From Flavobacteriales bacterium (GTDB lineage Bacteria; Bacteroidota; Bacteroidia; UBA10329), in the NCBI GenBank assembly GCA_016124845.1, contig WGMW01000003.1, positions 27,824 through 91,823 of the forward strand: a stretch of 64,000 bases of DNA, given 5' to 3'. A program made the position numbers and the translations under genes. Shown here piece after piece: positions 1 through 64,000 of this stretch (the stretch's first letter is position 1; each line of letters starts with the position of its first letter). Below the pieces are notes generated by a model. The model had not been told where the DNA came from and ran no database searches. It saw nothing but the letters and a program-made list of their open reading frames with translations.

Positions 1-1291
1 ACACCTTCTCGCTCATCTCGTCCGTTATCTCGAACGTGGATTGCAGGTCGGCACCCGTTTTCTTCACCACCTCATCCATAATTGCCTTGTACAGCGAATT
101 CGTGCCTGGGTCGTTGAACTGACTGGCAATCGTTCCATAAACAGGAACATCCTCGTCCTTCATATCCCACAACTGGCGGTTGCGCTTGTACTGCTTCTTC
201 ACATCGCGAAGCGCATCCAACGCACCGCGCTTATCGAACTTGTTGATGGCCACCAGATCGGCAAAATCAAGCATGTCGATCTTCTCCAACTGCGTGGCCG
301 CTCCGAACTCAGGTGTCATCACATACAACGAAACATCGCTGTGATCCATGATCTCCGTATCGCTCTGGCCAATTCCCGAAGTTTCGAGAATGATCAGGTC
401 GTAATGCGCGGCCTTCAGGATATCCACCGCTTCCTGCACGTGCTTGCTCATCGCCAAATTGCTCTGGCGCGTGGCCAACGAACGCATAAAAACACGCGGG
501 TTTCTGATGGCGTTCATGCGGATACGGTCGCCCAAAAGCGCACCGCCCGTTTTCCGCTTCGTTGGATCCACCGAAACGATCGCGATCGTCTTCTCTGGGA
601 AATCGATCAAGTACCTGCGCACCAGCTCATCCACCAACGATGATTTTCCTGCACCGCCCGTACCCGTAATTCCCAAAACGGGTACCCCTCCTGACCTCCC
701 CGAGGGGGAGGAAATCTGCTTCGCCAGTTCATCCGCATACTTTGCGTGAAATCCCTCATTATCATTCTCCGCAATCGTAATAAGCCGCGCAATTGTGTTG
801 ACACTCGAAGGTTTCAACCTTCGAACTCCCTCCCCTTTGGGGAGGTCAGGAGGGGTCGTATCGCATTGCTCCACCATATCGTTGATCATGCCCTGCAGGC
901 CCATCTCGCGGCCATCGTCAGGGTGATAAATGCGCGAAATGCCGTACGCGTGCAGCTCTTGAATCTCTTCAGGCAGAATGGTTCCGCCACCGCCACCGAA
1001 AATCTTGATGTGCCCCGCGCCCTTCTCCTTCAGCAGGTCGTGCATGTACTTGAAATACTCCGTGTGGCCGCCCTGGTAACTCGTCATCGCAATGGCCTGC
1101 ACATCCTCCTGAATGGCGCAGTTCACCACTTCCTCCACGCTGCGGTCGTGCCCCAAATGGATCACCTCGCAGCCCGTGCTCTGTATGATCCTGCGCATAA
1201 TGTTGATGGCCGCATCGTGCCCGTCAAAAAGGCTGGCCGCGGTCACAATTCTGATCTTATTCTTCGGTCTGTATGGCGCTACTTCCTGCAT
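1..1291 (-). CDS. icmF: Fused isobutyryl-CoA mutase (IcmF-like), 5' part only. It has an N-terminal B12-binding domain and a MeaB/ArgK-type GTPase. The gene runs off the window start.
   Basis: My reverse-complement translation starts at an ATG at 1291..1289 and reads [30 protein letters not shown] (B12-binding DxHxx motif). A G-domain P-loop [12 protein letters not shown] and ETSGIGQSD follow. The ORF is absent from the track because it has no stop inside the window. The plus-strand ORFs 41..643 and 746..1324 are its antisense shadows. Confidence 0.8.
690..860. repeat. GC-rich palindromic element inserted in frame in the IcmF linker. It has inverted repeats of about 25 bp and internal hairpins.
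   Basis: CCCTCCTGACCTCCCCGAGGGGGAGG at 693-720 is nearly the reverse complement of CTCCCCTTTGGGGAGGTCAGGAGGGG at 832-858. Between them lies a second hairpin, TCGAAGGTTTCAACCTTCGA. The same GGGGAGGTCAG / CCCCTTTCAAGGGGAGG motifs recur at 42690-42835. Confidence 0.5.
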
Positions 1292-1339
1292 CGTCTCGTG
1301 TTATTCCGCGAATTTACGATTTAGCCTTTGGGGTTTATT

Positions 1340-2440
1340 GATTCTTGCCCATAGGTAGCCTGCGCTGATTTCTATGACACGACTAAATTATCCTGATACG
1401 GTTTTTGGTTTTTTATCACAGCAAAAGCCCTGTGCAGTATCTTGTTTCTTACTGCATTCAAAACGCTCATTTTGTTTTTGCCCTCGGCTACTTTTCTCAG
1501 ATAATAGGTTCTTAGTTCACCGTCCAAACGGATGGAACTCATTGCGGCCAGATGAAGAATTCCTTTCAGGTCTCTATCAGCATAGTGCGACACCCTACTT
1601 CTGCCTCTGACCGATGTTCCGGATGAGTGTTCAAAAGGTACAACGCCAGCGTAACAGGCCATTTTACGCGGGTCGGATATGGAGATGAACCCGTTGGTCT
1701 TGTAGAGCAGATTCCAACAAAGGACCTTGCCGATGCCTGTAACCGTCCGCAGAAGTTTGCTCTGCTGATTCAGACTTTCATCCTGCTTCACCAGTTCATC
1801 CAGAGCTGTCTCTACGATCTAACATGCTTATTGAGATCTTTGATCAGTCCTCGATTGTTCCCTGTCAATGCTTTTTTGGTGGGACCATTGTCCAAAAGGT
1901 CAAAGTCTTTCTGTGCGCAAAGCGTCTGAGTCTTCATTTTTTTCAATCGTCTGCGTTCAGAGATCAGAACACCCAAGGCGTCTATCACCTTTCTTTTCGG
2001 TTTCCAGGGAGTGAGTTCCGCGTGGTTCTTTCCGATGAAATTGCAGATACGCTTGGCATCTGTCCGGTCATCCTTGCCCCTTACCAGTCCAAGGCTCTTG
2101 CTGATGTGCAGTGGGTTGATGACAAAGACTTTGAAACAATGGTCGCTCAACACACTCAGTAACGGCCAGTTGTACCTTCCGGTGTTCTCCATACCGATAA
2201 TGAAAAAGCCTTCATTCAAATGTTTCTTGAAGAACTTTCGAATGCTGCCGGTGGTGTTATCAATACGATGGTCATCGTAATTGCCGTCCGACCCCAAGCT
2301 GATGTCCAAGGTCTTTTTACTGATGTCCACTCCCACAAATACTTCATGTTTATTCATGATTTTGATTTTAAGAGGTCTACTTAAGGAGAAGGAAGGATAC
2401 ACAGTGGAACTTAACTCCTATAATGGGTCGTGGGTCCGAA
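1340..2440 (-). mobile_element. IS110-family insertion sequence with a disrupted transposase. Boundaries are approximate.
   Basis: Two adjacent minus-strand ORFs cover the two halves of an IS110-type transposase. IS110 elements lack terminal inverted repeats, so the ends cannot be fixed by eye. Confidence 0.6.
1372..2402 (-). pseudogene. IS110-family transposase split into two ORFs by a frameshift or stop. The N-terminal DEDD domain is at 1812..2402 and the C-terminal domain at 1372..1791.
   Basis: The N-terminal ORF reads MNKHEVFVGVDISKKTLD...NTGRYNWPL, typical of the IS110 N-terminal catalytic domain. The C-terminal ORF reads CYAGVVPFEHSSGTSVRGRSRVSHYADRDLKGILHLAAMSSIR, typical of the C-terminal domain. 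The two are in different frames and separated by about 20 bp. Confidence 0.7.
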
Positions 2441-2695
2441 TTTCTATTTGAGTACTGGCTGTGGTAAGAAAGTGGAGGTCTGAATCAGCGCGTAAGCATC
2501 AAAGCTTGGAGCCTGCCGTAGTTCACCTCCTATTTCTTCTTTTCTACATCCTTTTAAAGACTGGTTTACACTTGCAAAATGTCAATGCAAGTCTAAAGGA
2601 GCCTGCCGAACTATCGAAGGATTGGCGTTCCCTTGCGTGTTCGTTCAGTTAACTATTTCATGGATTCAAAGGGGCTCATTATGACCCTGTCGAAT

Positions 2696-3199
2696 TCATT
2701 CATACAGATAAGGCTCCTGCGCGTACGCCATCTTCCGCACGTTCTCCAACACATGCCGCATGTAAATGCGCCAGAAGGTGTTGGCAAACAGCCAATTGAA
2801 CGGGTAGAGCAAAGGCGCGTTGGAATGTAGCGTGTACGTATAGGTGATGGCCGTGGTATCGGTATCTATTGCCGTGGTGCTCCATTCGCCCACAAAGCGG
2901 GTAAAGCCCAGCATCCACGAAGTGAAATTGCCCACTTCGATCTTCCAGTATTCATTTTCCACGCGTTCCAGCACCGTGTCGGTAGAGCCCACGCCTCCTT
3001 TCTGCGTCAGCGAGGGAGCCACATGGATCGCCTTGCTGGCACCCACTTTGCCCCAATCGGCATCATCGGTGGTGTGCGTCACCTTGGGCATCAGCCCGAA
3101 ACCCGTGTGCACCTTCGTCACATCGCAGAGCATGGGCGTTCGGAACGCTCGCTCCAGAGGACAATCAAAAACCGTACATACCGTTACTTTGAACTCCAT
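2696..3199 (-). CDS. Hypothetical protein of 167 aa, possibly SRPBCC/cyclase-like.
   Basis: A clean ORF that overlaps the downstream acyltransferase by 16 bp. I see no diagnostic motif. Confidence 0.4.
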   Translation of the reverse strand: MEFKVTVCTVFDCPLERAFRTPMLCDVTKVHTGFGLMPKVTHTTDDADWGKVGASKAIHVAPSLTQKGGVGSTDTVLERVENEYWKIEVGNFTSWMLGFTRFVGEWSTTAIDTDTTAITYTYTLHSNAPLLYPFNWLFANTFWRIYMRHVLENVRKMAYAQEPYLYE

Positions 3200-4242
3200 T
3201 TCATCAGAATAAGCCGTTTCATCCGCTTTTCAAACAGCAGGTAGCTCGCCACGCTGGTCAGGGTAAGGATGACAAAGTAGAGGTAGAACCGTCCATTGCC
3301 CAGGGCATCATCAGGTACTACTTGTTCAAATACAAGATATATGGGCCATTGAAGGATGTACAGCGCGTAGCTGGCGTTGCCCAGCAGCTCAAGCGGTTTG
3401 GCAGCAAGCAGGCGTGTAAAGGCCGAACGGTCTGCCGCCAACCCCAACAACACCATGAAGTAGATGGGAGAGAGCAGGCCGTTGTGCGTGTAAGGCCGAA
3501 CTGGGTTCTGCGTGGTAAGGATGCCAACGAAGAGAAGCGCTCCTACCACGTAAAGCACTTTGGAGAGCACTGGGCGAGGATTTTCCGTCAACTGCATCTC
3601 TTGAATGAACCGCGCACCCAGCATCCCGAAAACGAACGCGTTGAGATGCCATGGCGGAAAATAAAGGATGAACTGACCGATGGCAGGGTCATTCGGTCGG
3701 TACAGGTACTTGGAGGCAAGCACATGCAGCACACCGCTTATCGCCCATAGCGCAAGGGTGGCAACCGTAGCATTTGTAAGCGAAAGCCTGCGGAATGGTA
3801 CCACCAGCAACGGGAACATGAGATAGAGGAACATCTCCACCGAAATGGACCATCCCGGAAAGTTGATGGCCAGGCAACTGCCCGGGGCCCACGCATGTAG
3901 CGACAACGCCTGTAGAATGATGCTCAACCCACGCGGATAGGCGTTCTTGAAGACCATCATCAGCACCAGCGCGGCCACAAATGCCAGCAGGTACGTGGGA
4001 TAGATGCGGGCAATGCGTTTCAGCATAAAGGGGCCGAACCGTAGCGTTGTATCGTTCATGTAGCGGATGCCCAGCACCATGCCCGACAGGAAAAAAAAGA
4101 AGCTGACCGCAATGGAACCTTCATTTACCAGTTCCTTCAGCCCGCCTTGGTCGAATGGAAAGACATCCTTCCCAAAATGGAATACCACTACCAAAGCGGC
4201 CGCCAGAAAGCGCAGAAACGTGAACTGACCGATGTACCTCAT
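3184..4242 (-). CDS. Acyltransferase family 3 (membrane O-acyltransferase).
   Basis: About 10 predicted transmembrane segments. The N-terminus reads FLRFLAAALVVVFHFGKDVFPF, typical of Acyl_transf_3. Confidence 0.7.
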   Translation of the reverse strand: MRYIGQFTFLRFLAAALVVVFHFGKDVFPFDQGGLKELVNEGSIAVSFFFFLSGMVLGIRYMNDTTLRFGPFMLKRIARIYPTYLLAFVAALVLMMVFKNAYPRGLSIILQALSLHAWAPGSCLAINFPGWSISVEMFLYLMFPLLVVPFRRLSLTNATVATLALWAISGVLHVLASKYLYRPNDPAIGQFILYFPPWHLNAFVFGMLGARFIQEMQLTENPRPVLSKVLYVVGALLFVGILTTQNPVRPYTHNGLLSPIYFMVLLGLAADRSAFTRLLAAKPLELLGNASYALYILQWPIYLVFEQVVPDDALGNGRFYLYFVILTLTSVASYLLFEKRMKRLILMKWSSK

Positions 4243-4363
4243 CCGCCCCGAATGTAGGTTTTAATGAGTATCATTTCCATTGACCGAACCAGATCGACCA
4301 GAAATGTAAAAGAGTGTTAATGCCATACAACCGGTTCGTATTATCCTCACATTTGCTGACGCA

Positions 4364-5641
4364 ATGGGAGCAGACGAACACAATATTCCCACCATCGACC
4401 TGCCAAGGGTTGTGATCATCGGAGGCGGATTTGCCGGCCTCAAACTGGCAAAGGGTATCGACAGCCGCCTGTACCAAACGGTGCTCATCGACAAGAACAA
4501 CTATCACACCTTTCAGCCCTTGATGTATCAGGTGGCAAGCTCTGGCCTCGAACCCGATTCCATTGCTTACCCGCTTCGCAAGATCTTCAAAGGCAAAGAG
4601 CATTTCCATTTCCGCATGGCGGATGTCTCGAAGGTTGATGTTGAAAGTAAGGTGGTTGAAACGAGCATCGGCCCCATTCATTACGATAAATTGGTGGTGG
4701 CCACAGGAGCCGATAGCAATTTCTTCGGAATGGAAAATGTGGAGAAGCACAGCATGCCAATGAAAAATCTCGTGGAGTCATTGAACCTTCGAAGCCGTAT
4801 TCTCAAATGCTTTGAGAAGGCTCTCAATGCAACCGACATTGCCGAACAGGAAGCACTGATGAGTTTCGTCATAGTTGGTGGAGGTCCAACAGGTGTGGAG
4901 TTGGCAGGGGCGCTGGCCGAACTGAAGAAACAGATACTTCCTACCGATTATCCCGATCTGGACATCCGCAGAATGCAGGTGCATGTGGTAGAGGCTGCCG
5001 ACCGACTGTTGGCCAATATGAGTGACCATGCATCCACCGCAACACTCAAATTCCTCAAATCGATGGGCGTGAACGTCTGGCTCGGCCATCAGGTTAAGGA
5101 TTTTGACGGCAAAGAGGTGGTTACCGACAAGCATACGTTCCGCAGTCATACGCTTATCTGGGCGGCAGGTGTAAAAGGAATGCCCATTGGCGGGCTGGAT
5201 GCGAGCTTGACACGCGGCAACCGCCTGGAGACCAATGCCCAGCACGAGGTAAAGGGAATGAGCGACATTTATGCCGTGGGAGATGTTTCAGCTGTAAAAT
5301 CGGAAACCACACCGAACGGATATCCCATGCTGGCTTCCGTGGCAGGGCAGCAGGGCGCGCATCTGGCCAAGAACCTCAACGCCTTGGCCAAAGGCCGCAA
5401 GACCACCGATTTCAAATTCAACGACAAAGGAACCATGGCCACCATTGGCCGTAACCGTGCCGTGGTAGATCTTCCCAATGCCAAGTTCAGCGGGCTGTTC
5501 GCTTGGTTCACTTGGATGTTCGTTCACCTGATGCTGCTTGTCGATTTCCGGAGCCGCTTAGTGGTATTCATCAACTGGGCGTGGAGCTACATCAATTTCG
5601 ATAAGGGAACACGGCTCATCGTTCGTTCGGAGGACGATTGA
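4364..5641 (+). CDS. ndh: Type II NADH dehydrogenase (NDH-2), an FAD-dependent pyridine nucleotide-disulfide oxidoreductase.
   Basis: VVIIGGGFAGLKLAKG is the dinucleotide-binding motif. VIVGGGPTGVELAGALAE is the second GxGxxG. The C-terminus has a membrane-anchoring helix. Confidence 0.8.
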   Translation: MGADEHNIPTIDLPRVVIIGGGFAGLKLAKGIDSRLYQTVLIDKNNYHTFQPLMYQVASSGLEPDSIAYPLRKIFKGKEHFHFRMADVSKVDVESKVVETSIGPIHYDKLVVATGADSNFFGMENVEKHSMPMKNLVESLNLRSRILKCFEKALNATDIAEQEALMSFVIVGGGPTGVELAGALAELKKQILPTDYPDLDIRRMQVHVVEAADRLLANMSDHASTATLKFLKSMGVNVWLGHQVKDFDGKEVVTDKHTFRSHTLIWAAGVKGMPIGGLDASLTRGNRLETNAQHEVKGMSDIYAVGDVSAVKSETTPNGYPMLASVAGQQGAHLAKNLNALAKGRKTTDFKFNDKGTMATIGRNRAVVDLPNAKFSGLFAWFTWMFVHLMLLVDFRSRLVVFINWAWSYINFDKGTRLIVRSEDD

Positions 5642-6047
5642 GCTCTCGTTATATAAAGTTTTCTCTTGAAGGGTTTGGTCATGTCACCACGCATTCAACA
5701 ATGCGACATGATCTTTCAAATCTGATAAATTCTTCCGTGCCGAAAGTCTTAAGGCTTCCGCTGTTTTAAGGGTTTGGAAGGAGGTTCTATGAATTGGATT
5801 CAACAGAAAATCCCACAACTACAAATAAAGGACATTGAAAGTATGACCTTTTCAGCCCATCGGTTTTAGAAAGAACAAGGGGTATAAACATGGAAAATCC
5901 CAAGGATGGTCAGAGGGTTGGTCTCTATTCGGATTTGTTCGTTCGCTTCACGGTCTGGTTATGGAGTCCATGGAAAATCATCCTTTCGACCAGGAAAGAC
6001 GAGAGGATTGAACCTTGCGCCAAATGGATTGTTTACCTTCCACCATG

Positions 6048-6677
6048 AAGTATTCCATCGTTATAGTATCTATCATTCTCATCGGAGCGATGAGTATTTT
6101 CGGAACCACCAAAAACGAACAGAAAATGAGCAGCAGCGAGGCCGCATTGGAGAAAGCAACTTTCGGAGCAGGGTGTTTCTGGTGTGTGGAGGCCATGTTT
6201 CAGGACATCAAAGGCGTTACCAGCGTGGTGTCTGGCTACAGTGGCGGACACGTGAAAAATCCGTCTTACAAGGAGGTTTGCACGGGAAGAACGGGCCATG
6301 CGGAGGTCATTCAAGTGACCTACGACCCCGATATTGTCTCCTACGAAACGCTGCTGGAGGCCTTCTTCCTCTCGCACGACCCAACGCAACTCAACCGCCA
6401 AGGCGCGGATGTAGGTACGCAGTACCGCTCGGTGATCTTCTACCACACGGCTGTGCAACAGCAGTTGGCAGAGGAGAAAAAGGCGGCACTGAACAGGGAA
6501 GATGCCTTCGGTGCACCAGTGGTAACTGAGATCTCAGCGTTTGAAACGTTCTACCCAGCGGAAGATTACCATCAGGATTACTACGCCATCAACCCCAACC
6601 AGCCGTACTGCTCACGCGTGGTGGGCCCCAAACTGGACAAGTTCAGGAAGGTGTTTAAGGACAAACTCAAGCACTAA
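6048..6677 (+). CDS. msrA: Peptide methionine sulfoxide reductase MsrA with a signal peptide.
   Basis: GAGCFWCVEAMF is the catalytic GCFWC motif, followed by HAEVIQVTYDP. The ORF track starts at 6015. MKYSIVIVSIILIGAMS at 6048 is the more likely start. Confidence 0.85.
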   Translation, partial: KYSIVIVSIILIGAMSIFGTTKNEQKMSSSEAALEKATFGAGCFWCVEAMFQDIKGVTSVVSGYSGGHVKNPSYKEVCTGRTGHAEVIQVTYDPDIVSYETLLEAFFLSHDPTQLNRQGADVGTQYRSVIFYHTAVQQQLAEEKKAALNREDAFGAPVVTEISAFETFYPAEDYHQDYYAINPNQPYCSRVVGPKLDKFRKVFKDKLKH

Positions 6678-7081
6678 CCTCTCAGGTGCCGCCACCCTGA
6701 GCCTGCCCCGTTGCAGAACGGGGTTTCAGGGTCTAAACCAACTAATTCATCCGCCTCCGAGAAACCCAACCGGGCATTCGTCAAAGTCTCCTCATCAAAC
6801 CAATCAGCAGCAAGGTCATCCAAATTTGGATTGGCTTCGCTGATAAGATTGAACTTCCATTCACGGTGCCACCGTTTCAGTTGCTTTTCGCGGGAAATGG
6901 CCTGCGTCATATCGGGGAAATCCTCGTAATACAAAAGGTATTTACAGTTGTATTTCGAAGCGAATTCGGAACCCGTACCAACCTTATGTCTCAACATTCG
7001 CTTTTCCAGATTACCTGTTACACCGATATACAGCACGGTTCGTTCATAGTTGCTGATGATATAGAAGTACCCTTTGATCAT
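6674..7081 (-). CDS. GIY-YIG nuclease-family protein.
   Basis: YFYIISNYERTVLYIGVTGNLEKRMLRHK carries the GIY-YIG signature. Its end overlaps the msrA stop. It lies between msrA and a duplicated msrA 3' fragment. Confidence 0.7.
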   Translation of the reverse strand: MIKGYFYIISNYERTVLYIGVTGNLEKRMLRHKVGTGSEFASKYNCKYLLYYEDFPDMTQAISREKQLKRWHREWKFNLISEANPNLDDLAADWFDEETLTNARLGFSEADELVGLDPETPFCNGAGSGWRHLRG

Positions 7082-7132
7082 GGCCTATCAAAGTTAGTCT
7101 CCGTTTCAATCTTCTCAAACGTATCAGGTCGT

Positions 7133-7325
7133 GTCACCCTGAACTCGTTTCAGGGTCTGTGGTTACAAGGTTCTATGTGGATTCAGATGCTGAAACAAGT
7201 TCAGCATGACGCTTCGAGTTATCACACTGCATACGAGAGCGTGTCACCCTGAACTTGTTTCAGGGTCTATCCAATTTGGAACTATGGAATAGATGCTGAA
7301 TCCGCCTGAGGCGGACAGCATGACG
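7133..7325. repeat. Cluster of four hairpin repeats from the two-hairpin element family, in the GTCACCCTGAAC(T/A)(T/C)GTTTCAGGGTC and ATGCTGAAACAAGTTCAGCATGAC forms.
   Basis: Hairpins at 7133-7158, 7185-7211, 7241-7268 and 7291-7325. The last has an extra inner palindrome, CCGCCTGAGGCGG. Confidence 0.7.
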
Positions 7326-7346
7326 CTCCGATGGAGGTTAACAGAG

Positions 7347-7447
7347 GATTACTGCGCCATCAACCCCAACCAGCCGTACTGCTCACGCGTGGTAGGCCCC
7401 AAACCGGAGAAATTCAGAAAGGTGTTTAAGGATAGGTTGAAGAACTA
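7347..7447 (+). repeat. Duplicated 3'-terminal fragment of msrA of about 100 bp.
   Basis: GATTACTGCGCCATCAACCCCAACCAGCCGTACTGCTCACGCGTGGT...GGTGTTTAAGGA...TAA aligns to 6575-6677 at roughly 85% identity. Confidence 0.75.
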
Positions 7448-8503
7448 AGGGTTCAATTTGTAGTAGAGCAGGCATTTCTCTCCAATGACATCTCCATCTT
7501 CATTGAAGGTGTCGACAATAACTCCCAATCCAAGTACTTTCTTCTCGAACCTGAGGTTTTCGGGGTCGAAAAACCATTCTTCATCAAAGCGAAGTTTCTT
7601 GATTGTAGTCCAATCAGAAAGTTCATAACTGTGAGCTTGAATTTTGTTGTCCGTCATACCGGACAATAATGGGTCACTTGAATACCAATTGGATCTACCA
7701 TAAAAGAGGGTGGCTAGACCCGTATTGACGTATTCCGTTCTTTCAATGAGACTGTCAAACGGAAATTCACCCCAGAATGCTGGCAACGGAGTTACTGTAT
7801 CTCGAAGTGCATCAAACTTTAACGCACCAAAAAAACGTTCTCTTTTGGATGGCTCTAGGTAGTTGTGCCACCAGTTATAGTCGTTACACTCATTCTCTTG
7901 CGTTTTTGTAACGGGAACATCATAAATTATCCTACCAAGTGAGAATTTTTCTTGAAAAGAATTGATAGTGCTGTCATTGAGTGACGTGTAGTAATTACAG
8001 GTCATGCCAATGTTATGGGTGTATTTATCTTGAAAAAGAATGACTCCATTTACAACCTTTTTGAACACATTCGTTTTTTCATCATAGTGCCAGCTTTCTA
8101 AGAATGAAAGACTGTTTATCAGGTTTCTGTGTACCTGATTATCTCTTAACGCGTTTTTCCCCTTTTCACATTTGTACTGAATACTATCGTTCCATGAAAA
8201 ACGACCTTCGGCAAGTGCATGTCTCAACTTATTGAAAGGTTGAACCATATTTCCAACCTGATCGCCCCAATAATAGCTCGCTTGTAGTTTCCCATCTCGA
8301 ATTAAGTCGCACAGTTGATTTATGGCCTTGGTTTTTGATGAGTCGTCCAAAAACTCATAATAGTCACCAACCTTGCTCTTCTTTCCGTCAAATCTTACCG
8401 TGTAGATTATTCTATCAGTTATTTCTTCAAATGATTGTGCTCTTACATGGCCTCCATAAAGGCTGAGAAGTACTAGAAGCGAAAAGATGCGAAATGGATT
8501 CAT
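7445..8503 (-). CDS. Hypothetical secreted protein of 352 aa.
   Basis: Signal peptide MNPFRIFSLLVLLSLYGGHVRA. GC is lower than in neighbouring genes. No motif recognised. Confidence 0.5.
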   Translation of the reverse strand: MNPFRIFSLLVLLSLYGGHVRAQSFEEITDRIIYTVRFDGKKSKVGDYYEFLDDSSKTKAINQLCDLIRDGKLQASYYWGDQVGNMVQPFNKLRHALAEGRFSWNDSIQYKCEKGKNALRDNQVHRNLINSLSFLESWHYDEKTNVFKKVVNGVILFQDKYTHNIGMTCNYYTSLNDSTINSFQEKFSLGRIIYDVPVTKTQENECNDYNWWHNYLEPSKRERFFGALKFDALRDTVTPLPAFWGEFPFDSLIERTEYVNTGLATLFYGRSNWYSSDPLLSGMTDNKIQAHSYELSDWTTIKKLRFDEEWFFDPENLRFEKKVLGLGVIVDTFNEDGDVIGEKCLLYYKLNP

Positions 8504-8506
8504 TCC

Positions 8507-9976
8507 TTAGTTATGAAACTCAAAATCCCCATCCTTCACCTTCTTGGTAGCGCGCATGTAATTGAAAGTGAAATCGGGCCAAACGGAGGTGTTCTTGCCC
8601 GTTTTGGAGATGTACCAACTGTTGCAGCCGCCCACAGCCCACACGGTGGTGGCCAGTTTGCGCTGTATGTCCGCGTTGTAGGTTTGCTGCACTTCGGGCT
8701 TCACATCCAGCGCCTTAGCGTGGTGGCGTTGCAGCGCTTTCAGGCATTCGATGGTGTATTGTACTGCAGCCTCTATCATAATGATCATGCTGGTGTGGCC
8801 CAGTCCCGTGTTGGGGCCAATGAGCATGAACATGTTCGGGAAACCGCTCACCACCGTTCCGAGATACGCTTCGGGGCCGTCCTTCCAAACATCCAGCAGT
8901 TGCTGCCCGTCCTTGCCCGAAACCTTGAACCATGTGGGGAAATCGGCCGCCTCGAACCCTGTGGCGTAAATGATCACATCCACCTTGGTCTCGCGGCCAT
9001 CCTTGCCCAGTAGGCCGCTTTCGGTAATGCGCTCAATGCCTTCGGTGTGCAGTTGCACGTTCTCCTTGGCAATGGCAGGGTAGAACACGTTGGATGGCAG
9101 AATGCGCTTGCAACCGGGACTGTAGTTCGGGGTCAGTTTCTCGCGCAGTTCGGGGTCTTTGATGCCTTTTTTCAAATGACGTTTTCCGATGCCTGCAATG
9201 AGTTTCGTCCATTTCGGATTAAACACGATGAGGTTCACCGTGAATTCGTTCTGCCAATAGATGCGCCAACGGTACAGTTTCTGAACCAACGGAAGGTGTT
9301 TGAAAAGCCACTTTTCGAAGCCTTTCATTTCTCGGTCTGGTTTGGGGATGACCCACGCAGGTGTGCGCTGATAAAGGTGCAGTTCCGCAACGGTATCGAC
9401 TATGTTCGGTACAATTTGAACTGCGCTGGCACCCGTGCCCACCACGGCCACTTTCTTGCCTTTCAAGTCTACGTCATGCCGCCATTTCGAAGAATGGAAA
9501 TGCGGCCCTTTGAAATCATTGATTCCTTCCAAATTCGGGAACACGGGACGGTTGAGCGGCCCCATGCCGTTTATCCACTTGTTGCATTTAAAACTGGTGC
9601 CATCCGCCAAGTTGATAGTCCACTCGGAAGTGGCTGCATCATAATCGCCACCCAGCACCGATTTCCCGTAACGGATGTACGGCTCCAGCCCGTATTTCTG
9701 CACGCAATGCTTGGTGTAATCGTATATCTCTCTGTGATTGGCGAACATGCGGCTCCAGTTCGGATTGGGTTCAAACGAGTAGGAGTAGAGGTGCGAGTGC
9801 ACATCGCAGGCCGCACCCGGATAGGTGTTGTCGCGCCACGTGCCGCCCACATCGTCAGAACGTTCGAGAATCAGGAAATCCTTGAAGCCGTTTTCGAGCA
9901 GTTTGATGCCCATGCAAACGCCCGCAAATCCGGTTCCTACAACTACAATGTCAACTTTCGATGGAAGTTCGTTCAC
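8507..9976 (-). CDS. Baeyer-Villiger / flavin-containing monooxygenase (class B).
   Basis: VVGTGFAGV is the FAD GxGxxG. FKGPHFHSSKWRHD matches the BVMO fingerprint FxGxxxHxxxW. VAVVGTGASAVQ is the second, NADP-binding GxGxxG. Confidence 0.75.
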   Translation of the reverse strand: MNELPSKVDIVVVGTGFAGVCMGIKLLENGFKDFLILERSDDVGGTWRDNTYPGAACDVHSHLYSYSFEPNPNWSRMFANHREIYDYTKHCVQKYGLEPYIRYGKSVLGGDYDAATSEWTINLADGTSFKCNKWINGMGPLNRPVFPNLEGINDFKGPHFHSSKWRHDVDLKGKKVAVVGTGASAVQIVPNIVDTVAELHLYQRTPAWVIPKPDREMKGFEKWLFKHLPLVQKLYRWRIYWQNEFTVNLIVFNPKWTKLIAGIGKRHLKKGIKDPELREKLTPNYSPGCKRILPSNVFYPAIAKENVQLHTEGIERITESGLLGKDGRETKVDVIIYATGFEAADFPTWFKVSGKDGQQLLDVWKDGPEAYLGTVVSGFPNMFMLIGPNTGLGHTSMIIMIEAAVQYTIECLKALQRHHAKALDVKPEVQQTYNADIQRKLATTVWAVGGCNSWYISKTGKNTSVWPDFTFNYMRATKKVKDGDFEFHN

Positions 9977-10008
9977 GTTATTTATTGAACAGATGGGTAC
10001 ATGTGTTT

Positions 10009-10091
10009 AGCCACAGATGCACAGATTGACACTGATTTTCACAGAGAATATTTAATCCGTGTTTTCTGTGAAAATCTGTGCATCTGTGGCT
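10009..10091. repeat. Long palindromic intergenic element from the AGCCACAGA...TCTGTGGCT family.
   Basis: AGCCACAGATGCACAGATTGACAC...GTGAAAATCTGTGCATCTGTGGCT. The two arms are near-perfect reverse complements. Confidence 0.75.
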
Positions 10092-11793
10092 ATAAAATGT
10101 TCTGTTTCTTTTCGGCAGGAGTCAATTCCTGAATCCAAGAATTATCATACGGAACGAATATACCCGAATTGTCGGCTTCTTCTTTGGTGATTTTCGTATC
10201 CACGTAATGCGCCAATACCTTGAACGCAGTTGGTTTCATGTCTTTCAGTACCAGCAACGCGGTGTTCATGCCCGATTTAACGGCTATGGGAACGCCACCG
10301 CCAAGGTCTGCCCAATGGCCACCAAGCCAAAGGTTCTTCACGGGCGTTCTGTGCCCCGCAATTTTGGCCTGCATGTTTGCCTTTCCAGGGCGCGCACCCA
10401 TCAGCGAGCCATCGCGGTTTCCCGTGTAGCGCCAGTGCGTAATAGGCGTTGCGATGTCGCAATACTCAATGTGCGAACGGATGTCCTTGCCGAGTTTCTT
10501 CTCCACGCGGTCAATGAGCACATCTGCATATTCCTGCTTGAATTTCTTGTACGCCTCGCCACGTTTCAGATGACCGTGTTCATCGATTTCCGTCATCCAT
10601 TGCTCATTCTGATGGAACCGTGCGTAGCAGTAAATGGTCATGGTGCCTTTGCCTTTCGGTGCCAATGATGGGTCGCGGAACGAAGGAGCGAGAACGCTGA
10701 TGCCCGCTTTGTGCGGGTCGCCTGCGTTGTGCTCCGTGCGTTTCACATCATCACGCACAATGAAAAGCATGGCGTCATCCAGACCGAGTTCTTCCACAGG
10801 GCAATTCAGTGCTAAGTTGATGGTCACAGCCGAGCTGTAGAGTTCCGCGTCCTTCAGTTTCTTCTTGATGGTGGTTGGAACAGCCGTGTCGGGAAGCATC
10901 TTCTCATACAGCGTTTCCACATCGCAAGCGGCAATGATGTGCTTGGCTTTTACGGTGAATTTCTCGCCTTTTCTGTCGAGGGTGACGCCCTTGGCCTGCC
11001 CATTTTCCAGTTCAATTTTCTCAACCCGATATTGGAAATGAACGTCATTTCCGAGTTTCTCGGTCACGTATTGCAACCACTCAGGAAATACCTGACTTCC
11101 ACCTTTCGGTGGACTCTGATAATCGCTATAATACGCCCATCCGATAGGCACCAACGCAGAAAGCAATTCCTCTTCCGACCCAAAGATTTTCAGCATTTCA
11201 GGGTCTTTGAAGTAGCGCTGCAATCCTTTCACCGTTCCTTCGGGTCCTGTAAAACGGATGTGCTTCAGAAACGCCATTGCGAATTCCAACCGTTGCATGT
11301 TGAAGAAGAATTTCTCCAAGAAACCCATTGTTTCCAACGAACGCGAGAAAGCGGGCAGTCCGTCAAACGACTTTCCTATCTGCTTGGCATCCTTGAAAAA
11401 GCGTTCAATGCCGTCCTTCTCGTGCAGGAACTTGGCAATGAGCTCTGCTTTCAGTTCATCGGGATTGTTGGTGAGATGATAGCTGTACGTATCGCCCACA
11501 TATCGCTTGATGTTCGGCTGAATTTCTGCCACAGGATGGTCGTTTCCAATGAAATCGAAAACGCGGGTTACCAGACCTCGCGGTCCGCACTGGTTCAACC
11601 AATGAATGGCGCTATCAAAACGGAAATCCTTCCTGCGGAAACCTGCCAGATAACCCCCTGGCCGACTGTCCATTTCGAAAACGCCAACGGAAAGTCCAGC
11701 ACGGCTTAGCAGCGCAGCAGAGGTCAGTCCGCTAACGCCCGCACCGATGACAACCACATCGTAGGATGGTTTGATGGGTTGGTGACGCATCAA
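10090..11793 (-). CDS. FAD-dependent oxidoreductase of the phytoene-desaturase (CrtI) / amine-oxidase family.
   Basis: DVVVIGAGVSGLTSAALLSRAGLSVGVFE...PGG is the Rossmann FAD motif. Length 567 aa. Confidence 0.7.
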   Translation of the reverse strand: MMRHQPIKPSYDVVVIGAGVSGLTSAALLSRAGLSVGVFEMDSRPGGYLAGFRRKDFRFDSAIHWLNQCGPRGLVTRVFDFIGNDHPVAEIQPNIKRYVGDTYSYHLTNNPDELKAELIAKFLHEKDGIERFFKDAKQIGKSFDGLPAFSRSLETMGFLEKFFFNMQRLEFAMAFLKHIRFTGPEGTVKGLQRYFKDPEMLKIFGSEEELLSALVPIGWAYYSDYQSPPKGGSQVFPEWLQYVTEKLGNDVHFQYRVEKIELENGQAKGVTLDRKGEKFTVKAKHIIAACDVETLYEKMLPDTAVPTTIKKKLKDAELYSSAVTINLALNCPVEELGLDDAMLFIVRDDVKRTEHNAGDPHKAGISVLAPSFRDPSLAPKGKGTMTIYCYARFHQNEQWMTEIDEHGHLKRGEAYKKFKQEYADVLIDRVEKKLGKDIRSHIEYCDIATPITHWRYTGNRDGSLMGARPGKANMQAKIAGHRTPVKNLWLGGHWADLGGGVPIAVKSGMNTALLVLKDMKPTAFKVLAHYVDTKITKEEADNSGIFVPYDNSWIQELTPAEKKQNIL

Positions 11794-13037
11794 GCTTTGG
11801 CCTTGGCCATCTTTTCAATATCCACCACCTGAGCCAGCGTGCGGATGATGGTGTTGTGCTTGCTCACGAACGGATTTGTCTTGTCCCAAACATAGCCTGC
11901 AAGCACAGAAGTGAGTTGCTTTTTCATCAACGGGTTGATGTTCACGTGGAAGAAGATCTTCTGCAAATTGCCTGTGTACCATTCCTTCACATAGGTTCGG
12001 AAAACGTCAATACCGTATTCCAAAAACTCCACGTAATCTTTCTGCCAATCGACTTGTTCGCCTTTCAGTTGGCGGTCAACCAGCTTAGCAGCGGTAATTC
12101 CAGATTGCGTTGCGAACGCCACACCCGAAGAGAAAACAGGGTCGAGGAACTCGGTGGTGTTTCCTGTAAGCACGTAGCGGTCACCGAAGAAACGGTCGGA
12201 ATGACGCGTGTAATCGCCATGCACTTTCGGTTCGAACATGTAGGTCTTATCCTTGAAACGCTCTGCGAATTTCTTCGACCGCTTGAACATATTATTGAAG
12301 GCCGCATTCACATCGGCACCGTCCTGCGTAAACTCATCGAAGTATTTCTTGTTGCCCACAAAACCAAGCGAAGTAATGCCATTATTGAACGGAATCACCC
12401 ACAGCCAAAGGTCTGTTTCGAGGATGTCGAAAGAGATCTGCATCGGTGTTGGGAACGTGTCGCGCGTATCGTCCAGAAAGTGCGTGTAAGTGGCCATGTT
12501 ACTCGTTGGCGAAACATGTGTTGGAATTTCCAGCATCTTGGCCAGAACGCCACCGTAGCCGCTGCTATCTACCACAAATTGGGCTGTGTAATCCACAGTT
12601 CCAGTTGGTGTGTTGACGTTGAAGCGCACTACATCCTCATCAAAACTCAGGTCGCCAAGCGTGCTCTCATAAAGGATTTCAACGCCTTTCTTTTCGGTTT
12701 CATCTGCCAACGTTTTGTCAAATTCGCCTCGCGGGGCTTGCCAGGCGTAGGTCCAGCCAGGCGTGAAATTATCATCGAACGAAATACGGAATTCAATACC
12801 GTCTCGGATGAAAAGCGCTCCTTCCTTGATTTCGAATTGCTTCTCTTCCAAAGCGGGGAGAAGGCCTGTTTCCTCATAATGTTCCATCGAAATGGGAAGC
12901 AGACTCTCACCGATCACAAAGCGTGGAAACTTGGCGCGTTCCACAATCGTGACCTTGTAACCCTGATTGGCCAAATGCGAAGCGGCCACCGATCCAGATG
13001 GTCCTGCTCCTATGACTAAGACATCAATATTTTTCAT
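11790..13037 (-). CDS. Flavin-dependent halogenase of the tryptophan-halogenase family.
   Basis: VLVIGAGPSGSVAAS is the GxGxxG. TDLWLWVIPFNNG carries the WxWxIP motif diagnostic of flavin halogenases. Confidence 0.7.
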   Translation of the reverse strand: MKNIDVLVIGAGPSGSVAASHLANQGYKVTIVERAKFPRFVIGESLLPISMEHYEETGLLPALEEKQFEIKEGALFIRDGIEFRISFDDNFTPGWTYAWQAPRGEFDKTLADETEKKGVEILYESTLGDLSFDEDVVRFNVNTPTGTVDYTAQFVVDSSGYGGVLAKMLEIPTHVSPTSNMATYTHFLDDTRDTFPTPMQISFDILETDLWLWVIPFNNGITSLGFVGNKKYFDEFTQDGADVNAAFNNMFKRSKKFAERFKDKTYMFEPKVHGDYTRHSDRFFGDRYVLTGNTTEFLDPVFSSGVAFATQSGITAAKLVDRQLKGEQVDWQKDYVEFLEYGIDVFRTYVKEWYTGNLQKIFFHVNINPLMKKQLTSVLAGYVWDKTNPFVSKHNTIIRTLAQVVDIEKMAKAKA

Positions 13038-13049
13038 TTACATGGATTT

Positions 13050-13129
13050 GGCCACAGATGCTCAGATTTTCACTGATTCTGCACAGAAAATTGATCAGAG
13101 AAATCTGTGTAAATCCGTGAATCTGTGGC
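13050..13129. repeat. Long palindromic intergenic element from the AGCCACAGA...TCTGTGGCT family.
   Basis: GGCCACAGATGCTCAGATTTTCAC...GTGAATCTGTGGC. Confidence 0.7.
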
Positions 13130-13139
13130 GTTAAAGTGT

Positions 13140-14654
13140 TCACTCGGTGTCCTTAATTCGTTTTAATAATTGCTTCTTATCCAAAAATTGACTGCATGTG
13201 ACGATTGAACTGATGGTAACACCAAAGATGCCATGCAGGTTCAAATATTGTCCAGTCAACCAAAGGTTGGGGATTTTTGTTTGCGGAGAGATGAAATTCG
13301 TCAGCCCTCTGCGGAAATCTTTTTCGGTTCCGTACATGTTTCCATCATCATTGCCGATGTAATCGCGGAAAGTAAGCGGGGTTGAAGCATGCACACTTTG
13401 AATGCAGTTTCTGATCTCAGGGAAACGCTTTTCAACCGCATCCAATAACTGTTCGGTTTTCTGATGTTTCCAAGCTTCGTAATCGGATGGGCGTTCGTGC
13501 GGGGAAACAATCGTGTTCTGCGAATTCGCCCATTGTTCCACTTCATCAAACCGCATGTAGGTCATGATGGAAATGCCGTCTGCCCATTCATCCGACTTTG
13601 AAGTGGCGGGCGTGCAAAGCAGGTATTGCAACGGCCATTCAGCTTCCGTGTAATCAGGTTTGGCCCAAACATGATTGGAAGTGTGGTGATAAACATTGTA
13701 GTTCAGATACGGGAACGATTGTGGCTTGCAAACGATGTGCACCGAAAAGCTGGAAAGCGTGTGTAGAGCGCGCTGAAACCGATTGTAAAATGACGGTTTG
13801 AAATGCTCCTTTCCGATCATCTGCAACAGCACTTTCGGTTGAATGTTGGAGATGAAATTCTTGCCTTGGAAGGTTTCTCCGTCTTCGGTTTTCGCGGCCG
13901 TGAGTTGACCACTTTCCAGTTCAAAACCGACCACTTTCTTTCTTCGCAGCACTTCACCGCCTTTCTCGCGGATGCGCTTGGAAAGTTCCTTGGCCAATTG
14001 CGAACCGCCATCCACGCAACGGTATGCGCTCAACACATATCCATGCGTGACCAACGCATGAATATAGAGTGGACACTTCTCAGCAGAACCCGCGTAAAGC
14101 AAGTTTGAACCCGCCAGGACTGCCCGTAATTTCGGGTTGAGTGTAAGTCCATCGATCAACTCTTTGGCACCAAGACCCAATAGGCCGATGTCTGTATGGT
14201 CTTGCTCCGAGAATTCAAGTTGATCCAACGGGAACGTGGTCACGGTTTCCTGAATGGTTCGGCTGTAAAGTTGAATGGCTTTTTCTTCATCAGGAAACTC
14301 CTTGATCAATTCGTCTTCGAAAGCTTCCCAAGAACTGGTATGATGGAATTTCGAGCCGTCATCAAAACTTATTTGGTCGAAATGGTTGTCCATCTTCTTC
14401 CATTTCACACTTTCTGTAAGTCCGAAGTATTTGAAGTAGGAGTGAAGTGGTTGGCCTTCGTCCAGCGCGGGCAGATAATGCACGCCTGTATCGAAAACCG
14501 TTTTGTCCCTACTGAAAACCTGTAACGAGCCGCCCAACTGTTGGTTCTTTTCCAGCACACAGATACTGAAACCATGGTCAGCCAAGATGTAAGCACATTG
14601 CAAGCCACCCAGCCCACTACCAATGATCACGAAATCGTACACCTTCTCCGTCAT
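13140..14654 (-). CDS. FAD-dependent oxidoreductase, CrtI / retinol-saturase-like.
   Basis: MTEKVYDFVIIGSGLGGLQCAYILADHGFSICVLEKNQQLGGS. The track extends this to a TTG at 14672. The ATG at 14654 is the more likely start. Confidence 0.7.
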   Translation of the reverse strand: MTEKVYDFVIIGSGLGGLQCAYILADHGFSICVLEKNQQLGGSLQVFSRDKTVFDTGVHYLPALDEGQPLHSYFKYFGLTESVKWKKMDNHFDQISFDDGSKFHHTSSWEAFEDELIKEFPDEEKAIQLYSRTIQETVTTFPLDQLEFSEQDHTDIGLLGLGAKELIDGLTLNPKLRAVLAGSNLLYAGSAEKCPLYIHALVTHGYVLSAYRCVDGGSQLAKELSKRIREKGGEVLRRKKVVGFELESGQLTAAKTEDGETFQGKNFISNIQPKVLLQMIGKEHFKPSFYNRFQRALHTLSSFSVHIVCKPQSFPYLNYNVYHHTSNHVWAKPDYTEAEWPLQYLLCTPATSKSDEWADGISIMTYMRFDEVEQWANSQNTIVSPHERPSDYEAWKHQKTEQLLDAVEKRFPEIRNCIQSVHASTPLTFRDYIGNDDGNMYGTEKDFRRGLTNFISPQTKIPNLWLTGQYLNLHGIFGVTISSIVTCSQFLDKKQLLKRIKDTE

Positions 14655-14766
14655 TCGCTGCGAAGGTCGCAAACGCGCGGTTAATTGGATTACGGTGATT
14701 TACGGATGAGGAAATGAAAAACGTGAAACATGTAATTGAAGTTATCTTTTGAGTTAACTTTGCGGT

Positions 14767-15105
14767 GTGGTAAGGAAAATCATCTTCTTCGAAACGCACT
14801 TTATTGAGTTCTATCAGGAGCAGGACGCGAAGGTGAAAGCCAAGATCCAGTACGTGCTTGAACTGATAAAACAGGTTGACCGCGTGCCAGAGAAATTCCT
14901 GAAACACTTGGAGGGAACGGATGGTCTGTATGAGATACGGGTCGAGTTCCAATCGAACATTTACCGCATCTTCTGTTGTTTTGATGAAGGACGGTTGGTG
15001 ATACACTTCAACGGTTTTCAGAAGAAAACGCAGAAGACACCGAAGAACGAAATTGAAAAGGCGCAGCGTTTGATGCGGCAATATTTTGAACAGAAAAGCA
15101 ATTGA
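14767..15105 (+). CDS. Type II toxin of the RelE/ParE superfamily, Gp49/HigB-like.
   Basis: 112 aa. The FYQEQDAKVKAKIQYVLELIKQ...YEIRVEF...RIFC pattern is typical of the phage Gp49-like killer family. Its end overlaps the start of the downstream XRE gene by 4 bp, so the toxin comes first. Confidence 0.65.
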   Translation: MVRKIIFFETHFIEFYQEQDAKVKAKIQYVLELIKQVDRVPEKFLKHLEGTDGLYEIRVEFQSNIYRIFCCFDEGRLVIHFNGFQKKTQKTPKNEIEKAQRLMRQYFEQKSN

Positions 15106-15407
15106 AAATGGACAGATACGCGAACATCAAGGATTTTGACCAGCTTGTTGAACTCGAACATGGAAAGGTCGGTTCTGAAAGTAGAAACCGCTATGAGGAG
15201 AATGCACAGATGTTCATCATCTCTGAGATGTTGAAGGCTGCACGCAAGGAGGCCAATCTTACGCAAGAGCAATTAGCAGAAAAGACAGGCACCAAGAAGA
15301 GCTACATATCCAAATTGGAGAACGCCAAAGGGAACATTCAACTTTCCACGCTCATCCGCATTTTTGAGCAGGGGCTTAACAAGCGAATTGGGCTTACCTT
15401 TCTGTGA
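15102..15407 (+). CDS. HTH_XRE antitoxin, partner of the upstream toxin.
   Basis: LKAARKEANLTQEQLAEKTGTKKSYISKLENAKGN is a canonical XRE helix-turn-helix. Confidence 0.65.
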   Translation: MKMDRYANIKDFDQLVELEHGKVGSESRNRYEENAQMFIISEMLKAARKEANLTQEQLAEKTGTKKSYISKLENAKGNIQLSTLIRIFEQGLNKRIGLTFL

Positions 15408-15417
15408 TGGTTGGAAT

Positions 15418-15502
15418 AGATGCTGAAACAAGTTCAGCATGACGGCAACGGTTTACCATTAAACTTCTCAGAGTGCGTCAACCTGAACTTGTTTCAGGTT
15501 CT
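15418..15502. repeat. Two-hairpin element.
   Basis: AGATGCTGAAACAAGTTCAGCATGACGG at 15418-15445 and GTCAACCTGAACTTGTTTCAGGTTCT at 15477-15502. Confidence 0.7.
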
Positions 15503-15510
15503 GTTTTTCG

Positions 15511-15632
15511 AGATGTACGCACATTGCAGGCCGCCCAGCCCACTACCGATGATCACGAAATCGTACAGCTTCTCCGTCATTCGCTGCGAAGGTCGCAAAC
15601 GCGCGGTTAATTGGATTACGGTGATTTACTGA
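15511..15632. repeat. Duplicate of the 5' end and upstream region of the oxidoreductase gene at 14586-14705, of about 120 bp. It encodes a truncated MTEKLYDFVIIGSGLGGLQCAYIS peptide.
   Basis: It aligns to 14586-14705 with only a few mismatches. It includes the 36-bp motif AAACGCGCGGTTAATTGGATTACGGTGATTTAC. Confidence 0.75.
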
Positions 15633-15635
15633 CTG

Positions 15636-15968
15636 TCACTTCAACACGTCCGCAATGCTTTCATCCTTATCGAAAACGCTTTTCGCATAAGGACAAAGCG
15701 GCAGGATCTTCTTGTTCTCGCGCCTTGCCTTGGAAACTATGGCGTCCAAAAGTTTTCTCCCAACGCCTTGACCGCGGAACTTGTCTGAAACTTCGGTGTG
15801 ATCGATAATGATCAGATCATCTCCAGCGATGGAGTAGGTCATTGCCGCTTCAGGTTTGCTGAATTCGCCAATGTATGCAGCACCTTTGCTGCCTTGTTCT
15901 TTCAGTAGAATTTCCATGGATAGTTTGACAAGCTTGAAGGTAACACCCGAGTTTGTTTGATGGTTCAA
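15636..15968 (-). CDS. GNAT-family N-acetyltransferase (small, YjdJ-like).
   Basis: The FRGQGVGRKLLDAIV acetyl-CoA binding motif is present. Confidence 0.55.
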   Translation of the reverse strand: MNHQTNSGVTFKLVKLSMEILLKEQGSKGAAYIGEFSKPEAAMTYSIAGDDLIIIDHTEVSDKFRGQGVGRKLLDAIVSKARRENKKILPLCPYAKSVFDKDESIADVLK

Positions 15969-16042
15969 TTTTTCGGAAAGCTGGAAAAAGAAAGCGGCCC
16001 GATGGAATTTCCATCGGATCGCCTATTTCAGTGAGTTCAGAA

Positions 16043-16528
16043 TTACTTCTGTGGGCTCATTTTATTGAACATGTAGCGGGCAATTTTCCATTCGCCATTA
16101 ACTTTTTCGAACACGAAAAGCTCGCGGTTTTCTTCTGGAACGGTCTGTCCAAGTGCGTGTATCAGGGTTGTTCCTTTGGATGTAGTTGTGGCAAACGCAA
16201 AGTTGTTCTCTACGGTGATCTCCTCGATGAAGAATTCAATGTTCAGCTGAATTTGCGAGAACACGAATTCATATGCCTTTCTGATATTCTCCGTTCCGTT
16301 GGCAGATGGCGCTTCGGATGGCATGAACACGCCATCTTTCGCATAAAGGCTGGTTGAAAGTTCAGCGTTGGAGGTGTTCAGAGAGGTCTTGTACACTTCC
16401 AGAAGTTGTTCAATCTGTTGTTTGTCTTGTTTTTCCATTGTTGCTGTGTTTTGAGGATTTGACGTTTCGGTTTTTGAGTTACATGCGATGAGTGCCATCG
16501 CGATAATGATTGCTGAGAAATACTTCAT
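16043..16528 (-). CDS. Lipoprotein with an NTF2/SnoaL-like (DUF4440-like) fold.
   Basis: The lipobox ALIACNS is present. The ORF is 161 aa. Confidence 0.45.
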   Translation of the reverse strand: MKYFSAIIIAMALIACNSKTETSNPQNTATMEKQDKQQIEQLLEVYKTSLNTSNAELSTSLYAKDGVFMPSEAPSANGTENIRKAYEFVFSQIQLNIEFFIEEITVENNFAFATTTSKGTTLIHALGQTVPEENRELFVFEKVNGEWKIARYMFNKMSPQK

Positions 16529-16615
16529 GGCGTTTTGTTTTTGGTTCGATACAAAGGTGAACCATGCGAGGCAGCCCCACCCATAAGGTTGATTAAGAAA
16601 TGGTCTTAATGTAGA

Positions 16616-17209
16616 TTAAGATTTGCCATTGCCGAGCACGGTTTCCTTCCGGATCTTACTCAGAAACTCGGGCGTTACGCCAATGTAAGAGGCGATCTGA
16701 ACGTTGGAAATGCGGTTGAAAAGATGCGGATGGTTTTCGAGGAAATCGAGATACCGTTCTTCGGCTGACGAACTGATGTTCTGAAGCACACGCTTCTGAA
16801 GGGCCACAAACGCATCCTCGATCATCACGCGGAAGTTGCGGTCAAACTTGGGGTAGTTGACGTAGAAATGGAGCAGGTCGGGTCGCTCGATCTGAATGAC
16901 CACCGAATTCTCGATGGCTTCGATGTAAAGTTCGCTTGGCTTTTCGGTGTGGAAACTGCCAATGTCGCAGATCCACTCATTCTCAATGGCAAACTGAAGG
17001 TTGTGTTCCTTGCCCGTTCCGTCCACCTTGTACATGCGGAAACAGCCTTCCACCACAAACGTGTAGCGCGTGCAGATATCACCTTCCTGAAGAATGAACT
17101 GGCGTCTTTTTATCCGTCTTTCCGTAGCACGTTTTTCCAACTCCTCAATTTCCTGCTTTTCCAATGGCAGGTAATTAGACAACTGATCGATGACGGGTTG
17201 AAGGTTCAT
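16616..17209 (-). CDS. Crp/Fnr-family transcriptional regulator.
   Basis: An N-terminal cNMP-binding beta-roll and a C-terminal HTH (ASYIGVTPEFLSKIRK). The likely start is MNLQPV at 17209. The track starts at 17239. Confidence 0.7.
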   Translation of the reverse strand: MNLQPVIDQLSNYLPLEKQEIEELEKRATERRIKRRQFILQEGDICTRYTFVVEGCFRMYKVDGTGKEHNLQFAIENEWICDIGSFHTEKPSELYIEAIENSVVIQIERPDLLHFYVNYPKFDRNFRVMIEDAFVALQKRVLQNISSSAEERYLDFLENHPHLFNRISNVQIASYIGVTPEFLSKIRKETVLGNGKS

Positions 17210-17269
17210 TTCGCTTTCCTCAAAACGAAAGTAACACAAGTCAAATTTGGAAACGCGCGGTTAATTGGA

Positions 17270-17776
17270 TTACGGTGATTTACGGAGGGTTTGAGCAAAG
17301 TCAAAATATGTCAGTAGTAGCGTTAACAAAACTATACCCGTGATGAAGGCGAGATGATGAGTAATATTCCTTACCGTCAAACTCAAATGTTTTCTAACAG
17401 TTTTTCCAAAAACGAGAACGAGGAATATTGTGAAGAATAAACAAAGAATTGTAATATAGATTTCCCCATAAGAAATCAGGAAGTCAGCCAAATTTTGACT
17501 TGGCTGAGGATTAGTTTTGTTAAGAACAGAGATTGCCCTGTACAGGTAGAACACCTGAGGGTAAACTGATATCCAAAGTCCGATTTTAACTCTTCTCAGG
17601 ATAAGTGCTAAACCCAAAACCATGAGAAGAATTGGAAACAATTTCTCCAGAAACATAAAATCGGTTGCATCAAAATAACGCAGGTAATGTGTTGATAGAA
17701 TGAGGCTGTTCCCAATTGATACAATCAACCCTGAAATGGCTAAAGGAATTACCACTATGAAATTGGTCGCTCTCAT
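17270..17776 (-). CDS. Hypothetical integral membrane protein of 168 aa with about 5 transmembrane segments.
   Basis: Several hydrophobic helices. The TGTTACTTTCGTTTTG motif lies 12 bp upstream of the start. Confidence 0.5.
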   Translation of the reverse strand: MRATNFIVVIPLAISGLIVSIGNSLILSTHYLRYFDATDFMFLEKLFPILLMVLGLALILRRVKIGLWISVYPQVFYLYRAISVLNKTNPQPSQNLADFLISYGEIYITILCLFFTIFLVLVFGKTVRKHLSLTVRNITHHLAFITGIVLLTLLLTYFDFAQTLRKSP

Positions 17777-17815
17777 TTTTCCCTCCCCAAAACGAAAGTA
17801 ACACTCGAATTTGCT

Positions 17816-18223
17816 TTACGCAGCACTCTTATTCTCCATCAGATCATAGGGACGATTGAATGCCTCCTGCGCCATTTTAAAATGCCCGGCCAGTTTGCGG
17901 ATGCTCTCTTTTGAAAGTCCTTTCTGATAGTTCAGAATTTTGGAGATTGTTCCTTTGGAGAGTTCGAGAATATCAACAAGGTCTTTTGCCTTCAGTCCGT
18001 TTTCATGCATCAGCGCGGTAAGCAGTTCAATCGGGTCTTTCTCCTTGAATGAAGCATGTTCGGCATCCCACGTTCCGATCAGAAGCGTGAGCAGTTCAAT
18101 CTCATCCTGCACATCGGCATTCTGGCTGAAAACCAGTTCTTCCAACGTGTTGCAGTAATCGTTGTATTGCTTTTTGGTTTTGATAACGCTGTATTTCAAC
18201 TCTGCCATGGCTCTGAATTTCAT
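17816..18223 (-). CDS. higA: HigA-type antitoxin with a C-terminal XRE HTH.
   Basis: AKDLVDILELSKGTISKILNYQKGLS is the HTH. It overlaps the upstream toxin by 4 bp. Confidence 0.65.
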   Translation of the reverse strand: MKFRAMAELKYSVIKTKKQYNDYCNTLEELVFSQNADVQDEIELLTLLIGTWDAEHASFKEKDPIELLTALMHENGLKAKDLVDILELSKGTISKILNYQKGLSKESIRKLAGHFKMAQEAFNRPYDLMENKSAA

Positions 18224-18555
18224 TTGTACATATCCACCGAATATTGTTCACCCTTCTTGCAAAGCTTGTCGTATTCGGCATGTGTTCCCATCCATTTTAC
18301 AAAGAGATGCGCCTGGTGTTTCCCAAACATGTAAGCGCAGATCAACCTGTATTTGTTGCCGCCAATATTGAAAACCACTCGATTGGAGCCATTTCCAAGA
18401 ATGTCGGCCGTGTTGAAGGTCGCCACCATGTCAGCAGGTTCGTTCCAGTCGGCCTGACCGAGGATGGACAGCCACGTCTCAAATCCCGTTCTGCTTTGCG
18501 CGTTCTTTCCAATGAAGTCGAGAATGCTTTGCTTTTTGATCAGGTGAACTTTCAT
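18220..18555 (-). CDS. higB: HigB-type mRNA-interferase toxin.
   Basis: 111 aa. MKVHLIKKQSILDF...NRVVFNIGGNKYRLICAY...HLFVKWMGTHAEYDK is typical of the HigB toxin family. The toxin-first order matches HigBA. Confidence 0.65.
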   Translation of the reverse strand: MKVHLIKKQSILDFIGKNAQSRTGFETWLSILGQADWNEPADMVATFNTADILGNGSNRVVFNIGGNKYRLICAYMFGKHQAHLFVKWMGTHAEYDKLCKKGEQYSVDMYK

Positions 18556-18626
18556 TCAACACACTTACAAAGGTAATAAAGTTTCACTAAAGGAAACTTT
18601 TTGGAATTGAATTTTGGGTATTGCCA

Positions 18627-18709
18627 AGATGCTGAAATAAATTCAGCATGACGGCCGAGGTTTGCTGCAACCTTACAAATTCTGTCACCCTGAACTTGTT
18701 TCAGGGTCT
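18627..18709. repeat. Two-hairpin element. It overlaps the stop codon of the large fusion gene.
   Basis: AGATGCTGAAATAAATTCAGCATGACGG at 18627-18654 and GTCACCCTGAACTTGTTTCAGGGTCT at 18683-18709. Confidence 0.7.
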
Positions 18710-21700
18710 ACGCCTCAAAACGAAAGTAACATTCGAGCTTGCCTTGTTCTCCAAGCGTTCTACGCTCAGGTTGAACTGCTCGGCAAAGGAGAGAATGCGC
18801 GCTTCGGGTAGGAATTCCAGTTCGTGTTCGGTCTTGTTGAAACCGAAGAGTTTGGTGCTGAAAACCTCCGTCATTTTGGTCACGCCATGTTTCTGCTGCT
18901 CATCCTCAATACCATCGCGGATGATGATGATACCGCCATCGTTCAGCTTTTCGCCACAGCGTTGCAGCAGCGCTTCCTGTTCGGCCGCAGGGAAATAATG
19001 CAGCACATCTTTAATGATGATACAGTCGGCCGCTTCGGGCGTGAACTGCGTCAGATCCGCCTGCGCAAATGAGATGTTGCCACCGCTGTAATGCGTGTTG
19101 GCCGCCACTTGGATCTTCTCCTCATCGTAATCCAACCCGATCACCTGCCTATCGAACGACTGCATTGCAAGCAGATGCGAGAGATAACCGTATCCGCAAC
19201 CCAGATCGTAGGCTTTTCCTTCTCGCGGCACACGCGAAACAATTTCCTCAAAATTCTTTTCGAGCATCATTTTGATGCGCACGTACCATTCCAGCACAGG
19301 ACCTTTGTACGTGTACAGCCGCTGCACCTTATCCGCAAAGAAATCGGCCGTTTCCACCTCCAGACGCACTTTCTCAAACTCTGATTTGAAATGCCTTGAA
19401 ATAGCCTTGGTGCGTTCGCGGTAACCTGTTCCGTAGCTGGCATCATCGGCAGTAATGCGCGGCAGATATTTCATCGTCATCACGCTCTTCTGAACGGAGA
19501 AATCGCCCTTTCGCAACGCGTGATGAATGCCGTGCAGAATAACGGGTTGAATGTCCAACTGCATCTGCTCGGCCAAGTAGAACGCCCCTTTCTTGAAACG
19601 CCCAATGCGGCCGTCCAAACTGCGCGTTCCTTCAGGAAAAATGAGAATGGAATAACCCTCATCGATCTTCTTGCGGATGTTCTCCAGATCCCACGAGGTC
19701 TCATCCTTGGCGTGGATGAATTCCGCGTAACGGATAAACGCCCCGAAAAAGGGCGAATTCCACACCCAATCGTTCGTAACGAGTAGCAATTTGTTGCTGC
19801 TGCCGATCATCACCATTAGATCCACAAATGAAGCGTGGTTCGCAATGAGAATGGCGGGTTTGTCGAGCGGGTCTTTGTCGATCCAACGCTCCTTCACGTG
19901 CCACATCGTCTTGTAATCCGTCCAGATAAACCAGCTGATAAGCGACAACATCCAATGCTTCTTTTTCTGCGATTTGATGGGCAGCGGAAGCAGCGCGATG
20001 AGGATGACAGTGAGGATGATGCAGCCGATGAAGAACCAGCCGAATGCCAGCGCTGCGCGGAAGAAATCGCGGAGTTCGAGCGGGGAGAAGCCGCGTTTTT
20101 TGCGACTGTCGATGAGGATGTCGTAAAGCAGCGGTTGCAGTGTGAGCGATGCGATGACCACGCAGACCATTCCTGTGACCGAAAGCACCGCGATGGAATG
20201 CAACGCGGGATGCTGCGAGACGATGAGTACACCCGTTCCGATGATGGTGGTAATGGCCGAAAGGATGATGGAGCTGCGGTACGAACGCAGCTTGTCGATA
20301 CCGTATTTGTAGCGGCTCAGGATGCCGTCAGAAACGAAGATGGAATAGTCATCGCCCAGCCCGAAAATGAACGTGGTAACCACCACATTGATCATGTTGA
20401 ATTTGATGTGGAACAGGCCGCAAATGCCGAGGATCCAAACCCAACTGACGGCCATTGGTAGGAAGGTTACGAGCGCCAATTCCAAGCGGCCATAGGTGAG
20501 GAGGAGCACCACGAAAACCAGCCCCGATGTGATGAGCAGCATGAGGTTAAGGTCCTCGCTGACCGTATCCACCAAATTCTGAGCGAGCGAACTACGCGCA
20601 ACGGTTTCCAGTCCTTCCAATTGTTCGGTTTTCTCTGTGAATTCCGCTCGTTTGGCTTTCGGAAGATTGACCGTAGAAACCACATTGTAGCCGTCATCGC
20701 CTTTAAAAATGAACTCGCTGTAGATCGGGTCGTTCAGCAGGAAATCGCGGTAGAATTGCTCATCAGCGACTTCGTAGGTTCGAAACAGGTCTTGATAAAC
20801 AGATAGGAATTGAGGCTGAAAGCCGAGTTCTGTTCCTTGCTCAGAAAGATTGAATTCAATTTCCTCATCTAATTCCGAAACGTATTTGTTCCACGTTTCA
20901 ACGCTTGCTTGGATTTGACTTGGAGTGAGAACAACATCAGTCAGAACCGTAGAGCGGATGGAAGTGTCTTTCAAAGCATTTTGAACTCCAGCACTTTTAG
21001 CAACGGCACTTCCAAGGTTTTCATCAGCAGAAAGCACAAATAGACTTTCGCGGTTGCTGTCTCCGACAATAATGTCCTGAGCGCGCTGAAGATGCTCTGG
21101 GAAGTAGTTGATCTTGTTCAGGTCATTCTCAAATTCGACCTCATCCGCGAAATTCCAAAGGAAGACCGTAGCTCCGATAAGACTGAAAAACAGCAACGCT
21201 TTCCACTTGAAAGCCATGGGTTGCTTTTCCTTCGGTTCGGCCATCGGTTTGAACTTGGCTAACGTGGCAAGATGTGGCAGTCCGAGCAATGCGAAGAAGG
21301 CTGTTCCGATAAGGCTCAAACCTGCAAATGTTCCAAAATCGGCAAGCACTTCGGAATGCAGGAAGTTTAGGCAGAAGAAGGCTGCAACAGTTGTGGCGCA
21401 ACCCAGCAACATGGGCGAACTCACGTCTTTCAGCGTTTCCGAAATGGATCCCGTTTCGCGGTAATGATTGAAGAAGTGGAAGCTGTAATCGATGGCAATT
21501 CCCAGCACAATCGTACCCACTGCAACCGCAATGGCCGAAATAGAACCTTGCCAGAGCGTGATCATCGCCAAGGCGAAAACCAATCCGAAAATGGCAGGGA
21601 TGAAGAATAGAATCGGTAAAAAGAGTTTGCGGAAATAGCCAATGAGCAGCAACAGAATGATCACACCCGCCAGAATACCCACCAGGTTCGTATCCTTCTT

Positions 21701-22492
21701 AATACGTGTGGCATTCCCAACGGCAATCACAGGCCCACCAAAGAGCAGGATTTCCTCTTCGCTCAATTCAGCAGAAACCGTATCAACCGCAGCTTGCAAG
21801 CCTTCCACCAATCTTGTGTTTTCGATGGTTTCCGAAGGTGGATGCGTGGGCTTCACGATCATCAGCAGATACTCGCCATCGGCCGTAAATGTGTAGCCAT
21901 CCACAATTTTGAACGTGCTGCCTTCTTCGAGTTTGCTCAATCGTTTCAGAATGGGCGAACCGAGCTGCAGTGGGTCTTTCATTAGGAACTTCTTGGTTCC
22001 CAAGCTTTCATAGCTGCGAAGACGGTTCAGGGTGGAAGTGAGGCGTGTTTCGATGCCATCTCCCGAAAGGTCTTTGAAAAGCGTATCGATCTCATCCGCG
22101 GTCAGAAAATACGGCAGATCACGTAGGTAATTCCCGTAAGCCTGTTCCAACTTCGCGGCATCCGAACTGAACTGAATGTCCTTGAACAATCCTGTGTCCA
22201 ACTGGTTGAATTGCTCCAAAAGGTTCTCACCGATGGAAACAAGTTCATCACTTGACGATTTCGACAACGGCCCGATCGCTACAACAATGTTTCCAGATAT
22301 AGACGAATTGCGGTATAGATTGTCGTACTTCTTGAACTCCTCAGTCCTCGGAAACGTTTTGGTAATGTCTTCCTCAATGTGGAGCTGGCTCGCTTTCCAG
22401 CCCATCATGACGAAAATCACGGCAAACCCAAACAGCCATAACCATTTGAATTTTAGCGTTTTAAGATAAATAGACTGAAGTATCCGACCCAT
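18701..22492 (-). CDS. Tri-domain fusion: an MMPL/RND-type exporter, a lysophospholipid acyltransferase (PlsC-like) and a SAM-dependent methyltransferase. This architecture is a hallmark of flexirubin/aryl-polyene clusters.
   Basis: About 12 transmembrane segments of MMPL type. NHASFVDLMVMI is the HxxxxD acyltransferase motif and FPEGTRS the second motif. The methyltransferase motif I is LGCGYGYLSHLL. The likely start is MGRILQSIYL at 22492. The track extends to 22633. Confidence 0.7.
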   Translation of the reverse strand: MGRILQSIYLKTLKFKWLWLFGFAVIFVMMGWKASQLHIEEDITKTFPRTEEFKKYDNLYRNSSISGNIVVAIGPLSKSSSDELVSIGENLLEQFNQLDTGLFKDIQFSSDAAKLEQAYGNYLRDLPYFLTADEIDTLFKDLSGDGIETRLTSTLNRLRSYESLGTKKFLMKDPLQLGSPILKRLSKLEEGSTFKIVDGYTFTADGEYLLMIVKPTHPPSETIENTRLVEGLQAAVDTVSAELSEEEILLFGGPVIAVGNATRIKKDTNLVGILAGVIILLLLIGYFRKLFLPILFFIPAIFGLVFALAMITLWQGSISAIAVAVGTIVLGIAIDYSFHFFNHYRETGSISETLKDVSSPMLLGCATTVAAFFCLNFLHSEVLADFGTFAGLSLIGTAFFALLGLPHLATLAKFKPMAEPKEKQPMAFKWKALLFFSLIGATVFLWNFADEVEFENDLNKINYFPEHLQRAQDIIVGDSNRESLFVLSADENLGSAVAKSAGVQNALKDTSIRSTVLTDVVLTPSQIQASVETWNKYVSELDEEIEFNLSEQGTELGFQPQFLSVYQDLFRTYEVADEQFYRDFLLNDPIYSEFIFKGDDGYNVVSTVNLPKAKRAEFTEKTEQLEGLETVARSSLAQNLVDTVSEDLNLMLLITSGLVFVVLLLTYGRLELALVTFLPMAVSWVWILGICGLFHIKFNMINVVVTTFIFGLGDDYSIFVSDGILSRYKYGIDKLRSYRSSIILSAITTIIGTGVLIVSQHPALHSIAVLSVTGMVCVVIASLTLQPLLYDILIDSRKKRGFSPLELRDFFRAALAFGWFFIGCIILTVILIALLPLPIKSQKKKHWMLSLISWFIWTDYKTMWHVKERWIDKDPLDKPAILIANHASFVDLMVMIGSSNKLLLVTNDWVWNSPFFGAFIRYAEFIHAKDETSWDLENIRKKIDEGYSILIFPEGTRSLDGRIGRFKKGAFYLAEQMQLDIQPVILHGIHHALRKGDFSVQKSVMTMKYLPRITADDASYGTGYRERTKAISRHFKSEFEKVRLEVETADFFADKVQRLYTYKGPVLEWYVRIKMMLEKNFEEIVSRVPREGKAYDLGCGYGYLSHLLAMQSFDRQVIGLDYDEEKIQVAANTHYSGGNISFAQADLTQFTPEAADCIIIKDVLHYFPAAEQEALLQRCGEKLNDGGIIIIRDGIEDEQQKHGVTKMTEVFSTKLFGFNKTEHELEFLPEARILSFAEQFNLSVERLENKASSNVTFVLRRRP

Positions 22493-22642
22493 CAGAAAAG
22501 ATTGGCAGTCAATGATAGGGAACAAAATTGATTTAACGTTAAATTTGCGCCCCCTGAGAACGGGCTCACCCAAAACTCGCACGTCATAGGACCAACACTT
22601 ACACTCGATCAGTTTTTCCGCGTTGTTGTACAAGGAGAAAAA

Positions 22643-24127
22643 GTGCGATTGTCAGCGCAGCAGCGAGCCGTTGTTGACGAGAGTTTTCAGTTCCTGACCG
22701 AGTTCTCCAAAGACAAGATCATTTACGGCATCAACACGGGTTTCGGCCCAATGGCGCAATACCGCATTGAGAATGAGGAGTTGGAGCAATTGCAGTACAA
22801 CTTGGTGCGCAGCCATTCTTCAGGTCTTGGAGCAGGATTGCCAGATCAGTACGTGCGTGCCGTAATGCTGAACCGACTGAACACTCTTGCGCTGGGTGGT
22901 TCGGGCATTAGCGAAGGTGTCATCGATCAGTTGGTGGCATATCTCGACAAAGGCATTTACCCGTACATCCCTGAGCACGGAAGTGTAGGGGCGAGTGGCG
23001 ACCTGGTGCAATTGGCGCACTTGGCGTTGGGATTGATCGGAGAAGGAGAGGCCAGCTACAAAGGCGAGGTTCGACCTGTGGCCGACATCCTCAAGGAATT
23101 GAAAATGGAACCTTTGATGTTGCAGCTGCGCGATGGATTGGGATTGATGAACGGAACTTCGTGCATGAGCGGCATCGGGTTACTGAATGTCATCTATGCC
23201 AAGCGATTGCTGCGTTGGGCAACATTGATCGGAGCCGTGATCAACGAGGTGGTCCGTTCGTATGACGATAGTTATTCGGAGTTCCTGAACCGTGCGAAGA
23301 AGCACGAAGGTCAGCAGCGAGTGGCGGCCGCTATGCGCAGATGTTTGGAAACGAGCCAGTTGGTGCGCAAGCGCGAAGACCGACTGTTCAAGGATATTCA
23401 CAAGGTGGGCAACGGCAAGCCGATCAAGGAAAAGGTGCAGGAATACTATTCGTTCCGTTGCATTCCGCAGATCATTGGGCCCATTTTGGAGACCGTTCAG
23501 AACGCAGAGGAAATTCTGTTGGATGAGGTCAACTCAACCAACGACAACCCTGTTGTTGACCTCGAAAACAAGCACGTGTATCACGGTGGCAACTTCCACG
23601 GAGATTATGTGGCATTGGAGATGGACAAGATGAAAATTGCCATTACCAAGTTGAGCATGTTGTGCGAGAGGCAGTTGAATTACCTCGTTAACGAGAAGCT
23701 GAACGACATCTTCCCACCGTTCATGAACTTGGGGAAACTCGGTTACAATTTCGGGGTGCAGGGAATGCAGTTCACGGCCACATCAACCACGGCTGAAAAC
23801 CAGACGCTTTCCTTCCCGATGTACGTGCATTCCATTCCGAACAACAACGATAATCAGGACATCGTGAGCATGGGAACCAACGCTGCGTTGATGACCAAAA
23901 AGGTGATCGACAATTCGTTCCAGGTCATGGCCATTGAAGCCGTTGCCATTGCGCAAGGTGTCGATAGTCTAGGCGTCAAGTCGAAGATGTCAGTAGCTGG
24001 GCAGAAGTTCTACGATACGGTGCGCAAGCATTTGGCAACCTTCGAAGATGACAAGCCGCGTTCAGCACAGTTGGCAGAACTGGCCAATTACCTGCATGAG
24101 AATGATCCACCGATTGAGATTTTTTGA
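22643..24127 (+). CDS. Aromatic amino acid ammonia-lyase (HAL/TAL family), probably a tyrosine ammonia-lyase supplying the pigment starter unit.
   Basis: GSVGASGDLV contains the ASG triad that forms the MIO cofactor. It is divergently oriented to the exporter fusion. Confidence 0.75.
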   Translation: MRLSAQQRAVVDESFQFLTEFSKDKIIYGINTGFGPMAQYRIENEELEQLQYNLVRSHSSGLGAGLPDQYVRAVMLNRLNTLALGGSGISEGVIDQLVAYLDKGIYPYIPEHGSVGASGDLVQLAHLALGLIGEGEASYKGEVRPVADILKELKMEPLMLQLRDGLGLMNGTSCMSGIGLLNVIYAKRLLRWATLIGAVINEVVRSYDDSYSEFLNRAKKHEGQQRVAAAMRRCLETSQLVRKREDRLFKDIHKVGNGKPIKEKVQEYYSFRCIPQIIGPILETVQNAEEILLDEVNSTNDNPVVDLENKHVYHGGNFHGDYVALEMDKMKIAITKLSMLCERQLNYLVNEKLNDIFPPFMNLGKLGYNFGVQGMQFTATSTTAENQTLSFPMYVHSIPNNNDNQDIVSMGTNAALMTKKVIDNSFQVMAIEAVAIAQGVDSLGVKSKMSVAGQKFYDTVRKHLATFEDDKPRSAQLAELANYLHENDPPIEIF

Positions 24128-24182
24128 GGTTGATTGAGTTGACAAAGAGATAAGTTGACAAGAGATAGAGTTTACATGTTAA

Positions 24183-24254
24183 TGCCACAGATGCTTAGAT
24201 TTTCACAGATTTCTCAGATGAATTATTGTCTCTGTGTCTCTGTATCTCTGCGTG
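24183..24254. repeat. Palindromic family element with a degenerate right arm.
   Basis: AATGCCACAGATGCTTAGATTTTCACAGATTTCTCAG...TCTCTGTGTCTCTGTATCTCTGCGTG. Confidence 0.5.
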
Positions 24255-24270
24255 AAAAACAACAAAACTC

Positions 24271-25011
24271 ATGAGCGACCGAAGAATAGCATTGGTAACA
24301 GGTGGTTCACGTGGATTGGGACGCGCCATTTCGGTGCGTTTGGCCAAAGACCACGGACTGCATGTGCTGGTCAATTACGCTTCTAACTCAGCTGCTGCGG
24401 ATGAAACCGTGAAGCTGATTGAAGAAGCAGGCGGCACGGCCGAAGCCATTGGTTTCAATGTGGCCGATAGAGAAGAGACAGATGCGGCTCTGACCAAATG
24501 GTTGGAAGCCAACGAAGGCGAACACATCTCCGTGATCGTGAACAACGCAGGAATTACCAAAGACGGACTTTACATGGTGATGCCTAACGAGGATTGGGAT
24601 AACGTGCTTGGCGTGTCGTTAGGTGGTTTCTACAACGTTACCCGCAAGTTGGTTGACCGCATGATCCGCAAGCGTTGGGGAAGAATTGTCAACGTGGTTT
24701 CCGTATCTGGAATGATGGGCAACGCAGGGCAGGTCAATTACTCAGCTGCAAAAGGTGGAGTAATTGCTGGAACCAAAGCATTAGCAAAAGAGATCGCGAA
24801 GCGAAACGTAACCGTAAATGCCGTTGCACCAGGTTTCATCGAAACAGATATGACAGCCGATTTCGACCAGAAAGAGATGTCAAGGATGATACCGATGGGG
24901 CGTTTCGGAAAGCCGGAAGAAGTAGCCGCAGCCGTTTCGTTCTTGGTGTCTGACGATGCATCGTACATCACAGGAAATGTGATTAATATCAATGGTGGAT
25001 TATATTGTTGA
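24271..25011 (+). CDS. fabG: 3-oxoacyl-ACP reductase (SDR, FabG-like).
   Basis: TGGSRGLGRAIS is the glycine-rich motif. NNAG and the YSAAK catalytic Tyr/Lys are present. Confidence 0.8.
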   Translation: MSDRRIALVTGGSRGLGRAISVRLAKDHGLHVLVNYASNSAAADETVKLIEEAGGTAEAIGFNVADREETDAALTKWLEANEGEHISVIVNNAGITKDGLYMVMPNEDWDNVLGVSLGGFYNVTRKLVDRMIRKRWGRIVNVVSVSGMMGNAGQVNYSAAKGGVIAGTKALAKEIAKRNVTVNAVAPGFIETDMTADFDQKEMSRMIPMGRFGKPEEVAAAVSFLVSDDASYITGNVININGGLYC

Positions 25012-25141
25012 TGAAGTTTACAGAGTTTATAAAGTTGATTAAGAGATAAGATTTGCAGAACGCGGTTCCCCCTTTACAAAGGGGGTGTCGAGAAACGAGA
25101 CGGGGGATTTAATTAGTTGAAAAAGAGTGAATACATTTTAT

Positions 25142-25520
25142 AGCCACAGAAACACAGATTTACACAGAAAGACACAGAGAACATTCTCTGTGAAAACCTC
25201 TGTGCTTTCTGCGCCTCTGTGGCTAAACGATTTTCTCGGTGCATCTCCATTTCTCAGATTTTCTCTGTGCAATAATCCTCTTTGCATCTCTGCGTCTCTG
25301 CGTGAGATAAAAAGAACAGACATGTTAAAGCCACAGAAACACAACTTGTCCCGACACTTCGGGAGATTTACACAGAATGAAAAAGGAGTTTTTTCTGTGA
25401 AAACCTCTGTGCCTTCTGCGCCTCTGTGGCTAAACGATTTTCTCGGTGCATCTCCATTTCTCAGATTTTCTCTGTGCAATAATCCTCTTCGCGCCTTTGC
25501 GCCTTTGCGAGAGGTAAATT
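25142..25520. repeat. Tandem duplication of about 2 x 190 bp of the palindromic element plus its 3' extension.
   Basis: 25142-25223 and 25331-25433 both read AGCCACAGAAACACA...TTCTGTGAAAACCTCTGTGC(C/T)TTCTGCGCCTCTGTGGCT. Each is followed by AAACGATTTTCTCGGTGCATCTCCATTTCTCAGATTTTCTCTGTGCAATAATCCTCTT. The ORFs 25127..25558 (+) and 25138..25479 (-) are translations of this repeat. Confidence 0.75.
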
Positions 25521-25554
25521 GGTCTCTGCGTGAAACAAAAAATATTTCTCAAGC

Positions 25555-26781
25555 ATGAATAACCGAGTGGTGATAACTGGTCTGGGAATTCATTCTTGCC
25601 TTGGCCAAAATGCCGAGGAAGTGACGGCTTCGCTCCGGGACGGAAAATCAGGTATCATCTTCGACCCTGTGCGCAAGGAAATGGGTTTCCGTTCTGCGCT
25701 GGTCGGTGATGTGCCCATGCCCGAATTGAAAGCAGAACTCGGTCGTAAAGACCGCAAGAACATGCCAGAGGAAGCGCTCTACGCCTTCGTTTCTACAAAA
25801 CAGGCGTTGGAAATGGCAGGCATGACCCAAGAGTTCATCGACCAGAACGAGGTCGGTATTCTCTTCGGAAACGATAGTACCGCAGGTGCGGTCATAGAAG
25901 GCGTGGATCTGCTTCGCGAGAAGAAGGACACCACACTTATCGGTTCAGGAAACATCTTCCAGAGCATGAACTGCACCGTAACCATGAACCTCAGCACCAT
26001 CTTCCGCCTCAAAGGCGTCAACTTTACGGTGAGTGCGGCATGCGCCAGCGGTTCGCATTCCATCGGTATGGGCTTCCTGCTCATTAAAATGGGATTGCAG
26101 AAACAGATCATCTGCGGAGGCGCGCAAGAGGTCAACCCGTATGCATTCGGAAGTTTCGATGGCATCGGAACCTTCTCCACCTATGAGGACACCCCAACCG
26201 AAGCCTCACGTCCTTTTGATAAGACACGCAACGGACTGGTACCAAGTGGTGGCGCAGCAACCGTCATTCTCGAAAGTTTGGAAAGCGCACAGGCACGTGG
26301 AGCCAACATCTTGGCCGAAGTGGTCGGTTACGGCTTCAGTTCCAACGGAGAGCACATCTCCAACCCCAATGAAGAAGGGCAGGTGCGCGCGCTCAAAATG
26401 GCCATGGAAATGGGCGGAGTAAAACCCGAAGAGGTCGATTACATCAACGCCCACGCCACCAGTACACCCGTTGGCGATGCGTTCGAAGCACAGGCCATCC
26501 ACAGCGTATTCGGAGACAACGGCCCATTGGTAAGCAGCACCAAAAGCATGACGGGCCACGAGTGCTGGATGGCAGGCGCCTCAGAGGTCGTCTATTCGCT
26601 ACTTATGATGCAGAACGGTTTCGTGGCACCCAACATCAACTTCTCAGAGCCAGATGAAGCCTCGGCCAAGCTCAACATCCCATCAAAAAGTGTGGATAAG
26701 GAATTGAACACGATCCTCTCAAATTCGTTTGGGTTCGGAGGAACAAACTCAACGTTGATAATTCGTAAGTTCGCGCCCTGA
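25555..26781 (+). CDS. Beta-ketoacyl-ACP synthase (KAS I/II-like).
   Basis: VSAACASGSHSIG is the active-site Cys. NAHATSTPVGD and TGHECWMAGASE carry the His/His residues. GFGGTNS is at the C-terminus. Confidence 0.8.
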   Translation: MNNRVVITGLGIHSCLGQNAEEVTASLRDGKSGIIFDPVRKEMGFRSALVGDVPMPELKAELGRKDRKNMPEEALYAFVSTKQALEMAGMTQEFIDQNEVGILFGNDSTAGAVIEGVDLLREKKDTTLIGSGNIFQSMNCTVTMNLSTIFRLKGVNFTVSAACASGSHSIGMGFLLIKMGLQKQIICGGAQEVNPYAFGSFDGIGTFSTYEDTPTEASRPFDKTRNGLVPSGGAATVILESLESAQARGANILAEVVGYGFSSNGEHISNPNEEGQVRALKMAMEMGGVKPEEVDYINAHATSTPVGDAFEAQAIHSVFGDNGPLVSSTKSMTGHECWMAGASEVVYSLLMMQNGFVAPNINFSEPDEASAKLNIPSKSVDKELNTILSNSFGFGGTNSTLIIRKFAP

Positions 26782-26783
26782 AA

Positions 26784-27026
26784 ATGGACAAGCAGCAGAT
26801 CATCGATACCGTAAATGAGTTCCTGATAGAGGAATTCGAGGCAGATGCGGCCGACCTTGTGGCCGATGCCAACATGCACGAAACACTCGACCTCGACAGT
26901 CTCGATTATGTGGACCTCGTGGTGCTTATCGATGAGAATTTCGGTTTCAAAACCACAGCCGAAGACTTCCAGACCATCAAGTCGTTTGACGACTTCTACA
27001 ACTTTATTGCCTCTAAGGTGAGTTGA
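26784..27026 (+). CDS. Acyl carrier protein.
   Basis: 80 aa. LDLDSLDYVDLVVLIDE contains the phosphopantetheine attachment Ser in DSL. Confidence 0.75.
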   Translation: MDKQQIIDTVNEFLIEEFEADAADLVADANMHETLDLDSLDYVDLVVLIDENFGFKTTAEDFQTIKSFDDFYNFIASKVS

Positions 27027-27089
27027 TCAGTTGACTGGGTTGACCAGTTGATCAGTTCGGATTTCCCTGAGTTTATTGTACACGTTTGC

Positions 27090-27151
27090 TGTCACCCTGA
27101 ACTTGTTTCAAGGTCTAATTCAATAGATGCTGAAACAAGTTCAGCATGACG
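27090..27151. repeat. Two-hairpin element at the left edge of the island.
   Basis: GTCACCCTGAACTTGTTTCAAGGTCT, then AATTCAATAG, then ATGCTGAAACAAGTTCAGCATGACG. This is the reverse complement of the copy at 45585-45644. Confidence 0.75.
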
Positions 27152-27305
27152 AGCGGCATGTGCGTTTGGGTAGGCTGAGCGGAGCCGAAGTCTACAGAGG
27201 TAGGCTTGGCTGTACCCTTCGATTGCCCTCAGGGTACGGCTGCTCGCACCACGTTTTACCTTTGTTGATTTTGCGGAAGACGCGTTTGCAAAATGCTGAG
27301 TGGGG

Positions 27306-27454
27306 GTTGCATGCCACTCTATGGTGATTGCATGCCAGCCGTTCGGTGAGGCATACCACCGAGACGCTGAGGCATCCCAGAAAGACGCGGAGGCATACTG
27401 GAAAGACGGGATTGCATACCGCAAAGACGGGGAGGCATGCCAGCTATTGGTGGA
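27306..27454 (+). repeat. Seven degenerate direct repeats of 21 bp, iteron-like.
   Basis: GGTTGCATGCCACTCTATGGT, GATTGCATGCCAGCCGTTCGGT, GAGGCATACCACCGAGACGCT, GAGGCATCCCAGAAAGACGCG, GAGGCATACTGGAAAGACGGG, ATTGCATACCGCAAAGACGGG, GAGGCATGCCAGCTATTGGTGG. Confidence 0.6.
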
Positions 27455-27547
27455 TGAAAACCGCTTTTTGACAGTTGAGAATGGGTTTTCTTTCAGATTA
27501 TTGTTAAGTGCAAGAAATAATTTGGTAAGCCCGTTAAGAAACTAGAT

Positions 27548-30500
27548 GTGAGCTTTCAGAAGGAGGATATGACCTTTTGGAAAGAGGGTATGGGGTTTTG
27601 GAAGGTGCATATTAATTCATCTTATGTTCACTTTTCCCATAATAGTTTGCATATTGTCAAACCATTGATCTACAATACTTCACCGGCAATGAAAACCACA
27701 CTATTTCATATTCCGCCCATACGACTCACAGCGGCAGTGCTTGAAAAGAAATTGAAAGAAGAGATTGAAACAGAAAACAAGTTTCAAAATGGGGTTTGGT
27801 CAGTGCAAACGAAAGAACATGGATTGCTTGTGGACCTTTCCCAGTTACGTTGGGTTGAGTTCGGGGCTGCTGCTCAATTGTTGTTGTTAATTGAAAGTGC
27901 CTTAAAGCAAGATGTGTCTGTGGATATTGCAATGCCTCTGGATCAACCTTCTTCCGGTGAGAATAAGAAAATGTTAGAAATCCAAATTTCCAATCCAAGG
28001 GTTCATCGACAGATGCAAAATGTGGTTGGCCAACGTAGAGTTGCAAGGAACTTTCTGTATCACATACAGTTTGAACGAGCGGCTATGTGTTACCATGTTG
28101 AAACTGGGGATGTACGAATAATTCGAAAATGCGATTTCCGTTCTGGAAAACCACTGATTTATGATGAGCAAAACGTTCTTGAGCGCGCCAATGTTACGGA
28201 ATCTGATTTCGAATCGAAAAAGACTGATGAAATAAGCTATAAGGCAATTGTACCATTGACTTGGGTTCAAGAGTTGGAAGATAGTCTTGAGGTGAAGAAT
28301 CTAAAAGAGTTTTTGCACGACATTATCGGCAATGAGGAGAAAGGGTTGGCCAAAATTGATGCGCGCTCGATTACAGGTGTTGTGCTAAATGAGTTGGTGA
28401 AAAATTTGAAAGAGCATGCCAACCCATTAGGTGAGAGTTCAACTACCCATGCATTACTTGGGGTAATTCTATTGCCGAACTCAGTGATTGATGAGAACTC
28501 AGTTGGAAACAATGAAAGTTTTTTTAGCTGGCTAAAAGAGGGATATGACCATCATCTCGAGATTTATTTCGGAGATACTGGTCAAGGAGTTGTCAATTCT
28601 CTTAAGAAACAATTTGCCTTATCTGAACAGTCATCGACAATGACTGATGATAATATAGTTCTTTGGGCGTTTGATAAATGGTATAGTAGGAAATCAGAAA
28701 GATTTAGAGGGACTAAAGGATTGTACCGTATTCAGCGAATCGTGAATAAGTACGATGGGTTAATGTCGATTCGCTCTGCTAGGGTTGAAGCCGGTTATCA
28801 AAAAGGTGGATACGATGGCCCTGCGAGGAAGTTTTCCGCAAATGAGTTAGGGTACATGCCGGGTTCTTTCATCAAAATGACCATGGTGCCTTATAGGGAA
28901 CTCGCTAAGGTCAATCCGCCTTTAACAACACCTACAGGAAAAACGCCAGGAGTGATAGTTGAGCGTGTTGAGATCACTGCCAATGATTTACGAGTAGATA
29001 ACTTTTTTGAAAAGCAACACATCGAGCTTGAAGATAGATTCAAGAGCATTAAGGATAGAACTGCGACCGTCTTTATTTTTTTGGATTTCAAACTTGAATC
29101 TATTCAACCAATTTCTGAGAAACTGGTGGAGGATATTCTCAATTCATTAACTCAGTTAAGGCATCCGAATCCATTGGTTGTTTATGGTTTTCCTGAGCAA
29201 TATGGATATGAGAAACTAGAAGGATGCACCGATTCCGTGAATGAGTACTTACGAAGAACATTGGTGGAAAGCGGTCTAAATTTCAACGAGGAAGATTCTA
29301 CAATTCAAGATCCTGAATCTTTCGATAGCGAATTCGAGAATATTGCAGATCCGATTCTGGTTTTAACCAAGGAGGGAGAGCATTCGTGGTGCGGCATCTA
29401 CCAAGATGAAATCATGGAACTTCTTAAGGTCCTTTCTTCCGAAGGAAAGGTGGAAGCTACGTCATACCTCTCTAATAAAGGGGGTAATGAAATTCTTGAA
29501 ATAAAGAAGTTTGTGAATAATGACCCGCTAGTTCATCAATATGCAAATGTGGATGGGAAGCTAATATGGGAACTGCTTTATGGTCTTAACGGTTTGATTA
29601 GATACTATGGAGACAAGTTGATTCAGGAACTTGAGAAACAAGTTTCAGAACAAAAAAAGGGCTATTGCGATATTAGTCCAAATCTGAGTTGGGTTAAGCG
29701 ATGGGTTAATATGGAAACCTTACTTGAATTTGAAGAAGATGGTTTCGGTATTGCTTTGACCTTGTTGTTCAAAAGTAGGCATGGAAATGCGCGTATAGAC
29801 TTGAAATCAATTAAAATTCTCGTTGATAATGAAGAGGCTAGAAAAATAGCGAAACCGTTCTGCAAATGGATGGGGATAGATGTTGATAAGATTGTTGTTC
29901 TAAGTGATGAAGTTGATAGAAGAATACCTCGAAGATCCCCCATTTTCAGCAGAGGGGATCAAGTGTTGATCTTAACAACTCTAATCTCCTCTTTTGAAAC
30001 GGTCAATCGCTTGGCGAAGACGGTGTACAGGGGACTTGCCCATCCGATTGCAATCCTCGGTTTAGTACAGCCCAAAACCCAAGGTTCAGTGAATATATGG
30101 GGACATGATGAACTTGAGATTCTGTCTTTGGCTGAATACGATTTATCTGTTACTCCAATGATGGAATCAATTAAGAGTGGAGTCAAGTTCATTGAGCCGT
30201 ATAGTTATGAATCGATAATAGCGAAGACAAAAGAGGCCTTGATATCAACGGACTTAGGGCATCGCAATCAAGATCTTGATGAGGTACTTGAAATGGTGGA
30301 GAAGGGAAGTGCATTGCATTTTAGTCATGTTGGTAAGAATGCAGGAAGACATTTCACTTTTTACCTAAGTGCAATTGATTTTCTAGCAAAAAATGATGAA
30401 GTCATTATGCAGCGTTACTATGATGAGATTGACAGTTGGGCCGAAAGTCAAGGGATAGAAGACTTTGAAATTTGGACACCAACACCGGTACTCAAGGTTA

Positions 30501-32701
30501 ATCACCTAGAACAAATCTCAAAGCACTTGGAGGAAAGATATCACAAGTATAGTGCTGAATTGGCGGTTTGTGTTGCAAGAAAAGTTATCAAGAGAAACAA
30601 CGTACTTGGGAACTGGGTGTTTTATAACGAGAAAATGCACCGTGGAAGTAAATCCGACAATGTCTTGATAATTGATTGGGGTAGTTTGAATGGAACCACG
30701 GTTCAGCAAATGGTCAATTTTGCTGCTTCGGAGGCAAAGACCAACATTAAGGTTTGCATCCTGTTCTCTCAATTATGGAAGCCTGAGCAAGAGATGCTTG
30801 AGAAAATTGTTCAGGTAAAGCGCAATCCTAGGGTTGAAAATATTCCAGTTGACATATTTACAAATAGCGTCAAAGTTGCTGAGTCGGAGTCGGTGGAAGA
30901 CCTTTCGTCAACCGTGTCGGTTAAATTCCTTTACAGGCTGCCATTGCGTTATTTTGAAATGGAGGAATGCCCGGTATGTGCCCAAATTGAAGCTTTAAAG
31001 CAGTTTGAGGTTCCCAATAAATTGATCAATGATTTTAATGTTTCCCGAAAGGAACGACTTCAAATACGAGATAGGACAACAGAGGTCAATCATAGACCAA
31101 GGGATTTTTACGGTGAGCAACTAACGGGGTCAATCATCTCTGAGATGATGAAGTTCAAGGTTTTGCTTGATGAAGCCTTGTTGTCAACAGAAAAGCGATT
31201 CTTGGTTGTGGAGCATCTAAGGAAACTGGAAGAAGGTTTCCAAGTGGGAAAAATTCAAGGCAATACGGTCGTCCAAGCCGTCATTTATTTTTTGTCGGTT
31301 GAAAAGATATGGATGCACCGCCCACCTTTGGAGTTTCGAATTGCGCGCGATTTAATTGCTCAAATCAGCTTAAAGATTGCTTTAGCTGAGTCTACTCCAA
31401 TGCAACAGCAACTAAAGACTCGATCAAATGTCGTCCGAATAAAGTTTGCTGCGGTAACCGTACTGCGTTCTGCGGATAAAGTTCTGTTTATTGAGAACTT
31501 GGGAGGTATTTTTAGAAGTGCTTTTATTGAAGAAAAGTTTTCCGAAGCAATCGTTCAGAATCTGTTTTATCACTTGCATTCTTTCATTACGCGAGATTAT
31601 CATTCCAGTCAAGAATACTATGATACAATCATCCAAGAGTTGAATGACATAAGGCTGATAGAGGGTATTTCAGATTCTATGCAAGATGCAACTCAATTTT
31701 TAGAACTTATAACCGAAAAACGAAAAACTGGACTTAGAATTCCTTTTGATTCTAAACTGGCGGTAGTTAAAAGTTTAATGGTGCAGAGAAAAAGGAACTT
31801 TGACAGAAAGTACAACCATTATGACATAATTGAACGCTACCGCGCACTTAGCCCAGCATATAGGGGGAAAATTGAGAATTTTATTCAAGGAGTAAACAAT
31901 GATCAGTCGTTTGTGACAACAGATTACTTCCAAAGTTGGTGTCAGAAATTGATGACCGACTGGAAATATGTTGCACAATACCTGAATGATGTGATCTTCG
32001 GTCACCTGGAAAAAATCAAAGACCTCTTTGATAGTAAGAGTTTTAATGTCTATTACATGTTTAGGAGGGATTTGGAAGAGGCAATGCGGCCTGGAGTTGT
32101 TATTGGAAGTAATGATGACTTTACAATTTTGGTCAAACTTATTCAGGATGAACCCAGTGTTTTATTAGAAAAAAATGTATTTGAAAAATACATTGGTCTC
32201 TTAGAAAGCATGTATGTAAATTATTTGAGGTTTGACAAGCGTCAGTTGGAGAACAACTCAGTCTTAAATACTATTTTGTCTCAATTGAATGTTGATTTGG
32301 TTGATAATGTCAATCACGCATTGGAATCATTCAAGGCAATATGTAAGACTGGGCTCGACTACAGTTTTAGTAGGGATGAAGCAACTATTTATCAGGCGTT
32401 TATTTTTGAACCCCTTCTAAAGAATCTGCTTCAACACATTTTCGAAGATAATATTCACGAAAAGGATGAAGATGAACAGTCGCAAACCCCACTTAGTGTT
32501 CAGGTTTCGCTTAAACAGATTGATAATTCATTTGAACTTCTGATTGAGAACTCGGTATCAGATCCAGAACAAAAGAACAACCTGATGGGTGGACTGTCTA
32601 AGTGGCGAGAACAAATATTGGATTTTGATGGAGAGTTGAAGTGGGGTTTTAATAAAGATAGGACCAAATTTTATCGACAGATTATTTTATTGAAATTTTA
32701 A
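27548..32701 (+). CDS. Giant multidomain protein of 1717 aa (1670 aa from the ATG at 27689). It has an N-terminal GHKL/histidine-kinase-like ATPase domain, two PRTase-like Rossmann domains and a long alpha-helical C-terminal region. No family assignment.
   Basis: GHKL N-box GVVLNELVKNLKEHANP, G1 box EIYFGDTGQGVV and G2 box GTKGLYRIQRIV, with canonical spacing. PRTase-like cores: GDQVLILTTLISSFETVNRLAKTV...IAILGLV, and SDNVLIIDWGSLNGTTVQQMVNFAASEAKTNIKVCILFS. The second aligns residue-for-residue with the HGPRT core [21 protein letters not shown]...VKVASLL. A single CPVC motif is present. GC is about 38%, against 50-55% in the flanks. Confidence 0.7.
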   Translation: MSFQKEDMTFWKEGMGFWKVHINSSYVHFSHNSLHIVKPLIYNTSPAMKTTLFHIPPIRLTAAVLEKKLKEEIETENKFQNGVWSVQTKEHGLLVDLSQLRWVEFGAAAQLLLLIESALKQDVSVDIAMPLDQPSSGENKKMLEIQISNPRVHRQMQNVVGQRRVARNFLYHIQFERAAMCYHVETGDVRIIRKCDFRSGKPLIYDEQNVLERANVTESDFESKKTDEISYKAIVPLTWVQELEDSLEVKNLKEFLHDIIGNEEKGLAKIDARSITGVVLNELVKNLKEHANPLGESSTTHALLGVILLPNSVIDENSVGNNESFFSWLKEGYDHHLEIYFGDTGQGVVNSLKKQFALSEQSSTMTDDNIVLWAFDKWYSRKSERFRGTKGLYRIQRIVNKYDGLMSIRSARVEAGYQKGGYDGPARKFSANELGYMPGSFIKMTMVPYRELAKVNPPLTTPTGKTPGVIVERVEITANDLRVDNFFEKQHIELEDRFKSIKDRTATVFIFLDFKLESIQPISEKLVEDILNSLTQLRHPNPLVVYGFPEQYGYEKLEGCTDSVNEYLRRTLVESGLNFNEEDSTIQDPESFDSEFENIADPILVLTKEGEHSWCGIYQDEIMELLKVLSSEGKVEATSYLSNKGGNEILEIKKFVNNDPLVHQYANVDGKLIWELLYGLNGLIRYYGDKLIQELEKQVSEQKKGYCDISPNLSWVKRWVNMETLLEFEEDGFGIALTLLFKSRHGNARIDLKSIKILVDNEEARKIAKPFCKWMGIDVDKIVVLSDEVDRRIPRRSPIFSRGDQVLILTTLISSFETVNRLAKTVYRGLAHPIAILGLVQPKTQGSVNIWGHDELEILSLAEYDLSVTPMMESIKSGVKFIEPYSYESIIAKTKEALISTDLGHRNQDLDEVLEMVEKGSALHFSHVGKNAGRHFTFYLSAIDFLAKNDEVIMQRYYDEIDSWAESQGIEDFEIWTPTPVLKVNHLEQISKHLEERYHKYSAELAVCVARKVIKRNNVLGNWVFYNEKMHRGSKSDNVLIIDWGSLNGTTVQQMVNFAASEAKTNIKVCILFSQLWKPEQEMLEKIVQVKRNPRVENIPVDIFTNSVKVAESESVEDLSSTVSVKFLYRLPLRYFEMEECPVCAQIEALKQFEVPNKLINDFNVSRKERLQIRDRTTEVNHRPRDFYGEQLTGSIISEMMKFKVLLDEALLSTEKRFLVVEHLRKLEEGFQVGKIQGNTVVQAVIYFLSVEKIWMHRPPLEFRIARDLIAQISLKIALAESTPMQQQLKTRSNVVRIKFAAVTVLRSADKVLFIENLGGIFRSAFIEEKFSEAIVQNLFYHLHSFITRDYHSSQEYYDTIIQELNDIRLIEGISDSMQDATQFLELITEKRKTGLRIPFDSKLAVVKSLMVQRKRNFDRKYNHYDIIERYRALSPAYRGKIENFIQGVNNDQSFVTTDYFQSWCQKLMTDWKYVAQYLNDVIFGHLEKIKDLFDSKSFNVYYMFRRDLEEAMRPGVVIGSNDDFTILVKLIQDEPSVLLEKNVFEKYIGLLESMYVNYLRFDKRQLENNSVLNTILSQLNVDLVDNVNHALESFKAICKTGLDYSFSRDEATIYQAFIFEPLLKNLLQHIFEDNIHEKDEDEQSQTPLSVQVSLKQIDNSFELLIENSVSDPEQKNNLMGGLSKWREQILDFDGELKWGFNKDRTKFYRQIILLKF
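27635..27655 (+). promoter_or_regulatory. Candidate Bacteroidetes-type -7 promoter element upstream of the giant ORF.
   Basis: ATAATAGTTTGCATATTG is about 35 bp upstream of the ATG at 27689 and loosely resembles the TAnnTTTG -7 consensus. This is weak evidence. Confidence 0.2.
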
Positions 32702-32705
32702 GTCC

Positions 32706-34355
32706 ATGGATTCATTTGCAATATATTTTTTTGACGATGTAAAGGCTGATCAAAGGCTCATCAAGGATTATATAGAACCATTGTTTGATGGTTTTTCTCC
32801 CTCGAGAACTGTTAGTCCAAAGATAGAGGCGGATATTGAGAAGTTTGAATCAGCATTGTTGGAAGCCCAGAGGATTGACTTGGTCATATTGGATATTATA
32901 GAGAAGCAGGTGGATGCCAAAGGCGATGTAAAACTTGAAAAAGCTGGATTGAAACTCCTAAACAAGCCATTGATAACGGAGAAACTTCGAAGCTTAAATA
33001 CACCTGTTCTAATTTATTCATCAGATGATGATAGTATTCTCGCAGCAAGACAAATAGCTCAAGACCAAGGGATTAAAGTTGGTGAACTTCGCAAGGAATT
33101 TAGTGCAAAAACAGGAGCATTTCAAACTGTAAGAAAGGCAATTGAGGGTATAGTAGATTTTGGTGAACTGTTAGGCAGGTATAAAATAATTTTGACTCCC
33201 AACTTAAGGACACTATCATTGAATGATAGCGTTGGAGAGTCAGTGATTTCAAGTATTCTGGCGAAGTATTCAAGTTTTAGTTCGACCATTCCTGAAAATG
33301 GAAGTATAACTATTAAAGCTCTTACCCCAGGTTGGTCTGGTGCTTATATCTTCTTGGCAGATTTTGGGGCATCAAAACATGTTCTGTTCAAATTGTCGAA
33401 CGATTTACAGGAACTTGGAAAAGAGTTTAAGAATGTTGAGGACTATTATGAACCTCTTAGGTCAAAAACAACGGTCAAAGTTGGCAAAGTATCTCCGAGT
33501 AAACTTCAGTACAAAGGTTGGTCTGCTCTTTCATTTGAATTTGCCTCCGAAACAAATTCCTGTTTTAATTGGTTACAGACCAATCCTACTGATACTAAGG
33601 TTAAGAAAAACCTTAGGACGATTTTTTCTGACACCTGTTTAATGGGACTTTATAAAGTTACTGGAGAGTCAGAGTTGGATTGTAAAAGTACCTTGGATTT
33701 AGTACTGCTAGGACTTTCAAGAAACAAGAAGTTGCAAGTCAAAGCAAGCATAGAAGAGTTACATGGGGTTTTGCTTAACTATAACGCAGATTACGAAAAT
33801 TCATTGCTGCCGCTTGTTTCAATCATCAAGGAAAATGGGTCTTTTGACATGTTGGCTAATGAGCATATGGATCCAGGATTTAAAGCTCAAATATGCCACG
33901 GTGACCTTCATGCTAACAATTTATTGATAGATGCTAATGATGATCCGATTCTTATCGATGCGGGAAGCATAGGTTACGGTCATTCAACCTCAGATGTATG
34001 TCTTTTGATGGTTGATTTATTAATTAGGGGTATTGATCATGGTAAATTGGCGTATTTTGACCTAACGGCTATAGGAGAACATTTTAAATTGTTGGAAAAA
34101 GTTATTGACCAGAAAAAAATCGATTCAAACACAGATTCCAATAAAGGAATCTGTAGAGCGATAAATTACCTAAACCTGAACGTCAATAACTTGGTGGAAA
34201 TTCCCTTTGAACCTTGGGAGTTTTCATTGAACTTGGCGGTTGAATTTGCGAAAGCGGCATGTCGGAACACTTTTCCACCAAGTAAAAGAGTTGTGGCGCT
34301 TTTGGCAGCTGCAAGGGCAATTGAGGAGGCAAATAGTCGATTTAAATCACCTTAG
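32706..34355 (+). CDS. Receiver (REC)-like domain fused to an APH/protein-kinase-like kinase.
   Basis: N-terminal AIYFFDDVKAD...IDLVILDII...TPVLIYSSDDD...ELRK shows the acidic pocket, phospho-acceptor Asp, Ser/Thr and Lys in the order expected for CheY-like receivers. The C-terminal half has a Gly-rich loop LTPGWSGAYIFLADFG and VLFKL Lys. The Brenner catalytic motif is ICHGDLHANNLLID. ILIDAGSIGYG is the DFG equivalent. Confidence 0.65.
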   Translation: MDSFAIYFFDDVKADQRLIKDYIEPLFDGFSPSRTVSPKIEADIEKFESALLEAQRIDLVILDIIEKQVDAKGDVKLEKAGLKLLNKPLITEKLRSLNTPVLIYSSDDDSILAARQIAQDQGIKVGELRKEFSAKTGAFQTVRKAIEGIVDFGELLGRYKIILTPNLRTLSLNDSVGESVISSILAKYSSFSSTIPENGSITIKALTPGWSGAYIFLADFGASKHVLFKLSNDLQELGKEFKNVEDYYEPLRSKTTVKVGKVSPSKLQYKGWSALSFEFASETNSCFNWLQTNPTDTKVKKNLRTIFSDTCLMGLYKVTGESELDCKSTLDLVLLGLSRNKKLQVKASIEELHGVLLNYNADYENSLLPLVSIIKENGSFDMLANEHMDPGFKAQICHGDLHANNLLIDANDDPILIDAGSIGYGHSTSDVCLLMVDLLIRGIDHGKLAYFDLTAIGEHFKLLEKVIDQKKIDSNTDSNKGICRAINYLNLNVNNLVEIPFEPWEFSLNLAVEFAKAACRNTFPPSKRVVALLAAARAIEEANSRFKSP

Positions 34356-34391
34356 CAATAAGGCGTTTGGTAAATAAATGAGAGAAAAAAT

Positions 34392-35321
34392 ATGATGGAA
34401 AATTTTGCTGACCGACTAATACGTTCAGTTGAACGTAAAGCTACTCCGTGTATAGTTGGGCTGGACCCCCGTTTAGAACTCATTCCAGATTTTATTCTTA
34501 CAAATGCTCAGAAAGGGTCGCTGAATGAGGCTATAGCTTCAGCAATCACCACATTTCATACAATCATATTAGACTCAATCCAAGACCTTGTTCCTTGTGT
34601 AAAACCTCAAATTGCCTTCTATGAGCAATATGGCCTACCGGGGATGATTGCATTTGAGAACACAGTTAAGGCTGCAAAGGAGCGAGGACTTCTTGTGATT
34701 GTGGATGCCAAAAGAAATGACATTGGTTCAACCGCAACTGCTTATGCAAATGCGTTTCTTGGTGCCTCGGTTGTGTTTGGAGAGCGTAAACCAATGTTTG
34801 ATGTTGATGCTGTGACGGTAAATGGATACATGGGTGAGGAAACTTTGGTGCCGTTTGTAAATGTTTGCAAGGATTATGGAAAGGGAATTTTTGTCCTTGT
34901 CAAAACATCAAACCCTGGTTCAGGTGATGTTCAGGACCAAATCTTGGAGGAGTCGAAGCTTCCGCTTTATGTAAAGATGGCACGAACGGTTAATAGGTTA
35001 GGAATGGATATGGTCGGTAAAAACGGTTACAGTTCGGTAGGAGCGGTCGTAGGGGCAACTTATTCGGAAGCAGCAAAAGAATTGCGCGCTGAAATGTACA
35101 ACAACGTTTTTTTAGTGCCAGGCTATGGAGCACAAGGAGCCTCTGGAAAGGATGTCGTACATAATTTCAATTCAGATGGTCTGGGAGCCTTAATAAATGC
35201 ATCTCGAAGTATCACTTTTGCTGGTTATGATAAGGATGTTTCGATGATAGAATTTGAAAGTATTATTCGCCAGAATACGGAGGATATGGTGGTAGATGTT
35301 CGAAATAGTTTGAATAGTTAG
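34392..35321 (+). CDS. Orotidine-5'-phosphate decarboxylase, type 2 (PyrF family-2 architecture).
   Basis: PCIVGLDP. VIVDAKRNDIGSTA matches the DxKxxDIxxT signature. VTVNGYMG, VLVKTSNPGSGDVQ, GAVVGAT and LVPGYGAQG are all type-2 OMPDC hallmarks. Confidence 0.7.
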   Translation: MMENFADRLIRSVERKATPCIVGLDPRLELIPDFILTNAQKGSLNEAIASAITTFHTIILDSIQDLVPCVKPQIAFYEQYGLPGMIAFENTVKAAKERGLLVIVDAKRNDIGSTATAYANAFLGASVVFGERKPMFDVDAVTVNGYMGEETLVPFVNVCKDYGKGIFVLVKTSNPGSGDVQDQILEESKLPLYVKMARTVNRLGMDMVGKNGYSSVGAVVGATYSEAAKELRAEMYNNVFLVPGYGAQGASGKDVVHNFNSDGLGALINASRSITFAGYDKDVSMIEFESIIRQNTEDMVVDVRNSLNS

Positions 35322-35327
35322 TCTGAG

Positions 35328-35981
35328 ATGTCGATTAGGTCGATTGTTCCGAAGACAAGGATTGTTTTAGCGTTAGACTGTGAAACTGAGGAGGAATGTG
35401 TTCGAGTTTTAAACAGTTGCTACGAACAAATAGATTTAATCAAAGTTAATTACCCTCTTATTTTATCTGAAGGTCTCCCAATTATTGGCAGGCTTAAGAA
35501 AGTATTTGGCAAGCCAATTATTGCAGATTTCAAAGTTGCTGATGCACCAGTAACGAATAATCGAATCGTGAAATTGGTCAAAGATGCTGGTGCTGATTCA
35601 ATAATGGTTCATGCTATAGTAGGTACTGATGCGATTTATGAAATAAAGCAAATTGGAGGTGGCGAATTGGAAATAATAGTGGTAACGGAATTAACTCATC
35701 CTGGAGGTCTGGAGTTTACAAGAAAGTACGCAGAGGAGGCGGCAAAACTTGCATTGGAGATGGGGTGTTTGGGAATTCAAGCTCCTGGTACTCGGCCGGA
35801 ACAAATTGAAAAACTCAGGCAAATTGTAGGTCAGGACATGATTATCGTGGCTTGTGGTGTAGGAGCGCAGGGGGGACAGTATTCCGAAGTTATTAAAGCT
35901 GGAGCTGATTACGCTATCATTGGAAGGGCGATTTATGAATCAAGTAATCCGTCCTTAGCCATTGAATCTATTATTACTTGA
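35328..35981 (+). CDS. OMP-decarboxylase-superfamily TIM-barrel protein, HPS/KGPDC/type-1-OMPDC-like.
   Basis: RIVLALDCETEEE is the ALD start. PIIADFKVADAPVT matches DxKxxD. SIMVHAIVG. IIGRAIYES is the GR-I phosphate loop. Confidence 0.6.
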   Translation: MSIRSIVPKTRIVLALDCETEEECVRVLNSCYEQIDLIKVNYPLILSEGLPIIGRLKKVFGKPIIADFKVADAPVTNNRIVKLVKDAGADSIMVHAIVGTDAIYEIKQIGGGELEIIVVTELTHPGGLEFTRKYAEEAAKLALEMGCLGIQAPGTRPEQIEKLRQIVGQDMIIVACGVGAQGGQYSEVIKAGADYAIIGRAIYESSNPSLAIESIIT

Positions 35982-36139
35982 GTTTGAAGGTGGTTGCCCA
36001 AGGTCTGGTATTTCCTTAAAGTACCATAAGTTTCTGAGGGTCTTTGGCTTTTGAAGAGGCTTCCCGGCTCGCGCGAGTGTTCCGAAGGGTCACTCGTGTG
36101 GAGGTAAATACAATCAGTTTCCAAACTGATCTTCAAAGA

Positions 36140-36380
36140 TTAAATAAGATCGCCACTGCCTCCGCTTCCCGTTAGCGTTTGCAACGCGTGCTTTCTTACC
36201 TGAAAACCGCCATCAGTCCTAACCGTCTGATAACCAGCGTTCTCAGTCCACTCCCGATCTATCTCCGTCTTCTCCCGATCATTCTCGGTCGAGTCCCGAT
36301 CATTCTCGGTCGAGTCCCGATCTATCTCGGTCAAGCCCCGATCTATCTCGGTCAAGCCCACGATCTATCTCAGTCTTGCC
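36140..36380. repeat. Left copy of a large inverted repeat. It has about 110 bp of unique sequence plus an array of six 21-bp tandem repeats (CCCGATCWWTCTCGGTCRAGY).
   Basis: Six tandem units at 36253-36380. 36205-36252 is homologous in reverse complement to 53997-54040. ORFs 36140..36361 (-) and 36179..36481 (+) are 7-aa-periodic translations of the array. Confidence 0.7.
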
Positions 36381-36589
36381 CCAAAAATCTACCCTTAAAG
36401 CACCGATCAACCTCTGTTCAGTCCCGGGTATTCACCAAAGGGCAACAACTCATATCAGTTTTAATTAAAAGATGCCAGTAGAACCGCGGCCTTCCCTCTT
36501 GGCTGGTCAGCCTATCATAATCTGAGCCCCCAAAAGAACACGCAAATCCACGTATCCCCGAACTTCCGAACCTTACTAAATTCGCGCCC

Positions 36590-37456
36590 ATGAGCGAATG
36601 GAGCGGAAAGAGTAGAGGAAACGCCTTAGGTTACTGGTTCTTCATCTTCTTTATGAAGCATCTGGGCCTTGGGTTCACCTACGGTTTCCTGCATTTTGTG
36701 GTGCTGTATTTCTTCCTGTTCTCGTGGAGCAGCAGCAAATGGATCTACCGCTACTACCGCGATGGCCTGCGCTATGGCGTACTGAAAAGCATTGCGGGCA
36801 TTTACCGCACCTACTACGTGTTCGGGCAGGTAATTATAGACAAGGTGGCCATGGCATCGGGCATCAAAGACCGCTTTAACCTAACGCACAACGGGGCCGA
36901 GCACATCCGCAACATGGTAGAGAACCAGACGGGCGGCATTCTTATTTCGGGCCACATGGGCAATTGGGAAATAGCCAGCCACCTGATGCGCGGCTATGGC
37001 GGCAAGGTGAACGTGGTGATGTACGATGAGGAGCACCAGCAGATAAAGAAGCAGATGGACGGCACCACGGGCGGCCGCAAGTTCAACGTAATACCCATTA
37101 AGGACGATATTTCGCACGTATTCCTCATCAGTAAAGCCCTGCTGAACAAGGAATTGGTGTGCATACACGGAGACCGCTTCCGCGAAGGCATGCGTACTCT
37201 CAAAGAGGATTTTCTGGGCAAGGAAGCGCAGTTTCCTTACGGTCCGTTTGCCATTGCCGCCAAGTTCGATGTGCCCAAGGTTTTCGTGTACGGCTTTAAG
37301 ACCGGAACGTACGATTACAGCTTCTACTGCACGCAACCCATAGAGGGCAAATTGAAGCCCGAACTTTTACTCACAAAGTATGTTGATGAAATGGCCCACA
37401 TGGTGCGGAAATACCCGAACCAGTGGTTCAATTTTTACGACTTTTGGAAGCCTTAA
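36590..37456 (+). CDS. Lysophospholipid / lipid A-type acyltransferase (LpxL/HtrB-like).
   Basis: N-terminal transmembrane helix. The HxxxxD-type motif GHMGNWE is present. A typical pigment-cluster acyltransferase. Confidence 0.65.
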   Translation: MSEWSGKSRGNALGYWFFIFFMKHLGLGFTYGFLHFVVLYFFLFSWSSSKWIYRYYRDGLRYGVLKSIAGIYRTYYVFGQVIIDKVAMASGIKDRFNLTHNGAEHIRNMVENQTGGILISGHMGNWEIASHLMRGYGGKVNVVMYDEEHQQIKKQMDGTTGGRKFNVIPIKDDISHVFLISKALLNKELVCIHGDRFREGMRTLKEDFLGKEAQFPYGPFAIAAKFDVPKVFVYGFKTGTYDYSFYCTQPIEGKLKPELLLTKYVDEMAHMVRKYPNQWFNFYDFWKP

Positions 37457-37464
37457 CATGAGTT

Positions 37465-37568
37465 AGCCACAGATTCACGGATTAGCACTGATTTTTCACA
37501 GAATATATTCGCAAAGCGAAAAGAAAACAATCTGTGTTTTTTCTGTGAAAATCTGAGCATCTGTGGCT
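37465..37568. repeat. Palindromic family element.
   Basis: AGCCACAGATTCACGGATTAGCAC...GTGAAAATCTGAGCATCTGTGGCT. Confidence 0.7.
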
Positions 37569-37584
37569 CTTACATGTTTTTTGA

Positions 37585-38004
37585 ATGAAAGAATTAACCA
37601 ACAGCACAACTTTCCGAGTACGGTTCAGCGAAGTGGACAGCCTGCGCATAGTATGGCATGGCAATTTTCTGAAGTATTTTGAAGATGGGAGAGACGCTTG
37701 GGCCAAGCAGTACGATTTCGATTTTACCGATGTGTACGAGCAGCACGGGCTGCTGATGCCATTGGCGTCATCGCACATGGATTACAAGTATCCGTTGCGG
37801 TACAACGAGATCGGGCTGGTGGAAACAACCTTTGTCAATTCGCCTGCGGCCAAGATGATCTTCCGCTTTAAGGTGTACAACGAGGATAGAACGCAGCTGA
37901 AGGCAACAGGCGAAACGGTGCAGGTTTTCATGGACACGGACCACGTGTTGCAACTGAACACACCACCGTTCTTCGAAGAGTGGAAACAAAGGCATGGTTT
38001 GTAA
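37585..38004 (+). CDS. Hotdog-fold acyl-CoA/ACP thioesterase (4HBT/YbgC-like).
   Basis: RVRFSEVDSLRIVWHGNFLKYFEDGRDAW is the hotdog thioesterase N-terminal signature. Confidence 0.7.
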   Translation: MKELTNSTTFRVRFSEVDSLRIVWHGNFLKYFEDGRDAWAKQYDFDFTDVYEQHGLLMPLASSHMDYKYPLRYNEIGLVETTFVNSPAAKMIFRFKVYNEDRTQLKATGETVQVFMDTDHVLQLNTPPFFEEWKQRHGL

Positions 38005-38135
38005 ATGAATTGGACAGAAAATACACAGCTATTTCGCTTCTTTTTCGAGGCTCAGAACCTGCGTATAGCAGAGTTAAACAAAGGTTATAGAACGAAGAAA
38101 AAGGACGAAAGAGCGAGTAGGGATTTTCAATTTGT

Positions 38136-39287
38136 TTGCGAACAATGCCTAAAGTACGGACTGGTTTGAGCGAGGTTTACGTAGGCGCAAAATCTGTTAT
38201 CTGCCCCTTGGGCGATACACCCGCCAAGGTGTATGATGCCATGCTACGTGGCGAAACAGGTTTGCAGCAGGTGGAGCAGCCGTTCGGGGTGGAAACCACC
38301 AGCCACGTGGGGCTGATACCCAACAGTTTCATCATAGAGGAACATATAGACAGCACCAAGCTGGAGAATATGCTGGCCAAGTGCTACGAGCATTCGGTAA
38401 GCAAGCTGCGCTTCGACCCCTTTCAGGACGAGGACGGCCTGGTGATCATCTGCACGACCAAGGGCAACATTGATAAGATAGATAGGGACAACGACCCGCG
38501 CTTGCCGCTTACGCGATTGAGCAAGTTCATGCGGCAGTCGTTCGATCTGGCCAATGAACCGATAATCATCAGCAATGCCTGTATTTCGGGCGTGTTGAGC
38601 ATCATTACCGCAGCGCGTTTGATACGTGCTGGCAAGTACGAACACGTATTGGTGTTGGGTGGCGATGTGGTTTCGGAATTCACCCTTTCGGGATTTGCTG
38701 CTCTGCACGCCTTGACGGAAGGTGTGTGCAAGCCATACGATAAGAACAGAACGGGCATCAACCTGGGCGAAGCAGCCGCAGGTCTGGTGCTTTCGAATGA
38801 CGATACGCTATTTAAAGGAAGATGCGATGAGTACGTGTCGGGCGCCAGTGCCAACGATGCGAACCATATTTCGGGTCCATCCCGAACGGGAGAAGGGCTG
38901 CACCGCAGCATAGAACGGACGTTGAACCCTGCTTCGGTCAGTGCCACGCAGATAGGTTATCTGTCGGCCCACGGAACGGGCACTTCCTTTAATGATGAGA
39001 TGGAAAGCATAGCGTTTGAGCGCAGCGGACTGTCTGATGTTCCCATCAACAGCATGAAAGGCTATTTCGGCCACACGCTGGGCGCGGCAGGTGTGATAGA
39101 AACCCTCCTCGGATTGGAAGCCATGAAGCGCAAGGAACTTGTTGCTTCGCTTGGTTATGAGGAACAAGGCGTTTCTCGACTCATGAACATCATCACAGCA
39201 ACCACTCAGCCCACCTCGGGTTATTTCCTCAAGACCGCATCAGGTTTTGGCGGATGCAATGCGGCAGCTTTATTCAAGACGAGATGA
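38136..39287 (+). CDS. Beta-ketoacyl synthase.
   Basis: ISNACISGVLSI is the active Cys. SAHGTGTSFND and GHTLGAAG follow. GFGGCNAA is at the C-terminus. Confidence 0.75.
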   Translation: MRTMPKVRTGLSEVYVGAKSVICPLGDTPAKVYDAMLRGETGLQQVEQPFGVETTSHVGLIPNSFIIEEHIDSTKLENMLAKCYEHSVSKLRFDPFQDEDGLVIICTTKGNIDKIDRDNDPRLPLTRLSKFMRQSFDLANEPIIISNACISGVLSIITAARLIRAGKYEHVLVLGGDVVSEFTLSGFAALHALTEGVCKPYDKNRTGINLGEAAAGLVLSNDDTLFKGRCDEYVSGASANDANHISGPSRTGEGLHRSIERTLNPASVSATQIGYLSAHGTGTSFNDEMESIAFERSGLSDVPINSMKGYFGHTLGAAGVIETLLGLEAMKRKELVASLGYEEQGVSRLMNIITATTQPTSGYFLKTASGFGGCNAAALFKTR

Positions 39288-39312
39288 AATTGAGTACCTT
39301 GGAGGCTGAAAA

Positions 39313-39534
39313 ATGTTGGTCATGAGCACGAAAGAACTGATTTCGAAAATAGACGCGCTTCCTCCTGAATTCCGAAGGGAAGTGGAAGATTTCATTGACT
39401 TTCTGAAGCAGAAATTGGAACGTGAGGAAACGAAGAAACCTCTTGAAAAACGACAGTTCGGCTATGCCAAGGGCTTTTTCAAAATGTCTGACGATTTCGA
39501 TGAACCATTGGAGGATTTCAAAGATTATATGTGA
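39313..39534 (+). CDS. Antitoxin (DUF2281-like) paired with the downstream PIN toxin.
   Basis: 73 aa. Its end overlaps the start of the downstream PIN gene by 4 bp. Confidence 0.5.
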   Translation: MLVMSTKELISKIDALPPEFRREVEDFIDFLKQKLEREETKKPLEKRQFGYAKGFFKMSDDFDEPLEDFKDYM

Positions 39535-39917
39535 TGAATATTCTCCTTGATACGCACGCGTTTGTTTGGTTCATGAACGCGGATGGTAAGTTTCCTAAGC
39601 ATCTTATCAAGGACATTGAGAATTTTGAGAACACCTGCTATTTGAGTGTTGCCAGCCTTTGGGAAATGGCCATCAAGGTAAATCTTGGTAAACTTGAACT
39701 GGTTGATGATTTCGAGAACATTCTGGAATTCTGTTCTTCCAACAGGATTATTCTTCTGCCCATTGAATTCGAAGACACACGGTCGGTAATTGGTCTTCCA
39801 GACCATCATCGCGACCCTTTCGATAGAATGTTAGTGGTTCAGGCCAATCGGCAAGAGGCAATTCTCCTTACCAAAGACCGCATGTTTGACCGCTATGAAG
39901 TTCAGACCCGTTGGTAA
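39531..39917 (+). CDS. vapC: PIN-domain ribonuclease toxin (VapC).
   Basis: ILLDTHAFVWF carries the first acidic residue, SLWEMAIK the second, and the later DPFDRMLVVQA the third. Confidence 0.65.
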   Translation: MMNILLDTHAFVWFMNADGKFPKHLIKDIENFENTCYLSVASLWEMAIKVNLGKLELVDDFENILEFCSSNRIILLPIEFEDTRSVIGLPDHHRDPFDRMLVVQANRQEAILLTKDRMFDRYEVQTRW

Positions 39918-39955
39918 GTGTCATCTCTTGAAAACCCCTTTCTTCGCGAACTGAT

Positions 39956-40558
39956 TTGAGTTTGAGCCTGAAAACATATTGCCGCATCAAGGACAACGAG
40001 GTTCACATCAATGGCGAACTCTTCTGTCAGCACATGGACGAGGAACCATTCCTACGGTCGGTTTACAAGCACATCGGGCTCAGTTACCCGAAGTTCTTCA
40101 AGATGGATGCGCTTTCGCAACTTGGTTTCCTTGGTGCCGAAATGACGCTGATGCGTTCCGAATTGGAAACGTATGCCGATGATGAAGTGGCGGTGGTGTA
40201 TTCCAACCGTTCCTCCAGTTTGGAAACAGACCATGCGTACTACAACTCGCTGAAGGAAAGCGGCATTGCCAGTCCTGCGCTGTTCGTGTACACGCTTCCG
40301 AACATTGAAGTGGGCGAGATATGCATCCGCCACAAGTTGTATGGCGAGAACAACTTCCTAATCACCGAGCGGTTTGATGCTGCGCAACTCTTGGAGCAAT
40401 GCGAGGCGCTGTTCGCGGATAATGCCGCCAAGGCCGTGCTCATTGGCTGGACCGAAGTGAATGGAGAGGAACACGATGGTTTCTTCGCGTTCATCACCAA
40501 CTCAGGAGTTGACGAATTGACAGCGGAACATTTGACAGATTTGTATTTAGACAGATGA
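39956..40558 (+). CDS. KAS-related protein lacking the catalytic Cys, chain-length-factor-like.
   Basis: ALFVYTLPNIEVGEICIRHKLYGENNFL resembles the region around the KAS active site, but has no Cys. Confidence 0.45.
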   Translation: MSLSLKTYCRIKDNEVHINGELFCQHMDEEPFLRSVYKHIGLSYPKFFKMDALSQLGFLGAEMTLMRSELETYADDEVAVVYSNRSSSLETDHAYYNSLKESGIASPALFVYTLPNIEVGEICIRHKLYGENNFLITERFDAAQLLEQCEALFADNAAKAVLIGWTEVNGEEHDGFFAFITNSGVDELTAEHLTDLYLDR

Positions 40559-40567
40559 ACATGATAA

Positions 40568-40649
40568 AGCCACAGAAACACAGATTTACACAGAATGAAA
40601 AAGGAATTTTTTCTGTGAAAACCTCAGTGTCTTCAGTGCCTCTGTGGCT
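40568..40649. repeat. Palindromic family element.
   Basis: AGCCACAGAAACACAGATTTACACAGAA...TTCTGTGAAAACCTCAGTGTCTTCAGTGCCTCTGTGGCT. Confidence 0.75.
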
Positions 40650-40664
40650 AACTTATGTGAATGA

Positions 40665-41858
40665 ATGATGGAGATTGCTGTCACAGGCATAGGAGCGATT
40701 TCGGCCATCGGCAACGATGTGCAGGAAAACTTGGCTTCGCTTTTAGCGAAGAAAACAGGCGTTGGTAAAACCGAACTGCTCAGATCCAAGCTCACAGAAA
40801 CACATCTTTTAGGAGAAGTGAAGTTGAGCAACGACCAACTGAAAGCAGGCCTGAACTGGAAAGGCGATGCTGTTTCCAGAACCACGCTTCTGAGTTCTTG
40901 GGCCATGAAAGAGGCCATCGAGCAATCGGGTTTTGAGATGGACAACCATGTTGGGTTGGTGTCATCGACCTCGGTAGGCGGCATGGACAGAAGCGAGGGC
41001 TTCTTCGAGCCTTACTACCTCGAACAGGACTTTTCGAATGTGTTCCTACTCGGAACGCACGATTGCGGCACCTGTACCAAACAGGCCGCAGCGCATTTCG
41101 GCATTACAGGATATGCAACAACCATAAGCACGGCCTGTTCTTCTGCCGCCAATGCCATTGCAATGGGCGCACGCTTGCTACGTCAAGGCAAGTTGAAGCG
41201 CGTCATCGTGGGCGGAACAGATGCCTTGTGCCGATTTACGGCCAATGGCTTCAACTCGTTGATGATCTTGGACACGGAATGGTGCAAGCCGTTCTCTGCC
41301 AATCGCGCTGGATTGAACTTGGGAGAAGCTGCGGCTTATCTCGTGCTGGAAAGCAAGGAAGAGGCGGAAGCACGTGGCGCGAAGATCCACGGTCTGGTAA
41401 CAGGTTGGGCCAATACGAACGATGCGTACCATCAAACGGCTTCATCACCTGATGGAAATGGGGCGTTCATGGCCATGTCGCAAGCGTTGGAGAAAGCAGG
41501 TTTGAAGTCGACAGACATCGGCTACATCAACGCCCACGGTACTGGCACACAGAATAACGACCAGTCGGAAAGTATTGCCATCCACCGAGTTTTTGGGGCG
41601 CAGAAACCGCCTATCAGTTCTACCAAAGCTTATACAGGTCATACGTTGGCTGCGGCTGGAGCCATTGAGGCGGTGTATTCGCTATTGGCGTTGAAGGAGC
41701 AAAAGTTCCTTCCCAATTTGAACTATCAGGACCCGATTGAGGACAACGATTGGAAACCGCAGTTGGAAGTGGAGAGTGGTGAGATTAATCATGTGCTTTC
41801 CAACTCATTCGGGTTTGGCGGTAATAATTCAACGGTGATTTTTAGTAGGTACAGTTGA
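40665..41858 (+). CDS. Beta-ketoacyl-ACP synthase II-like.
   Basis: ISTACSSAANAI is the active Cys. NAHGTGTQNND and TGHTLAAAGAIE follow. GFGGNNS is at the C-terminus. Confidence 0.8.
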   Translation: MMEIAVTGIGAISAIGNDVQENLASLLAKKTGVGKTELLRSKLTETHLLGEVKLSNDQLKAGLNWKGDAVSRTTLLSSWAMKEAIEQSGFEMDNHVGLVSSTSVGGMDRSEGFFEPYYLEQDFSNVFLLGTHDCGTCTKQAAAHFGITGYATTISTACSSAANAIAMGARLLRQGKLKRVIVGGTDALCRFTANGFNSLMILDTEWCKPFSANRAGLNLGEAAAYLVLESKEEAEARGAKIHGLVTGWANTNDAYHQTASSPDGNGAFMAMSQALEKAGLKSTDIGYINAHGTGTQNNDQSESIAIHRVFGAQKPPISSTKAYTGHTLAAAGAIEAVYSLLALKEQKFLPNLNYQDPIEDNDWKPQLEVESGEINHVLSNSFGFGGNNSTVIFSRYS

Positions 41859-41875
41859 CATGATTGAGCCACAGA

Positions 41876-41958
41876 TGCACAGATTTACACAGAAATTTCA
41901 CAGAGATTTATTTTCTCCGTGTATCTCAAATACTCCAGTTTTCTCTGTGCAATCACCA
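41876..41958. repeat. Palindromic family element with a degenerate right arm.
   Basis: AGCCACAGATGCACAGATTTACACAGAAATTTCACAGAG...TTTTCTCTGTGCAATCACC. Confidence 0.6.
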
Positions 41959-42044
41959 TGCGTTAAGGTAGGTTCGCATATTATTTCACTTCGTTCAATG
42001 AGAACGCTTCGCTTAGTTCGTACTCCATTCGTAATTAGTAACCC

Positions 42045-43031
42045 GTGTATTTAGGAGCCGCCAGTTGCATAACGTATCAGGACACGTTTGGAGGTGAAAA
42101 ACCTTGGAGCGCGTTGGTGGAAGCAAATGTGGAAAGCCAACTCATTCAGCCTGACTACAAGGAATTTGTAAGCCCTGCGATGCTGCGTAGAATGAGCAGC
42201 GCGCTGAAAATGGGCGTGGCAGGAGGGAAGTCGTGCTTGCAGAAATCAGGTTTGGAAACCTGTGATGCCATTACGGTAGGTACAGGACTTGGCTGTGTGA
42301 GAGACACCCTGCGCTTTATGAAAGTGATGTACGAGGAAGCTGAGACAGGACTTTCCCCGACCTCGTTCATTCAGTCAACACACAATTCTATTGCTGGGCA
42401 GATTGCGTTGCTGCTGGGAAATCATGGTTACAACATGACGCATGTGCAAGGCGGGTTGTCGTTGGGCTATGCGCTCTCCGATGCTGAACTGCTTATTGGA
42501 GAAGGTGATGCCGAAACGGTGCTTGTCGGTGCGGTGGATGAGAAAACAGATGAGTTGGTTGAACTGCTTACCAAGCTTGCTGCCACCTCCAACTACGAGT
42601 TGCCAGCCATTGGAGAAGGTGGAGCATTCTTCTTGGCATCCAAAGAGAAGTTGGGTTCTTCCGTTGCGAAAGTGGTGGAGTTGAGTTTGGTAAATGACCC
42701 CTCCGTCCGCCTGAGGCGGACACCTCCCCTTTCAAGGGGAGGAACTGGCGCGCTGATCCAAGGTCAGAGCGAAGAGCAACTCCCCTCCTTGGAAGGAGGG
42801 GGTGGGGGAGGTCAGATTGACCTCCTCCTTTCAAACACAGGCGAAGGCTTTAATTACGTGAAGTATTCTGGAGAGCATTTCACTTCTGCTGGTTTTGGGT
42901 TGTTTATGGCATTGAAAGCATTTGAAGCTGGTACAGTAAACTTTAATGGCTCTTCCGTTGAACCAAAAAGCATTCTTGTCCGCCACAGTCTGTTCGGACA
43001 GGAGTTCAGTATTCTATTAGAGAAGGTTTGA
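42045..43031 (+). CDS. KAS-like protein without the catalytic Cys, carrying an in-frame repeat-element insertion.
   Basis: KAS-like N-terminal region (TSFIQSTHNSIAGQIALLLGNHGYNMT). An odd Gly/Pro/Arg-rich insert reads VNDPSVRLRRTPPLSRGGTGALIQGQSEEQLPSLEGGGGGGQIDL. Confidence 0.55.
   Translation: MYLGAASCITYQDTFGGEKPWSALVEANVESQLIQPDYKEFVSPAMLRRMSSALKMGVAGGKSCLQKSGLETCDAITVGTGLGCVRDTLRFMKVMYEEAETGLSPTSFIQSTHNSIAGQIALLLGNHGYNMTHVQGGLSLGYALSDAELLIGEGDAETVLVGAVDEKTDELVELLTKLAATSNYELPAIGEGGAFFLASKEKLGSSVAKVVELSLVNDPSVRLRRTPPLSRGGTGALIQGQSEEQLPSLEGGGGGGQIDLLLSNTGEGFNYVKYSGEHFTSAGFGLFMALKAFEAGTVNFNGSSVEPKSILVRHSLFGQEFSILLEKV
42690..42835. repeat. GC-rich palindromic element inserted in frame. It belongs to the same family as 690-860.
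   Basis: Shares the hairpin TCCGCCTGAGGCGGAC with the 7291-7325 repeat. CCTCCCCTTTCAAGGGGAGG and GGGGGAGGTCAGATTGACCTCCTCC match the IcmF insert. Confidence 0.55.
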
Positions 43032-43657
43032 AGGACGCAGACATTATCGAGTTTGATTATCAGGAACGATTAAATGCCGTTCTCGATCAATCTTGGAAAA
43101 TATTCAAGTCGCAGTTCATTCATGGAAGGCATGAAATAAACAAGGAAGCACCTTTTCAGCACCATTTTGCTCAGATCATCAGAAGTGTTGGGAATCTCTA
43201 TTCTCTTGGAGAAAAAGATCTTTTCAAAGTTGACCTCGAAGCCAAATGTTCTGATGTAAAAGGAAAATCAAAGTATTTGGATATTACCTGTGAGTTTGTC
43301 GATCACATTAGCTGTGCGATTGAACTGAAATTCAAAACAGCAAAGCAAGGAGCTCAAGATTATGGAAGAATTGACGCTTACGTTGATATTGAGGCACTTG
43401 AATTAGTGACGGCTTCTCAGTACGATAGTGGAAAATTCTACATGATTACTGATAGCAGAGCTTATGTGAATGCTTCTGAAAAAGGCGTTGGAACTGAGTT
43501 TGCCATGCATAGTGGAAACAAAACTGAGGCTGGAACATACTTCAACTATCCGAAGTGTAAGGGTAGAGAAGATGTGCGTGTGTTTTTGAATAAATCTTAT
43601 CTCTTTGAATGGGAGAAGATCGGTAACTGGTATTTCTTAGAATTGACCGTCCATTGA
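43028..43657 (+). CDS. Hypothetical protein of 209 aa, possibly a PD-(D/E)xK nuclease. GC is low.
   Basis: YLDITCEFVDHISCAIELKFK gives D...E...ELK spacing compatible with PD-(D/E)xK. GC is about 38%. It overlaps its neighbours by 4 bp on each side. Confidence 0.35.
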   Translation: MKDADIIEFDYQERLNAVLDQSWKIFKSQFIHGRHEINKEAPFQHHFAQIIRSVGNLYSLGEKDLFKVDLEAKCSDVKGKSKYLDITCEFVDHISCAIELKFKTAKQGAQDYGRIDAYVDIEALELVTASQYDSGKFYMITDSRAYVNASEKGVGTEFAMHSGNKTEAGTYFNYPKCKGREDVRVFLNKSYLFEWEKIGNWYFLELTVH

Positions 43658-44412
43658 ATTTCCTGCGACTGAATATCCTTGCCATCGGGTTGGTGTTGGT
43701 CTTGTTGCCTGCCATCACGTTGGGATTTGTTCCGTGGTGGTCGCTGCTCATTCTGTTAGCGGTTTATTCGGTCATTCTCGGCTGGGGCGTGTTCGATATC
43801 GGCTCACAGTTCTTTATGAAAACATATTGGAAAGGCGAGCCTGGGAAAATCGCCATCACGTTTGATGATGGTCCGCACCCCGAACATACGCCACGAATTT
43901 TAGATGTTCTGAGGCAGGAAAATGTAAAGGCCACCTTTTTCTGCATTGGCAGGAATGCCGAGAAAAATCCATTATTGCTGAAGGAAATGTTCGAAGATGG
44001 ACACACCATCGGAAATCACACGTACAACCACGCATATGTGTTTTCTAAGTCGGCTGCGGAGCGGCAAGTGACAGAAGGACAGGAAGCAATTCAGAATATC
44101 ATTGGCAAAAAGACGATGTATTTCCGTCCGCCATTTGGCGTGATGACGCCTGAAATTGCCCGTGCGGTGAAGAAGGAAAACTGTGTGGTCATTGGCTGGG
44201 ATTTGCGTTCGCGGGACGGAACAACCAAATCGAAAGACCTTATTCTAAAACGCGTGAAAAAGCTTTTGAACGGCTCGTCCATTCTTCTTTTTCACGACAC
44301 GAACCCCGTTACGTCCGAGGCTCTGCGAGAAGTTATTCATCTTTGCCGTGAGAATGGCATGAAGATCGTTTCGTTGCCCGAACTCGTTGGCGTTGAACCT
44401 TATCATGCGTAG
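43654..44412 (+). CDS. Polysaccharide deacetylase (NodB homology domain).
   Basis: ITFDDGPHPEHT contains the DD of the TFDDG motif. GHTIGNHTYNH is the His-His metal-binding motif. Confidence 0.8.
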   Translation: MNFLRLNILAIGLVLVLLPAITLGFVPWWSLLILLAVYSVILGWGVFDIGSQFFMKTYWKGEPGKIAITFDDGPHPEHTPRILDVLRQENVKATFFCIGRNAEKNPLLLKEMFEDGHTIGNHTYNHAYVFSKSAAERQVTEGQEAIQNIIGKKTMYFRPPFGVMTPEIARAVKKENCVVIGWDLRSRDGTTKSKDLILKRVKKLLNGSSILLFHDTNPVTSEALREVIHLCRENGMKIVSLPELVGVEPYHA

Positions 44413-45031
44413 AACTCTTACGATTTTCCTTTGTCTCGTTTTCCCATTTTTCCTCTCAGCACAGGATTGGAAAAGCTTGGACGCTAACGACCCGATGCTA
44501 AAAGGACTCAAATCGACCTTGGATGGCATGACGAGCATCAAAGGCGATATTCAGCAGGAGAAGTCGTTCGCTTTTCTCACAGAGAAACTCATCTCCAAAG
44601 GCGTTTTCATCTACCAGAAGGAGAGTAAACTGCGCTGGCAGTTCAATGAGCCTATTGAGTACATCATTCTCATCAACGAGAATTCGATGCGCCTGAAGGA
44701 AGATGGCGAGGAGAAGAAGTACAAGGGGATGAACCAGATCCTGCGGCAGGTGAAGGAGATCATTCTCGGCTGCATTGATGGTTCTATCATGAGCAACGCG
44801 AATTACAAGACGGTATTTTCGACCAACGGAACTAACATCCGAATTCAGCTACAACCGAAGGAGAAGAACCTGAAGGAGTTCATTCAACAGATAGAGGTGC
44901 AGTTTGCCAAGGAAGGCTCGGTATTGAAAAAGGTAACTTTGACCGACCCTTCGGGCGATATGACCGATATTTTCTTCTCCAACGTGAAAACAAACCAACT
45001 GAACGATGCGCGCGTTTTTGCTGATTTTTAG
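44387..45031 (+). CDS. LolA-like outer-membrane lipoprotein carrier.
   Basis: Signal peptide. Its size and position in a pigment cluster fit a LolA-like protein. The motif-level call is moderate. Confidence 0.5.
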   Translation: MALNLIMRRTLTIFLCLVFPFFLSAQDWKSLDANDPMLKGLKSTLDGMTSIKGDIQQEKSFAFLTEKLISKGVFIYQKESKLRWQFNEPIEYIILINENSMRLKEDGEEKKYKGMNQILRQVKEIILGCIDGSIMSNANYKTVFSTNGTNIRIQLQPKEKNLKEFIQQIEVQFAKEGSVLKKVTLTDPSGDMTDIFFSNVKTNQLNDARVFADF

Positions 45032-45563
45032 TCTGTTGGTTTCTTCCGCAGCTGTTGCGGGGCAAGGTATAGAGATACTTCCGCGCGGCAAGGAGGCTAT
45101 CTACAAAGCGGAGATCAAAGTGACGGGAACGACCATTACGGGTTTTCTTGCGGTACAGCATAAGCGCAACGATGTACTTCACGTAGAATTTACTTCGCCT
45201 ATGGGCAATAACCTTTTGGAGATGGAGTGGAAGAAAGGTCGCTGGAAGAAGATCTATGCGACCAAGAAATTGAGCGGTCGGGTCATATTTGACATGATGG
45301 CGGAGGATATTCTGCTTCTATTTGCGCACTATCAGTACGACAAGGATTTTGTGGATCTTGGCGATGAATGGACGTGGGACAAAAAGAAACTGCTTCCCGT
45401 TTTTGAAGATGGAAAGCTGACTTCTGTAAAGGTGGTCACACGCAGACATCATCCAACCAGAACTGTGAAATACGAGCATGGTGCGGAGTGCATTGAGAAG
45501 TTGAATATTGATCATCAGGGATTTCCGTTTGGAATCGTGCTTGAACCATTGAAGAAAAAGTAA
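45006..45563 (+). CDS. Hypothetical secreted protein associated with the pigment cluster.
   Basis: Signal peptide MRAFLLIFSLLVSSAAVAG. Confidence 0.45.
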   Translation: MRAFLLIFSLLVSSAAVAGQGIEILPRGKEAIYKAEIKVTGTTITGFLAVQHKRNDVLHVEFTSPMGNNLLEMEWKKGRWKKIYATKKLSGRVIFDMMAEDILLLFAHYQYDKDFVDLGDEWTWDKKKLLPVFEDGKLTSVKVVTRRHHPTRTVKYEHGAECIEKLNIDHQGFPFGIVLEPLKKK

Positions 45564-45584
45564 TCGAGTTTTAACACCTTTGCG

Positions 45585-45644
45585 GTCATGCTGAACTCGT
45601 TTCAGCATCTAATCAATAGACCCTGAAACAAGTTCAGGGTGACG
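45585..45644. repeat. Two-hairpin element in inverted orientation relative to 27090-27151.
   Basis: GGTCATGCTGAACTCGTTTCAGCATCTAATCAATAGACCCTGAAACAAGTTCAGGGTGACG. Confidence 0.75.
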
Positions 45645-45655
45645 AATCGGAAAGA

Positions 45656-46018
45656 ATGGCAACACTAACTGGATTTTACGAACGAACCTCCGAAGAGAAG
45701 ACAGAAAGCGGCTTCATTGTCAACGTGGATTTGAACGCTGGTCATGAGGTTTACGAAGGTCATTTTGTAGGAAAACCTGTTGCGCCTGGTGCGGCTTTGA
45801 CGCAAATGGTGTTGGATGAGGCCATTCGATTGACCGATGGTAAGAAGAAAGTGACCGAGTTCCGCCAGATCAAGTTCCTTTCGGTTATCGATCCGACCAA
45901 GGTTAACCAACTGGTATTGGAATACGACTTCAAAGAGCGGAATGGTGTTGATATGTTCACTTGCACAGGCCGTTCTGGCGAAACCAATTACTTCAAGCTG
46001 AATGGCATCTTCGGCTGA
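45656..46018 (+). CDS. Hotdog-fold dehydratase (FabZ/FabA-like).
   Basis: 120 aa. HEVYEGHFVGKPVAPGAALTQMV matches the FabZ catalytic His region. Confidence 0.65.
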   Translation: MATLTGFYERTSEEKTESGFIVNVDLNAGHEVYEGHFVGKPVAPGAALTQMVLDEAIRLTDGKKKVTEFRQIKFLSVIDPTKVNQLVLEYDFKERNGVDMFTCTGRSGETNYFKLNGIFG

Positions 46019-47198
46019 ATTTGAGCATTATCGGCAGGAAATGAAGCGCATGGGAATATGCGTGATCGTTCCTACCTACAACAATCATAGGACCATTGCC
46101 CGCGTCATTGAAGGTGTGCTGGAATACACCGATGACCTGATCGTGGTGAATGATGGCGCCACAGACGAAACGCCAAGGATTCTGGACGGTTTTGGTGACA
46201 AAATCGTTCGCGTGAGTTATGCTCCTAACAAGGGGAAAGGCTATGCGCTGCGAATGGGTTTTCAAAAGGCAACCGAACTCGGCTATCACTATGCCATTAC
46301 ACTTGATAGTGACGGACAGCATTTTCCAAACGACATTCCGAAGTTCATTGAAGTACACAAATCGCATCCGAATGCGGTGATAATGGGTGCTCGAAACTTG
46401 GAAGCCGATGGAATGCCTGCCAAGAACAGTTTCGCCAATCGTTTTTCGAATTTCTGGTTCCGATTGCAGACGGGAATTTTCATGCCTGATACGCAGACGG
46501 GCTTCCGTTTATATCCGCTTCAGAAGATCAAGAACATCAACTTCTTCACCACGCGTTTTGAGTTTGAGATTGAAGTTATTGTGAAGTTGGCGTGGCGCGA
46601 TGTTCCGTTTGTTTCAGTTCCGATTCAAGTGAAGTACGACCCGAATGAGCGCGTGTCACATTTCCGTCCTGGACCAGATTTTACACGCATCAGTTTCCTG
46701 AATGCGTGGTTTACGATTCTTACGGCTGCATATCATCTTCCAAGAAGACTGCTGCTGAAAGGAAAACTTTTCCGATTGATCAAAGAGGAAGCCATCAAAC
46801 CAGAGGAAACCAATCTGAGAAAAGCTGCCAGTATCGGTTTCGGATTCTTCTTCGGAATCATACCGATCTGGGGATTTCAGTTACTCATAGGTATTCCGAT
46901 AGCGGTGCTCTTGAGAATGAATAAAGTGCTGTTCATTGCTGCGGCCAACATCAGTATTCCCCCGATGATTCCATTCATCATCTTTTTCAGCTACTTGATG
47001 GGGCAACCGTTCTCCGATGCGGAACCAATTCCATTTGAGAAGCTGTCTACACTTACGCTTGAGAACATTCACGACAACTTCATTCAGTATGTTATCGGAG
47101 CAATTATCCTCTCAATCGCGGTTGGACTTGCCGGTTTCTTGGTGAGTTGGGCAGCCCTTTCTGCTTTGCGGAAGAACCCAGAACTGATTGAAAGCTAG
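46002..47198 (+). CDS. Family-2 glycosyltransferase with a C-terminal membrane domain.
   Basis: CVIVPTYNNHRTIARVIEGV, then VVNDGATDET, then a DSD at TLDSDGQ. The C-terminal 150 aa has transmembrane helices. The start may instead be MKRMG at 46041. Confidence 0.75.
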   Translation: MASSAEFEHYRQEMKRMGICVIVPTYNNHRTIARVIEGVLEYTDDLIVVNDGATDETPRILDGFGDKIVRVSYAPNKGKGYALRMGFQKATELGYHYAITLDSDGQHFPNDIPKFIEVHKSHPNAVIMGARNLEADGMPAKNSFANRFSNFWFRLQTGIFMPDTQTGFRLYPLQKIKNINFFTTRFEFEIEVIVKLAWRDVPFVSVPIQVKYDPNERVSHFRPGPDFTRISFLNAWFTILTAAYHLPRRLLLKGKLFRLIKEEAIKPEETNLRKAASIGFGFFFGIIPIWGFQLLIGIPIAVLLRMNKVLFIAAANISIPPMIPFIIFFSYLMGQPFSDAEPIPFEKLSTLTLENIHDNFIQYVIGAIILSIAVGLAGFLVSWAALSALRKNPELIES

Positions 47199-47218
47199 TT
47201 TTATTTTTCCTTCCAACC

Positions 47219-47587
47219 TTAGTGAATTCTGTTTTGAGATACGATTTGATATTCATCTTCGTATAGTATCATTCCAGGTTTGTCCGTCCTCAATACGCGA
47301 ACCTGATATCCATTTTCTTTCAAGATTGCTGTAAGGTCTCTCATCTTGTCTATAAAGTTGTTCGCATCGTCTTTAAACCATGAAATTGCATCAACTGACC
47401 AGTTTTTCTTCGAGTAGGGTGGTACTGGTAAATTCTCGTTAAAGTATTCGAATACCTCTTTGATAATATCTACTTGATACGGTTGAAGTTTCCCCTCAGA
47501 TTTCAGGTGTTCAATTTCAGTAAACAAGCCATTTTGTATTCTTGGAGAATCTGATTCAGAACCAACAACAAATCTTATGTAGTTCAT
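47219..47587 (-). CDS. Hypothetical protein of 122 aa.
   Basis: Clean ORF with no recognisable motif. Confidence 0.4.
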   Translation of the reverse strand: MNYIRFVVGSESDSPRIQNGLFTEIEHLKSEGKLQPYQVDIIKEVFEYFNENLPVPPYSKKNWSVDAISWFKDDANNFIDKMRDLTAILKENGYQVRVLRTDKPGMILYEDEYQIVSQNRIH

Positions 47588-47620
47588 GTCTGGGGTTCTT
47601 TGTCCATTAATTCCCGATTG

Positions 47621-48193
47621 CTATAGGCTTTTCACCTCCTCATGCCGAAAGCAATCCATTGTGTGATCGTTCACCATGCCTGTGGCTTGCATGTGTGCGT
47701 AAACAACCGTTGGTCCAACGAATTTGAACCCACGTTTCTTGAGGTCTTTGCTGATGGCTTCGGCCAATTCTGTTTTAGCGGGAATATCTTTCAGTGATCT
47801 CAGGTCAGGCTGCAACGGTTTTCCATCCACAAAATCCCAGATGTATTTACGGAACGAACCGAAATCTTTCTGAACTTGAATGAATGCCTGTGCGTTGGAA
47901 ACCGCAGCACGGATCTTTGCGCCATTGCGGATAATGCCAGCGTCTTCCATCAGTAAGGCGATCTTCGCTTCATCAAAAGCCGCCACTTTCTCCACATCAA
48001 AGCCTTCAAAAGCTCTTCGGAAGTTCTCGCGCTTGCGCAACACGGTGATCCAACTCAAACCTGCTTGGAACGTTTCCAGAATCAGGAATTCGAACAATTT
48101 CTGCTCGTCATAGAGCGGAACGCCCCATTCCTCATCATGATATTGGATGTAAAGCGGGTCGTCAGAAACCCAGCCGCAACGCACTTTTTCCAT
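47621..48193 (-). CDS. tag: DNA-3-methyladenine glycosylase I.
   Basis: RCGWVSDDPLYIQYHDEEWGVP and ETFQAGLSWITVLRKRENFRRAF are highly characteristic of Tag. Confidence 0.85.
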   Translation of the reverse strand: MEKVRCGWVSDDPLYIQYHDEEWGVPLYDEQKLFEFLILETFQAGLSWITVLRKRENFRRAFEGFDVEKVAAFDEAKIALLMEDAGIIRNGAKIRAAVSNAQAFIQVQKDFGSFRKYIWDFVDGKPLQPDLRSLKDIPAKTELAEAISKDLKKRGFKFVGPTVVYAHMQATGMVNDHTMDCFRHEEVKSL

Positions 48194-48222
48194 TGCGCAA
48201 GTATGTAAAAGGGTAGAAGTGG

Positions 48223-48441
48223 TTACTTCTTCTTCACCACCTTCGGGTCGTTGATGAACTTCCCGTTTACCGATTCGCCCAGAATCACAACTTCCTTCGA
48301 CTTCTCGTAATCCTTCACCGCCAGCATCATCTCATCTTCCGTATCTCTTCTGATCTTAATGCCCGAGGTTGCACCCGTGTTCCGCACTTCAATGTAGTAG
48401 CCGTCTTTCAGCTTCTTCGGTCTTGTAGGAGGTCTTCCCAT
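48223..48441 (-). CDS. Small hypothetical protein of 72 aa.
   Basis: ORF with a plausible start and a Lys-rich C-terminus. Confidence 0.35.
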   Translation of the reverse strand: MGRPPTRPKKLKDGYYIEVRNTGATSGIKIRRDTEDEMMLAVKDYEKSKEVVILGESVNGKFINDPKVVKKK

Positions 48442-48743
48442 ATCGTCTTTAACTCTTTTGCTACGCCAGTTTATCGAACATTCGTGTTTGGCGTTTCATT
48501 CTTGTCTTGGTGGGGAAATATAGGTAATTGAACCATACTCGAACCAATTATATGTTAATTAGTCTTAACCACCTGTTGTTCATTGCGTTTTCAATGTATG
48601 GCCGTAGGATTATTTGGGCGTTCCCACGCACATAATGCGAGGCAGTTATGTGCGCGGTCAGGCTGTCCGCTATATTCCCGCAAATGCGGGAGATGCCGCT
48701 TCCATCCTTAACGCGCGCCATCTGCCAGCCGCATCAAAAAACA

Positions 48744-48780
48744 GAAACGGTGGCCGAATTCAACTATCGGCCACCGTTTT
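48744..48780. terminator. Rho-independent-like hairpin downstream of the minus-strand lipoprotein gene.
   Basis: AAACGGTGGCCGA, then ATTCAACTATC, then GGCCACCGTTTT. The stem is 10-12 bp and is followed by a T-run. Confidence 0.5.
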
Positions 48781-48802
48781 CAGTTTCGATCAACATGCTT
48801 CA

Positions 48803-49195
48803 TCACATCGGATGCACATGAAATGATTCGGTGTCGGTCGTCATCGCATCATCATGGTCAGTCGCAGTGGCCGTTATCACGAAATTCGAAGGTTCCGCAG
48901 TTGTGAAAACCGTGTCCATATTCAGCGAATAGGTGGCCGCATCAGGATGCGCATGCATGTGAAAAACCGTCAGGCTGTCCACTTCACGGACGATCTCAAC
49001 CGACAGTTCATGCAGCTGATCATCATCTGTGAACTCAATATGCAGATTGACCGTGCTATCGCTCATGTACACGCCACCAGCGGCAGTTGGACTTATGATG
49101 GTTACGGTTGGAGGCTCATTTTTCACCGTTTTGGTGCAGGATGAAACAGCCACGACAATTGCTGCCGCGAGCATCATCAAAAGGGTCTTTTTCAT
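48803..49195 (-). CDS. His-rich secreted lipoprotein.
   Basis: Lipobox VAVSSC. FHMHAHPD and HVHPM motifs suggest metal binding. Confidence 0.45.
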   Translation of the reverse strand: MKKTLLMMLAAAIVVAVSSCTKTVKNEPPTVTIISPTAAGGVYMSDSTVNLHIEFTDDDQLHELSVEIVREVDSLTVFHMHAHPDAATYSLNMDTVFTTAEPSNFVITATATDHDDAMTTDTESFHVHPM

Positions 49196-49202
49196 TGAAT
49201 AA

Positions 49203-50117
49203 TTATATCGTTATCAGAATCGACAAATTCACTTGATGCTTTGGCGTGGTTTCTCCTTGGCTCAGGTTGAAAAACATCGGTTGAGAATAACTCACCGAAC
49301 CGATCAACCGCTTGAAACTCACTTGCAGGCCGCCTGTGGCCGAAACCTGATAACCGCCTGAATGCGTCTGCAACCGTTTTCCGTCAATGTCTTGGAATGC
49401 ATAATCCAAGTTGACTCCCACTTGCGGCATGAAGGTCACGTTTCTGTAAACCGTCCAATAAAATACTCCGACCATCGAAGTGATTCGATCGCCATATTTA
49501 TAATGGTCGCGATTCGTTGTGTTCAAACGGTAATTGGCCGCAGCACTTACGCCCCAACGCTTTATGCGCGCCAAGTAACGCAGGCTCATGTCCACATCCC
49601 AACTTCCTGTTCCTGGCTGAAGATTCCGATGCAGCAGTTCGCCATTTGACTTCAGATCGGTTTTTCCCGTGGGAGTTTTCAATCCTGTGCCCACAAACAC
49701 ATGGTGGCGCACCTTCTTTGTTAAGCTATCTGGCGAAGCGAAAACGGTGTAATTGGCACCAAGCCAAACGTCCCCCAGTCCATAACTCGTAGAGGAACCT
49801 TCGGTGTCTGAGATCTGCGAGCGATACACCAACGGCACCGCTGCCAGCAACTGCACCCGTTTGTGTGGGTAGTAGCTTCCGCGCAGTTCCATCGTGTGGA
49901 AGTATTCACGGCTTCGCGCAGTTTTTGCCGACACATCCAGCAAACTGGTGTGTCGGGTTTCAAATTGCTGGAACTGATACCTCAGGCCGACATAATGACG
50001 ACCGAACTGGGGTACAATTCCCATATATCCGCTTGAGGCACAGCCGCATTGGTCGCAGGCTTGCGCGCCCAAACTTGACATGGCCAACAGGCCAAGCCCA
50101 AGTATGAATTGTCTCAT
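49203..50117 (-). CDS. Outer-membrane beta-barrel protein.
   Basis: Signal peptide. Alternating amphipathic beta-strands and a C-terminal aromatic residue. CDQCGC lies just after the signal peptide. Confidence 0.5.
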   Translation of the reverse strand: MRQFILGLGLLAMSSLGAQACDQCGCASSGYMGIVPQFGRHYVGLRYQFQQFETRHTSLLDVSAKTARSREYFHTMELRGSYYPHKRVQLLAAVPLVYRSQISDTEGSSTSYGLGDVWLGANYTVFASPDSLTKKVRHHVFVGTGLKTPTGKTDLKSNGELLHRNLQPGTGSWDVDMSLRYLARIKRWGVSAAANYRLNTTNRDHYKYGDRITSMVGVFYWTVYRNVTFMPQVGVNLDYAFQDIDGKRLQTHSGGYQVSATGGLQVSFKRLIGSVSYSQPMFFNLSQGETTPKHQVNLSILITI

Positions 50118-50170
50118 TAAAAATGTGTGTGAGTTGAAAATCGCGGCTTGGAGGCCGCAGTAACGTCAAT

Positions 50171-50545
50171 TCACACTACGGGCGGTGGATGGAAAATGGA
50201 ACTTGGGATATCCGCTCCGTGTAGATTGGAAATGTTTGGAACGAGGCGTGTCTCGTTCTCAAATTGCCTCAACTCAAAATCTGAGGTCTGCGTAAAGAAC
50301 AGCAGCACTTCTTCCAATTGCGATGGAAGCGCGGGCATTTTTTTCGAGCCTTCTTCTGATTTCTTCAACTGCTTGGCCAAATGACATTTCCCGTTGCAGG
50401 TGTTCATTTTTGTGTCTTTCTGCACGCAGATGGTCTGGCTAATTAATTGCTGATGGATCTTGAAATCCAAGAACACGAAACTCTTCAGAAAAACATTGCT
50501 GAAAAGCAGTCCGATCAATCCTATGGCGGCTATGGCGCGAAGCAT
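50171..50545 (-). CDS. Hypothetical small membrane protein. The gene call is uncertain.
   Basis: The track ORF 50171..50653 would overlap the glycosyltransferase start. The internal Met at 50545 avoids the overlap. Confidence 0.25.
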   Translation of the reverse strand: MLRAIAAIGLIGLLFSNVFLKSFVFLDFKIHQQLISQTICVQKDTKMNTCNGKCHLAKQLKKSEEGSKKMPALPSQLEEVLLFFTQTSDFELRQFENETRLVPNISNLHGADIPSSIFHPPPVV

Positions 50546-50635
50546 CACGGCAAATATACCAAGCGATTCAACTGCAAATATGATTTTCGGCACTCTCGGT
50601 TCATTTATACGGTATCCTATTTTTGCAACTACAGC

Positions 50636-51718
50636 ATGAGCTCGCAGCCGCAACGCATTCTCTTCTTGGTTCCCTACCCATTGGGAATTGCGCCCAGCCA
50701 GCGTTTCCGCTTCGAGCAGTACTTCGATAAGCTGACGGAAGCAGGTTTTGAGTTTGATGTAAAGCCGTTCTTGGACGAACGCGCCATGATCTACCTCTAC
50801 GAACCTGGCAACTTTTTCCGCAAGGTTTGGAAGGTGAAGCTCGGTTTGTTGAAGCGATTCCTCCAGCTATTTTCTATTGCGAAGTACGATTACGTTTTCA
50901 TTCATCGCGAAGCCGCAGCCATCGGTCCGCCCGTTTTTGAATGGATCATCACGAAGGTTTTTAGGAAGAAGGTCATCTTTGATTTTGATGACGCCATTTG
51001 GCTGAAGAACACGTCAAGCACCAATTCGGTTATTGCGTTCTTTAAGCGGTATCGCAACGCTAACGATACCTGCAAATGGGCGTGGAAGGTTAGTTGTGGG
51101 AACGATTACTTGGCCGATCATGCGCGGCAATTCAATCAGAACGTTTTTGTCAATCCGACCACGATTGATACGGAGCATCATCACAATCAGGTGAAGAAGT
51201 TCTCGGGTGAGAAGATCACCATTGGTTGGACAGGTACGCATTCCACCATCAAATACTTGGATGCGCTTATTCCGATCTTGAAGAAGCTGGAAGGTGAGTT
51301 CGATTTCAACTTTGTGGTAATCGCTGACCGCAAGCCCGATTTCGACCTGAAAGGACTTCAGTTCGTTCCATGGAACAAGCAATCGGAGATCGATGACCTG
51401 CTGAAAATGGATGTGGGCGTGATGCCGCTGGAGAACGACAAATGGGCGAAAGGCAAGTGCGGCTTCAAGGCGTTGCAGTACATGGCGCTGGGCATTCCCG
51501 CCATTGTTTCGCCTGTTGGGGTGAATACGAAGATCGTTGACCACGAGGTGAACGGTTGGATATGTGACACACCCGAGGAATGGGAGCAGACGCTTCGTTC
51601 CATCTTGGAGAAGAAGGTAGATCTGAAGGATTTTTCTACCGCTGCCCGAACCAAGATCGAGGAGCATTATTCGGTCAAGTCCAACACCCGCGATTTTCTA
51701 CTTTTGTTCGCCAATTAA
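50636..51718 (+). CDS. GT-B fold glycosyltransferase (GT1/GT4-like).
   Basis: The C-terminal ALQYMALGIPAIVSPVGVNTKIVDHEVNGWIC is typical of GT4 nucleotide-sugar binding. The likely start is MSSQPQRILFLV at 50636. Confidence 0.65.
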   Translation: MSSQPQRILFLVPYPLGIAPSQRFRFEQYFDKLTEAGFEFDVKPFLDERAMIYLYEPGNFFRKVWKVKLGLLKRFLQLFSIAKYDYVFIHREAAAIGPPVFEWIITKVFRKKVIFDFDDAIWLKNTSSTNSVIAFFKRYRNANDTCKWAWKVSCGNDYLADHARQFNQNVFVNPTTIDTEHHHNQVKKFSGEKITIGWTGTHSTIKYLDALIPILKKLEGEFDFNFVVIADRKPDFDLKGLQFVPWNKQSEIDDLLKMDVGVMPLENDKWAKGKCGFKALQYMALGIPAIVSPVGVNTKIVDHEVNGWICDTPEEWEQTLRSILEKKVDLKDFSTAARTKIEEHYSVKSNTRDFLLLFAN

Positions 51719-51731
51719 AACGACATTTTAT

Positions 51732-51810
51732 AGCCACAGAAACACAGATTTCCACTGAATAAATGAAATCCTTCAGCGAAAACCTCTGTGCCTTCTGTGT
51801 TTCTGTGGCT
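51732..51810. repeat. Palindromic family element.
   Basis: AGCCACAGAAACACAGATTTCCACTG...AAACCTCTGTGCCTTCTGTGTTTCTGTGGCT. Confidence 0.75.
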
Positions 51811-51853
51811 ATCTAATTTGAATACATTCACTCCGATAAATAACTCTATCTCC

Positions 51854-52963
51854 ATGTCTGATACTACTGAACTTACCGAGCTGAAAAGCACCGCGCTGAC
51901 CGCGAAACACATTGAATTGGGAGCCAAAATGGTTCCGTTTGCAGGCTACAACATGCCATTGCAGTACGAAGGACTGCTGGTTGAACATGACACGGTTCGC
52001 AATGCGATGGGCGTGTTCGATGTGTCGCACATGGGTGAGTTCATCGTGCGTGGTGAGGGCGCGTTCGAGTTGGTTCAGAAGGTGACTTCGAATGACGTTT
52101 CTGCCTTGGTGGACGGAAAGGTGCAGTACTCGTGCCTTCCGAACGAGACGGGCGGTATTGTGGATGACCTTTTGGTTTACCGCATTGATGAGAAGACGTA
52201 CATGTTGGTGGTGAACGCTTCCAATATCGACAAGGATTGGGCGCATATCAGCAAGTACAACACGGCTGGGGTGGAGATGATCAACATTTCGGATAAGACC
52301 ACGCTTTTGGCGGTTCAAGGCCCGAAGGCTGCGGAGGCTTTGCAGAAGTTGACGGACATCAACCTTTCGGAGATGACCTACTATACGTTTAAGAAGGGTG
52401 TTTTTGCGGGTGTGGAGAATGTGCTGGTGAGTGCTACGGGCTACACAGGTGCAGGTGGTTTCGAGATCTACTTTGAGAACAAGGATGCCGACAAGATCTG
52501 GAATGCCGTTTTTGAAGCGGGTGCTGAATATGGCATCAAGCCGATAGGCTTGGGCGCGCGTGACACGCTGCGTTTGGAAATGGGTTTCTGTCTGTACGGA
52601 AATGATATTGACGATACGACTTCTCCGCTGGAAGCGGGATTGGGTTGGATTACCAAGTTCAACGGTGAGTTTACCAATTCGGCTGCGTTGCTGAAGCAGA
52701 AGGAGGAAGGCGTTTCCAAGAAATTGGTAGGGTTTGAGATGATCGACCGTGGTATTCCGCGCCATGATTATGTGATTGTGGATGCGGATGGCAAGGAGAT
52801 CGGGAAGGTTACTTCGGGCACGCAGTCGCCAAGTTTGAAGAAGGCCATCGGTCTTGGGTATGTGAACACGGAGTTTTCGAAAGTGGGCACGGAGATCTAC
52901 ATCAGCATCCGCGATAAGAAGATAAAGGCGGTTGTGGTAAGGCCACCGTTTTATAAGGGGTGA
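51854..52963 (+). CDS. gcvT: Glycine cleavage system aminomethyltransferase (T protein).
   Basis: [36 protein letters not shown] is the canonical GcvT N-terminus. Confidence 0.9.
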
Positions 52964-53003
52964 TTGAGTTTATAAAGTTTATAAAGTTGACAGGTTCAGC
53001 TGA

Positions 53004-53771
53004 TTGAGTTCAATCGCAAATCGTCAATTGCAAATTGTCAATCGCAGATCATTGAACTCAGTAGAAGTCTGTTTCTCTCCACCGTTGTTCGACCTTTTCG
53101 CGAGGAAGGGAAGCATTGTGGTGGTGGTTGACATCTTCCGTGCGACCTCGGCCATGGTCACGGCTTTCCATCATGGGGCGGCCAGCATCATTCCGGTTTC
53201 AACCATTAAAGAGGCGAAGGACTACAAGGACAAAGGTTTCTTGGCAGGAGGTGAGCGGAACGGGGAAGTGGTGAAGGGATTTGAGTTCGGGAACAGTCCG
53301 TTCTCGTATATGAACGAAGGCATCAAGGGCCGTGAGATTGCGCTGACGACCACCAACGGCACCCGCGCCATCAACATTGCCAAGAAGGGAGCCGATACGG
53401 TTCTCATTGGTTCATTTCTGAATCTTCAAGCGTTAGCTGATCACATTCAAACCCAAGGCAAGGATGTGGTGATCTTCTGCGCGGGTTGGAAGGACCGTTT
53501 CAATATGGAGGATAGCCTTTTTGCGGGTGCACTCACCAATTTGCTACTTACCAGCGGCAAGTTCTATTCGGATTGCGACAGCGCGAATGCCAGCAGTCTG
53601 GTTTACCGCACGGGCCGCAAAAATCTGATGACCTTTTTGAAGAGTTGTTCTCATCGGAAGCGTTTGGCGCATCTTCACCTTGAGAAGGATGTGGAATACT
53701 GTCTTCAGCGGGATGTAACAGACGTGATCCCTGTGCTGCGAGATGGGAAGTTGGTGCGATTGACCGACTAA
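53004..53771 (+). CDS. comB: 2-phosphosulfolactate phosphatase (ComB family).
   Basis: VVVVDIFRATSAMVTAF and TTTNGTRAI are present. The start codon choice is uncertain. Confidence 0.7.
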   Translation: MSSIANRQLQIVNRRSLNSVEVCFSPPLFDLFARKGSIVVVVDIFRATSAMVTAFHHGAASIIPVSTIKEAKDYKDKGFLAGGERNGEVVKGFEFGNSPFSYMNEGIKGREIALTTTNGTRAINIAKKGADTVLIGSFLNLQALADHIQTQGKDVVIFCAGWKDRFNMEDSLFAGALTNLLLTSGKFYSDCDSANASSLVYRTGRKNLMTFLKSCSHRKRLAHLHLEKDVEYCLQRDVTDVIPVLRDGKLVRLTD

Positions 53772-53912
53772 GCTGTAAGACTGCGGTTCCGCGAGTTTGT
53801 CTTTCTATTTACCGAAATGATTTGTTGCTTTTTTGAGAAAGGCCGTTGCTTGACCGTGGATGTGTGTGCTCGGACCGATGGTGATCGATGCTTGTCTGGT
53901 AGATTTTTGTGG

Positions 53913-54040
53913 TAAGACCGAGAATGATCGGGGCTTGACCGAGATAGATCGGGAGAAGACGGAGATAGATCGGGACTCGACCGAGAATGATCGGGAATGG
54001 ACTGATGATGTTGGTTATCAGGTGGTTACGGTTTGTGTCG
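53913..54040. repeat. Right copy of the large inverted repeat. It has four inverted copies of the 21-bp unit plus about 45 bp of adjoining sequence.
   Basis: GACCGAGAATGATCGGG and GACCGAGATAGATCGGG are reverse complements of the 36253-36380 units. 53997-54040 matches the reverse complement of 36205-36252. Confidence 0.7.
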
Positions 54041-54078
54041 GGTTTTAGGTCGGTCATTGGCCGATCATACGTATTTCG

Positions 54079-54423
54079 GTGCAAGATGTACTTCACAGAT
54101 CCTGCGAGTGCGTGGGGAGACCATTCATTAGGAAGATGCCATGTACCTTCGTGCCAATGAGTGAATTGAACGAAGAGCAGTACCGATTGGCGCAGCAATT
54201 GGCCGAGAACACCATTAGGGCGTATCAACTGGCTGCCACTGCGGAGGTACGACAGAAACTGGATGAACTGATGGCCGACATTGGGCCTCAGCAGGTGCAG
54301 TTGCGCGAAACACTCCGCCAAAGGCCACTTACTGAGGAGGAAATGACACAGCTGAACAACTTGAACGAGGCGACCCTCTACATTCTGGAAATGTTGGATT
54401 ACGCAGGAAAGCAGGAGGAATAG
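54079..54423 (+). CDS. Hypothetical coiled-coil protein.
   Basis: The likely true start is MSELNEEQYRLAQQ, further downstream. Confidence 0.35.
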   Translation: MQDVLHRSCECVGRPFIRKMPCTFVPMSELNEEQYRLAQQLAENTIRAYQLAATAEVRQKLDELMADIGPQQVQLRETLRQRPLTEEEMTQLNNLNEATLYILEMLDYAGKQEE

Positions 54424-54511
54424 TAGAGGCGTTATCCCGCTTTGCGCGTGCCTCAAATGGACATCCGATTTGACATCGTGCCTTTGGACACCTACCTTTA
54501 AAGGAAAAAAC

Positions 54512-55126
54512 ATGAAAAAAATCTACACTATCCTTTTCGTTTTTATCGCTTTTTCGGTCAACTCGGTATTTGCTACCAGTTACACCATCAACATCAGCGG
54601 ATTGACCTACACGCCAGCTACTTTGAATGCGGTTGTGGGAGATGAGATCACCATTCAGGCCACAGGAAACCACCCGTTGGTCCAGGTGAGCCAGACCACA
54701 TGGGATGCCGATGGCACAACACAACTTTCGGGTGGTTTTGGGCCAGAAACTTCGGATTACACATTCACCATCACCAGCACGGATGACATTTACTACGTCT
54801 GCATGAACCATGTTTCTTTGGGCATGAAAGGAAAGATCATTGTTTCGGCCGCAACTGGAATTGTGGATGCTGCACGTGGCGTTTCGCTGCAGGTGTTCCC
54901 GAATCCTGTGGTGAAGGGCGACTTTATGGTCAGAGGCAACGGCCAGACCTTGGACAATACCAAGTTGGAGATCTATAACATTAGCGGTCAGTTGGTAAGG
55001 TCGTTGAACCTGAAAGGCGAGGAAGCAAAACTGCATGCAACGCTGGCAGATGGCGTTTACTCGGTGATCATCAGCAAAGATGACAAGGCCATTCTGCGCG
55101 AGCGACTGGTCTTTCTTTCTGAATGA
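54512..55126 (+). CDS. Secreted cupredoxin-like protein with a type IX secretion (Por) C-terminal sorting domain.
   Basis: Signal peptide MKKIYTILFVFIAFSVNSVFA. YYVCMNHVSLGMKGKIIV is a plastocyanin-like Cys/His/Met copper site. The C-terminal EIYNISGQLV...GVYSVII matches the T9SS CTD. Confidence 0.65.
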   Translation: MKKIYTILFVFIAFSVNSVFATSYTINISGLTYTPATLNAVVGDEITIQATGNHPLVQVSQTTWDADGTTQLSGGFGPETSDYTFTITSTDDIYYVCMNHVSLGMKGKIIVSAATGIVDAARGVSLQVFPNPVVKGDFMVRGNGQTLDNTKLEIYNISGQLVRSLNLKGEEAKLHATLADGVYSVIISKDDKAILRERLVFLSE

Positions 55127-55207
55127 TCGAGCAGACGCTCTAAGGTTTATTGGAACCCTCATAGATCAATTCTGTGAGGGTTTCTTTTTGATGATCGGTA
55201 CATTGCG

Positions 55208-55918
55208 GTGATGCTCAAGAATGTTCTGTTATGGTACTTGGCCGTGCTGTTGTTCGGAAGCCTGCAAGCGCAGGAGAAGGGAGCGCTTGTCTACGCCAAT
55301 TCGTTTACGCAACGCGATTCGTTGAACGATTGGGTGATGGAAGGCGCGGGCGTGGTTGCGACAGACAGCAGCGGAATGACCATGTATTCGCCTGATGAGG
55401 CGGGGCATCATGTGTTCTGGTGTCCGCAGGAATTGCCAGCGCGTTTTGTGGCCGAGTGGGACGTAAGAAACCTCCATCCCGAAGCAGGGCTCTGCATCGT
55501 TTTCTTTGCGGCCAAAGGGCGCCATGGCGAAGACATCTTCGACCCGCAACTGACCAAGCGAACGGGCATTTTCAGGCAGTACACCAAAGGTGATATTGAC
55601 AATTACCACATCTCGTACTACGCCAACACGCCTACGCAAAAGGACCGTCCGCACAGCCACTTGCGTAAGAACCACGGTTTCAAGAAGGTGCAGGCAGGAG
55701 AGTTGGGCATTCCGCCCGATTCGGAGGAGGTGCACCACATCCGATTGGTGAAAGACCAGGGTCACATTACCATGTCGGTGGATGGCCGCATGATCATCGA
55801 TTGGACGGATGATGGAAAGACCTTTGGCGAAGTGCTGGGTTCAGGAAAACTCGGTTTCCGCCAGATGAAATGGACGCGGATGGTCTATCGGAACTTGCGT
55901 GTTTGGGAGTTGCTCTGA
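55208..55918 (+). CDS. DUF1080-family (3-keto-disaccharide hydrolase-like) secreted protein.
   Basis: Signal peptide. The concanavalin-like pattern YTKGDIDNYHISYYANTPT fits DUF1080. Confidence 0.5.
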   Translation: MMLKNVLLWYLAVLLFGSLQAQEKGALVYANSFTQRDSLNDWVMEGAGVVATDSSGMTMYSPDEAGHHVFWCPQELPARFVAEWDVRNLHPEAGLCIVFFAAKGRHGEDIFDPQLTKRTGIFRQYTKGDIDNYHISYYANTPTQKDRPHSHLRKNHGFKKVQAGELGIPPDSEEVHHIRLVKDQGHITMSVDGRMIIDWTDDGKTFGEVLGSGKLGFRQMKWTRMVYRNLRVWELL

Positions 55919-56113
55919 CATAGATCGGTATTCGGTAGCGATAAATTTATAGCAGACCGGGAGTGTTGGTTGAATGGTTTGGCTGGCGGCTTTAGATCAG
56001 TTACAACTTAGCGCAGCGTTCTCTCTGCATTTGGCAGAAAACTGGTCGTGTCTATTTCCACACAAGTGATTCTTTGGAAGACTGGCGCGGCCATGGGGCG
56101 TTTGGATATTGGA

Positions 56114-56386
56114 TTAGTGGTAGTGCTTAAAGTCAAGTAAGAACCAATTAATCAATAGAAAAAGAGTGCCAACGACAACATCAATGATTATCAATTTGAC
56201 TCTTTTGTCGAGTAGAAAGTATCGATACATAACTGCTGTTGCGGTGAGCAATAGGATTGCTGGAATACTTAGATAATGAAGAATTATGAAATCTACGAAT
56301 TCAAAGTACTCTTGGAATAGCATTCTCCAAGCAAGAATTATCAATGAACCGAATATGAGTAGTACTGTGGGAAGGTATGTAGGCAT
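56114..56386 (-). CDS. Small membrane protein of 90 aa with 3 transmembrane segments.
   Basis: Hydrophobic ORF. Confidence 0.35.
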   Translation of the reverse strand: MPTYLPTVLLIFGSLIILAWRMLFQEYFEFVDFIILHYLSIPAILLLTATAVMYRYFLLDKRVKLIIIDVVVGTLFLLINWFLLDFKHYH

Positions 56387-56493
56387 GAATGCTCGATAAG
56401 TAAATTTAGACGAAATTATTCAGATTCATGATCACCCTAAATTCACATCCCCGCAACCTTCCACAAACCCCTAATCCGTAATTTGGCGGCAAT

Positions 56494-57489
56494 ATGCTGA
56501 GGCGCATTCTTCTACGTACGGTGCTGGTGGTGTTGCTGATGGTTCCGTTCAGCAGTAACATGCTTTTCTCGTGGGGGTTCTTTGCGCATAAGCGCATCAA
56601 CCGTTTGGCGGCCTTTACGCTTCCGCCTGAGATGATCGGGTTCTACAAACGCAACCTCAACTACATCACGGAGCATGCGGTGGACCCTGACAAGAGGCGC
56701 TACATTGCCAAGGATGAGGCGCCACGGCATTACATTGACATCGACCATTTCGGCCCTGGCATGGAGTGCTTTGAGGCCATGCCGCGCCAATGGAACGAGG
56801 CGGTGCAGAAGTACACGGAAGACACGCTACAGGCGTACGGCATTGTGCCGTGGCACATTGATGTGATGGTGTTCCGTTTGACGAAGGCCTTTCAGGAAGG
56901 CAACTTGGACCGCATTCTGCGGAATTCGGCCGAGATAGGCCATTACATTGCCGATGCGCATGTGCCGCTGCACACCAGCGAGAACTACAATGGCGACATG
57001 ACGAACCAGCATGGCATCCATGGTTTCTGGGAAAGCCGTCTGCCCGAGCTCTTCTCCGATCAGTATGATTTTTTGGTGGGGCGCGCCCAGTATATTGACG
57101 ACCCGTTGGATTTTGCGTGGAACGTGGTGGAGGACAGTCATGCCGCGCTGGACAGCGTGCTGCTGTTTGAGGCCGAGCTGAATGCCGAATGGCCCAGCGA
57201 CCGCAAATACACCATGGAGAACCGTGGGCAGGTGCTGCTGAAAGTGTATTCGCAGGAATATTCGGAGGAGTACCACAACCGCCTGAACGGCATGGTGGAA
57301 AGACGCATGCGCGGAGCCATTTACAGCATCGGCTGCATCTGGTACACGTGCTGGGTGAATGCGGGGCAGCCCGACCTTTCGAAGCTGTATGACGAGAAGC
57401 TTTCGCCTGAGGAAGAGGAGGAGATGATCGAGTTGGAACTGAAGGTGAAGGGCTCGGACGGCATCAAGGGGCGGTCGCATGAGAATTGA
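56494..57489 (+). CDS. S1/P1 nuclease / zinc-dependent PLC-like protein.
   Basis: The WGFFAHKRINRLAA N-terminus follows the signal peptide. His and Asp-rich metal ligands HYIDIDHF and HVPLHTSEN are present. Confidence 0.55.
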   Translation: MLRRILLRTVLVVLLMVPFSSNMLFSWGFFAHKRINRLAAFTLPPEMIGFYKRNLNYITEHAVDPDKRRYIAKDEAPRHYIDIDHFGPGMECFEAMPRQWNEAVQKYTEDTLQAYGIVPWHIDVMVFRLTKAFQEGNLDRILRNSAEIGHYIADAHVPLHTSENYNGDMTNQHGIHGFWESRLPELFSDQYDFLVGRAQYIDDPLDFAWNVVEDSHAALDSVLLFEAELNAEWPSDRKYTMENRGQVLLKVYSQEYSEEYHNRLNGMVERRMRGAIYSIGCIWYTCWVNAGQPDLSKLYDEKLSPEEEEEMIELELKVKGSDGIKGRSHEN

Positions 57490-57563
57490 TTGTTGTTTTG
57501 TCATGCTGACGAAGGAAGCATCTCATTCAGATTGAGAGATTCCTCGTTCCTCGGAATGACAAA

Positions 57564-58634
57564 TTGGAAATGAACGACAAACCACTATCAGGACTGAAAG
57601 TATTGGAGTTGGCATCCGTGTTGGCGGGGCCAGCGGTGGGCATGTTCTTGGCGGAGCTTGGTGCGGAGGTGATCAAGATTGAGAATCCGAAAACAGGCGG
57701 AGATGTAACGCGGAGTTGGAAGCTGACCACCGAAGACCCGAACGCGGACATCAGCGCGTATTTCGCGTCTGTGAACTATGGAAAGCAGCACCGATTTCTT
57801 GATCTGAAGAACGCTTCTGAATTGGCGGAAGTGCAGCAATTGGCTGCGAAAGCCGACATCATCATTGCCAATTACCGAACAGGACAGGCCGAAGCTTTCC
57901 AGTTGGATTTTGATGCCATCAACAAACACAATCCGAAGGTCATTTATGGAAACATCACGGGGTTTGGGGCGGAGGAAGGTCGCCCTGCGTTCGATGTGGT
58001 GTTGCAGGCCGAAACGGGCTATATGTTCATGAACGGTCAGCCGGAAAGCGAACCGACCAAGATGCCCGTGGCGCTGATCGATGTGCTGGCTGCGCATCAA
58101 TTGAAGGAAGCCATTCTGTTAGCGCTGCTCCAGCGCGAAAAGACAGGAAACGGTGCGTTTGTGGAAGTTTCGCTGTTCGATGCGGCTGTTTCCGCATTGA
58201 CGAATCAGGCCAGCAATTGGCTGATGAACAGTCACATTCCGCAGCGCATGGGTTCGTTGCATCCGAATATTGCGCCTTATGGCGAGATATTGAACACGCA
58301 GGACGGCAAGCAGATCGTGCTGGCCATTGGTTCCAATGCGCAGTTCGAAGCACTCTGTGGAGTATTGGGTTTGGAGGAATTGCCAGCGGATGAACGGTTT
58401 GAGACCAATCAGCACCGCGTGGAAAACCGAACCGAGTTGCAACAGCAACTTCAGCAAAAGGCCAGTTCGATGAACTGTGATATTTTGATGGATTCGTTCT
58501 TGGAAAGGAACATTCCCGCAGGGGTTATCCGAAACTTGAAGGAGGTTTTTGCCACGGAAGCAGCCCAAGCTTTGGTACGAAAGGAAGGGGAAACCGAACG
58601 TGTTTCGCAAATTGCGTTCAAAATGCGCTCATGA
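57564..58634 (+). CDS. Family III CoA-transferase (CaiB/BaiF).
   Basis: LSGLKVLELASVLAGPAVGMFLAELGAEVIKIE matches the N-terminal signature. Confidence 0.8.
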   Translation: MEMNDKPLSGLKVLELASVLAGPAVGMFLAELGAEVIKIENPKTGGDVTRSWKLTTEDPNADISAYFASVNYGKQHRFLDLKNASELAEVQQLAAKADIIIANYRTGQAEAFQLDFDAINKHNPKVIYGNITGFGAEEGRPAFDVVLQAETGYMFMNGQPESEPTKMPVALIDVLAAHQLKEAILLALLQREKTGNGAFVEVSLFDAAVSALTNQASNWLMNSHIPQRMGSLHPNIAPYGEILNTQDGKQIVLAIGSNAQFEALCGVLGLEELPADERFETNQHRVENRTELQQQLQQKASSMNCDILMDSFLERNIPAGVIRNLKEVFATEAAQALVRKEGETERVSQIAFKMRS

Positions 58635-59107
58635 GTCTGCGTTGGGAATGGAAACGGTTCGATGACCTTACGGCCGATGAGGTTTACACGATCCTGTGCG
58701 TGCGGCAGCAGGTGTTTGTGCTTGAGCAGGAATGTCTGTACTTGGATGCCGATGGCAAAGACCGTCAGTCGTTCCATTTGATGGGTTTTGATGGGGATGA
58801 GCTGGTGGCCTACGCACGTATTCTGGATGCGGGTGTGAGCTACGAGGAGGTTTCGATGGGACGCATTCTCACCACCGAAAAGGTGCGTGGAAAAGGTGCT
58901 GGAATGGAACTGATGGAAGTAGGCTTGAAGAAGATCACGGAACACTACGGGAACGTTCCTGTCCGCATTTCAGCACAAACGTACCTACTTGATTTCTATG
59001 AGAAGTTCGGTTTCCGTTCCACGGGAAAGGAATACTTGGAAGATGAGATCCCGCATACGGAGATGCTAAGAAACCCCCTCGATCCCCCAAAGGGGGAAGC
59101 TGACTGA
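58631..59107 (+). CDS. GNAT N-acetyltransferase (ElaA-like).
   Basis: FHLMGFDGDELVAYARIL...RGKGAG. The C-terminus ends in a CCCCCAAAGGGGG hairpin. Confidence 0.65.
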   Translation: MSLRWEWKRFDDLTADEVYTILCVRQQVFVLEQECLYLDADGKDRQSFHLMGFDGDELVAYARILDAGVSYEEVSMGRILTTEKVRGKGAGMELMEVGLKKITEHYGNVPVRISAQTYLLDFYEKFGFRSTGKEYLEDEIPHTEMLRNPLDPPKGEAD

Positions 59108-59208
59108 AAGATCACCGGTCAGAAGGTTGATGTTTCAAAGGTGCTTCGATCTGGCGGCCACCTTCTCTGTGTAACTCCTCAACTCAGACGCTCTCTGTGC
59201 AAGTTCAA

Positions 59209-59628
59209 TTAGAAGGCATTGAATTTGACCACTTTCATGGCTTCGGTCTTGCCGTCTATCAGCAGTTGGCAGACCAATGGTTTGCGCAGATTTCCTTCGG
59301 CCGCGTAGCTGAATTCGTACTGACCTTCTTTCAATTCGCCTTTGTGCAGCGTGGCCAATTCCTGTCCGTTCATATCGGTCACTTTCACTTCGGCATCGTG
59401 TGCCTTTTTCATGCTCACTTCCATCTTGGCGGTCTGAAGCGAAGTGAGTGTGCGCACGCGCATGTAAAAATCATTGCTCACGGCCTTTGCCCGATGTTCC
59501 TCGCGGGCCTTGCGTGCCGCATTGAGCGCTTCCTTGCGTTCGTCCTTGAACACGTACAGTTCGGTGGATTGCGCCAAGGCAGATGTTACCCATCCCGACA
59601 GGAGTAGAATAAAGATTGCTGATCTCAT
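59209..59628 (-). CDS. Hypothetical secreted protein.
   Basis: Signal peptide MRSAIFILLLSGWVTSALA. Confidence 0.45.
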   Translation of the reverse strand: MRSAIFILLLSGWVTSALAQSTELYVFKDERKEALNAARKAREEHRAKAVSNDFYMRVRTLTSLQTAKMEVSMKKAHDAEVKVTDMNGQELATLHKGELKEGQYEFSYAAEGNLRKPLVCQLLIDGKTEAMKVVKFNAF

Positions 59629-59737
59629 ACTTTCTGGTTTCGGTGTCTTTTACCGGACATTGCACGTTGGTGTTATGGTCGTTGGTAGATGAAATCGGTT
59701 GTTTGCCGATAAACCAGCGGTGCTACCTTTGCCGCGC

Positions 59738-60772
59738 ATGTACAAATACATTTTCCGACCGCTCTTTTTTATCCTCGATCCTGAATCTGCACATCACTTC
59801 GTCACGGATCTTTTTACGCTTCTGATGAAGATTCCCGGTGTGAAACAGATCACCGAAAGCATGTATAAGGTGGAGGACAAACGTCTTGAACGGGAACTGT
59901 TCGGGTTGAAATTCCCGAATCCGGTCGGGTTGGCCGCAGGGTTTGATAAGCAGGCTTCGTTTTACAAGGAATTCAGCTCGTTGGGGTTCGGTTTCATTGA
60001 GGTGGGGACCATCACGCCCCAGCCTCAGAACGGGAATCCGCAGCCGCGTATGTTCCGCCTGCCAAAAGATCAAGGGTTGATCAACCGCATGGGGTTCAAC
60101 AATGGCGGGTTGGACATGGCCCGCAAGAACCTCGAAGGCCGTGATCGCAGTTTCATTATCGGGGGCAACATCGGTAAGAACAAGGTAACGCCCAACGAGA
60201 ACGCGGTGGATGATTACATCCTCTGTTTTCAAGGCCTGCACGATCTGGTAGACTATTTCGTGGTGAACGTGTCCTCACCGAACACGCCCGGTCTGCGCGA
60301 GTTGCAGGACAAGGAACCCTTGCTTCGAATTCTGAACGCGCTGAAGGAGGAGAACACGAAGATCCCTGTGCCACGGCCGATCCTTCTGAAAATTGCGCCA
60401 GATCTTACCGATTCGCAGTTGGACGACATTGTGGAAATTGTGGCCGAATCGAAGATCGATGGAGTAATTGCCACCAACACCACCATTTCCCGCGAGGGCT
60501 TGAAGTCTTCTGAATCCATTACAAAGGAAGTTGGAGGTTTGAGTGGGAAACCGGTCCGTGAGCGAAGCACGGAAGTGATACGCTACCTTCATCAGAAAAG
60601 CAATGGTTCGTTCCCGATCATTGGTGTGGGTGGAATCCATTCTGCCGAGGATGCGATAGAAAAGTTGAATGCGGGCGCGAGTCTGGTGCAGGTTTATACG
60701 GGGTTCATTTATGAGGGGCCGGGATTGGTGAAGCGGATAAATAAAGCGTTGGTAAAGTTGACGAAGAGATAG
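59738..60772 (+). CDS. pyrD: Dihydroorotate dehydrogenase (quinone), class 2.
   Basis: [21 protein letters not shown]-terminus. [42 protein letters not shown]. Confidence 0.9.
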
Positions 60773-60920
60773 AGTTGACGAGGAGATAGAGTTGACGGAG
60801 AGATAGAGTTGACGAAGAGATAGAGTTGATGGAGAGATAGAGTTGACGGAGAGATAGAGTTGACGAAGAGATAAAGTTTACAAAGAGATAAAGTTGACGG
60901 AGAGATAAAGTTGACGGAGT
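60755..60920. repeat. Tandem repeat of about 9.5 copies of a 17-bp unit, (A/G)AGAGATAGAGTTGACG.
   Basis: Starts inside the last codons of pyrD. The units are nearly identical. ORF 60705..60992 (-) is its 51-bp-periodic translation. Confidence 0.8.
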
Positions 60921-60982
60921 TGATTGAGACCGAACTCTCGGTGTCGCTCTGTGTTTCTCAACTGAACTGTGTGAAATAACGA

Positions 60983-61837
60983 ATGAAAGCAATCCAACTC
61001 ATAGAATGTCCGCGCGATGCCATGCAAGGCATCCATGAGTTTATTCCAACGGATAAGAAAGTGGCGTACATCAACGCATTGCTGCAATGTGGTTTCCATA
61101 CGTTGGATTGCGGCAGTTTCGTATCGCCAAAGGCCATTCCGCAGATGGCAGATACTTCCGCAGTGCTGGACAGACTGAGTGAGGAGCACTCCACGAAACT
61201 CTCAGTTATTGTGGCCAATAAACGCGGAGCGCTGGATGCGGCCAATCATCCTCGCGTGGATATTCTGGGTTTTCCATTCTCTGTTTCGGATGAGTTTCAG
61301 AAGCGCAATACCAACGCTTCGCGCGAAGAGGCTTTGGACCGCGTGAAGGAAGTAAAGGAACTCGCCACCAAGCACGACAAGGAACTGCTCATTTATCTTA
61401 GCATGGCGTTCGGAAATCCGTATGGCGAGGTTTGGGATGCAGAAATTGTAGCGGAGTGGACAGCTAAGCTCGCTGCGCTGGATATTCAGCTTTTCATGCC
61501 ATCCGACACCATCGGTTCGTCCACCAAAGAGTCCATTTCTGCGGTTTACAAATTGCTCAATCAGGAATTCCCAAAACTGGACATCGGGGCACATTTGCAC
61601 ACCACGCCCGACACGTGGAAAGAGAAGTTGGATGCTGCTTGGGACAATGGTTGTCGCAGGTTCGACTCTGCTTTGAAAGGTTTCGGTGGCTGTCCCATGG
61701 CCAAGGACGACCTGACGGGAAACATGCCCACCGAGCGTGTGCTTCAGTTCTTGGAGGAAAAAAAGGTCGATACGGGCATCGATGAAAATGCGTGGATGGA
61801 AGCGATGAAACTTTCCAGCCAGACATTCCCAGTATGA
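60983..61837 (+). CDS. Hydroxymethylglutaryl-CoA lyase.
   Basis: IECPRDAMQGIHEFIPTDKKVAYINALLQCGFHTLDCGSFVSPKAIPQM matches the HMGL-like N-terminus. Confidence 0.8.
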   Translation: MKAIQLIECPRDAMQGIHEFIPTDKKVAYINALLQCGFHTLDCGSFVSPKAIPQMADTSAVLDRLSEEHSTKLSVIVANKRGALDAANHPRVDILGFPFSVSDEFQKRNTNASREEALDRVKEVKELATKHDKELLIYLSMAFGNPYGEVWDAEIVAEWTAKLAALDIQLFMPSDTIGSSTKESISAVYKLLNQEFPKLDIGAHLHTTPDTWKEKLDAAWDNGCRRFDSALKGFGGCPMAKDDLTGNMPTERVLQFLEEKKVDTGIDENAWMEAMKLSSQTFPV

Positions 61838-63090
61838 ATATGAGAAATCGCAAAGCCTCGCTGGCGTTCATTTTCGGTACAGTTGCGGTCGATATGATCG
61901 GTATCGGCATCATCATTCCTGTGATTCCTCAGTTGATCGGAAATGTGGCGCAGGTGTCGCTTTCTGAAGCGGCTGCCATCGGAGGTATGATGATGATGGT
62001 CTATTCGGGCATGCAGTTCTTTTTTGCCCCTGTGATGGGTGAGCTGAGTGACCGATTTGGCAGACGTCCGCTTCTGCTCACAACCCTGCTCGTACTTTCC
62101 ATCGACTATCTTTTTCATGCATTTGCCCCTTCTGTGGCTTGGCTTTTTGTGGGAAGAATACTGGCAGGGATCTCTGGGGCGAGTTATACCGTTGCCAATG
62201 CTTACATAGCCGATATTTCGAAGGCGGAAGACCGAGCGAAGAACTTTGGGTTGGTGGGTGCAGCGTTCGGTCTTGGGTTCATTCTCGGACCGGTAATAGG
62301 TGGTGTGTGTGGCGAATATTGGGGCTTCCGTGCGCCCTTCTTTCTGGCGGCCGCCTTGGGTTTTCTGAACTTCCTTTTCGGAATGTTCTTCGTTCCCGAA
62401 TCGTTGGAAGAGGAGAAGAGGCGGCCTATCGAATTCAGTAAGATGATCCCGGGCGCAAGCCTGTTGAATCTTACCAAATACCGATCGGTAGGAGGATTTA
62501 TCGTTGCGTTTTTCTTTGCGTTTCTGGCAGGGCAGGCCATGCCATCAACATGGACCTTCTTCGTCATCGAGAAATTGAACTGGTCGGAACTGGACATTGG
62601 GATAAGTTTGGGTTTTGTGGGGATACTCATCTCCTTTGTGCAGGCGGTATTTGTGGGTTGGAGTACCAGAAAGTTCGGCACAGAGCGGGTCATTGTCGGT
62701 GGTTATTTTTTGGCCGCGCTCGGCATGGGACTCCTTTCTCAGGCGGAGGTCGGTTGGCAAGTGTATGCTTTTACCATTCCATATTGCTTGGGAGGCGTGG
62801 CCACGCCCACGCTGCAAGGATTGCTTTCCAATCATGTTTCGTCAAGCGAGCAGGGCAAATTGCAGGGAGCCATTACAAGTCTCATCAGTATTTCGGCCAT
62901 TCTGGGGCCGTTGATCCACACGCGTTTGTTCGAACTGTTCACAGGGAAGGATGCCATCACTTATTTCCCAGGGATGCCGTTTGCAACAGCAGCCGTCATG
63001 CTTCTCATCTCGTTCACATTGGCCATCGTTACCATAGCAAGAACGAATAGGAAGGGCGCAGATGCCGAGACCGTGTCAACCGCTGGTTGA
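61834..63090 (+). CDS. MFS transporter, Tet/TCR-like drug:H+ antiporter type.
   Basis: About 12 transmembrane segments. ELSDRFGRRP is motif A. The start overlaps the lyase stop. Confidence 0.75.
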   Translation: MNMRNRKASLAFIFGTVAVDMIGIGIIIPVIPQLIGNVAQVSLSEAAAIGGMMMMVYSGMQFFFAPVMGELSDRFGRRPLLLTTLLVLSIDYLFHAFAPSVAWLFVGRILAGISGASYTVANAYIADISKAEDRAKNFGLVGAAFGLGFILGPVIGGVCGEYWGFRAPFFLAAALGFLNFLFGMFFVPESLEEEKRRPIEFSKMIPGASLLNLTKYRSVGGFIVAFFFAFLAGQAMPSTWTFFVIEKLNWSELDIGISLGFVGILISFVQAVFVGWSTRKFGTERVIVGGYFLAALGMGLLSQAEVGWQVYAFTIPYCLGGVATPTLQGLLSNHVSSSEQGKLQGAITSLISISAILGPLIHTRLFELFTGKDAITYFPGMPFATAAVMLLISFTLAIVTIARTNRKGADAETVSTAG

Positions 63091-63131
63091 AGCGTTGATC
63101 GGAATCTCATTGTTTGCTGAGGGAAAGATTC

Positions 63132-64000
63132 CTACTTCGAAACGAAAACAGGGCCGTATGTATTACGGATGGATTCGTCAAGCGAGTTCAGAAAGCGATT
63201 GTCGCTGTTGGAAAGCTGACCTGATGAAGCTACTTCCTGAATGACAATTCTCCCTTTTACAAGCGCATACGTGCGGTGAAAGGTCGTCTGTGGGTTCTCA
63301 CTCTTCAATTTGCGGATCAACACGGGTTCATCGAGATTCGCATCAATGGTTTCGGTATTGTCGGAAGTGATTGTCGTTCCGTACGCAGTACCTCTCTGTG
63401 CCTCTTCACGATTGACGAATGTGATGAACTGCATGTAGCTGACGTCTGATTCCAATTTCACCACCTTCTCCGAATAGGCAGTTTCGCCACTTCTCAGGCT
63501 GTAATCCGTTTCATGGCGATGAGTGGTCACGATCGGAGCTCCCGGCCATGAGGTGATCAACGAAGTTCCCGGAATGGAAGTATGGGTTTTGGTAGCAGTC
63601 GGTTGCGTTCCGGCTGCATCGGCCTGATAGCAGAGGTTTCCCTCCTTTGTATCGTAAACCGAGTACGAACTGGCAAAGAAATGCCCCGGAACCGAGAGCT
63701 CTCGATGGTCGGAGTAGAGGAAGATGGTGATGACATCCTCGGTGGCTATTGCGTCCACATGAAAGTCGGCATAACCTCCGGTTGAATTTCCGGAAAGGGT
63801 CAGGTTGCCATTCTCCGTTTGCACGGCATCCCATTTCAGGTCACCCAATGGAAGTCCATACACCTTTTCCAACTCTGCCGAAAACTCTTCCGTGCGGCAT
63901 TGAATGTCGTACGGGTCCGGGTTTTCCATTTTCACGGCCAGATACAGTTCATCATTGTTCGCGGCAGCCGCCATGTAGCCATAGGCGAGGGTGGTTGTCA
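63132..64000 (-). CDS. Hypothetical protein, C-terminal part only. The gene continues past the window end.
   Basis: Open on the minus strand up to the window edge. Confidence 0.35.
   Translation of the reverse strand, partial: TTTLAYGYMAAAANNDELYLAVKMENPDPYDIQCRTEEFSAELEKVYGLPLGDLKWDAVQTENGNLTLSGNSTGGYADFHVDAIATEDVITIFLYSDHRELSVPGHFFASSYSVYDTKEGNLCYQADAAGTQPTATKTHTSIPGTSLITSWPGAPIVTTHRHETDYSLRSGETAYSEKVVKLESDVSYMQFITFVNREEAQRGTAYGTTITSDNTETIDANLDEPVLIRKLKSENPQTTFHRTYALVKGRIVIQEVASSGQLSNSDNRFLNSLDESIRNTYGPVFVSK

Follow-up and report, generated by a model that had tools for sequence, protein, structure and literature searches.

The gene of an IcmF-type fused isobutyryl-CoA mutase lying at the left end of the window (the whole stretch of DNA analysed here, 64,000 nt long) carries, between its B12-binding domain and the P-loop of its MeaB GTPase domain, a long inverted repeat. 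The question raised by this locus is whether a mobile palindromic element has been inserted in frame into the gene, as an earlier note on this DNA had proposed, or whether the two arms of the repeat are of a different nature. The gene was identified by translation and by its match to the solved IcmF 4XC6 (E = 5e-153); it starts at position 1291 and continues past the left end of the window (position 1). Its product is most closely related, at 91% identity, to 'methylmalonyl-CoA mutase family' proteins of Flavobacteriales MAGs, with PF02310 and PF03308. The inverted repeat itself is real: the repeat search placed its 28-nt arms, 93% complementary and 117 nt apart, at 684-711 and 829-856, and the 18-mer GGGGAGGTCAGGAGGGGT occurs in the window exactly twice, once per strand, against 0.02 occurrences expected by chance. 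Translation confirmed that the reading frame is open across the whole motif region and that the peptides quoted in the note are correct. Each arm also contains a perfect 7-bp hairpin of its own (CCTCCCC-N3-GGGGAGG), and a perfect 9-bp palindrome lies at 805-824. The features of this region are the following.

1..1291, minus strand: 5' portion of the gene for the IcmF-type fused isobutyryl-CoA mutase, with B12-binding domain, linker and MeaB GTPase
685..711, minus strand, the gene's sense strand: triplex motif 2 (site 2), perfect class II, stem 7, loops 3 and 3
712..828, minus strand: native coding sequence of the first MeaB helix, between both motifs (ortholog and 4XC6 alignment)
805..824, no strand assigned: perfect 9-bp palindrome TCGAAGGTT-GA-AACCTTCGA adjoining motif 1 and encoding RRLKPS
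829..855, plus strand, antisense to the gene: triplex motif 1 (site 1), perfect class II, stem 7, loops 3 and 3

Each arm is a complete unit in its own right, consisting of a pyrimidine (Y) arm, a short loop, a complementary purine (R) arm, a 3-nt spacer and a tail that mirrors the R arm. This is the class II pattern of C-stem, loop of 3-6, G-stem, loop of 3 and G-stem (Holder et al. 2015, NAR 43:10126, PMC4666352), which we applied with 6-15 nt for the Y stem, 1-6 nt for its loop, a complementary R stem, about 3 nt for the second loop and a further R stem in mirror (antiparallel) orientation. At site 1 the Y arm CCTCCCC (829-835) is followed by the loop TTT (836-838), the R arm GGGGAGG (839-845), the spacer TCA (846-848) and the mirror tail GGAGGGG (849-855); at site 2, read on the other strand, the Y arm occupies 711-705, the loop CTC 704-702, the R arm 701-695, the spacer TCA 694-692 and the mirror tail GGAGGGG 691-685. 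Both 685-711(-) and 829-855(+) thus conform to the class II architecture, and neither contains a single violation of the allowed triads (C:G*G, T:A*A, T:A*T). The 7-nt stems of the window lie at the short end of the class, where chance matches become frequent if a mismatch is tolerated (PMC4666352); both IcmF copies are, however, perfect.

The tails of the two units are directed outward, and the near-perfect 28-nt inverted repeat exists because the two copies in the window currently share their stems. Both mismatches between the arms fall in the 3-nt hairpin loops, TTT in one copy and the complement of CTC in the other, and this difference argues against a single simple conversion tract. Each site is translated into a 10-residue peptide, that of site 2 lying immediately N-terminal of the P-loop strand, and the copies occupy two surface linkers that flank the first MeaB helix, where they appear in the protein as Pro/Gly/Ser/Arg-rich loops. 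Little weight can be given to the palindrome at 805-824, since by our own estimate about 1-2 such hairpins are expected by chance per 64 kb; orthologs have palindromes of only 4-5 bp at this position. Another palindrome, GTACCCGT/ACGGGTAC at 660-685, was set aside as an accident of complementary Val-Pro-Val and Thr-Gly-Thr codons, and an Rfam scan of positions 500-1000 (E up to 10) returned only a meaningless miRNA match.

The motifs are present in 12 of 88 IcmF orthologs, including those of Polaribacter and Flavobacterium, while the other 76 are free of any. They occur at the same two places, the antisense strand carrying site 1 and the sense strand site 2 without exception, and the frame is open in every variant. 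The DNA of site 2 is identical in one ortholog (L122), and its stems are identical in that of Polaribacter (L207). Site 1 is more variable. Its three segments read CCTCCCC/GGGGAGG/GGAGGGG in the window, CCTTCCC/GGGAAGG/GGATGGG in L122 and Polaribacter and CCCTCCCC/GGGGAGGG/GGGTGGGG in L001; the R arm and tail are GGGAAGG/GGTTGGG in L137 and GGGGAAGA/AGATGGGG in L212. The covarying ortholog versions also include TCTTCCCC/GGGGAAGA/AGAAGGGG. In the window and the orthologs alike, non-G positions of the site 1 tail always mirror A positions of the purine arm. Judged from these alignments, a change in one segment is matched in the other two, so that whole base triads switch (C:G*G to T:A*T), and the triad rule holds in the ortholog variants too, those with T-containing tails included.

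Between L122 and Polaribacter all 42 stem and tail nucleotides are identical, as compared with 8 of the 12 nucleotides in loops and spacers; third codon positions are identical in 14 of 14 cases inside the stems and in 33% in the flanks. The stems are thus unchanged where synonymous sites are saturated, and the loops drift. In both of these genomes one base triad differs between the two sites. The distribution among orthologs shows the motifs to be, at the level of sequence comparison, old residents of IcmF in a Flavobacteriales clade and not a recent 165-bp insertion. The phylogeny of the linker conflicts with that of its flanks (the window is nearest to L001 overall, while its linker resembles L122), so recombination or repeated replacement, and not compensatory substitution, could account for part of the apparent covariation. 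Site 1 brings almost no gain in length over the motif-free orthologs; it may have formed where it stands, out of a P..L.GE peptide already there, and not through an insertion. In a literature search we found no report of such motifs being kept at equivalent codons of orthologs in different genera while their triads co-vary.

Canonical motifs number four in the window against 0.1 in shuffled sequence, so that they are multicopy and commoner than in scrambled DNA, and all of them lie inside ORFs. The recurrence in a second CDS claimed in the earlier note was borne out, and a further copy was found at 59074-59097.

42045..43031, plus strand: chain-length-factor CDS (beta-ketoacyl-synthase); motifs span 42698-42828
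42698..42742, minus strand: triplex motif in the chain-length-factor CDS, its spacer expanded by a nested hairpin; absent from 81%-identical 293-aa orthologs
42782..42828, plus strand: second triplex motif of the chain-length-factor CDS, CCCCTCC-TTGGAA-GGAGGGG-GTG-GGGGAGG at 42782-42811
59074..59097, minus strand: fourth canonical motif, TCCCCC-ttt-GGGGGA-tcg-AGGGGG, in the last codons (NPLDPPKGEAD*) of the GNAT acetyltransferase ORF 58631..59107

The first chain-length-factor motif reads, on the plus strand, as the tail CCCCTCC (42698-42704), a nested hairpin GTCCGCC-TGA-GGCGGAC (42705-42721) seated inside the 3-nt spacer, CCTCCCC (42723-42729), the loop TTTCAA and GGGGAGG (42736-42742). The tail of the 42782-42811 motif also pairs with the native sequence downstream of it (GGAGGTCA-GAT-TGACCTCC), which has mutated toward the tail. 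This second motif occurs alone in orthologs L203 and L204 and is missing in L202, and close relatives carry empty, single-motif and double-motif alleles of the gene; on this comparison the motif-bearing stretch is a genuine insertion, present in some of them and absent from others. Triad covariation is seen at this site as well (L206 compared with the window).

We consider that the inverted repeat of IcmF represents two class II purine-type intrastrand triplex motifs on opposite strands, an old unit acting at the level of DNA, with a predicted triplex fold and carried by the protein as a neutral passenger; we put the probability of this reading at roughly 0.7. The most likely description of the unit is a structural repeat of single-stranded DNA that is tolerated as a Pro/Gly-rich loop. 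When its strand is exposed in replication, transcription or supercoiling, the Y:R hairpin would form, and the tail could turn back and lie antiparallel along the purine arm in G*G:C, A*A:T and T*A:T triads. Selection or structure-dependent conversion may maintain this three-part architecture, with loops, spacers and encoded residues left to drift. For the protein the units would be passengers in permissive linkers, while for the DNA they may be sites of local turnover, as suggested by the nested hairpins, the replacements and the flanks mutating toward complementarity.

A stronger proposition, namely that the motif pair in IcmF and the chain-length-factor motif are kept by natural selection on a single-stranded DNA triple helix folded within a coding gene, is in our judgement rather unlikely. 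If it is true, the triad covariation across genera would be the first comparative, evolutionary evidence that intrastrand DNA triplexes of the purine type are of consequence in living bacteria, and coding sequences could carry over their amino-acid code a conserved strand-specific signal of DNA structure, for instance one for recombination or for the pausing of replication or transcription. The fact that in this sample the triads co-vary while loops and residues drift makes a constraint by the triplex fold accessible to comparative genomics and oligonucleotide biophysics, and motifs in alignable genes provide a natural experiment in which orthologous copies can be compared over long distances. 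In-frame motifs in housekeeping enzymes also give rise to short indels rich in Gly/Pro and account for insertions in conserved proteins of different phyla, which annotators and structural biologists will see as 'low-complexity inserts'.

A long-range stem-loop under selection is the alternative that comes closest, improbable as it seems to us. In this case the two arms would pair with each other in mRNA or single-stranded DNA into an 18-28-bp stem around the helix-coding segment, so that translation or transcription would pause on its way from the B12 to the GTPase domain, or expression would be regulated. The predicted minimum-free-energy folds of the 201-nt region, which model Watson-Crick pairs only, do use a long outer stem and are far stabler than those of shuffled sequence (RNA -93.7 kcal/mol, z = -6.9; DNA z = -6.4); moreover, the arrangement with tails outward is kept in 12 of 12 motif-bearing orthologs, and both copies share their stems in the window, L212 and L209. 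The complementarity between the sites, however, is not conserved. It differs by a whole triad in L122 and Polaribacter, and the stems of the two sites are unlike in L001, L208 and L137, so that in all five of these orthologs it is lost and the local motifs are kept. The observed changes preserve each local motif and not the pairing between sites, and the only rule that accounts for the T-containing tails at site 1 is that of the purine-type DNA triplex, applied to the antisense strand. We therefore reject the long-range stem as a conserved feature.

Somewhat less probable again is the explanation that the palindromes are a by-product at the protein level, in which selection for flexible Pro/Gly-rich linkers would bring about palindromy through complementary codons (Pro CCN and Gly GGN, Leu CTC and Glu GAG) with no constraint on the nucleic acid. 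Codon choice alone can indeed encode LPKGE as a hairpin, LP.GK-like peptides stand at site 1 even in motif-free clade-B orthologs, and site 1, as noted, is hardly longer than in them. On the other hand, non-conservative replacements (P to H, E to K, G to E) occur among the residues encoded by tails and arms with the triad rule kept, the identity of the third codon positions in the stems far exceeds that in the flanks, and codon choice offers no account of the mirror tail. In addition, the same DNA unit is read in frame, with all three frames used, in unrelated proteins of other phyla (urocanase, MetRS, AA_kinase (an ArgB-type kinase), HflX, PrmC, E2 and GT4, all confirmed by Pfam).

The insertion of one mobile element of about 170 bp, of the MITE or Rickettsia-palindromic-element type, with terminal inverted repeats of 25-28 bp and adding about 55 aa in frame, is very improbable. 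The inverted repeat at both ends, the open frame, the Pro/Gly-rich ends and the recurrence in a second CDS would all suit such an element. The ortholog alignments rule it out: the inner 117 bp (712-828, 39 codons) align without gaps with about 200 orthologs and with 4XC6 (ALAQLITALEN) and are, by this alignment, the native N-terminal helix of MeaB, common to all orthologs and lying outside any insertion. The IcmF linker is only about 7-8 aa longer than in palindrome-free orthologs, site 1 contributing about +1 aa and site 2 about +6-8 aa, a net difference of about 8 aa in place of the 55 aa claimed. There is no target-site duplication at 684/856, where the flanks ...acgggt|ACCCCTCC and GGAGGGGT|cgtatc have no direct repeat in common, and in close orthologs the ends are not mutually complementary (71% in L001), yet each is a complete motif. 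The 'terminal repeats' of the earlier note are thus two separate 27-nt intrastrand triplex motif units, one per strand. For its claim of a single insertion, the refuting outcome that the note had named, a linker of equal length in palindrome-free species, is essentially what the alignment shows. Its description of GC-rich units that lie in frame, are read through and belong to a dispersed family stands; that of one 165-173 bp element does not. The practical message for the window is that the IcmF gene is intact and contains no 165-bp foreign element.

Just as improbable is an intragenic inverton, in which a recombinase would flip the 117-bp segment and so recode IcmF or switch it off: although the 28-nt repeat flanks exactly 39 codons and an IS110-family recombinase has left remnants 80 bp upstream of IcmF, the IS110 gene itself is broken into two ORFs, inversion in silico creates a stop codon, destroys the conserved helix and yields no alternative ORF, orthologs are without matched repeats, and the orientation is the same in 88 of 88 orthologs examined. 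Among the eight window ORFs covered by the Pfam scan, this IS110-family remnant is the sole transposase. Some contigs of relatives end within IcmF, the ends falling in the conserved mutase domain; as a sign of another repeat this was rejected, assembly breaks at paralogous sequence being the probable cause.

To our knowledge, the repeats called PIT, BoxC or TM are among the most abundant unexplained repeats of bacteria, have been assigned no function after 25 years, have so far been treated as intergenic, and have not been detected as triplexes in vivo. The window motifs resemble them in having the same class II architecture on one strand with only C:G*G, T:A*A and T:A*T triads, and in being multicopy, over-represented relative to shuffled sequence and tied to local sequence turnover; inverted pairs are frequent in both (5 of 18 loci in E. 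coli), and no transposase is linked to either. The class has been named PIT elements (Hoyne, Edwards, Viari & Maher 2000; Hoyne & Maher 2002) and, in E. coli, BoxC and TM/TMECO, and about 10^6 motifs were catalogued by Holder et al. (PMC4666352). The E. coli motif forms a stable triplex in isolated single strands only, and none was seen in duplex DNA or by in vivo DMS footprinting (PMC4666352). In contrast to TMECO, which has the 9-nt stem consensus CCCTCNCCC and is 'always located intergenically' in E. coli MG1655, the copies of the window have stems of 7-8 nt (CCTCCCC), all lie in ORFs and in frame, belong to a Flavobacteriales bacterium and, in IcmF, form a pair split by 117 bp of native coding sequence; the motifs hold the same codon positions in orthologs of different genera, with triad covariation. 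With their CCTCCCC/GGGGAGG stems they do not match the intergenic TMECO/BoxC pattern proper (CCCTCNCCC-N3-6-GGGNGAGGG-N3-GGGNGAGGG), so that, as far as sequence can tell, they share the class with TMECO but not that sub-family.

The likeness to Rickettsia palindromic elements (RPE; Ogata et al. 2000), drawn in the earlier note, is fair as an analogy, and it extends to intragenic REPs (Di Nocera et al. 2013, PMC3733652): both are short palindromic repeats that lie in frame in functional genes and add surface peptides, and several may lie in one ORF, often as inverted dimers (PMC3733652). It fails in that the IcmF orthologs keep the segment between the repeats, whereas RPE-1 units of about 100-150 bp are inserted whole, the unit of the window being 27 nt. 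REP and RPE families are, besides, tagged by GTAG or CGTC and linked to RAYT-type transposases, whereas neither tag adjoins either IcmF unit, and the mirror-repeat tail of the window unit is lacking in REPs. Classical H-DNA is approached in so far as GGGGAGG-TCA-GGAGGGG is a homopurine mirror repeat, the sequence requirement of H-DNA; the tract is, however, much shorter than classical ones, and the complementary pyrimidine arm always lies upstream on the same strand, so that one strand supplies all three segments. The small dispersed repeats of cyanobacteria, of about 20-30 nt, that Elhai et al. are said to have described in 2008 reportedly nest in one another and in hairpins. They look similar to the nested spacer hairpins at 42705-42721 and in L205 and L206, which is a lead only, and we know of no mirror or triplex rule for them.

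The exact 17-mer of the motif occurs in at least 120 DNA stretches across many phyla, and nearly all the matches listed are preceded by their own Y-arm hairpin. Among the loci of these matches in other genomes we collected 356 other asymmetric Y:R hairpins, of which 64 have a tail that obeys the triad rule in mirror register and one in direct register, as compared with a mean of 13 and a maximum of 23 with permuted tails. The literal motif and palindromic insertions in frame were also looked for in the literature, and nothing specific came up. Viral contigs gave only nine matches, eight of them with the full motif architecture, and were rejected as a carrier since there was no sign of enrichment. 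The copies within CDSs of other phyla show an apparent sense-strand bias of about 20:1, which is not seen in the window and may stem from the use of this exact 17-mer, with TGA on its opposite strand, as the query.

The inverted repeat lies in a minus-strand gene that starts at 1291 and reaches the left end of the window before it terminates, and whose product joins a B12-binding domain to a downstream MeaB-type GTPase. This product is closest (91% identity) to 'methylmalonyl-CoA mutase family' proteins from uncultured Flavobacteriales, and its homologue with a solved structure is IcmF, a fused isobutyryl-CoA mutase (4XC6, E = 5e-153). The repeat reported in the earlier note is real: two 28-nt arms at 684-711 and 829-856, spaced by 117 nt, are 93% complementary, the 18-mer GGGGAGGTCAGGAGGGGT occurs exactly twice in the 64 kb, once on each strand (0.02 expected), and each arm contains a perfect hairpin CCTCCCC-N3-GGGGAGG. 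Translation confirmed the open reading frame through the region and the peptides that the note had quoted.

Read 5' to 3' on the G-rich strand, each arm has the structure CCTCCCC / 3-nt loop / GGGGAGG / TCA / GGAGGGG, i.e., a hairpin, three bases and then the mirror image of its own purine arm. Since the two sites carry this unit on opposite strands, the 'inverted repeat' is in fact two oppositely oriented 27-nt copies with their tails outward. The motif finder detected four canonical copies in the window against 0.1 in shuffled sequence, and a fifth, modified copy is present; all five lie in frame inside open reading frames.

Copies of the motif in the window
829-855, plus strand: site 1, canonical, antisense to IcmF
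711-685, minus strand: site 2, canonical, sense to IcmF
42698-42742: fifth copy, chain-length-factor gene, the 3-nt spacer enlarged by a nested hairpin GTCCGCC-TGA-GGCGGAC
42782-42813: canonical, chain-length-factor (Ketoacyl-synt_2) gene
59074-59097: canonical, final codons of a GNAT acetyltransferase

Earlier work has described this architecture (C-stem, loop 3-6, G-stem, loop 3, G-stem) under several names: class II purine-type 'intrastrand triplex motif', PIT element (Hoyne et al. 2000), E. coli BoxC and TM/TMECO (PMC4666352). Across 5246 genomes the last study counted about 10^6 of these motifs, often as inverted pairs, and linked them with local sequence instability. It reports a stable triplex in vitro for the isolated motif strand and detected no triplex signal in duplex DNA or in footprinting in vivo; it also describes the motifs as lacking promoter and terminator activity and the E. 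coli one as 'always located intergenically' (PMC4666352). Our literature search found no description of intragenic, in-frame triplex motifs, although intragenic REPs and RPEs are already known (PMC3733652). The class of the IcmF feature is known and its setting is undescribed: the copies are in frame, lie on either side of a native helix, are conserved in position among orthologs and covary by triads.

The exact 17-mer GGGGAGGTCAGGAGGGG, searched in a set with a single genome for each bacterial species, gave at least 120 matches, those listed including Proteobacteria, Acidobacteriota, Bacteroidota, Chloroflexota, Patescibacteria, Planctomycetota and others; nearly every listed match is preceded by its own CCTCCCC arm. 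With the searched word left out, these loci contain 356 distinct asymmetric pyrimidine/purine hairpins, and 64 of these have a tail, three bases downstream, that follows the triad rule in the mirror register (direct register, 1/356; permuted tails, mean 13, maximum 23). In the low-GC genomes among the listed matches the unit lies in frame within long ORFs, in all three frames (GRSGG, GGQEG, GEVRRG). The Pfam-confirmed hosts are urocanase, methionyl-tRNA synthetase, an amino-acid kinase, an HflX-type GTPase, PrmC, a 2-oxoacid dehydrogenase E2 and a GT4 glycosyltransferase, and their domain matches are stretched at the insert. Several proteins at four loci from other phyla (L017, L036, L068 and L030) have more than one motif-derived insert, as in the L017 urocanase (two, one being LTPNPSPEERG), L036 (ISSPRGGGQEGA and ISSPRGGGREGA) and the L068 HflX (two); several in-frame copies per gene therefore appear common.

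The earlier note interpreted the IcmF feature as a single palindromic insertion of about 165 bp, or 55 aa. Alignment of the product with 120 database homologues and 80 metagenomic orthologs contradicts this. The 39 codons between the arms encode an ordinary, conserved helix, the first one in the MeaB domain (consensus ..IARLISAAEN..); 4XC6 has it too, as ALAQLITALEN. The palindromes are absent from most orthologs, and the linkers of palindrome-free orthologs are shorter by ~1 aa at site 1 and ~6-8 aa at site 2, an outcome that the note itself had named as refuting a 55-aa insertion. The observation therefore stands, while its interpretation was right only in part.

Among 88 IcmF orthologs with parsable DNA, 76 have a motif-free linker and 12 carry the motif, including Polaribacter, one Flavobacterium MAG and several Flavobacteriales MAGs. 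All 12 carriers have site 1 on the antisense strand, 32-38 nt past the MIN codons; site 2, where present, is on the sense strand immediately before the P-loop. The site 1 sequences vary, yet the Y-arm, R-arm and tail shift in concert.

Site 1 in the window and at orthologous loci (Y-arm; R-arm; tail)
Window: CCTCCCC; GGGGAGG; GGAGGGG
L122 and Polaribacter L207: CCTTCCC; GGGAAGG; GGATGGG
L001: CCCTCCCC; GGGGAGGG; GGGTGGGG
L210 / L211: CCCTTCCC; GGGAAGGG; GGGATGGG
L137: CCTTTCCC; GGGAAGG; GGTTGGG
L212: TCTTCCCC; GGGGAAGA; AGATGGGG

The window and L122/L207 differ here by a single triad change, C:G*G -> T:A*T, and at site 2 L001 has CTCCCCCT/AGGGGGAG/GAGGGGG instead of the window unit. In all variants the non-G positions of the tail (A or T) mirror the A positions of the purine arm, and both bases give triads permitted in the antiparallel purine motif according to the cited literature. 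The chain-length-factor site covaries as well (GGAGGGG/GGGGAGG in the window vs GGGGGAG/GAGGGGG in its relative L206).

Our best estimate is that the motif is a putative DNA-level structural repeat, neutral for the protein; selection on the triplex fold itself within coding sequence is less likely. A selected long stem pairing the two IcmF arms would agree with the very stable predicted fold, but the orthologs give it no support. The two sites have the same stems in the window, L212 and L209; they are one triad apart in L122 and Polaribacter and only 71% complementary in L001, so whatever constraint or homogenising process is at work targets each local three-part unit, not inter-site pairing. 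A purely protein-level explanation fails on both the synonymous-site and the mirror-tail patterns. Between L122 and Polaribacter only 33% of third positions in the flanking conserved codons are shared, i.e., synonymous sites are saturated, while over both motifs 42/42 stem and tail bases are identical (loops and spacers, 8/12) and the encoded residues change non-conservatively (P/H, E/K). The IcmF motifs thus appear to be old and structurally constrained, and the constraint or homogenising process acts on the nucleic acid rather than on the peptide. The T-containing site 1 tails fit the purine-type rule on antisense DNA and not a pyrimidine-type triplex in mRNA, and RNA does not form purine-type triplexes according to the cited literature; this points to DNA as the likely relevant molecule. 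A recoding inverton is excluded, as inversion of the segment yields a stop codon.

The near-perfect repeat of the window results from site 1 departing from the widespread L122/Polaribacter state at the three positions of one triad and so equalling its own site 2. Compensatory change or patchy conversion between the copies would each suffice; one simple conversion tract is disfavoured because the loops of the two copies differ. Over the whole region the nearest relative is L001 (88.8% nt), while the linker resembles L122 (80%), and this disagreement indicates that recombination played some part. Two metagenomic orthologs, L123 and L124, are identical over 312 compared flanking nt and differ solely at site 2 (LSLLGKTEKG vs LSLSREMGKG, equal length), apparently an example of highly local, rapid replacement. 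In IcmF of L212 (2160-2240) an in-frame TAA stands in place of a Gln codon of the relatives (WSL*ENVPGEFPF vs WNLQENVPGEFPF) and the same-frame ORF goes on; possible causes are a nonsense mutation, recoding and a sequencing error.

The recurrence of the motif in a second coding sequence, reported in the earlier note, holds for the chain-length-factor gene, and here orthologs provide clean evidence of true insertion. Orthologs with 81% identity (293 aa) are devoid of the entire 35-aa segment (ELSMTDAIN--AETDLVLS); others have the second motif alone (LPSWEGGVGGG), an independent QLPSFGGVGGG, or a double version whose spacers contain different nested hairpins. The native flank 3' of the motif changed from cttgtg to ctcctc in the window, lengthening the pairing with the motif tail. 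Directly after this gene lies a 209-aa ORF (43028-43657) with no Pfam match; in the related loci L202 and L205 a polysaccharide deacetylase gene occupies this place, so the ORF appears to be inserted into the aryl-polyene / flexirubin-type cluster. An intergenic hairpin at 25066-25110, CCCCCTTTACAAAGGGGG, with GGGGGA 16 nt beyond it, may be a degenerate relative of this motif class.

About 80 bp separate the IcmF start codon from an upstream IS110-family transposase that is split into two ORFs (1372-2402, minus strand; DEDD_Tnp_IS110 1812..2402, Transposase_20 1372..1791); L001 has a ~90-nt hairpin-rich element there instead. Palindromic repeats are known targets of IS110 elements. After the msrA gene (methionine sulfoxide reductase, 6015..6677, plus strand) come a small GIY-YIG nuclease ORF (6674..7081, minus strand; Pfam E = 1e-14), hairpins and a slightly diverged second copy of the msrA 3' end (~7336-7438), so that 6015-7440 looks like a GIY-YIG cassette inserted in the msrA end and supplying a replacement 3' end. 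The cassette shares its hairpin TCCGCCTGAGGCGGA (7301-7315) with the triplex-motif spacer, where it is nested at 42705-42721, and with L001, which has it shortly before IcmF (9890-9902). A low-GC island at 27548-35981 (GC 0.37-0.41 vs 0.475 for the window) with strong GC skew codes for a 1717-aa ORF, two OMP-decarboxylase-like proteins and a protein whose TCAD9 / aminoglycoside-phosphotransferase-like matches are weak; it is possibly a conflict or defence module gained by horizontal transfer.

Follow-up and report, generated by a model that had tools for sequence, protein, structure and literature searches.

Introduction

The closest described relatives of the locus reported here belong to the Ssn family of GIY-YIG nucleases, represented by SsnA of Neisseria meningitidis (CDD cd10448; Chenal et al. 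2025, PMC11893778). SsnA is a site-specific nuclease of single-stranded DNA (ssDNA), encoded by a gene with cognate hairpin repeats on its flanks; cleavage by the Neisseria enzyme takes place roughly 3 nt to the 5' side of the repeat, no strand-transfer activity is known for Ssn proteins, and a comparison of the Ssn repeats with the REP/RAYT system has already been published (PMC11893778). The cognate repeats of the family have the layout GTCA-stem-loop-stem-TC in common. The first description of Ssn nucleases dates from 2025, and until now their mobility has only been hypothesized.

Other systems resemble parts of this arrangement. The gene associated with a REPtron encodes an HUH/Y1 (IS200/IS605-like) transposase. 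Insertion sequences and transposons are recognized by a target duplication of 2-15 bp, initially identical and abutting the ends of the element, together with an encoded transposase, and homing GIY-YIG endonucleases by a GIY-YIG domain combined with a DNA-binding region in a protein of roughly 200-300 aa. The minimal mobile elements of Neisseria are whole-gene cassettes that are swapped between conserved flanks. Homology-facilitated illegitimate recombination and insertion-duplication, known from Acinetobacter and Streptococcus pneumoniae, combine a homologous anchor with an illegitimate joint; in their product, foreign DNA is retained and the anchor may be duplicated.

Here we analyze a window of 64,000 nucleotides from a metagenome-assembled genome (MAG; GC178 locus tags), in which a GIY-YIG gene lies between two copies of the 3' end of msrA. 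The kind of module is already known (Ssn, 2025), and the duplication scars are a new detail. The window adds a Bacteroidota-type Ssn member with hairpins that the published motif misses, direct evidence, from the comparison of loci, for the portability of the hairpin-ssn-hairpin unit, and two independent putative scars in one genome, in which long duplicates of host gene ends lie right beside hairpins.

Results

The direct-repeat search reported one family at this locus, a repeat of 104 nt with 88% identity at positions 6574-6677 and 7345-7448 (spacing, 771), which bears out a preliminary description of the msrA 3' end as present twice (there given as about 100 bp at about 85%). The two copies align gap-free (MAFFT), share a stretch of 40 identical nucleotides, and are recovered at E=1.7e-33 when the msrA region is compared with the window itself (blastn); a weaker 5' extension of about 14 nt is possible from the alignment (6560-6573 against 7331-7344, with one indel). 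They bracket a GIY-YIG gene on the minus strand (PF01541, E=1.3e-14) and five hairpins. The upstream copy (6574..6677, plus strand; repeat search, MAFFT, blastn) is the 3' end of the working msrA and encodes the C terminus DKLKH, and the downstream copy, on the same strand, encodes DRLKN; the strand of the nuclease gene and both endings had been described correctly. Two independent Logan contigs (L081 and L082) end within the shared stretch of the repeat, and the junction between the last hairpin (B, below) and the downstream copy is beyond their reach. A domain search found no transposase domain. The repeat, 104 nt long, 88% identical and heterogeneous in its divergence, is not the short identical duplication that abuts an insertion sequence.

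The working msrA (6045..6677, plus strand) is intact and encodes 210 aa (PF01625, E=3.8e-68), with 96% amino acid identity to its homologs P0121 and P0122 and 91.3% nucleotide identity to the msrA of the related locus L088. Mismatches to L088 form a mosaic along its end: 12 in the 89 nt at 6484-6572, then 2 in the 89 nt of an L088-like patch on the plus strand (6573..6661) whose limits coincide with the repeat (Fisher p=0.01 for this contrast), then 8 in the last 16 nt. These last 16 nt (6662..6677, plus strand; D-K-L-K-H-stop) are a candidate foreign or module-derived patch: changes private to the working copy affect 6 of the 16 nt, compared with 2 of the 88 nt upstream of them (Fisher p=1e-4), and the two copies of the repeat differ from each other at 6 positions in the last 16 nt and at 6 in the preceding 88 nt. 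From about 6670 on, the window aligns with the hairpin linker of another locus, L086, and the KLKH-stop ending could represent hairpin-linker sequence or a divergent msrA allele, for which the alignments are about equally good. No msrA with the DKLKH ending was found elsewhere, and a metagenome scan with a degenerate 33-mer for either msrA ending gave 0 matches and thereby no donor or empty allele.

An orphan msrA tail of 34 codons, ending in DRLKN-stop, makes up the downstream copy (7345..7448, plus strand; repeat search, MAFFT). Its ending matches those of relatives (ERLKN in P0121 and L088, ERLK in L001), its first 88 nt show zero allelic differences from L088, and its stop overlaps that of a convergent GldN-like gene. 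Four private changes occur in these 88 nt, three of them non-synonymous (Y->C, L->P, D->E); the private changes are mostly non-synonymous and affect conserved residues, a sign that the tail is decaying.

The ssn-like GIY-YIG gene lies at 6674..7081 on the minus strand, with its core at 6746-7081. PF01541 spans residues 3-78 of the product, with no second domain above the cut-off. Close homologs are 111-112 aa long and end in AKLGFSNPEP; the open reading frame (ORF) of the window encodes 135 aa, since it extends 23 codons past the end of the homologs and reads through the nearest hairpin (A). The overlap of this ORF with the msrA stop, which the preliminary description had pointed out, is real, but it exists only because the gene has lost its own stop codon. 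The protein is 44% identical to SsnA of N. gonorrhoeae over 91 aa (BLASTP; E=1e-25, 79 bits), and the tblastn match to the N. gonorrhoeae chromosome in 7.3 Gb had E=2e-16, where the Ssn paper takes E<1e-10 to Neisseria SsnA as evidence of homology. The Neisseria reference sequence, taken from a chromosome record mislabelled as a plasmid, has an ssnA ORF of 94 aa with Y6, Y17 and E64 that sits among 16 NTS copies; these residues align with Y7, Y18 and E65 of the window protein, which are invariant in 17 homologs. Judged by these comparisons, the protein is a single-domain Ssn-family nuclease predicted to act on ssDNA. Of the two possibilities that the preliminary description had named, a homing endonuclease and a small standalone family, the latter applies: the core has 112 aa, there is no fused DNA-binding region, and the 23-aa extension is hairpin read-through. 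Sequence matches to UPF0213 proteins in the PDB were marginal (E=0.008), and NCBIfam gave no match for the nuclease.

The hairpins between the msrA tails number five, not four as had first been counted: two compound hairpins, A and B, with three simple ones between them. Hairpin A, at one end of the module (6691..6733, plus strand; GCCA-stem, nested stem-loop, stem-TC; dG -13.7 kcal/mol, z -3.4), is present as a single copy in the 64 kb and has the same position and orientation in the related loci L086 and L087. Hairpin B, at the opposite end (7292..7324, minus strand; dG -11.2 kcal/mol, z -4.3), is likewise unique in the window and is conserved upstream of ssn in L086 and L087; homology to L086 ends immediately past it. 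The simple hairpins alternate in orientation (7133-7157, plus; 7186-7210, minus; 7243-7267, plus; repeat search and folding), and their repeat also occurs at four other intergenic sites of the window, as six further hairpins. Folded as ssDNA, all five form stable stem-loops (z -2.3 to -4.3). The gene is flanked on both sides by oriented, genome-dispersed hairpins, as is expected of an Ssn locus. The published degenerate SRM string, HGTCWYN(0-2)YYVSBRHN(0-5)WNVSBRGN(0-2)RNCYNB, matched nothing in the window and only 5 of the 85 homolog loci, and the same expression found 9 NTS at the Neisseria locus; the window hairpins share the GTCA...TC frame but differ in stem composition. Rfam, applied to the whole window at gathering thresholds, reported no family.

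A cognate hairpin adjoins the gene in 67 of 70 homolog loci, and hairpins lie on both sides in 50 of the 70; hairpin density is 5.6 per kb near the gene against 0.11 per kb further away, a local enrichment of about 50-fold. L086 and L087 share 78% nucleotide identity with the window over 6670-7097 and 76% over 7184-7325, in another genomic context, which shows the hairpin-ssn-hairpin unit to be portable. None of the 85 homolog loci has msrA near the ssn homolog, and none has a host gene duplication; the flanking direct repeats there are hairpin units. Two candidates for such a duplication were rejected, a 172-nt flanking repeat (L130) with a hairpin at its end, apparently a composite repeat unit, and an 85-nt repeat (L101) that is weak and intergenic.

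The comparison with relatives that the preliminary description had proposed yielded empty sites: 80 species-level msrA loci as well as L088/L089, L090-L092, and L174 have neither the GIY-YIG gene nor a second tail, and these approximately 85 relatives include two with a 96% identical MsrA. The right flank of the variable locus is a conserved flavin monooxygenase gene (FMO; 8507..9976, minus strand; locus comparison). Between msrA and FMO, L088/L089 have Mrr_cat, L001 has a 326-aa gene (in the order msrA, 326-aa gene, FMO), and L004/6/7/8 have a gap of about 400 bp with no gene; L174 has a different msrA tail and a DUF7282 gene as its neighbor. Because each close relative carries a different gene there, the msrA-FMO gap is, as far as gene content can tell, a cassette-exchange hotspot of the minimal-mobile-element type. 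In the window, a GldN-like gene (7445..8503, minus strand) has the composition of a foreign cassette, with a GC content of 39% versus 52% for the flanking genes. It is absent from the msrA loci of all relatives, and its best homolog (55% identity) has an unrelated context; no donor arrangement was found among the loci of GldN-like homologs, whose contexts are unrelated, no intact msrA ending in RLKN was found to abut a GldN-like gene, and NCBIfam had no match for the protein. The FMO tract at 8627-9076 is 97-98% identical to L088, and the rest of FMO is 85-91% identical. The mismatch pattern suggests that the orphan tail may have arrived together with the neighboring GldN-like cassette; if it did, the GIY-YIG gene was not inserted between the halves of a duplication.

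A second case of the same architecture was found at 14585..15632, where a direct repeat of 122 nt (14585-14706 and 15511-15632, 95% identity) contains the 5' end of an amine-oxidase gene and its leader. The DNA enclosed by the copies encodes a Gp49/HTH toxin-antitoxin pair (14767-15407), followed by a hairpin dimer (15419-15501), which ends 9-11 nt from copy 2; this case has no ssn gene, and the hairpins are on one side only. The copies have five coding differences, four synonymous and one V/L; being almost all synonymous, these fit two alleles, but a duplication in situ, followed by recombination between the intact copy and other alleles, could also have produced them. The window has four dispersed direct repeats of 70 nt or more; only in the msrA repeat and in this one does the intervening DNA have hairpins no more than 25 nt away from a copy.

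Discussion

The locus resembles the Ssn/NTS-SRM system (PMC11893778) in its small single-domain protein, in the conservation of the three mutagenized residues, and in its oriented repeats of (C)GTCA, a 7-nt stem, a loop, the stem and TC, which surround the gene and are dispersed intergenically. It differs in that the stem, YSCTGAA...TTCAGSR, lies outside the published search string, that many Bacteroidota-type homologs have hairpin-encoded last codons (L-D-P-E-T-S-S-G-stop), and that the hairpin just 3' of the window gene is oriented opposite to that of Neisseria. With REP/BIME elements and RAYT (REPtrons, REPINs) it shares dispersed extragenic palindromes, often in inverted dimers after stop codons, and a single-copy nuclease gene between inverted repeat copies, but the protein is of the GIY-YIG type and not an HUH/Y1 transposase. 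Alternative whole-gene cassettes between conserved genes (here msrA and FMO), exchange via conserved flanks and nearby hairpin repeats recall the minimal mobile elements and NIME/dRS3 loci of Neisseria, although the phylum is a different one and exchange is deduced here from comparisons of the MAG and contigs only.

We consider it about an even bet (probability, roughly 0.5) that the 104-nt repeat was left neither by homing nor by a transposon-like duplication of a target but by recombination with foreign DNA that had one homology arm and was closed by an illegitimate joint beside hairpin B, the combination of one anchor and one such joint being that of homology-facilitated illegitimate recombination. 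The stretch from about 6678 to 7329 is an Ssn module, a nuclease gene bracketed by cognate hairpins with A and B facing outward, and msrA-FMO cassettes would be exchanged among relatives by recombination with breakpoints in the msrA 3' end. DNA from another strain would have paired via one homology arm and been joined illegitimately at hairpin B by its far end; because of this joint, the arm would have been retained as an extra copy and would not have replaced the resident one. Most parsimoniously, the imported fragment would reach from 7345 to about 9076 and take in the orphan tail, the GldN-like gene with its low GC content and the 3' third of FMO, with a homologous crossover within FMO, and the resident msrA at 6574-6661 would later have been converted by the orphan tail. 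In an alternative order of events, the Ssn module may have brought its own msrA arm through a Campbell-type or single-strand insertion. The data show the repeat, the identity and portability of the module, the existence of empty sites and a mosaic of mismatches; the foreign origin of one arm and the order of events are inferred, and Ssn cleavage might have had a role in making the joint.

A possible but doubtful explanation is that the Ssn module is an autonomous element resembling an insertion sequence, whose own insertion, by widely staggered single-strand cuts or through a circular intermediate that picks up flanking DNA, makes target duplications of 90-120 bp, with the msrA repeat as a footprint. 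The module is indeed a discrete unit that is portable and has an outward-facing compound hairpin at each end, the orphan tail starts 5-20 nt past the GTCA side of hairpin B and so near the expected SsnA cut, two long hairpin-associated duplications fall within one 64-kb window, and the repeat-ssnA-repeat arrangement was itself likened to an insertion sequence by the authors who described it (PMC11893778). However, the second case lacks ssn and its hairpins are confined to one side, the duplications are unequal in length (88-104 nt versus 122 nt), their copies differ by allelic-looking changes and do not appear to have been identical initially, the 85 other ssn loci have direct repeats of hairpin units and not of host genes, and no strand-transfer activity is known for Ssn (PMC11893778).

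We regard as unlikely a single local event without foreign DNA, in which replication slipped or switched template at the hairpins, or an unequal sister exchange took place, and the resulting duplicate then diverged in the ordinary way. Hairpin-forming repeats stall replication forks, the changes in the orphan copy are of the decay type, and a donor was not found, all of which would suit such an event. Against it, divergence is concentrated in the last 16 nt (the p=1e-4 contrast of 6 changes there with 6 in the preceding 88 nt), the orphan copy and the FMO tract at 8627-9076 are L088-like while the msrA body is not, and the ratio of four synonymous changes to one conservative change in the second case would be improbable under free drift (about p=0.02 by our own binomial estimate).

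That the contig is an artefact of assembly, with a strain carrying msrA and the Ssn module and another carrying msrA and the GldN-like gene stitched together, is very unlikely. The MAG source, the identical 40-nt stretch and the breakage of the Logan contigs there might point to it, but a k-mer overlap of two intact alleles cannot create the junction at 7325-7345, where hairpin B is followed by 20 nt and then by msrA sequence from the middle of the gene, and which must exist in reads; the same argument applies to the hairpin-to-copy-2 junction at 15501-15511, and a simple chimera would yield one hybrid msrA, not two tails.

Least credible is the homing of a GIY-YIG endonuclease into msrA with regeneration of its 3' end, a reading that accommodates the GIY-YIG domain, the relatives with empty sites and the non-native ending of the working copy but conflicts with a protein that has no DNA-binding domain and is much closer to SsnA (79 bits) than to any other protein compared, with the absence of recurrence at one target (0/85 homolog loci by msrA, and no GIY-YIG gene at about 85 msrA loci of relatives), with the same module at an unrelated site in L086/L087, and with the duplication itself. 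Homing by double-strand-break repair (I-TevI, Seg-type) is not known to duplicate a target of about 100 bp. I-TevI, Seg and Mob share the catalytic fold with the window protein, which differs from them in lacking a DNA-binding extension, an intron or phage context and a recurrent target, and in the presence of a duplication. What survives of the preliminary description of a homing or insertion footprint is the extra DNA relative to relatives, the empty sites and the non-native ending; the homing endonuclease does not.

Returning to recombination with an illegitimate joint at hairpin B, we speculate, as an idea that is unlikely to hold, that Ssn hairpins might be preferred cut-and-join sites for foreign or displaced ssDNA. 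Nuclease-assisted insertion-duplication would then capture and retain Ssn modules and other hairpin-ended cassettes, here the toxin-antitoxin pair, and leave orphan copies of 90-120 bp of the neighboring gene. If this were true, the Ssn family would have a direct part in cassette acquisition, and if the link between hairpins and scars were general, it would offer a testable handle on how Ssn nucleases and their repeats shape recombination.

Exact-product look-ups of the window MsrA, the 135-aa ORF and the 51-aa orphan ORF returned nothing on record. Two annotations of the locus can be refined: the ORF of 135 aa that overlaps msrA is a gene of 112 aa extended by read-through, and the 51-aa ORF at 7293-7448 is a pseudogene fragment.

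An Ssn-type module between two msrA tails

The 3' end of msrA is duplicated, as the preliminary description proposed: a repeat search returned one family of direct repeats, 6574-6677 and 7345-7448 (104 nt, 88% identity, spacing 771 nt), whose copies align without gaps in a pairwise alignment and match each other within the window at a blastn E value of 1.7e-33. The upstream copy is the 3' end of the full-length msrA (6045-6677; PF01625, E=3.8e-68); the downstream copy is an orphan tail of 34 codons, whose stop codon overlaps that of a convergent GldN-like gene (7445-8503; weak GldN match). The two copies enclose a minus-strand GIY-YIG ORF, as first described (6674-7081; PF01541, E=1.3e-14), together with five hairpins rather than the four originally counted: three simple ones (7133-7157, 7186-7210, and 7243-7267) and two compound, nested stem-loops, A (6691-6733) and B (7292-7324), all five with stable computed single-stranded DNA (ssDNA) folds. 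The reported overlap of the GIY-YIG ORF with the msrA stop is real and arises because the ORF has lost its own stop: homologues are 111 to 112 aa long and end in ...AKLGFSNPEP, and in the window 23 extra codons run through hairpin A.

The Ssn family (CDD cd10448; Chenal et al. 2025, PMC11893778) comprises GIY-YIG proteins of a single domain that cleave only ssDNA, at a position a few nucleotides to the 5' side of their cognate hairpin repeats (NTS/SRM); such repeats typically flank ssn genes. A tblastn search of PLSDB with the window nuclease matched a 94-aa ORF on a Neisseria gonorrhoeae chromosome; the ORF bears Y6, Y17, and E64, in agreement with the description of SsnA (PMC11893778), and lies amid 16 NTS copies in 3.3 kb. 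Aligned over 91 residues, the window protein and this ORF share 44% identity (E=1e-25), and Y7, Y18, and E65 of the former align with the SsnA catalytic residues; solved UPF0213 proteins gave only marginal matches. The record that supplied the SsnA orthologue and NTS array, NZ_CP119140.1, is a 2.17-Mb chromosome catalogued in PLSDB as a plasmid.

The window hairpins, laid out as (C)GTCA, YSCTGAA, loop, TTCAGSR, TC, have the same frame as the Neisseria NTS (CGTCA, TTCCCGC, loop, GCGGGAA, TC); none of them matches the degenerate SRM string as published, which recovers 9 NTS in the Neisseria locus. The association of gene and hairpin is general among 85 homologue loci (encoded proteins 49 to 84% identical). 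With adjacency scored as within 300 nt upstream or 150 nt downstream of ssn, 67 of the 70 loci with full flanks have an adjacent hairpin, 50 of them on both sides, and hairpin density is 5.6 per kb adjoining ssn versus 0.11 per kb at distances above 600 nt. In at least 14 of the 85 loci (L083-L087 and L093-L172) the hairpin begins 22 nt ahead of the last base of the ssn stop codon and thereby encodes the final residues, L-D-P-E-T-S-S-G-stop. Composite hairpin units, in direct copies of 50 to 190 nt, flank ssn in roughly one quarter of the loci. The simple hairpins of the window also form inverted dimers after stop codons at four sites elsewhere in it, with no ssn nearby.

Homology to SsnA and the hairpin association together identify the window nuclease as an Ssn-family member and not a homing endonuclease. 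None of the 85 homologue loci has msrA near ssn, so site-specific homing into msrA does not hold. The module adds a Bacteroidota-type member to the Ssn/SRM system, which was described only recently, and is thus of a kind already known.

Comparison with two other carriers of the module, one in a different Flavobacteriales MAG and one in a JGI contig (nuclease 84% identical), shows that hairpin A, ssn, and hairpin B form a portable unit. Nucleotide homology to the window (78% over 6670-7097 and 76% over 7184-7325) ends directly past hairpin B, both compound hairpins occupy identical positions and orientations with their GTCA ends pointing outward, and the neighboring genes are unrelated to those of the window, in whose 64 kb hairpins A and B each occur once.

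A cassette-exchange locus at msrA

Empty sites are present in relatives: none of 80 species-level msrA loci has a GIY-YIG gene or second msrA tail within 5 kb, and the Ssn-type hairpin is almost absent from them (4 in 734 kb). Six loci (L001, L002, L004, L006, L007, and L008) keep msrA syntenic with a flavin monooxygenase (FMO) gene that is convergent to it. The gap between the two genes is about 400 bp in L004, L006, L007, and L008, holds a 326-aa gene in L001, and holds an Mrr_cat gene in the closest relatives, L088 and L089 (MsrA 96% identical). In another relative with a 96% identical MsrA (L174, 274-900), the last ~30 codons of msrA are wholly different, ending in ..KFRKAFKQTP before a DUF7282 gene; the switch, at about window position 6580, is a further recombination breakpoint almost at the left edge of the repeat. 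The GldN-like gene, for which a homologue search found no close relative, has a GC content of 39% versus 52% for its flanks. The varying gap content, the L174 switch, and this low GC mark the locus as a hotspot of cassette exchange whose breakpoints fall within the 3' end of msrA.

Allelic comparison with L088 bears on which tail is native. The orphan ends in ..DRLKN, P0121/L088 in ..ERLKN, and L001 in ..ERLK. Of four private changes of the orphan in its first 88 nt, three are nonsynonymous at conserved residues (Y to C, L to P, and D to E), and it shows no allelic differences from L088 there; the working copy has two changes, both synonymous. Its last 16 nt carry six private changes (CAAACTCAAGCAC against KAGGTTGAAGAAY), which makes an abrupt break with the preceding sequence (Fisher p=1e-4). 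Mismatches to L088 fall from 12/89 upstream of the repeat to 2/89 across 6573-6661 (p=0.01); the repeat portion of the working msrA thus stands out as a separate L088-like patch, its left edge coinciding with that of the repeat. In the FMO gene, a 450-nt tract (8627-9076) matches L088 at 97 to 98%, with the remainder at 85 to 91%, and is a recombination mosaic beside the variable cassette.

Proposed origin of the orphan tail

The simplest account of these tracts is an imported L088-like fragment, from 7345 to about 9076, in which an msrA tail and the GldN-like gene were accompanied by the 3' third of FMO. Within FMO the fragment would have recombined homologously, while its other end joined illegitimately beside hairpin B of a resident Ssn module; that joint would have replaced recombination with the resident msrA tail, leaving the arm as the orphan, which may afterwards have converted resident msrA at 6574-6661. 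In the mirror image, which fits nearly as well, the Ssn module arrived together with an msrA arm of its own, through Campbell-type or single-strand insertion. Both accounts combine one-sided homologous and illegitimate recombination with foreign DNA and need no homing or transposition step. A search for a donor sequence found none. The GTCA end of hairpin B lies at 7324/7325, and the clear repeat begins at 7345, with a weak extension perhaps from about 7330. Neisseria SsnA cleaves at a point some 3 nt to the 5' side of its repeat (PMC11893778); by analogy, a cut by the window enzyme would fall at about 7328/7329, near the joint, which is suggestive only.

An assembly artefact is unlikely. The window is a MAG contig, and Logan contigs with the GldN-like gene end inside the shared repeat stretch, which is compatible with linkage or its absence; however, k-mer overlap of intact alleles cannot yield the junctions. 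In broader terms, the suggestion of a scar related to insertion is supported. The Ssn-type module lies in the cassette-exchange locus, and the orphan gene end is a probable recombination scar. In the 85 other ssn loci, flanking direct repeats are hairpin units and never host genes; L130 and L101 were checked as further host-gene duplications and rejected.

A second hairpin-associated duplication and other repeats

Four dispersed direct repeats of 70 nt or more were counted in the window. In two of them, hairpins lie between the copies and no more than 25 nt from one copy: the msrA repeat and a 122-nt, 95% identical pair at 14585-14706 and 15511-15632. The latter duplicates the first 29 codons and a 34-nt leader of an amine-oxidase gene and encloses a Gp49-like toxin/HTH antitoxin pair and a hairpin dimer ending 9 to 11 nt from copy 2 (14585-15632 overall). 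Its five coding differences comprise four synonymous changes and one V/L (one or fewer nonsynonymous under neutrality, binomial estimate about p=0.02), which would fit two alleles rather than a drifting pseudocopy, although the same pattern could result if the intact copy recombined with other alleles afterwards. The second scar supports a recurrent process that involves foreign alleles and forms joints beside hairpins. The portability of the unit, its variant motif, and the two duplications next to hairpins offer a testable lead on the effect of Ssn repeats on recombination.

A 36-nt motif, AAACGCGCGGTTAATTGGATTACGGTGATTTACGGA, is common to the amine-oxidase leader (14671-14706), its duplicate (15597-15632), and sequence upstream of the gene for a cNMP-binding regulator (17251-17286) and may be a common regulatory site. 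A distinct ~85-nt palindromic repeat (GCCACAGATGCACAGATT ... AATCTGTGCATCTGTGGC) occupies two intergenic gaps (10013-10100 and 13055-13140), 3 kb apart with two minus-strand genes between, and is a second hairpin or MITE-like family of this genome. A near-tandem 156-nt direct repeat (25156-25311 and 25364-25518; 89%) has no hairpins nearby, and at 27160-27450 a series of short imperfect tandem units (..gaggcataccaccgagacgc / gaggcatcccagaaagacgc / gaggcatactggaaagacgg..) lies downstream of a hairpin dimer.

Follow-up and report, generated by a model that had tools for sequence, protein, structure and literature searches.

The window, that is, the whole stretch of 64,000 nt of Flavobacteriales DNA analysed here, contains a gene for a small GIY-YIG nuclease (probable ssn), a hairpin repeat present in 13 copies in the 64 kb (11 canonical copies and two with an expanded loop), and two long duplications of gene ends. 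These features are listed below; hairpins were assigned to the strand that reads GTC...C and to one of two stem subtypes, CC/GG or TG/CA:

6574..6677, plus strand, functional 3' end of msrA, left copy of a 104-nt duplication bracketing the ssn-hairpin module
6674..7081, minus strand, ssn homologue (single-domain GIY-YIG nuclease), ORF of 135 aa, domain at residues 1-95
6690..6733, plus strand, degenerate hairpin, CC/GG type, head GCC, loop expanded by a nested hairpin
7133..7157, plus strand, cluster A hairpin, CC/GG type, tag TGTC
7186..7210, minus strand, cluster A hairpin, TG/CA type, tag CGTC
7243..7267, plus strand, cluster A hairpin, CC/GG type, tag TGTC
7293..7325, minus strand, cluster A hairpin, TG/CA type, tag CGTC, nested hairpin CCGCCTGAGGCGG in the loop
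7345..7448, plus strand, displaced msrA 3' end, sharing 88% identity with the left copy
14585..14706, no strand given, 5' end and upstream region of a FAD oxidoreductase gene, left copy of a 122-nt duplication
15419..15443, minus strand, pair B hairpin (heads inward), TG/CA type
15477..15501, plus strand, pair B hairpin, AC/GT variant of the CC/GG type
15511..15632, no strand given, right copy of the 122-nt duplication (95% identity); hairpin 15477-15501 is 9 nt away
18628..18652, minus strand, pair C hairpin (heads inward), TG/CA type, loop variant TTTAT
18684..18708, plus strand, pair C hairpin, CC/GG type, containing the final codons of the MMPL gene with their TGA stop
27091..27115, plus strand, pair D hairpin (heads outward, 10-nt spacer), CC/GG type, downstream of the ACP gene
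27126..27150, minus strand, pair D hairpin, TG/CA type
45585..45609, plus strand, pair E hairpin (heads outward, 9-nt spacer), TG/CA type
45619..45643, minus strand, pair E hairpin, CC/GG type

The five hairpin loci (cluster A and pairs B to E) are all intergenic, each between genes transcribed in one direction: they lie downstream of the higA, ACP, MMPL and 185-aa genes, and in one case between a gldN-like gene and ssn. Pair E separates two co-directional genes of a flexirubin-type cluster. All sites given in the initial annotation were recovered, including the fourth hairpin of cluster A (7293-7325), which is a real copy with a nested hairpin inserted in its loop; the degenerate copy at 6690-6733 had been missed. 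This copy overlaps the 3' end of the ssn ORF, lies 12 nt past the msrA stop and folds as DNA at -13.7 kcal/mol (z = -3.4), and the relative L209 carries an intact hairpin at the orthologous position. The order described for the unit, GTCACC... followed by ...CATGAC (heads outward), was found at 7133/7186, 7243/7293, 27091 and 45585, but pairs 15419 and 18628 have the heads inward. One hairpin does supply a stop codon, as had been noticed: the TGA is the complement of 18701-18703, within the hairpin stem, and it terminates a MMPL-acyltransferase-methyltransferase gene of 1263 aa from the annotated start, or 1310 aa from the first TTG. In the relatives the MMPL protein ends differently and there is no hairpin at that site.

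The existence of the repeat element was borne out by its statistics. Its core CTGAAACAAGTTCAG, allowing up to two mismatches, matched the window 11 times against 0.17 expected, and the complete unit GTCANNCTGAACTTGTTTCAGNNTC, allowing up to three, also matched 11 times against 0.00 in shuffles. The 25-nt consensus is (C/T)GTC-A-NN-CTGAA-CTTGT-TTCAG-NN-T-C, with a stem of 8 bp and a loop of 5 nt in 11/11 canonical copies, all of which have A-T as first stem pair, the GTC head and the 3' C; at the second stem position, TG/CA hairpins have T-A and CC/GG hairpins C-G. Tags at the 5' side of the 13 copies are CGTC (seven), TGTC (four), GGTC (one) and a degenerate CGCC (one). Paired hairpins had been said to differ in their stem extensions, and indeed each subtype (with the single AC/GT copy among the CC/GG type) is always paired with the other, in inverted orientation and across spacers of 9-33 nt. 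After the invariant C, window copies continue with T and then A/G, and sphingomonad copies of the same hairpin have the tail CCA. Beyond the 25-nt hairpin, conservation extends for just 1-2 nt, so the hairpins are not part of a larger element with ends of its own. A single hairpin folds as DNA at about -7 kcal/mol, and the dimers, which can form one long hairpin, at -17 to -22 kcal/mol.

The initial annotation listed the GIY-YIG gene as an insert with a hairpin copy at its junction. The gene at 6674-7081 is not an unrelated insert but the probable cognate nuclease of the hairpins and a probable member of the Ssn family. Pfam assigned to its product a GIY-YIG domain only (E = 1.3e-14), and NCBIfam has no model. 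Among 668 homologues, mostly of 90-112 aa, residues Y7, Y18 and E65 are invariant and correspond to Y6, Y17 and E64, the residues mutated in Neisseria meningitidis SsnA. The window gene has one hairpin at its 3' end (6690-6733) and four more upstream, and its C-terminal tail is translated through the loop-expanded hairpin. The same was observed elsewhere: (D)PETSSG, a translation of the hairpin, forms the C-terminal end of 9 of 28 aligned homologues.

In 80 metagenomic homologue loci, hairpins reached a density of 4.4-4.7 per kb up to 200 nt from the gene and of 0.02-0.2 per kb at more than 500 nt from it, a 20- to 200-fold contrast. At least one side of the gene carried a hairpin within 300 nt in 63/80 loci, and both sides, with heads outward, in 42/80; the published figures for ssn genes flanked by the motif are 71% and 42% (Chenal 2025, PMC11893778). 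These flanking hairpins are mostly of the CTGAACTTGTTTCAG type, although the canonical Neisseria NTS was found at locus L194 and near-canonical variants at L159, L160 and L197, where the homologues are 38-52% identical to the window protein. The close homologues L203-L205 lie in differing gene neighbourhoods and have alternating arrays of TG/CA and CC/GG hairpins on both sides, with a TG/CA hairpin on the plus strand directly before the ssn start in all three and, in L203, a CC/GG hairpin on the minus strand at the stop. An independent ssn module of another phylum (L164) likewise lies between two copies of a 151-nt duplication, which takes in the start of the neighbouring gene.

The identical hairpin type was found in many phyla. 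In 147 of 153 such instances the two unconstrained stem positions were complementary (shuffle mean 42, maximum 58), which shows covariation; the search pattern demanded the GTC head and the 3' C, so these instances are no independent evidence on the conservation of either. In 120 genome loci neighbouring pairs were inverted in 98/108 cases, 82 of these 98 being heterodimers. Among 216 loci of genomes and viral contigs that bear the hairpin, only 4 contained ssn within the fetched stretch; this counts against the link with ssn, although it would be expected if many sites exist per gene.

Comparison with known systems indicated that the window repeats and ssn are very probably a further example of a known system and not a new one. 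Ssn nucleases bind and cut NTS/SRM motifs as single-stranded DNA, and their genes encode single-domain GIY-YIG proteins of about 94 aa (clade CDD cd10448; Chenal 2025, PMC11893778). As in that system, a small single-domain GIY-YIG gene is bracketed by inverted hairpins with heads outward, the motif is GTC followed by a palindrome that starts with A and ends with T and by a C (compare the NTS, CGTCATTCCCGCGMAVGCGGGAATC), copies are many, intergenic and clustered, and a similar fraction of homologues is hairpin-flanked. The window differs in its stem (CTGAA/TTCAG) and 5-nt loop (CTTGT), versus TTCCCGCG with a 3-4-nt loop, in the strict heterodimers of two stem subtypes, and in its host, a Flavobacteriales MAG; Bacteroidota are not discussed in the text of Chenal 2025. 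The degenerate SRM pattern HGTCWYN(0-2)YYVSBRHN(0-5)WNVSBRGN(0-2)RNCYNB gave 0 matches in the window. Our implementation of it matched NTS test sequences and not the CTGAA variant, which is missed because the pattern requires a G+C-rich stem, and not on account of its tag or tail.

The hairpins also resemble the CGTC-tagged REPs (Di Nocera 2013, PMC3733652), for which tags CGTC, TGTC or CCTC are allowed, stems have 8-9 bp opening with A-T and then T-A "almost invariably", and loops have 4-5 nt. Those REPs are high-copy, extragenic and arranged as inverted dimers, with heterodimers in CGTC-2/3; the CGTC-2 family occurs in Bacteroidetes, Spirochaetes and Alphaproteobacteria; and they were reported to lack a dedicated transposase and had no partner protein known at the time (PMC3733652). 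The window hairpins share the unpaired CGTC/TGTC tag, the 8-bp stem opening with A-T, the 5-nt loop, the inverted and mostly heterodimeric arrangement, and the position between co-directional ORFs with occasional extension into coding ends, but differ in their C-T-A/G tail (consensus CCA, which the sphingomonad copies do show) and in the C-G second pair of the CC/GG subtype. From the text description of the families, they probably belong to CGTC-2.

Neisseria dRS3/NIMEs (neisserial intergenic mosaic elements) form hairpin arrays with variable spacers near variable genes, for which a role in recombination has been proposed, but have another stem sequence and occur in another taxon. dRS3 is used as integration site by phages or IS110-type recombinases. 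GTAG REP/BIME/REPIN elements with their RAYT (TnpA_REP) are likewise tagged palindromes in inverted dimers and alternating arrays that bracket a single-copy partner gene and are recognised as single-stranded DNA hairpins. REPs are usually species-specific, unlike the window hairpin, whose sequence is common to many phyla, and the RAYT partner is a HUH/Y1 enzyme with a covalent intermediate, unlike a hydrolytic GIY-YIG nuclease. A REPIN/RAYT system was rejected, the tag being CGTC/TGTC and not GTAG/GTGG, the bracketed gene GIY-YIG, and no Y1_Tnp being present in the 60 window ORFs scanned. An integron attC array was rejected as well, given hairpin ends GTCA...TGAC versus RYYYAAC...GTTRRRY, hairpin-free sequence at most cargo boundaries in 14.7-18.7 kb, and no integrase among the window ORFs scanned. 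Within CGTC-tagged REPs, dRS3 corresponds to CGTC-1 (Di Nocera 2013, PMC3733652).

The window was compared with six close relatives, which share 81-93% identity in the MMPL protein. Among them, the presence of a hairpin pair varies from one site to the next. Two of the five loci, C and E, are solo insertions without cargo: pair C (18628-18708) is missing in 6/6 relatives, including L309, which has the same higBA cassette, and pair E (45585-45643) lies within 92 nt dividing two genes that overlap (ATGA) in L310. No target-site duplication was seen at these two clean insertions against the empty relatives, in short alignments, and a classical MITE was rejected on this basis. Two other loci lie at duplicated or recombinant junctions. 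In cluster A, some 5-20 nt separate the head of hairpin 7293-7325 from the start of the displaced msrA copy, and L209 has the same msrA duplication, more decayed, enclosing a bare hairpin pair. Pair B is 7-9 nt from the 122-nt duplicate, at the junction of L210-like and L309-like arrangements. Pair D, the copy noted at the left island edge, lies 74 nt inward of the left synteny break; this hot spot is also used without hairpins. The junction of the toxin-antitoxin (higBA) cassette was not made by hairpins, since L309 has none there and is nevertheless colinear.

Both hot spots, MMPL/oxidoreductase and ACP/acyltransferase, vary in hairpin-free relatives (L207, L308, L309), and L210 holds other cargo in the former, also with no hairpins. 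Since the hot spots of relatives hold different cargo without them, hairpins are not needed for variability, and the MMPL/oxidoreductase hot spot is built of repeated copies of its own flanks. The proposal that the repeat is mobile or marks recombination hot spots was thus partly supported by the six relatives: pairs are insertion-polymorphic and A, B and D lie at junctions, but two pairs are cargo-free and some variable regions are hairpin-free.

Taken together, we consider it likely that the repeats are CGTC-tagged REPs (Ssn-related motifs) acting as cis sites of the Ssn-family nuclease encoded at 6674-7081. The mechanism is modelled on the enzymes characterised from N. meningitidis, N. elongata, N. 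wadsworthii and Wolbachia, and binding, cleavage and any effect on recombination would apply to the window hairpins by analogy. On single-stranded DNA, as it arises in replication and repair or enters by transformation or conjugation, the 25-nt unit would fold into its 8-bp stem and 5-nt loop. Ssn would read the stem, the 5' GTC tag and the 3' C on that strand only; in the NTS the 3 nt 5' of the palindrome weigh most for cleavage and the C after it for binding (Chenal 2025, PMC11893778). The nick would fall 5' of the tag, at a distance of a few nucleotides; an inverted pair would offer one site per strand, and the two stem subtypes would make the competing long hairpin or cruciform weaker. Trimmed single-stranded DNA and recombinogenic ends adjoining the hairpins are the expected outcome, which would account for the pairs at some rearrangement junctions. 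Against this, the heads-inward pairs B and C predict cuts in the spacer, whereas the rearrangements are at the outer junctions, and the same hot spots are rearranged in relatives that have no hairpins there.

It has been considered that the hairpins act mainly as RNA, as 3'-UTR or intercistronic stem-loops that stabilise mRNA, attenuate read-through or tune neighbouring genes, with the ssn link being secondary. Their position between co-directional genes fits this, as do the stem-loop that an inverted pair would give in the transcript of either strand with the dimer energies above, the finding that REPs are mostly downstream of ORFs and plausibly transcribed (Di Nocera 2013, PMC3733652), and a similar proposal for E. 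coli REPs. However, no U-tract follows the hairpins, no Rfam family matched (E-value mode included), and Ssn showed no RNA binding in vitro (Chenal 2025, PMC11893778). The strand-specific GTC head and C tail kept across phyla, together with the clustering in fixed orientation around a DNA nuclease gene, indicate recognition of DNA. A mainly RNA-level function appears unlikely; some role in RNA is compatible with the Ssn explanation, the two not being exclusive.

It is rather improbable that the hairpins are passive, accumulating in tolerant intergenic DNA with no causal role in recombination, their proximity to variable regions being a by-product. The variation of both hot spots in hairpin-free relatives, the first hot spot made of its own flank copies and the two of five pairs without adjoining cargo fit such accumulation. 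On the other hand, long duplications come to within 5-20 nt of pair B and cluster A, the L164 module of another phylum is likewise bracketed by a duplication, and Neisseria Ssn measurably alters recombination of NTS-bearing DNA. Very unlikely are non-autonomous miniature transposons (REPIN/MITE-like) moved by a RAYT/Y1 enzyme elsewhere or an IS110-type enzyme, with Ssn as passenger: the inverted dimers folding to one long hairpin, the presence or absence of pairs among relatives and a frameshifted IS110-family transposase at 1372-2402 (IS110 elements often target REPs) would suit them, but the tag differs from the GTAG of RAYT REPs and CGTC REPs are reported without dedicated transposase, no Y1/RAYT gene or target-site duplication was found as stated above, conservation ends with the hairpin, scanning the window for core and unit placed no hairpin near the IS110 remnant, and the hairpin-bracketed gene is ssn in 80 loci.

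A bolder proposal is that ssn and its flanking hairpins are an autonomous mobile element of a new mechanistic class, driven by a hydrolytic GIY-YIG single-strand nuclease and not by a transposase, an IS-like architecture having been raised as a hypothesis (Chenal et al., PMC11893778). Solo pairs would be non-autonomous derivatives, insertion would occur by nick-primed copy-in or one-sided recombination that duplicates some 100-150 bp at the end of the gene alongside, and the near-identical hairpin across phyla would reflect horizontal spread of the enzyme-site pair. We hold this combination, taken jointly, to be doubtful. If true, the long flanking duplications (twice in the window, in L209 and in L164) and the solo-pair polymorphism would be the first sequence-level evidence for such an element.

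These results open no new category, because the repeats have been catalogued since 2013 and the partner nuclease was found in 2025. They reveal a Bacteroidota hairpin variant that the published SRM search pattern misses, so that existing censuses probably under-count the family. The close relatives provide a natural series of occupied and empty sites in which pairs come and go independently, and the long duplications of adjacent gene ends that recur at ssn modules are a clue to the mode of insertion. Finally, the almost invariant 25-nt site is common to distant phyla and would make the enzyme with its site readily usable as a candidate where Ssn enzymes have been proposed as single-strand DNA tools.

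The hairpins of the window share the core CTGAAACAAGTTCAG, which was found 11 times at ≤2 mismatches (0.17 expected), and a full unit of 25 nt, GTCANNCTGAACTTGTTTCAGNNTC, with 11 matches at ≤3 mismatches against 0 in 100 shuffled sequences. The unit consists, in this order, of a GTC tag (the head), an 8-bp stem with A-T as its first pair, a 5-nt loop (CTTGT) and a C. Two stem subtypes, CC/GG and TG/CA (one copy being AC/GT), were always inverted partners, spaced by 9-33 nt, four pairs having their heads outward and three inward. The initial annotation had described two hairpins in opposite orientation with different stem extensions, and both this arrangement and the coordinates of its copies were recovered on rechecking the window. 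Two further copies, with an extra small hairpin within the loop, were detected beyond the 11:

7293-7325: loop-expanded hairpin
6690-6733: loop-expanded hairpin

All hairpin loci of the window were intergenic, between co-directional genes. Since conservation stopped at the next 1-2 bases outside the 25-nt unit, no larger element was recognized around the hairpin. As single-stranded DNA, a single unit was predicted to fold at about -7 kcal/mol, and a pair could alternatively form one long mismatched hairpin of -17 to -22 kcal/mol. Rfam contained no family matching the hairpins, either at gathering thresholds or in E-value mode, and a literature search with the core sequence as text gave no match.

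The ORF at 6674-7081 (minus strand), here named ssn, codes for a single-domain GIY-YIG protein, the gene having a loop-expanded hairpin at the 3' end and being preceded by four others. Homologues of this protein were collected at E ≤ 1e-5 (n = 668, mostly 90-112 aa): Y7, Y18 and E65 were invariant, one position off Y6, Y17 and E64 of SsnA, a 94-aa GIY-YIG protein whose activity is abolished by changes at these residues (Chenal 2025, PMC11893778). In 9 of 28 aligned homologues, the C-terminus (D)PETSSG was the translated hairpin. Searches of NCBIfam and of PDB sequences with the window protein gave no Ssn-specific label, their sole matches being distant UPF0213 GIY-YIG structures, and looking up the exact protein of the gldN-like neighbour yielded nothing but short contigs, each stopping at the repeats.

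SsnA binds the Neisseria motif NTS, CGTCATTCCCGCGMAVGCGGGAATC, as single-stranded DNA and cuts it a few nucleotides upstream, the 3 nt before the palindrome being most important for cleavage and the C after it for binding (PMC11893778). The window motif has the same anatomy. It also fits the CGTC-tagged REPs in tag (CGTC/TGTC), stem (8-9 bp, A-T first), loop (4-5 nt) and mostly heterodimeric dimers; these repeats, for which no dedicated transposase was noted, are found in five phyla, Bacteroidetes and Spirochaetes among them, and include dRS3 as family CGTC-1 (Di Nocera 2013, PMC3733652). By the text description of the families, the combination of 8-bp stem and 5-nt loop would place the window motif in CGTC-2. 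The best-supported reading is that the window hairpins are recognition sites of the adjacent Ssn-type nuclease which, by analogy with the characterized enzymes, would nick single-stranded DNA next to each hairpin site.

Using a detector for GTC, a palindrome of ≥7 bp and C, 80 metagenomic loci coding for ssn homologues were analyzed. Within 200 nt of the gene, hairpin density reached 4.4 per kb upstream and 4.7 per kb downstream, against 0.02-0.2 per kb beyond 500 nt; 52 of 66 upstream and 54 of 70 downstream hairpins had their heads outward. A hairpin lay ≤300 nt from the gene on at least one side in 63 of 80 loci and on both sides in 42 (published figures for Ssn genes flanked by the motif: 71% and 42%, PMC11893778). 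Flanking hairpins were mostly of the CTGAACTTGTTTCAG type, with unlike subtypes on opposite sides of the gene; the flanks were canonical GTCATTCCCGCG...CGCGGGAATC in locus L194 and near variants in L159, L160 and L197. The three closest homologues (77-84% identity) were found in unrelated gene neighbourhoods, with alternating TG/CA and CC/GG arrays on both sides and, in all three, a TG/CA hairpin ~15-20 nt ahead of the start codon; L203 had a CC/GG hairpin at the stop of its ssn homologue. In L203 (5766-6823) and L205 (4963-6553), close ssn homologues lie within arrays in which 9-10 hairpins, TG/CA(+) and CC/GG(-) in strict alternation, are separated by repeated spacers; these are BIME/NIME-like mosaics bigger than the four-hairpin cluster of the window.

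The initial annotation had called for a cross-species search, and with each species represented by one genome, the exact pattern matched at least 120 loci; among the matches listed, the same hairpin came from many phyla (Sphingomonadales, many Bacteroidota, Treponema, Endomicrobium, Gastranaerophilales, Nitrospirota, Gracilibacteria and others), and the pattern also occurred in 96 stretches of viral contigs. Few of these hairpin loci had an ssn gene within the stretch retrieved (3 of the 120 listed genome loci, 1 of the 96 viral loci), the association being visible from the gene side only. Among the matches listed, the two stem positions left free by the pattern were complementary in 147 of 153 instances, with eight pair types, against 42 on average and at most 58 in shuffled controls, which is strong evidence that the hairpin stem itself is under selection. 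In the 120 listed genome loci, 98 of 108 pairs of neighbouring hairpins were inverted, 82 of these 98 as heterodimers. The published degenerate SRM pattern recognizes NTS sequences but misses the CTGAA-stem variant, and it had 0 matches in the window.

The five hairpin loci of the window (sites A-E; site A is the four-hairpin cluster beside ssn) were compared with six relatives found via the MMPL protein (81-93% identical). These features were located:

6574-6677: msrA 3' end, functional copy, site A
7345-7448: msrA 3' end, displaced copy, 88% identical, site A
15419-15501: hairpin pair, site B
18628-18708: hairpin pair, site C
27091-27150: hairpin pair, site D
45585-45643: hairpin pair, site E

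At site A, the ssn-hairpin module is sandwiched by the two msrA 3' ends, the displaced copy starting within ~20 nt of the outermost hairpin head. Relative L209 is arranged likewise, its duplicate being more decayed, so the msrA duplication predates the split of the two lineages; between the msrA copies of L209 there is only one heads-outward pair and no ssn. Either L209 lost ssn later, or the window lineage acquired it between hairpins already in place. The oxidoreductase 5' end has a 122-nt duplicate 9 nt away from pair B. In L210, the same Gp49/HTH cassette adjoins the oxidoreductase without hairpin or duplicate, and, on the far side of the pair, L309 agrees with the window; being L210-like on one side and L309-like on the other, pair B marks a recombinant joint. 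Pair C is missing in all six relatives, and it is a solo insertion because L309 is colinear with the window across higBA and the MMPL end. Its insertion took the place of ~17 nt, native stop codon included, and the claim that a copy supplies the stop of the 1263-aa gene holds. The junction of the higBA toxin-antitoxin cassette is not created by the hairpins, since L309 has the same layout without them. Pair D is within a 9.6-kb low-GC segment, 74 nt from its left synteny break; at this position L210 has hairpins and no island, L308 a different island and no hairpins, and L309 6 bp. At site E, the genes overlap (ATGA) in L310, and 92 nt with the pair separate them in the window. In total, the relatives carry 3 hairpins and one decayed copy in ~120 kb, against 13 in the 64 kb of the window.

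The initial annotation had placed several copies exactly at insertion junctions. A and B are at duplicated or recombinant joints, C and E are cargo-free, and D is at an island hot spot, with hairpins in L210 where no island exists. The proposal of a hot-spot marker or mobile element is partly supported: the hairpins are themselves inserted DNA, sometimes at rearrangement joints, but local variability neither requires them nor follows from their presence.

In L209 and L310, 35-36 bp separate the MMPL gene from the FAD-oxidoreductase gene. In the window, about 4 kb of cargo lies between them (14585-18732): a Gp49/HTH toxin-antitoxin pair, GNAT, SnoaL, a Crp-like gene, a membrane protein and higBA. 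Both flanks, the 3' end of the MMPL gene and the region upstream of the oxidoreductase, are present in three copies and form flank-cargo-flank units:

18701-18732, 17773-17804, 17206-17237: MMPL end copies
14671-14706, 15597-15632, 17251-17286: oxidoreductase upstream copies

Serial one-sided or Campbell-type recombination with foreign alleles of one locus would leave such a layout, and the cargo looks like a tandem stack of these alleles. Hairpin pairs occupy two of the joints and none of the others. When 56 loci were searched for long direct repeats flanking ssn, the outcome was mixed, several matches being repeated array spacers; L164, the sole locus inspected, has a true duplication of a neighbouring gene end. 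In this high-GC metagenomic contig, with its own hairpin variant GTCATCCCGAGCG..., a 151-nt direct repeat (3684-3834 and 4280-4430, 94% identical) brackets the ssn homologue; it comprises the 3' end of ssn, the spacer and, from the E1-beta dehydrogenase gene that follows, the first 16 codons.

The window belongs to a Flavobacteriales MAG and carries a flexirubin-type lipid/polyketide cluster: aromatic amino acid lyase, ketosynthases, ACP, an MMPL-acyltransferase-methyltransferase fusion, LolA, deacetylase, GT2-DUF2062 and FabA-like genes. Other features were:

27017-36598: low-GC (about 0.40) insert between the ACP and lipid-A-type acyltransferase genes of the cluster (in relatives, another island in L308, 769 bp in L210, 6 bp in L309), coding for a 1717-aa protein with no Pfam match, a 549-aa protein with weak TCAD9 and APH-kinase matches and two OMP-decarboxylase-family proteins; it may be a conflict or defence system
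36219-36359: 21-nt tandem repeat array at the right island edge, with an inverted copy at 53916-54010 (17.5 kb away, 90 nt, 87% complementary)
39313-39917 (+): small antitoxin-like ORF and PIN-domain toxin gene inside the cluster, kept at the same position in L210 and L309, with DUF2281 as the small ORF of these relatives
1372-2402 (-): IS110-family transposase in two ORFs (DEDD_Tnp_IS110, Transposase_20), apparently frameshifted, with no hairpins near it
48652-48723 (-): sub-threshold Flavo-1 RNA match (34.5 bits, gathering score 42, E = 0.0015)
60719-60936: about 12 tandem units of 17 nt, GATAGAGTTGACGRAGA, beginning in the 3' end of the dihydroorotate dehydrogenase gene and continuing into the spacer ahead of the HMGL-like gene; related single copies at 24132-24153 and 25028-25049
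10000-10101, 13030-13140, 24163-24234, 25122-25226, 25320-25433, 37445-37578, 40556-40651, 41847-41953, 51723-51812: second repeat family

This second family, unrelated to the hairpins, is intergenic, ~100 nt long and internally inverted-symmetric (GCCACAGA..CACAGATTT.CACAGA ... TCTGTGAAAA.CT.TG..TCTGTGGC); a 207-nt tandem duplication (25184-25518) belongs to it. The family is also present in L210 and L309, and causes spurious microRNA matches in the E-value mode of Rfam.

Among other explanations for the hairpins, a role at the RNA level is possible. Neither a RAYT-type nor a classical MITE mechanism is supported; a REPIN/RAYT system was rejected for its different tag and because no Y1 gene was found among the 60 window ORFs scanned, and an integron-like cassette array for the absence of attC cores, of an integrase among the window ORFs scanned and of hairpins at most cargo boundaries.

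As sites of an Ssn-type nuclease and as CGTC-tagged REPs, the hairpins are well explained by two published frameworks, to which a Bacteroidota member and a stem variant missed by the published search pattern are added. Long gene-end duplications recur near ssn modules, with two in the window, one of them common to L209, and one in the unrelated L164, and this recurrence is worth attention.
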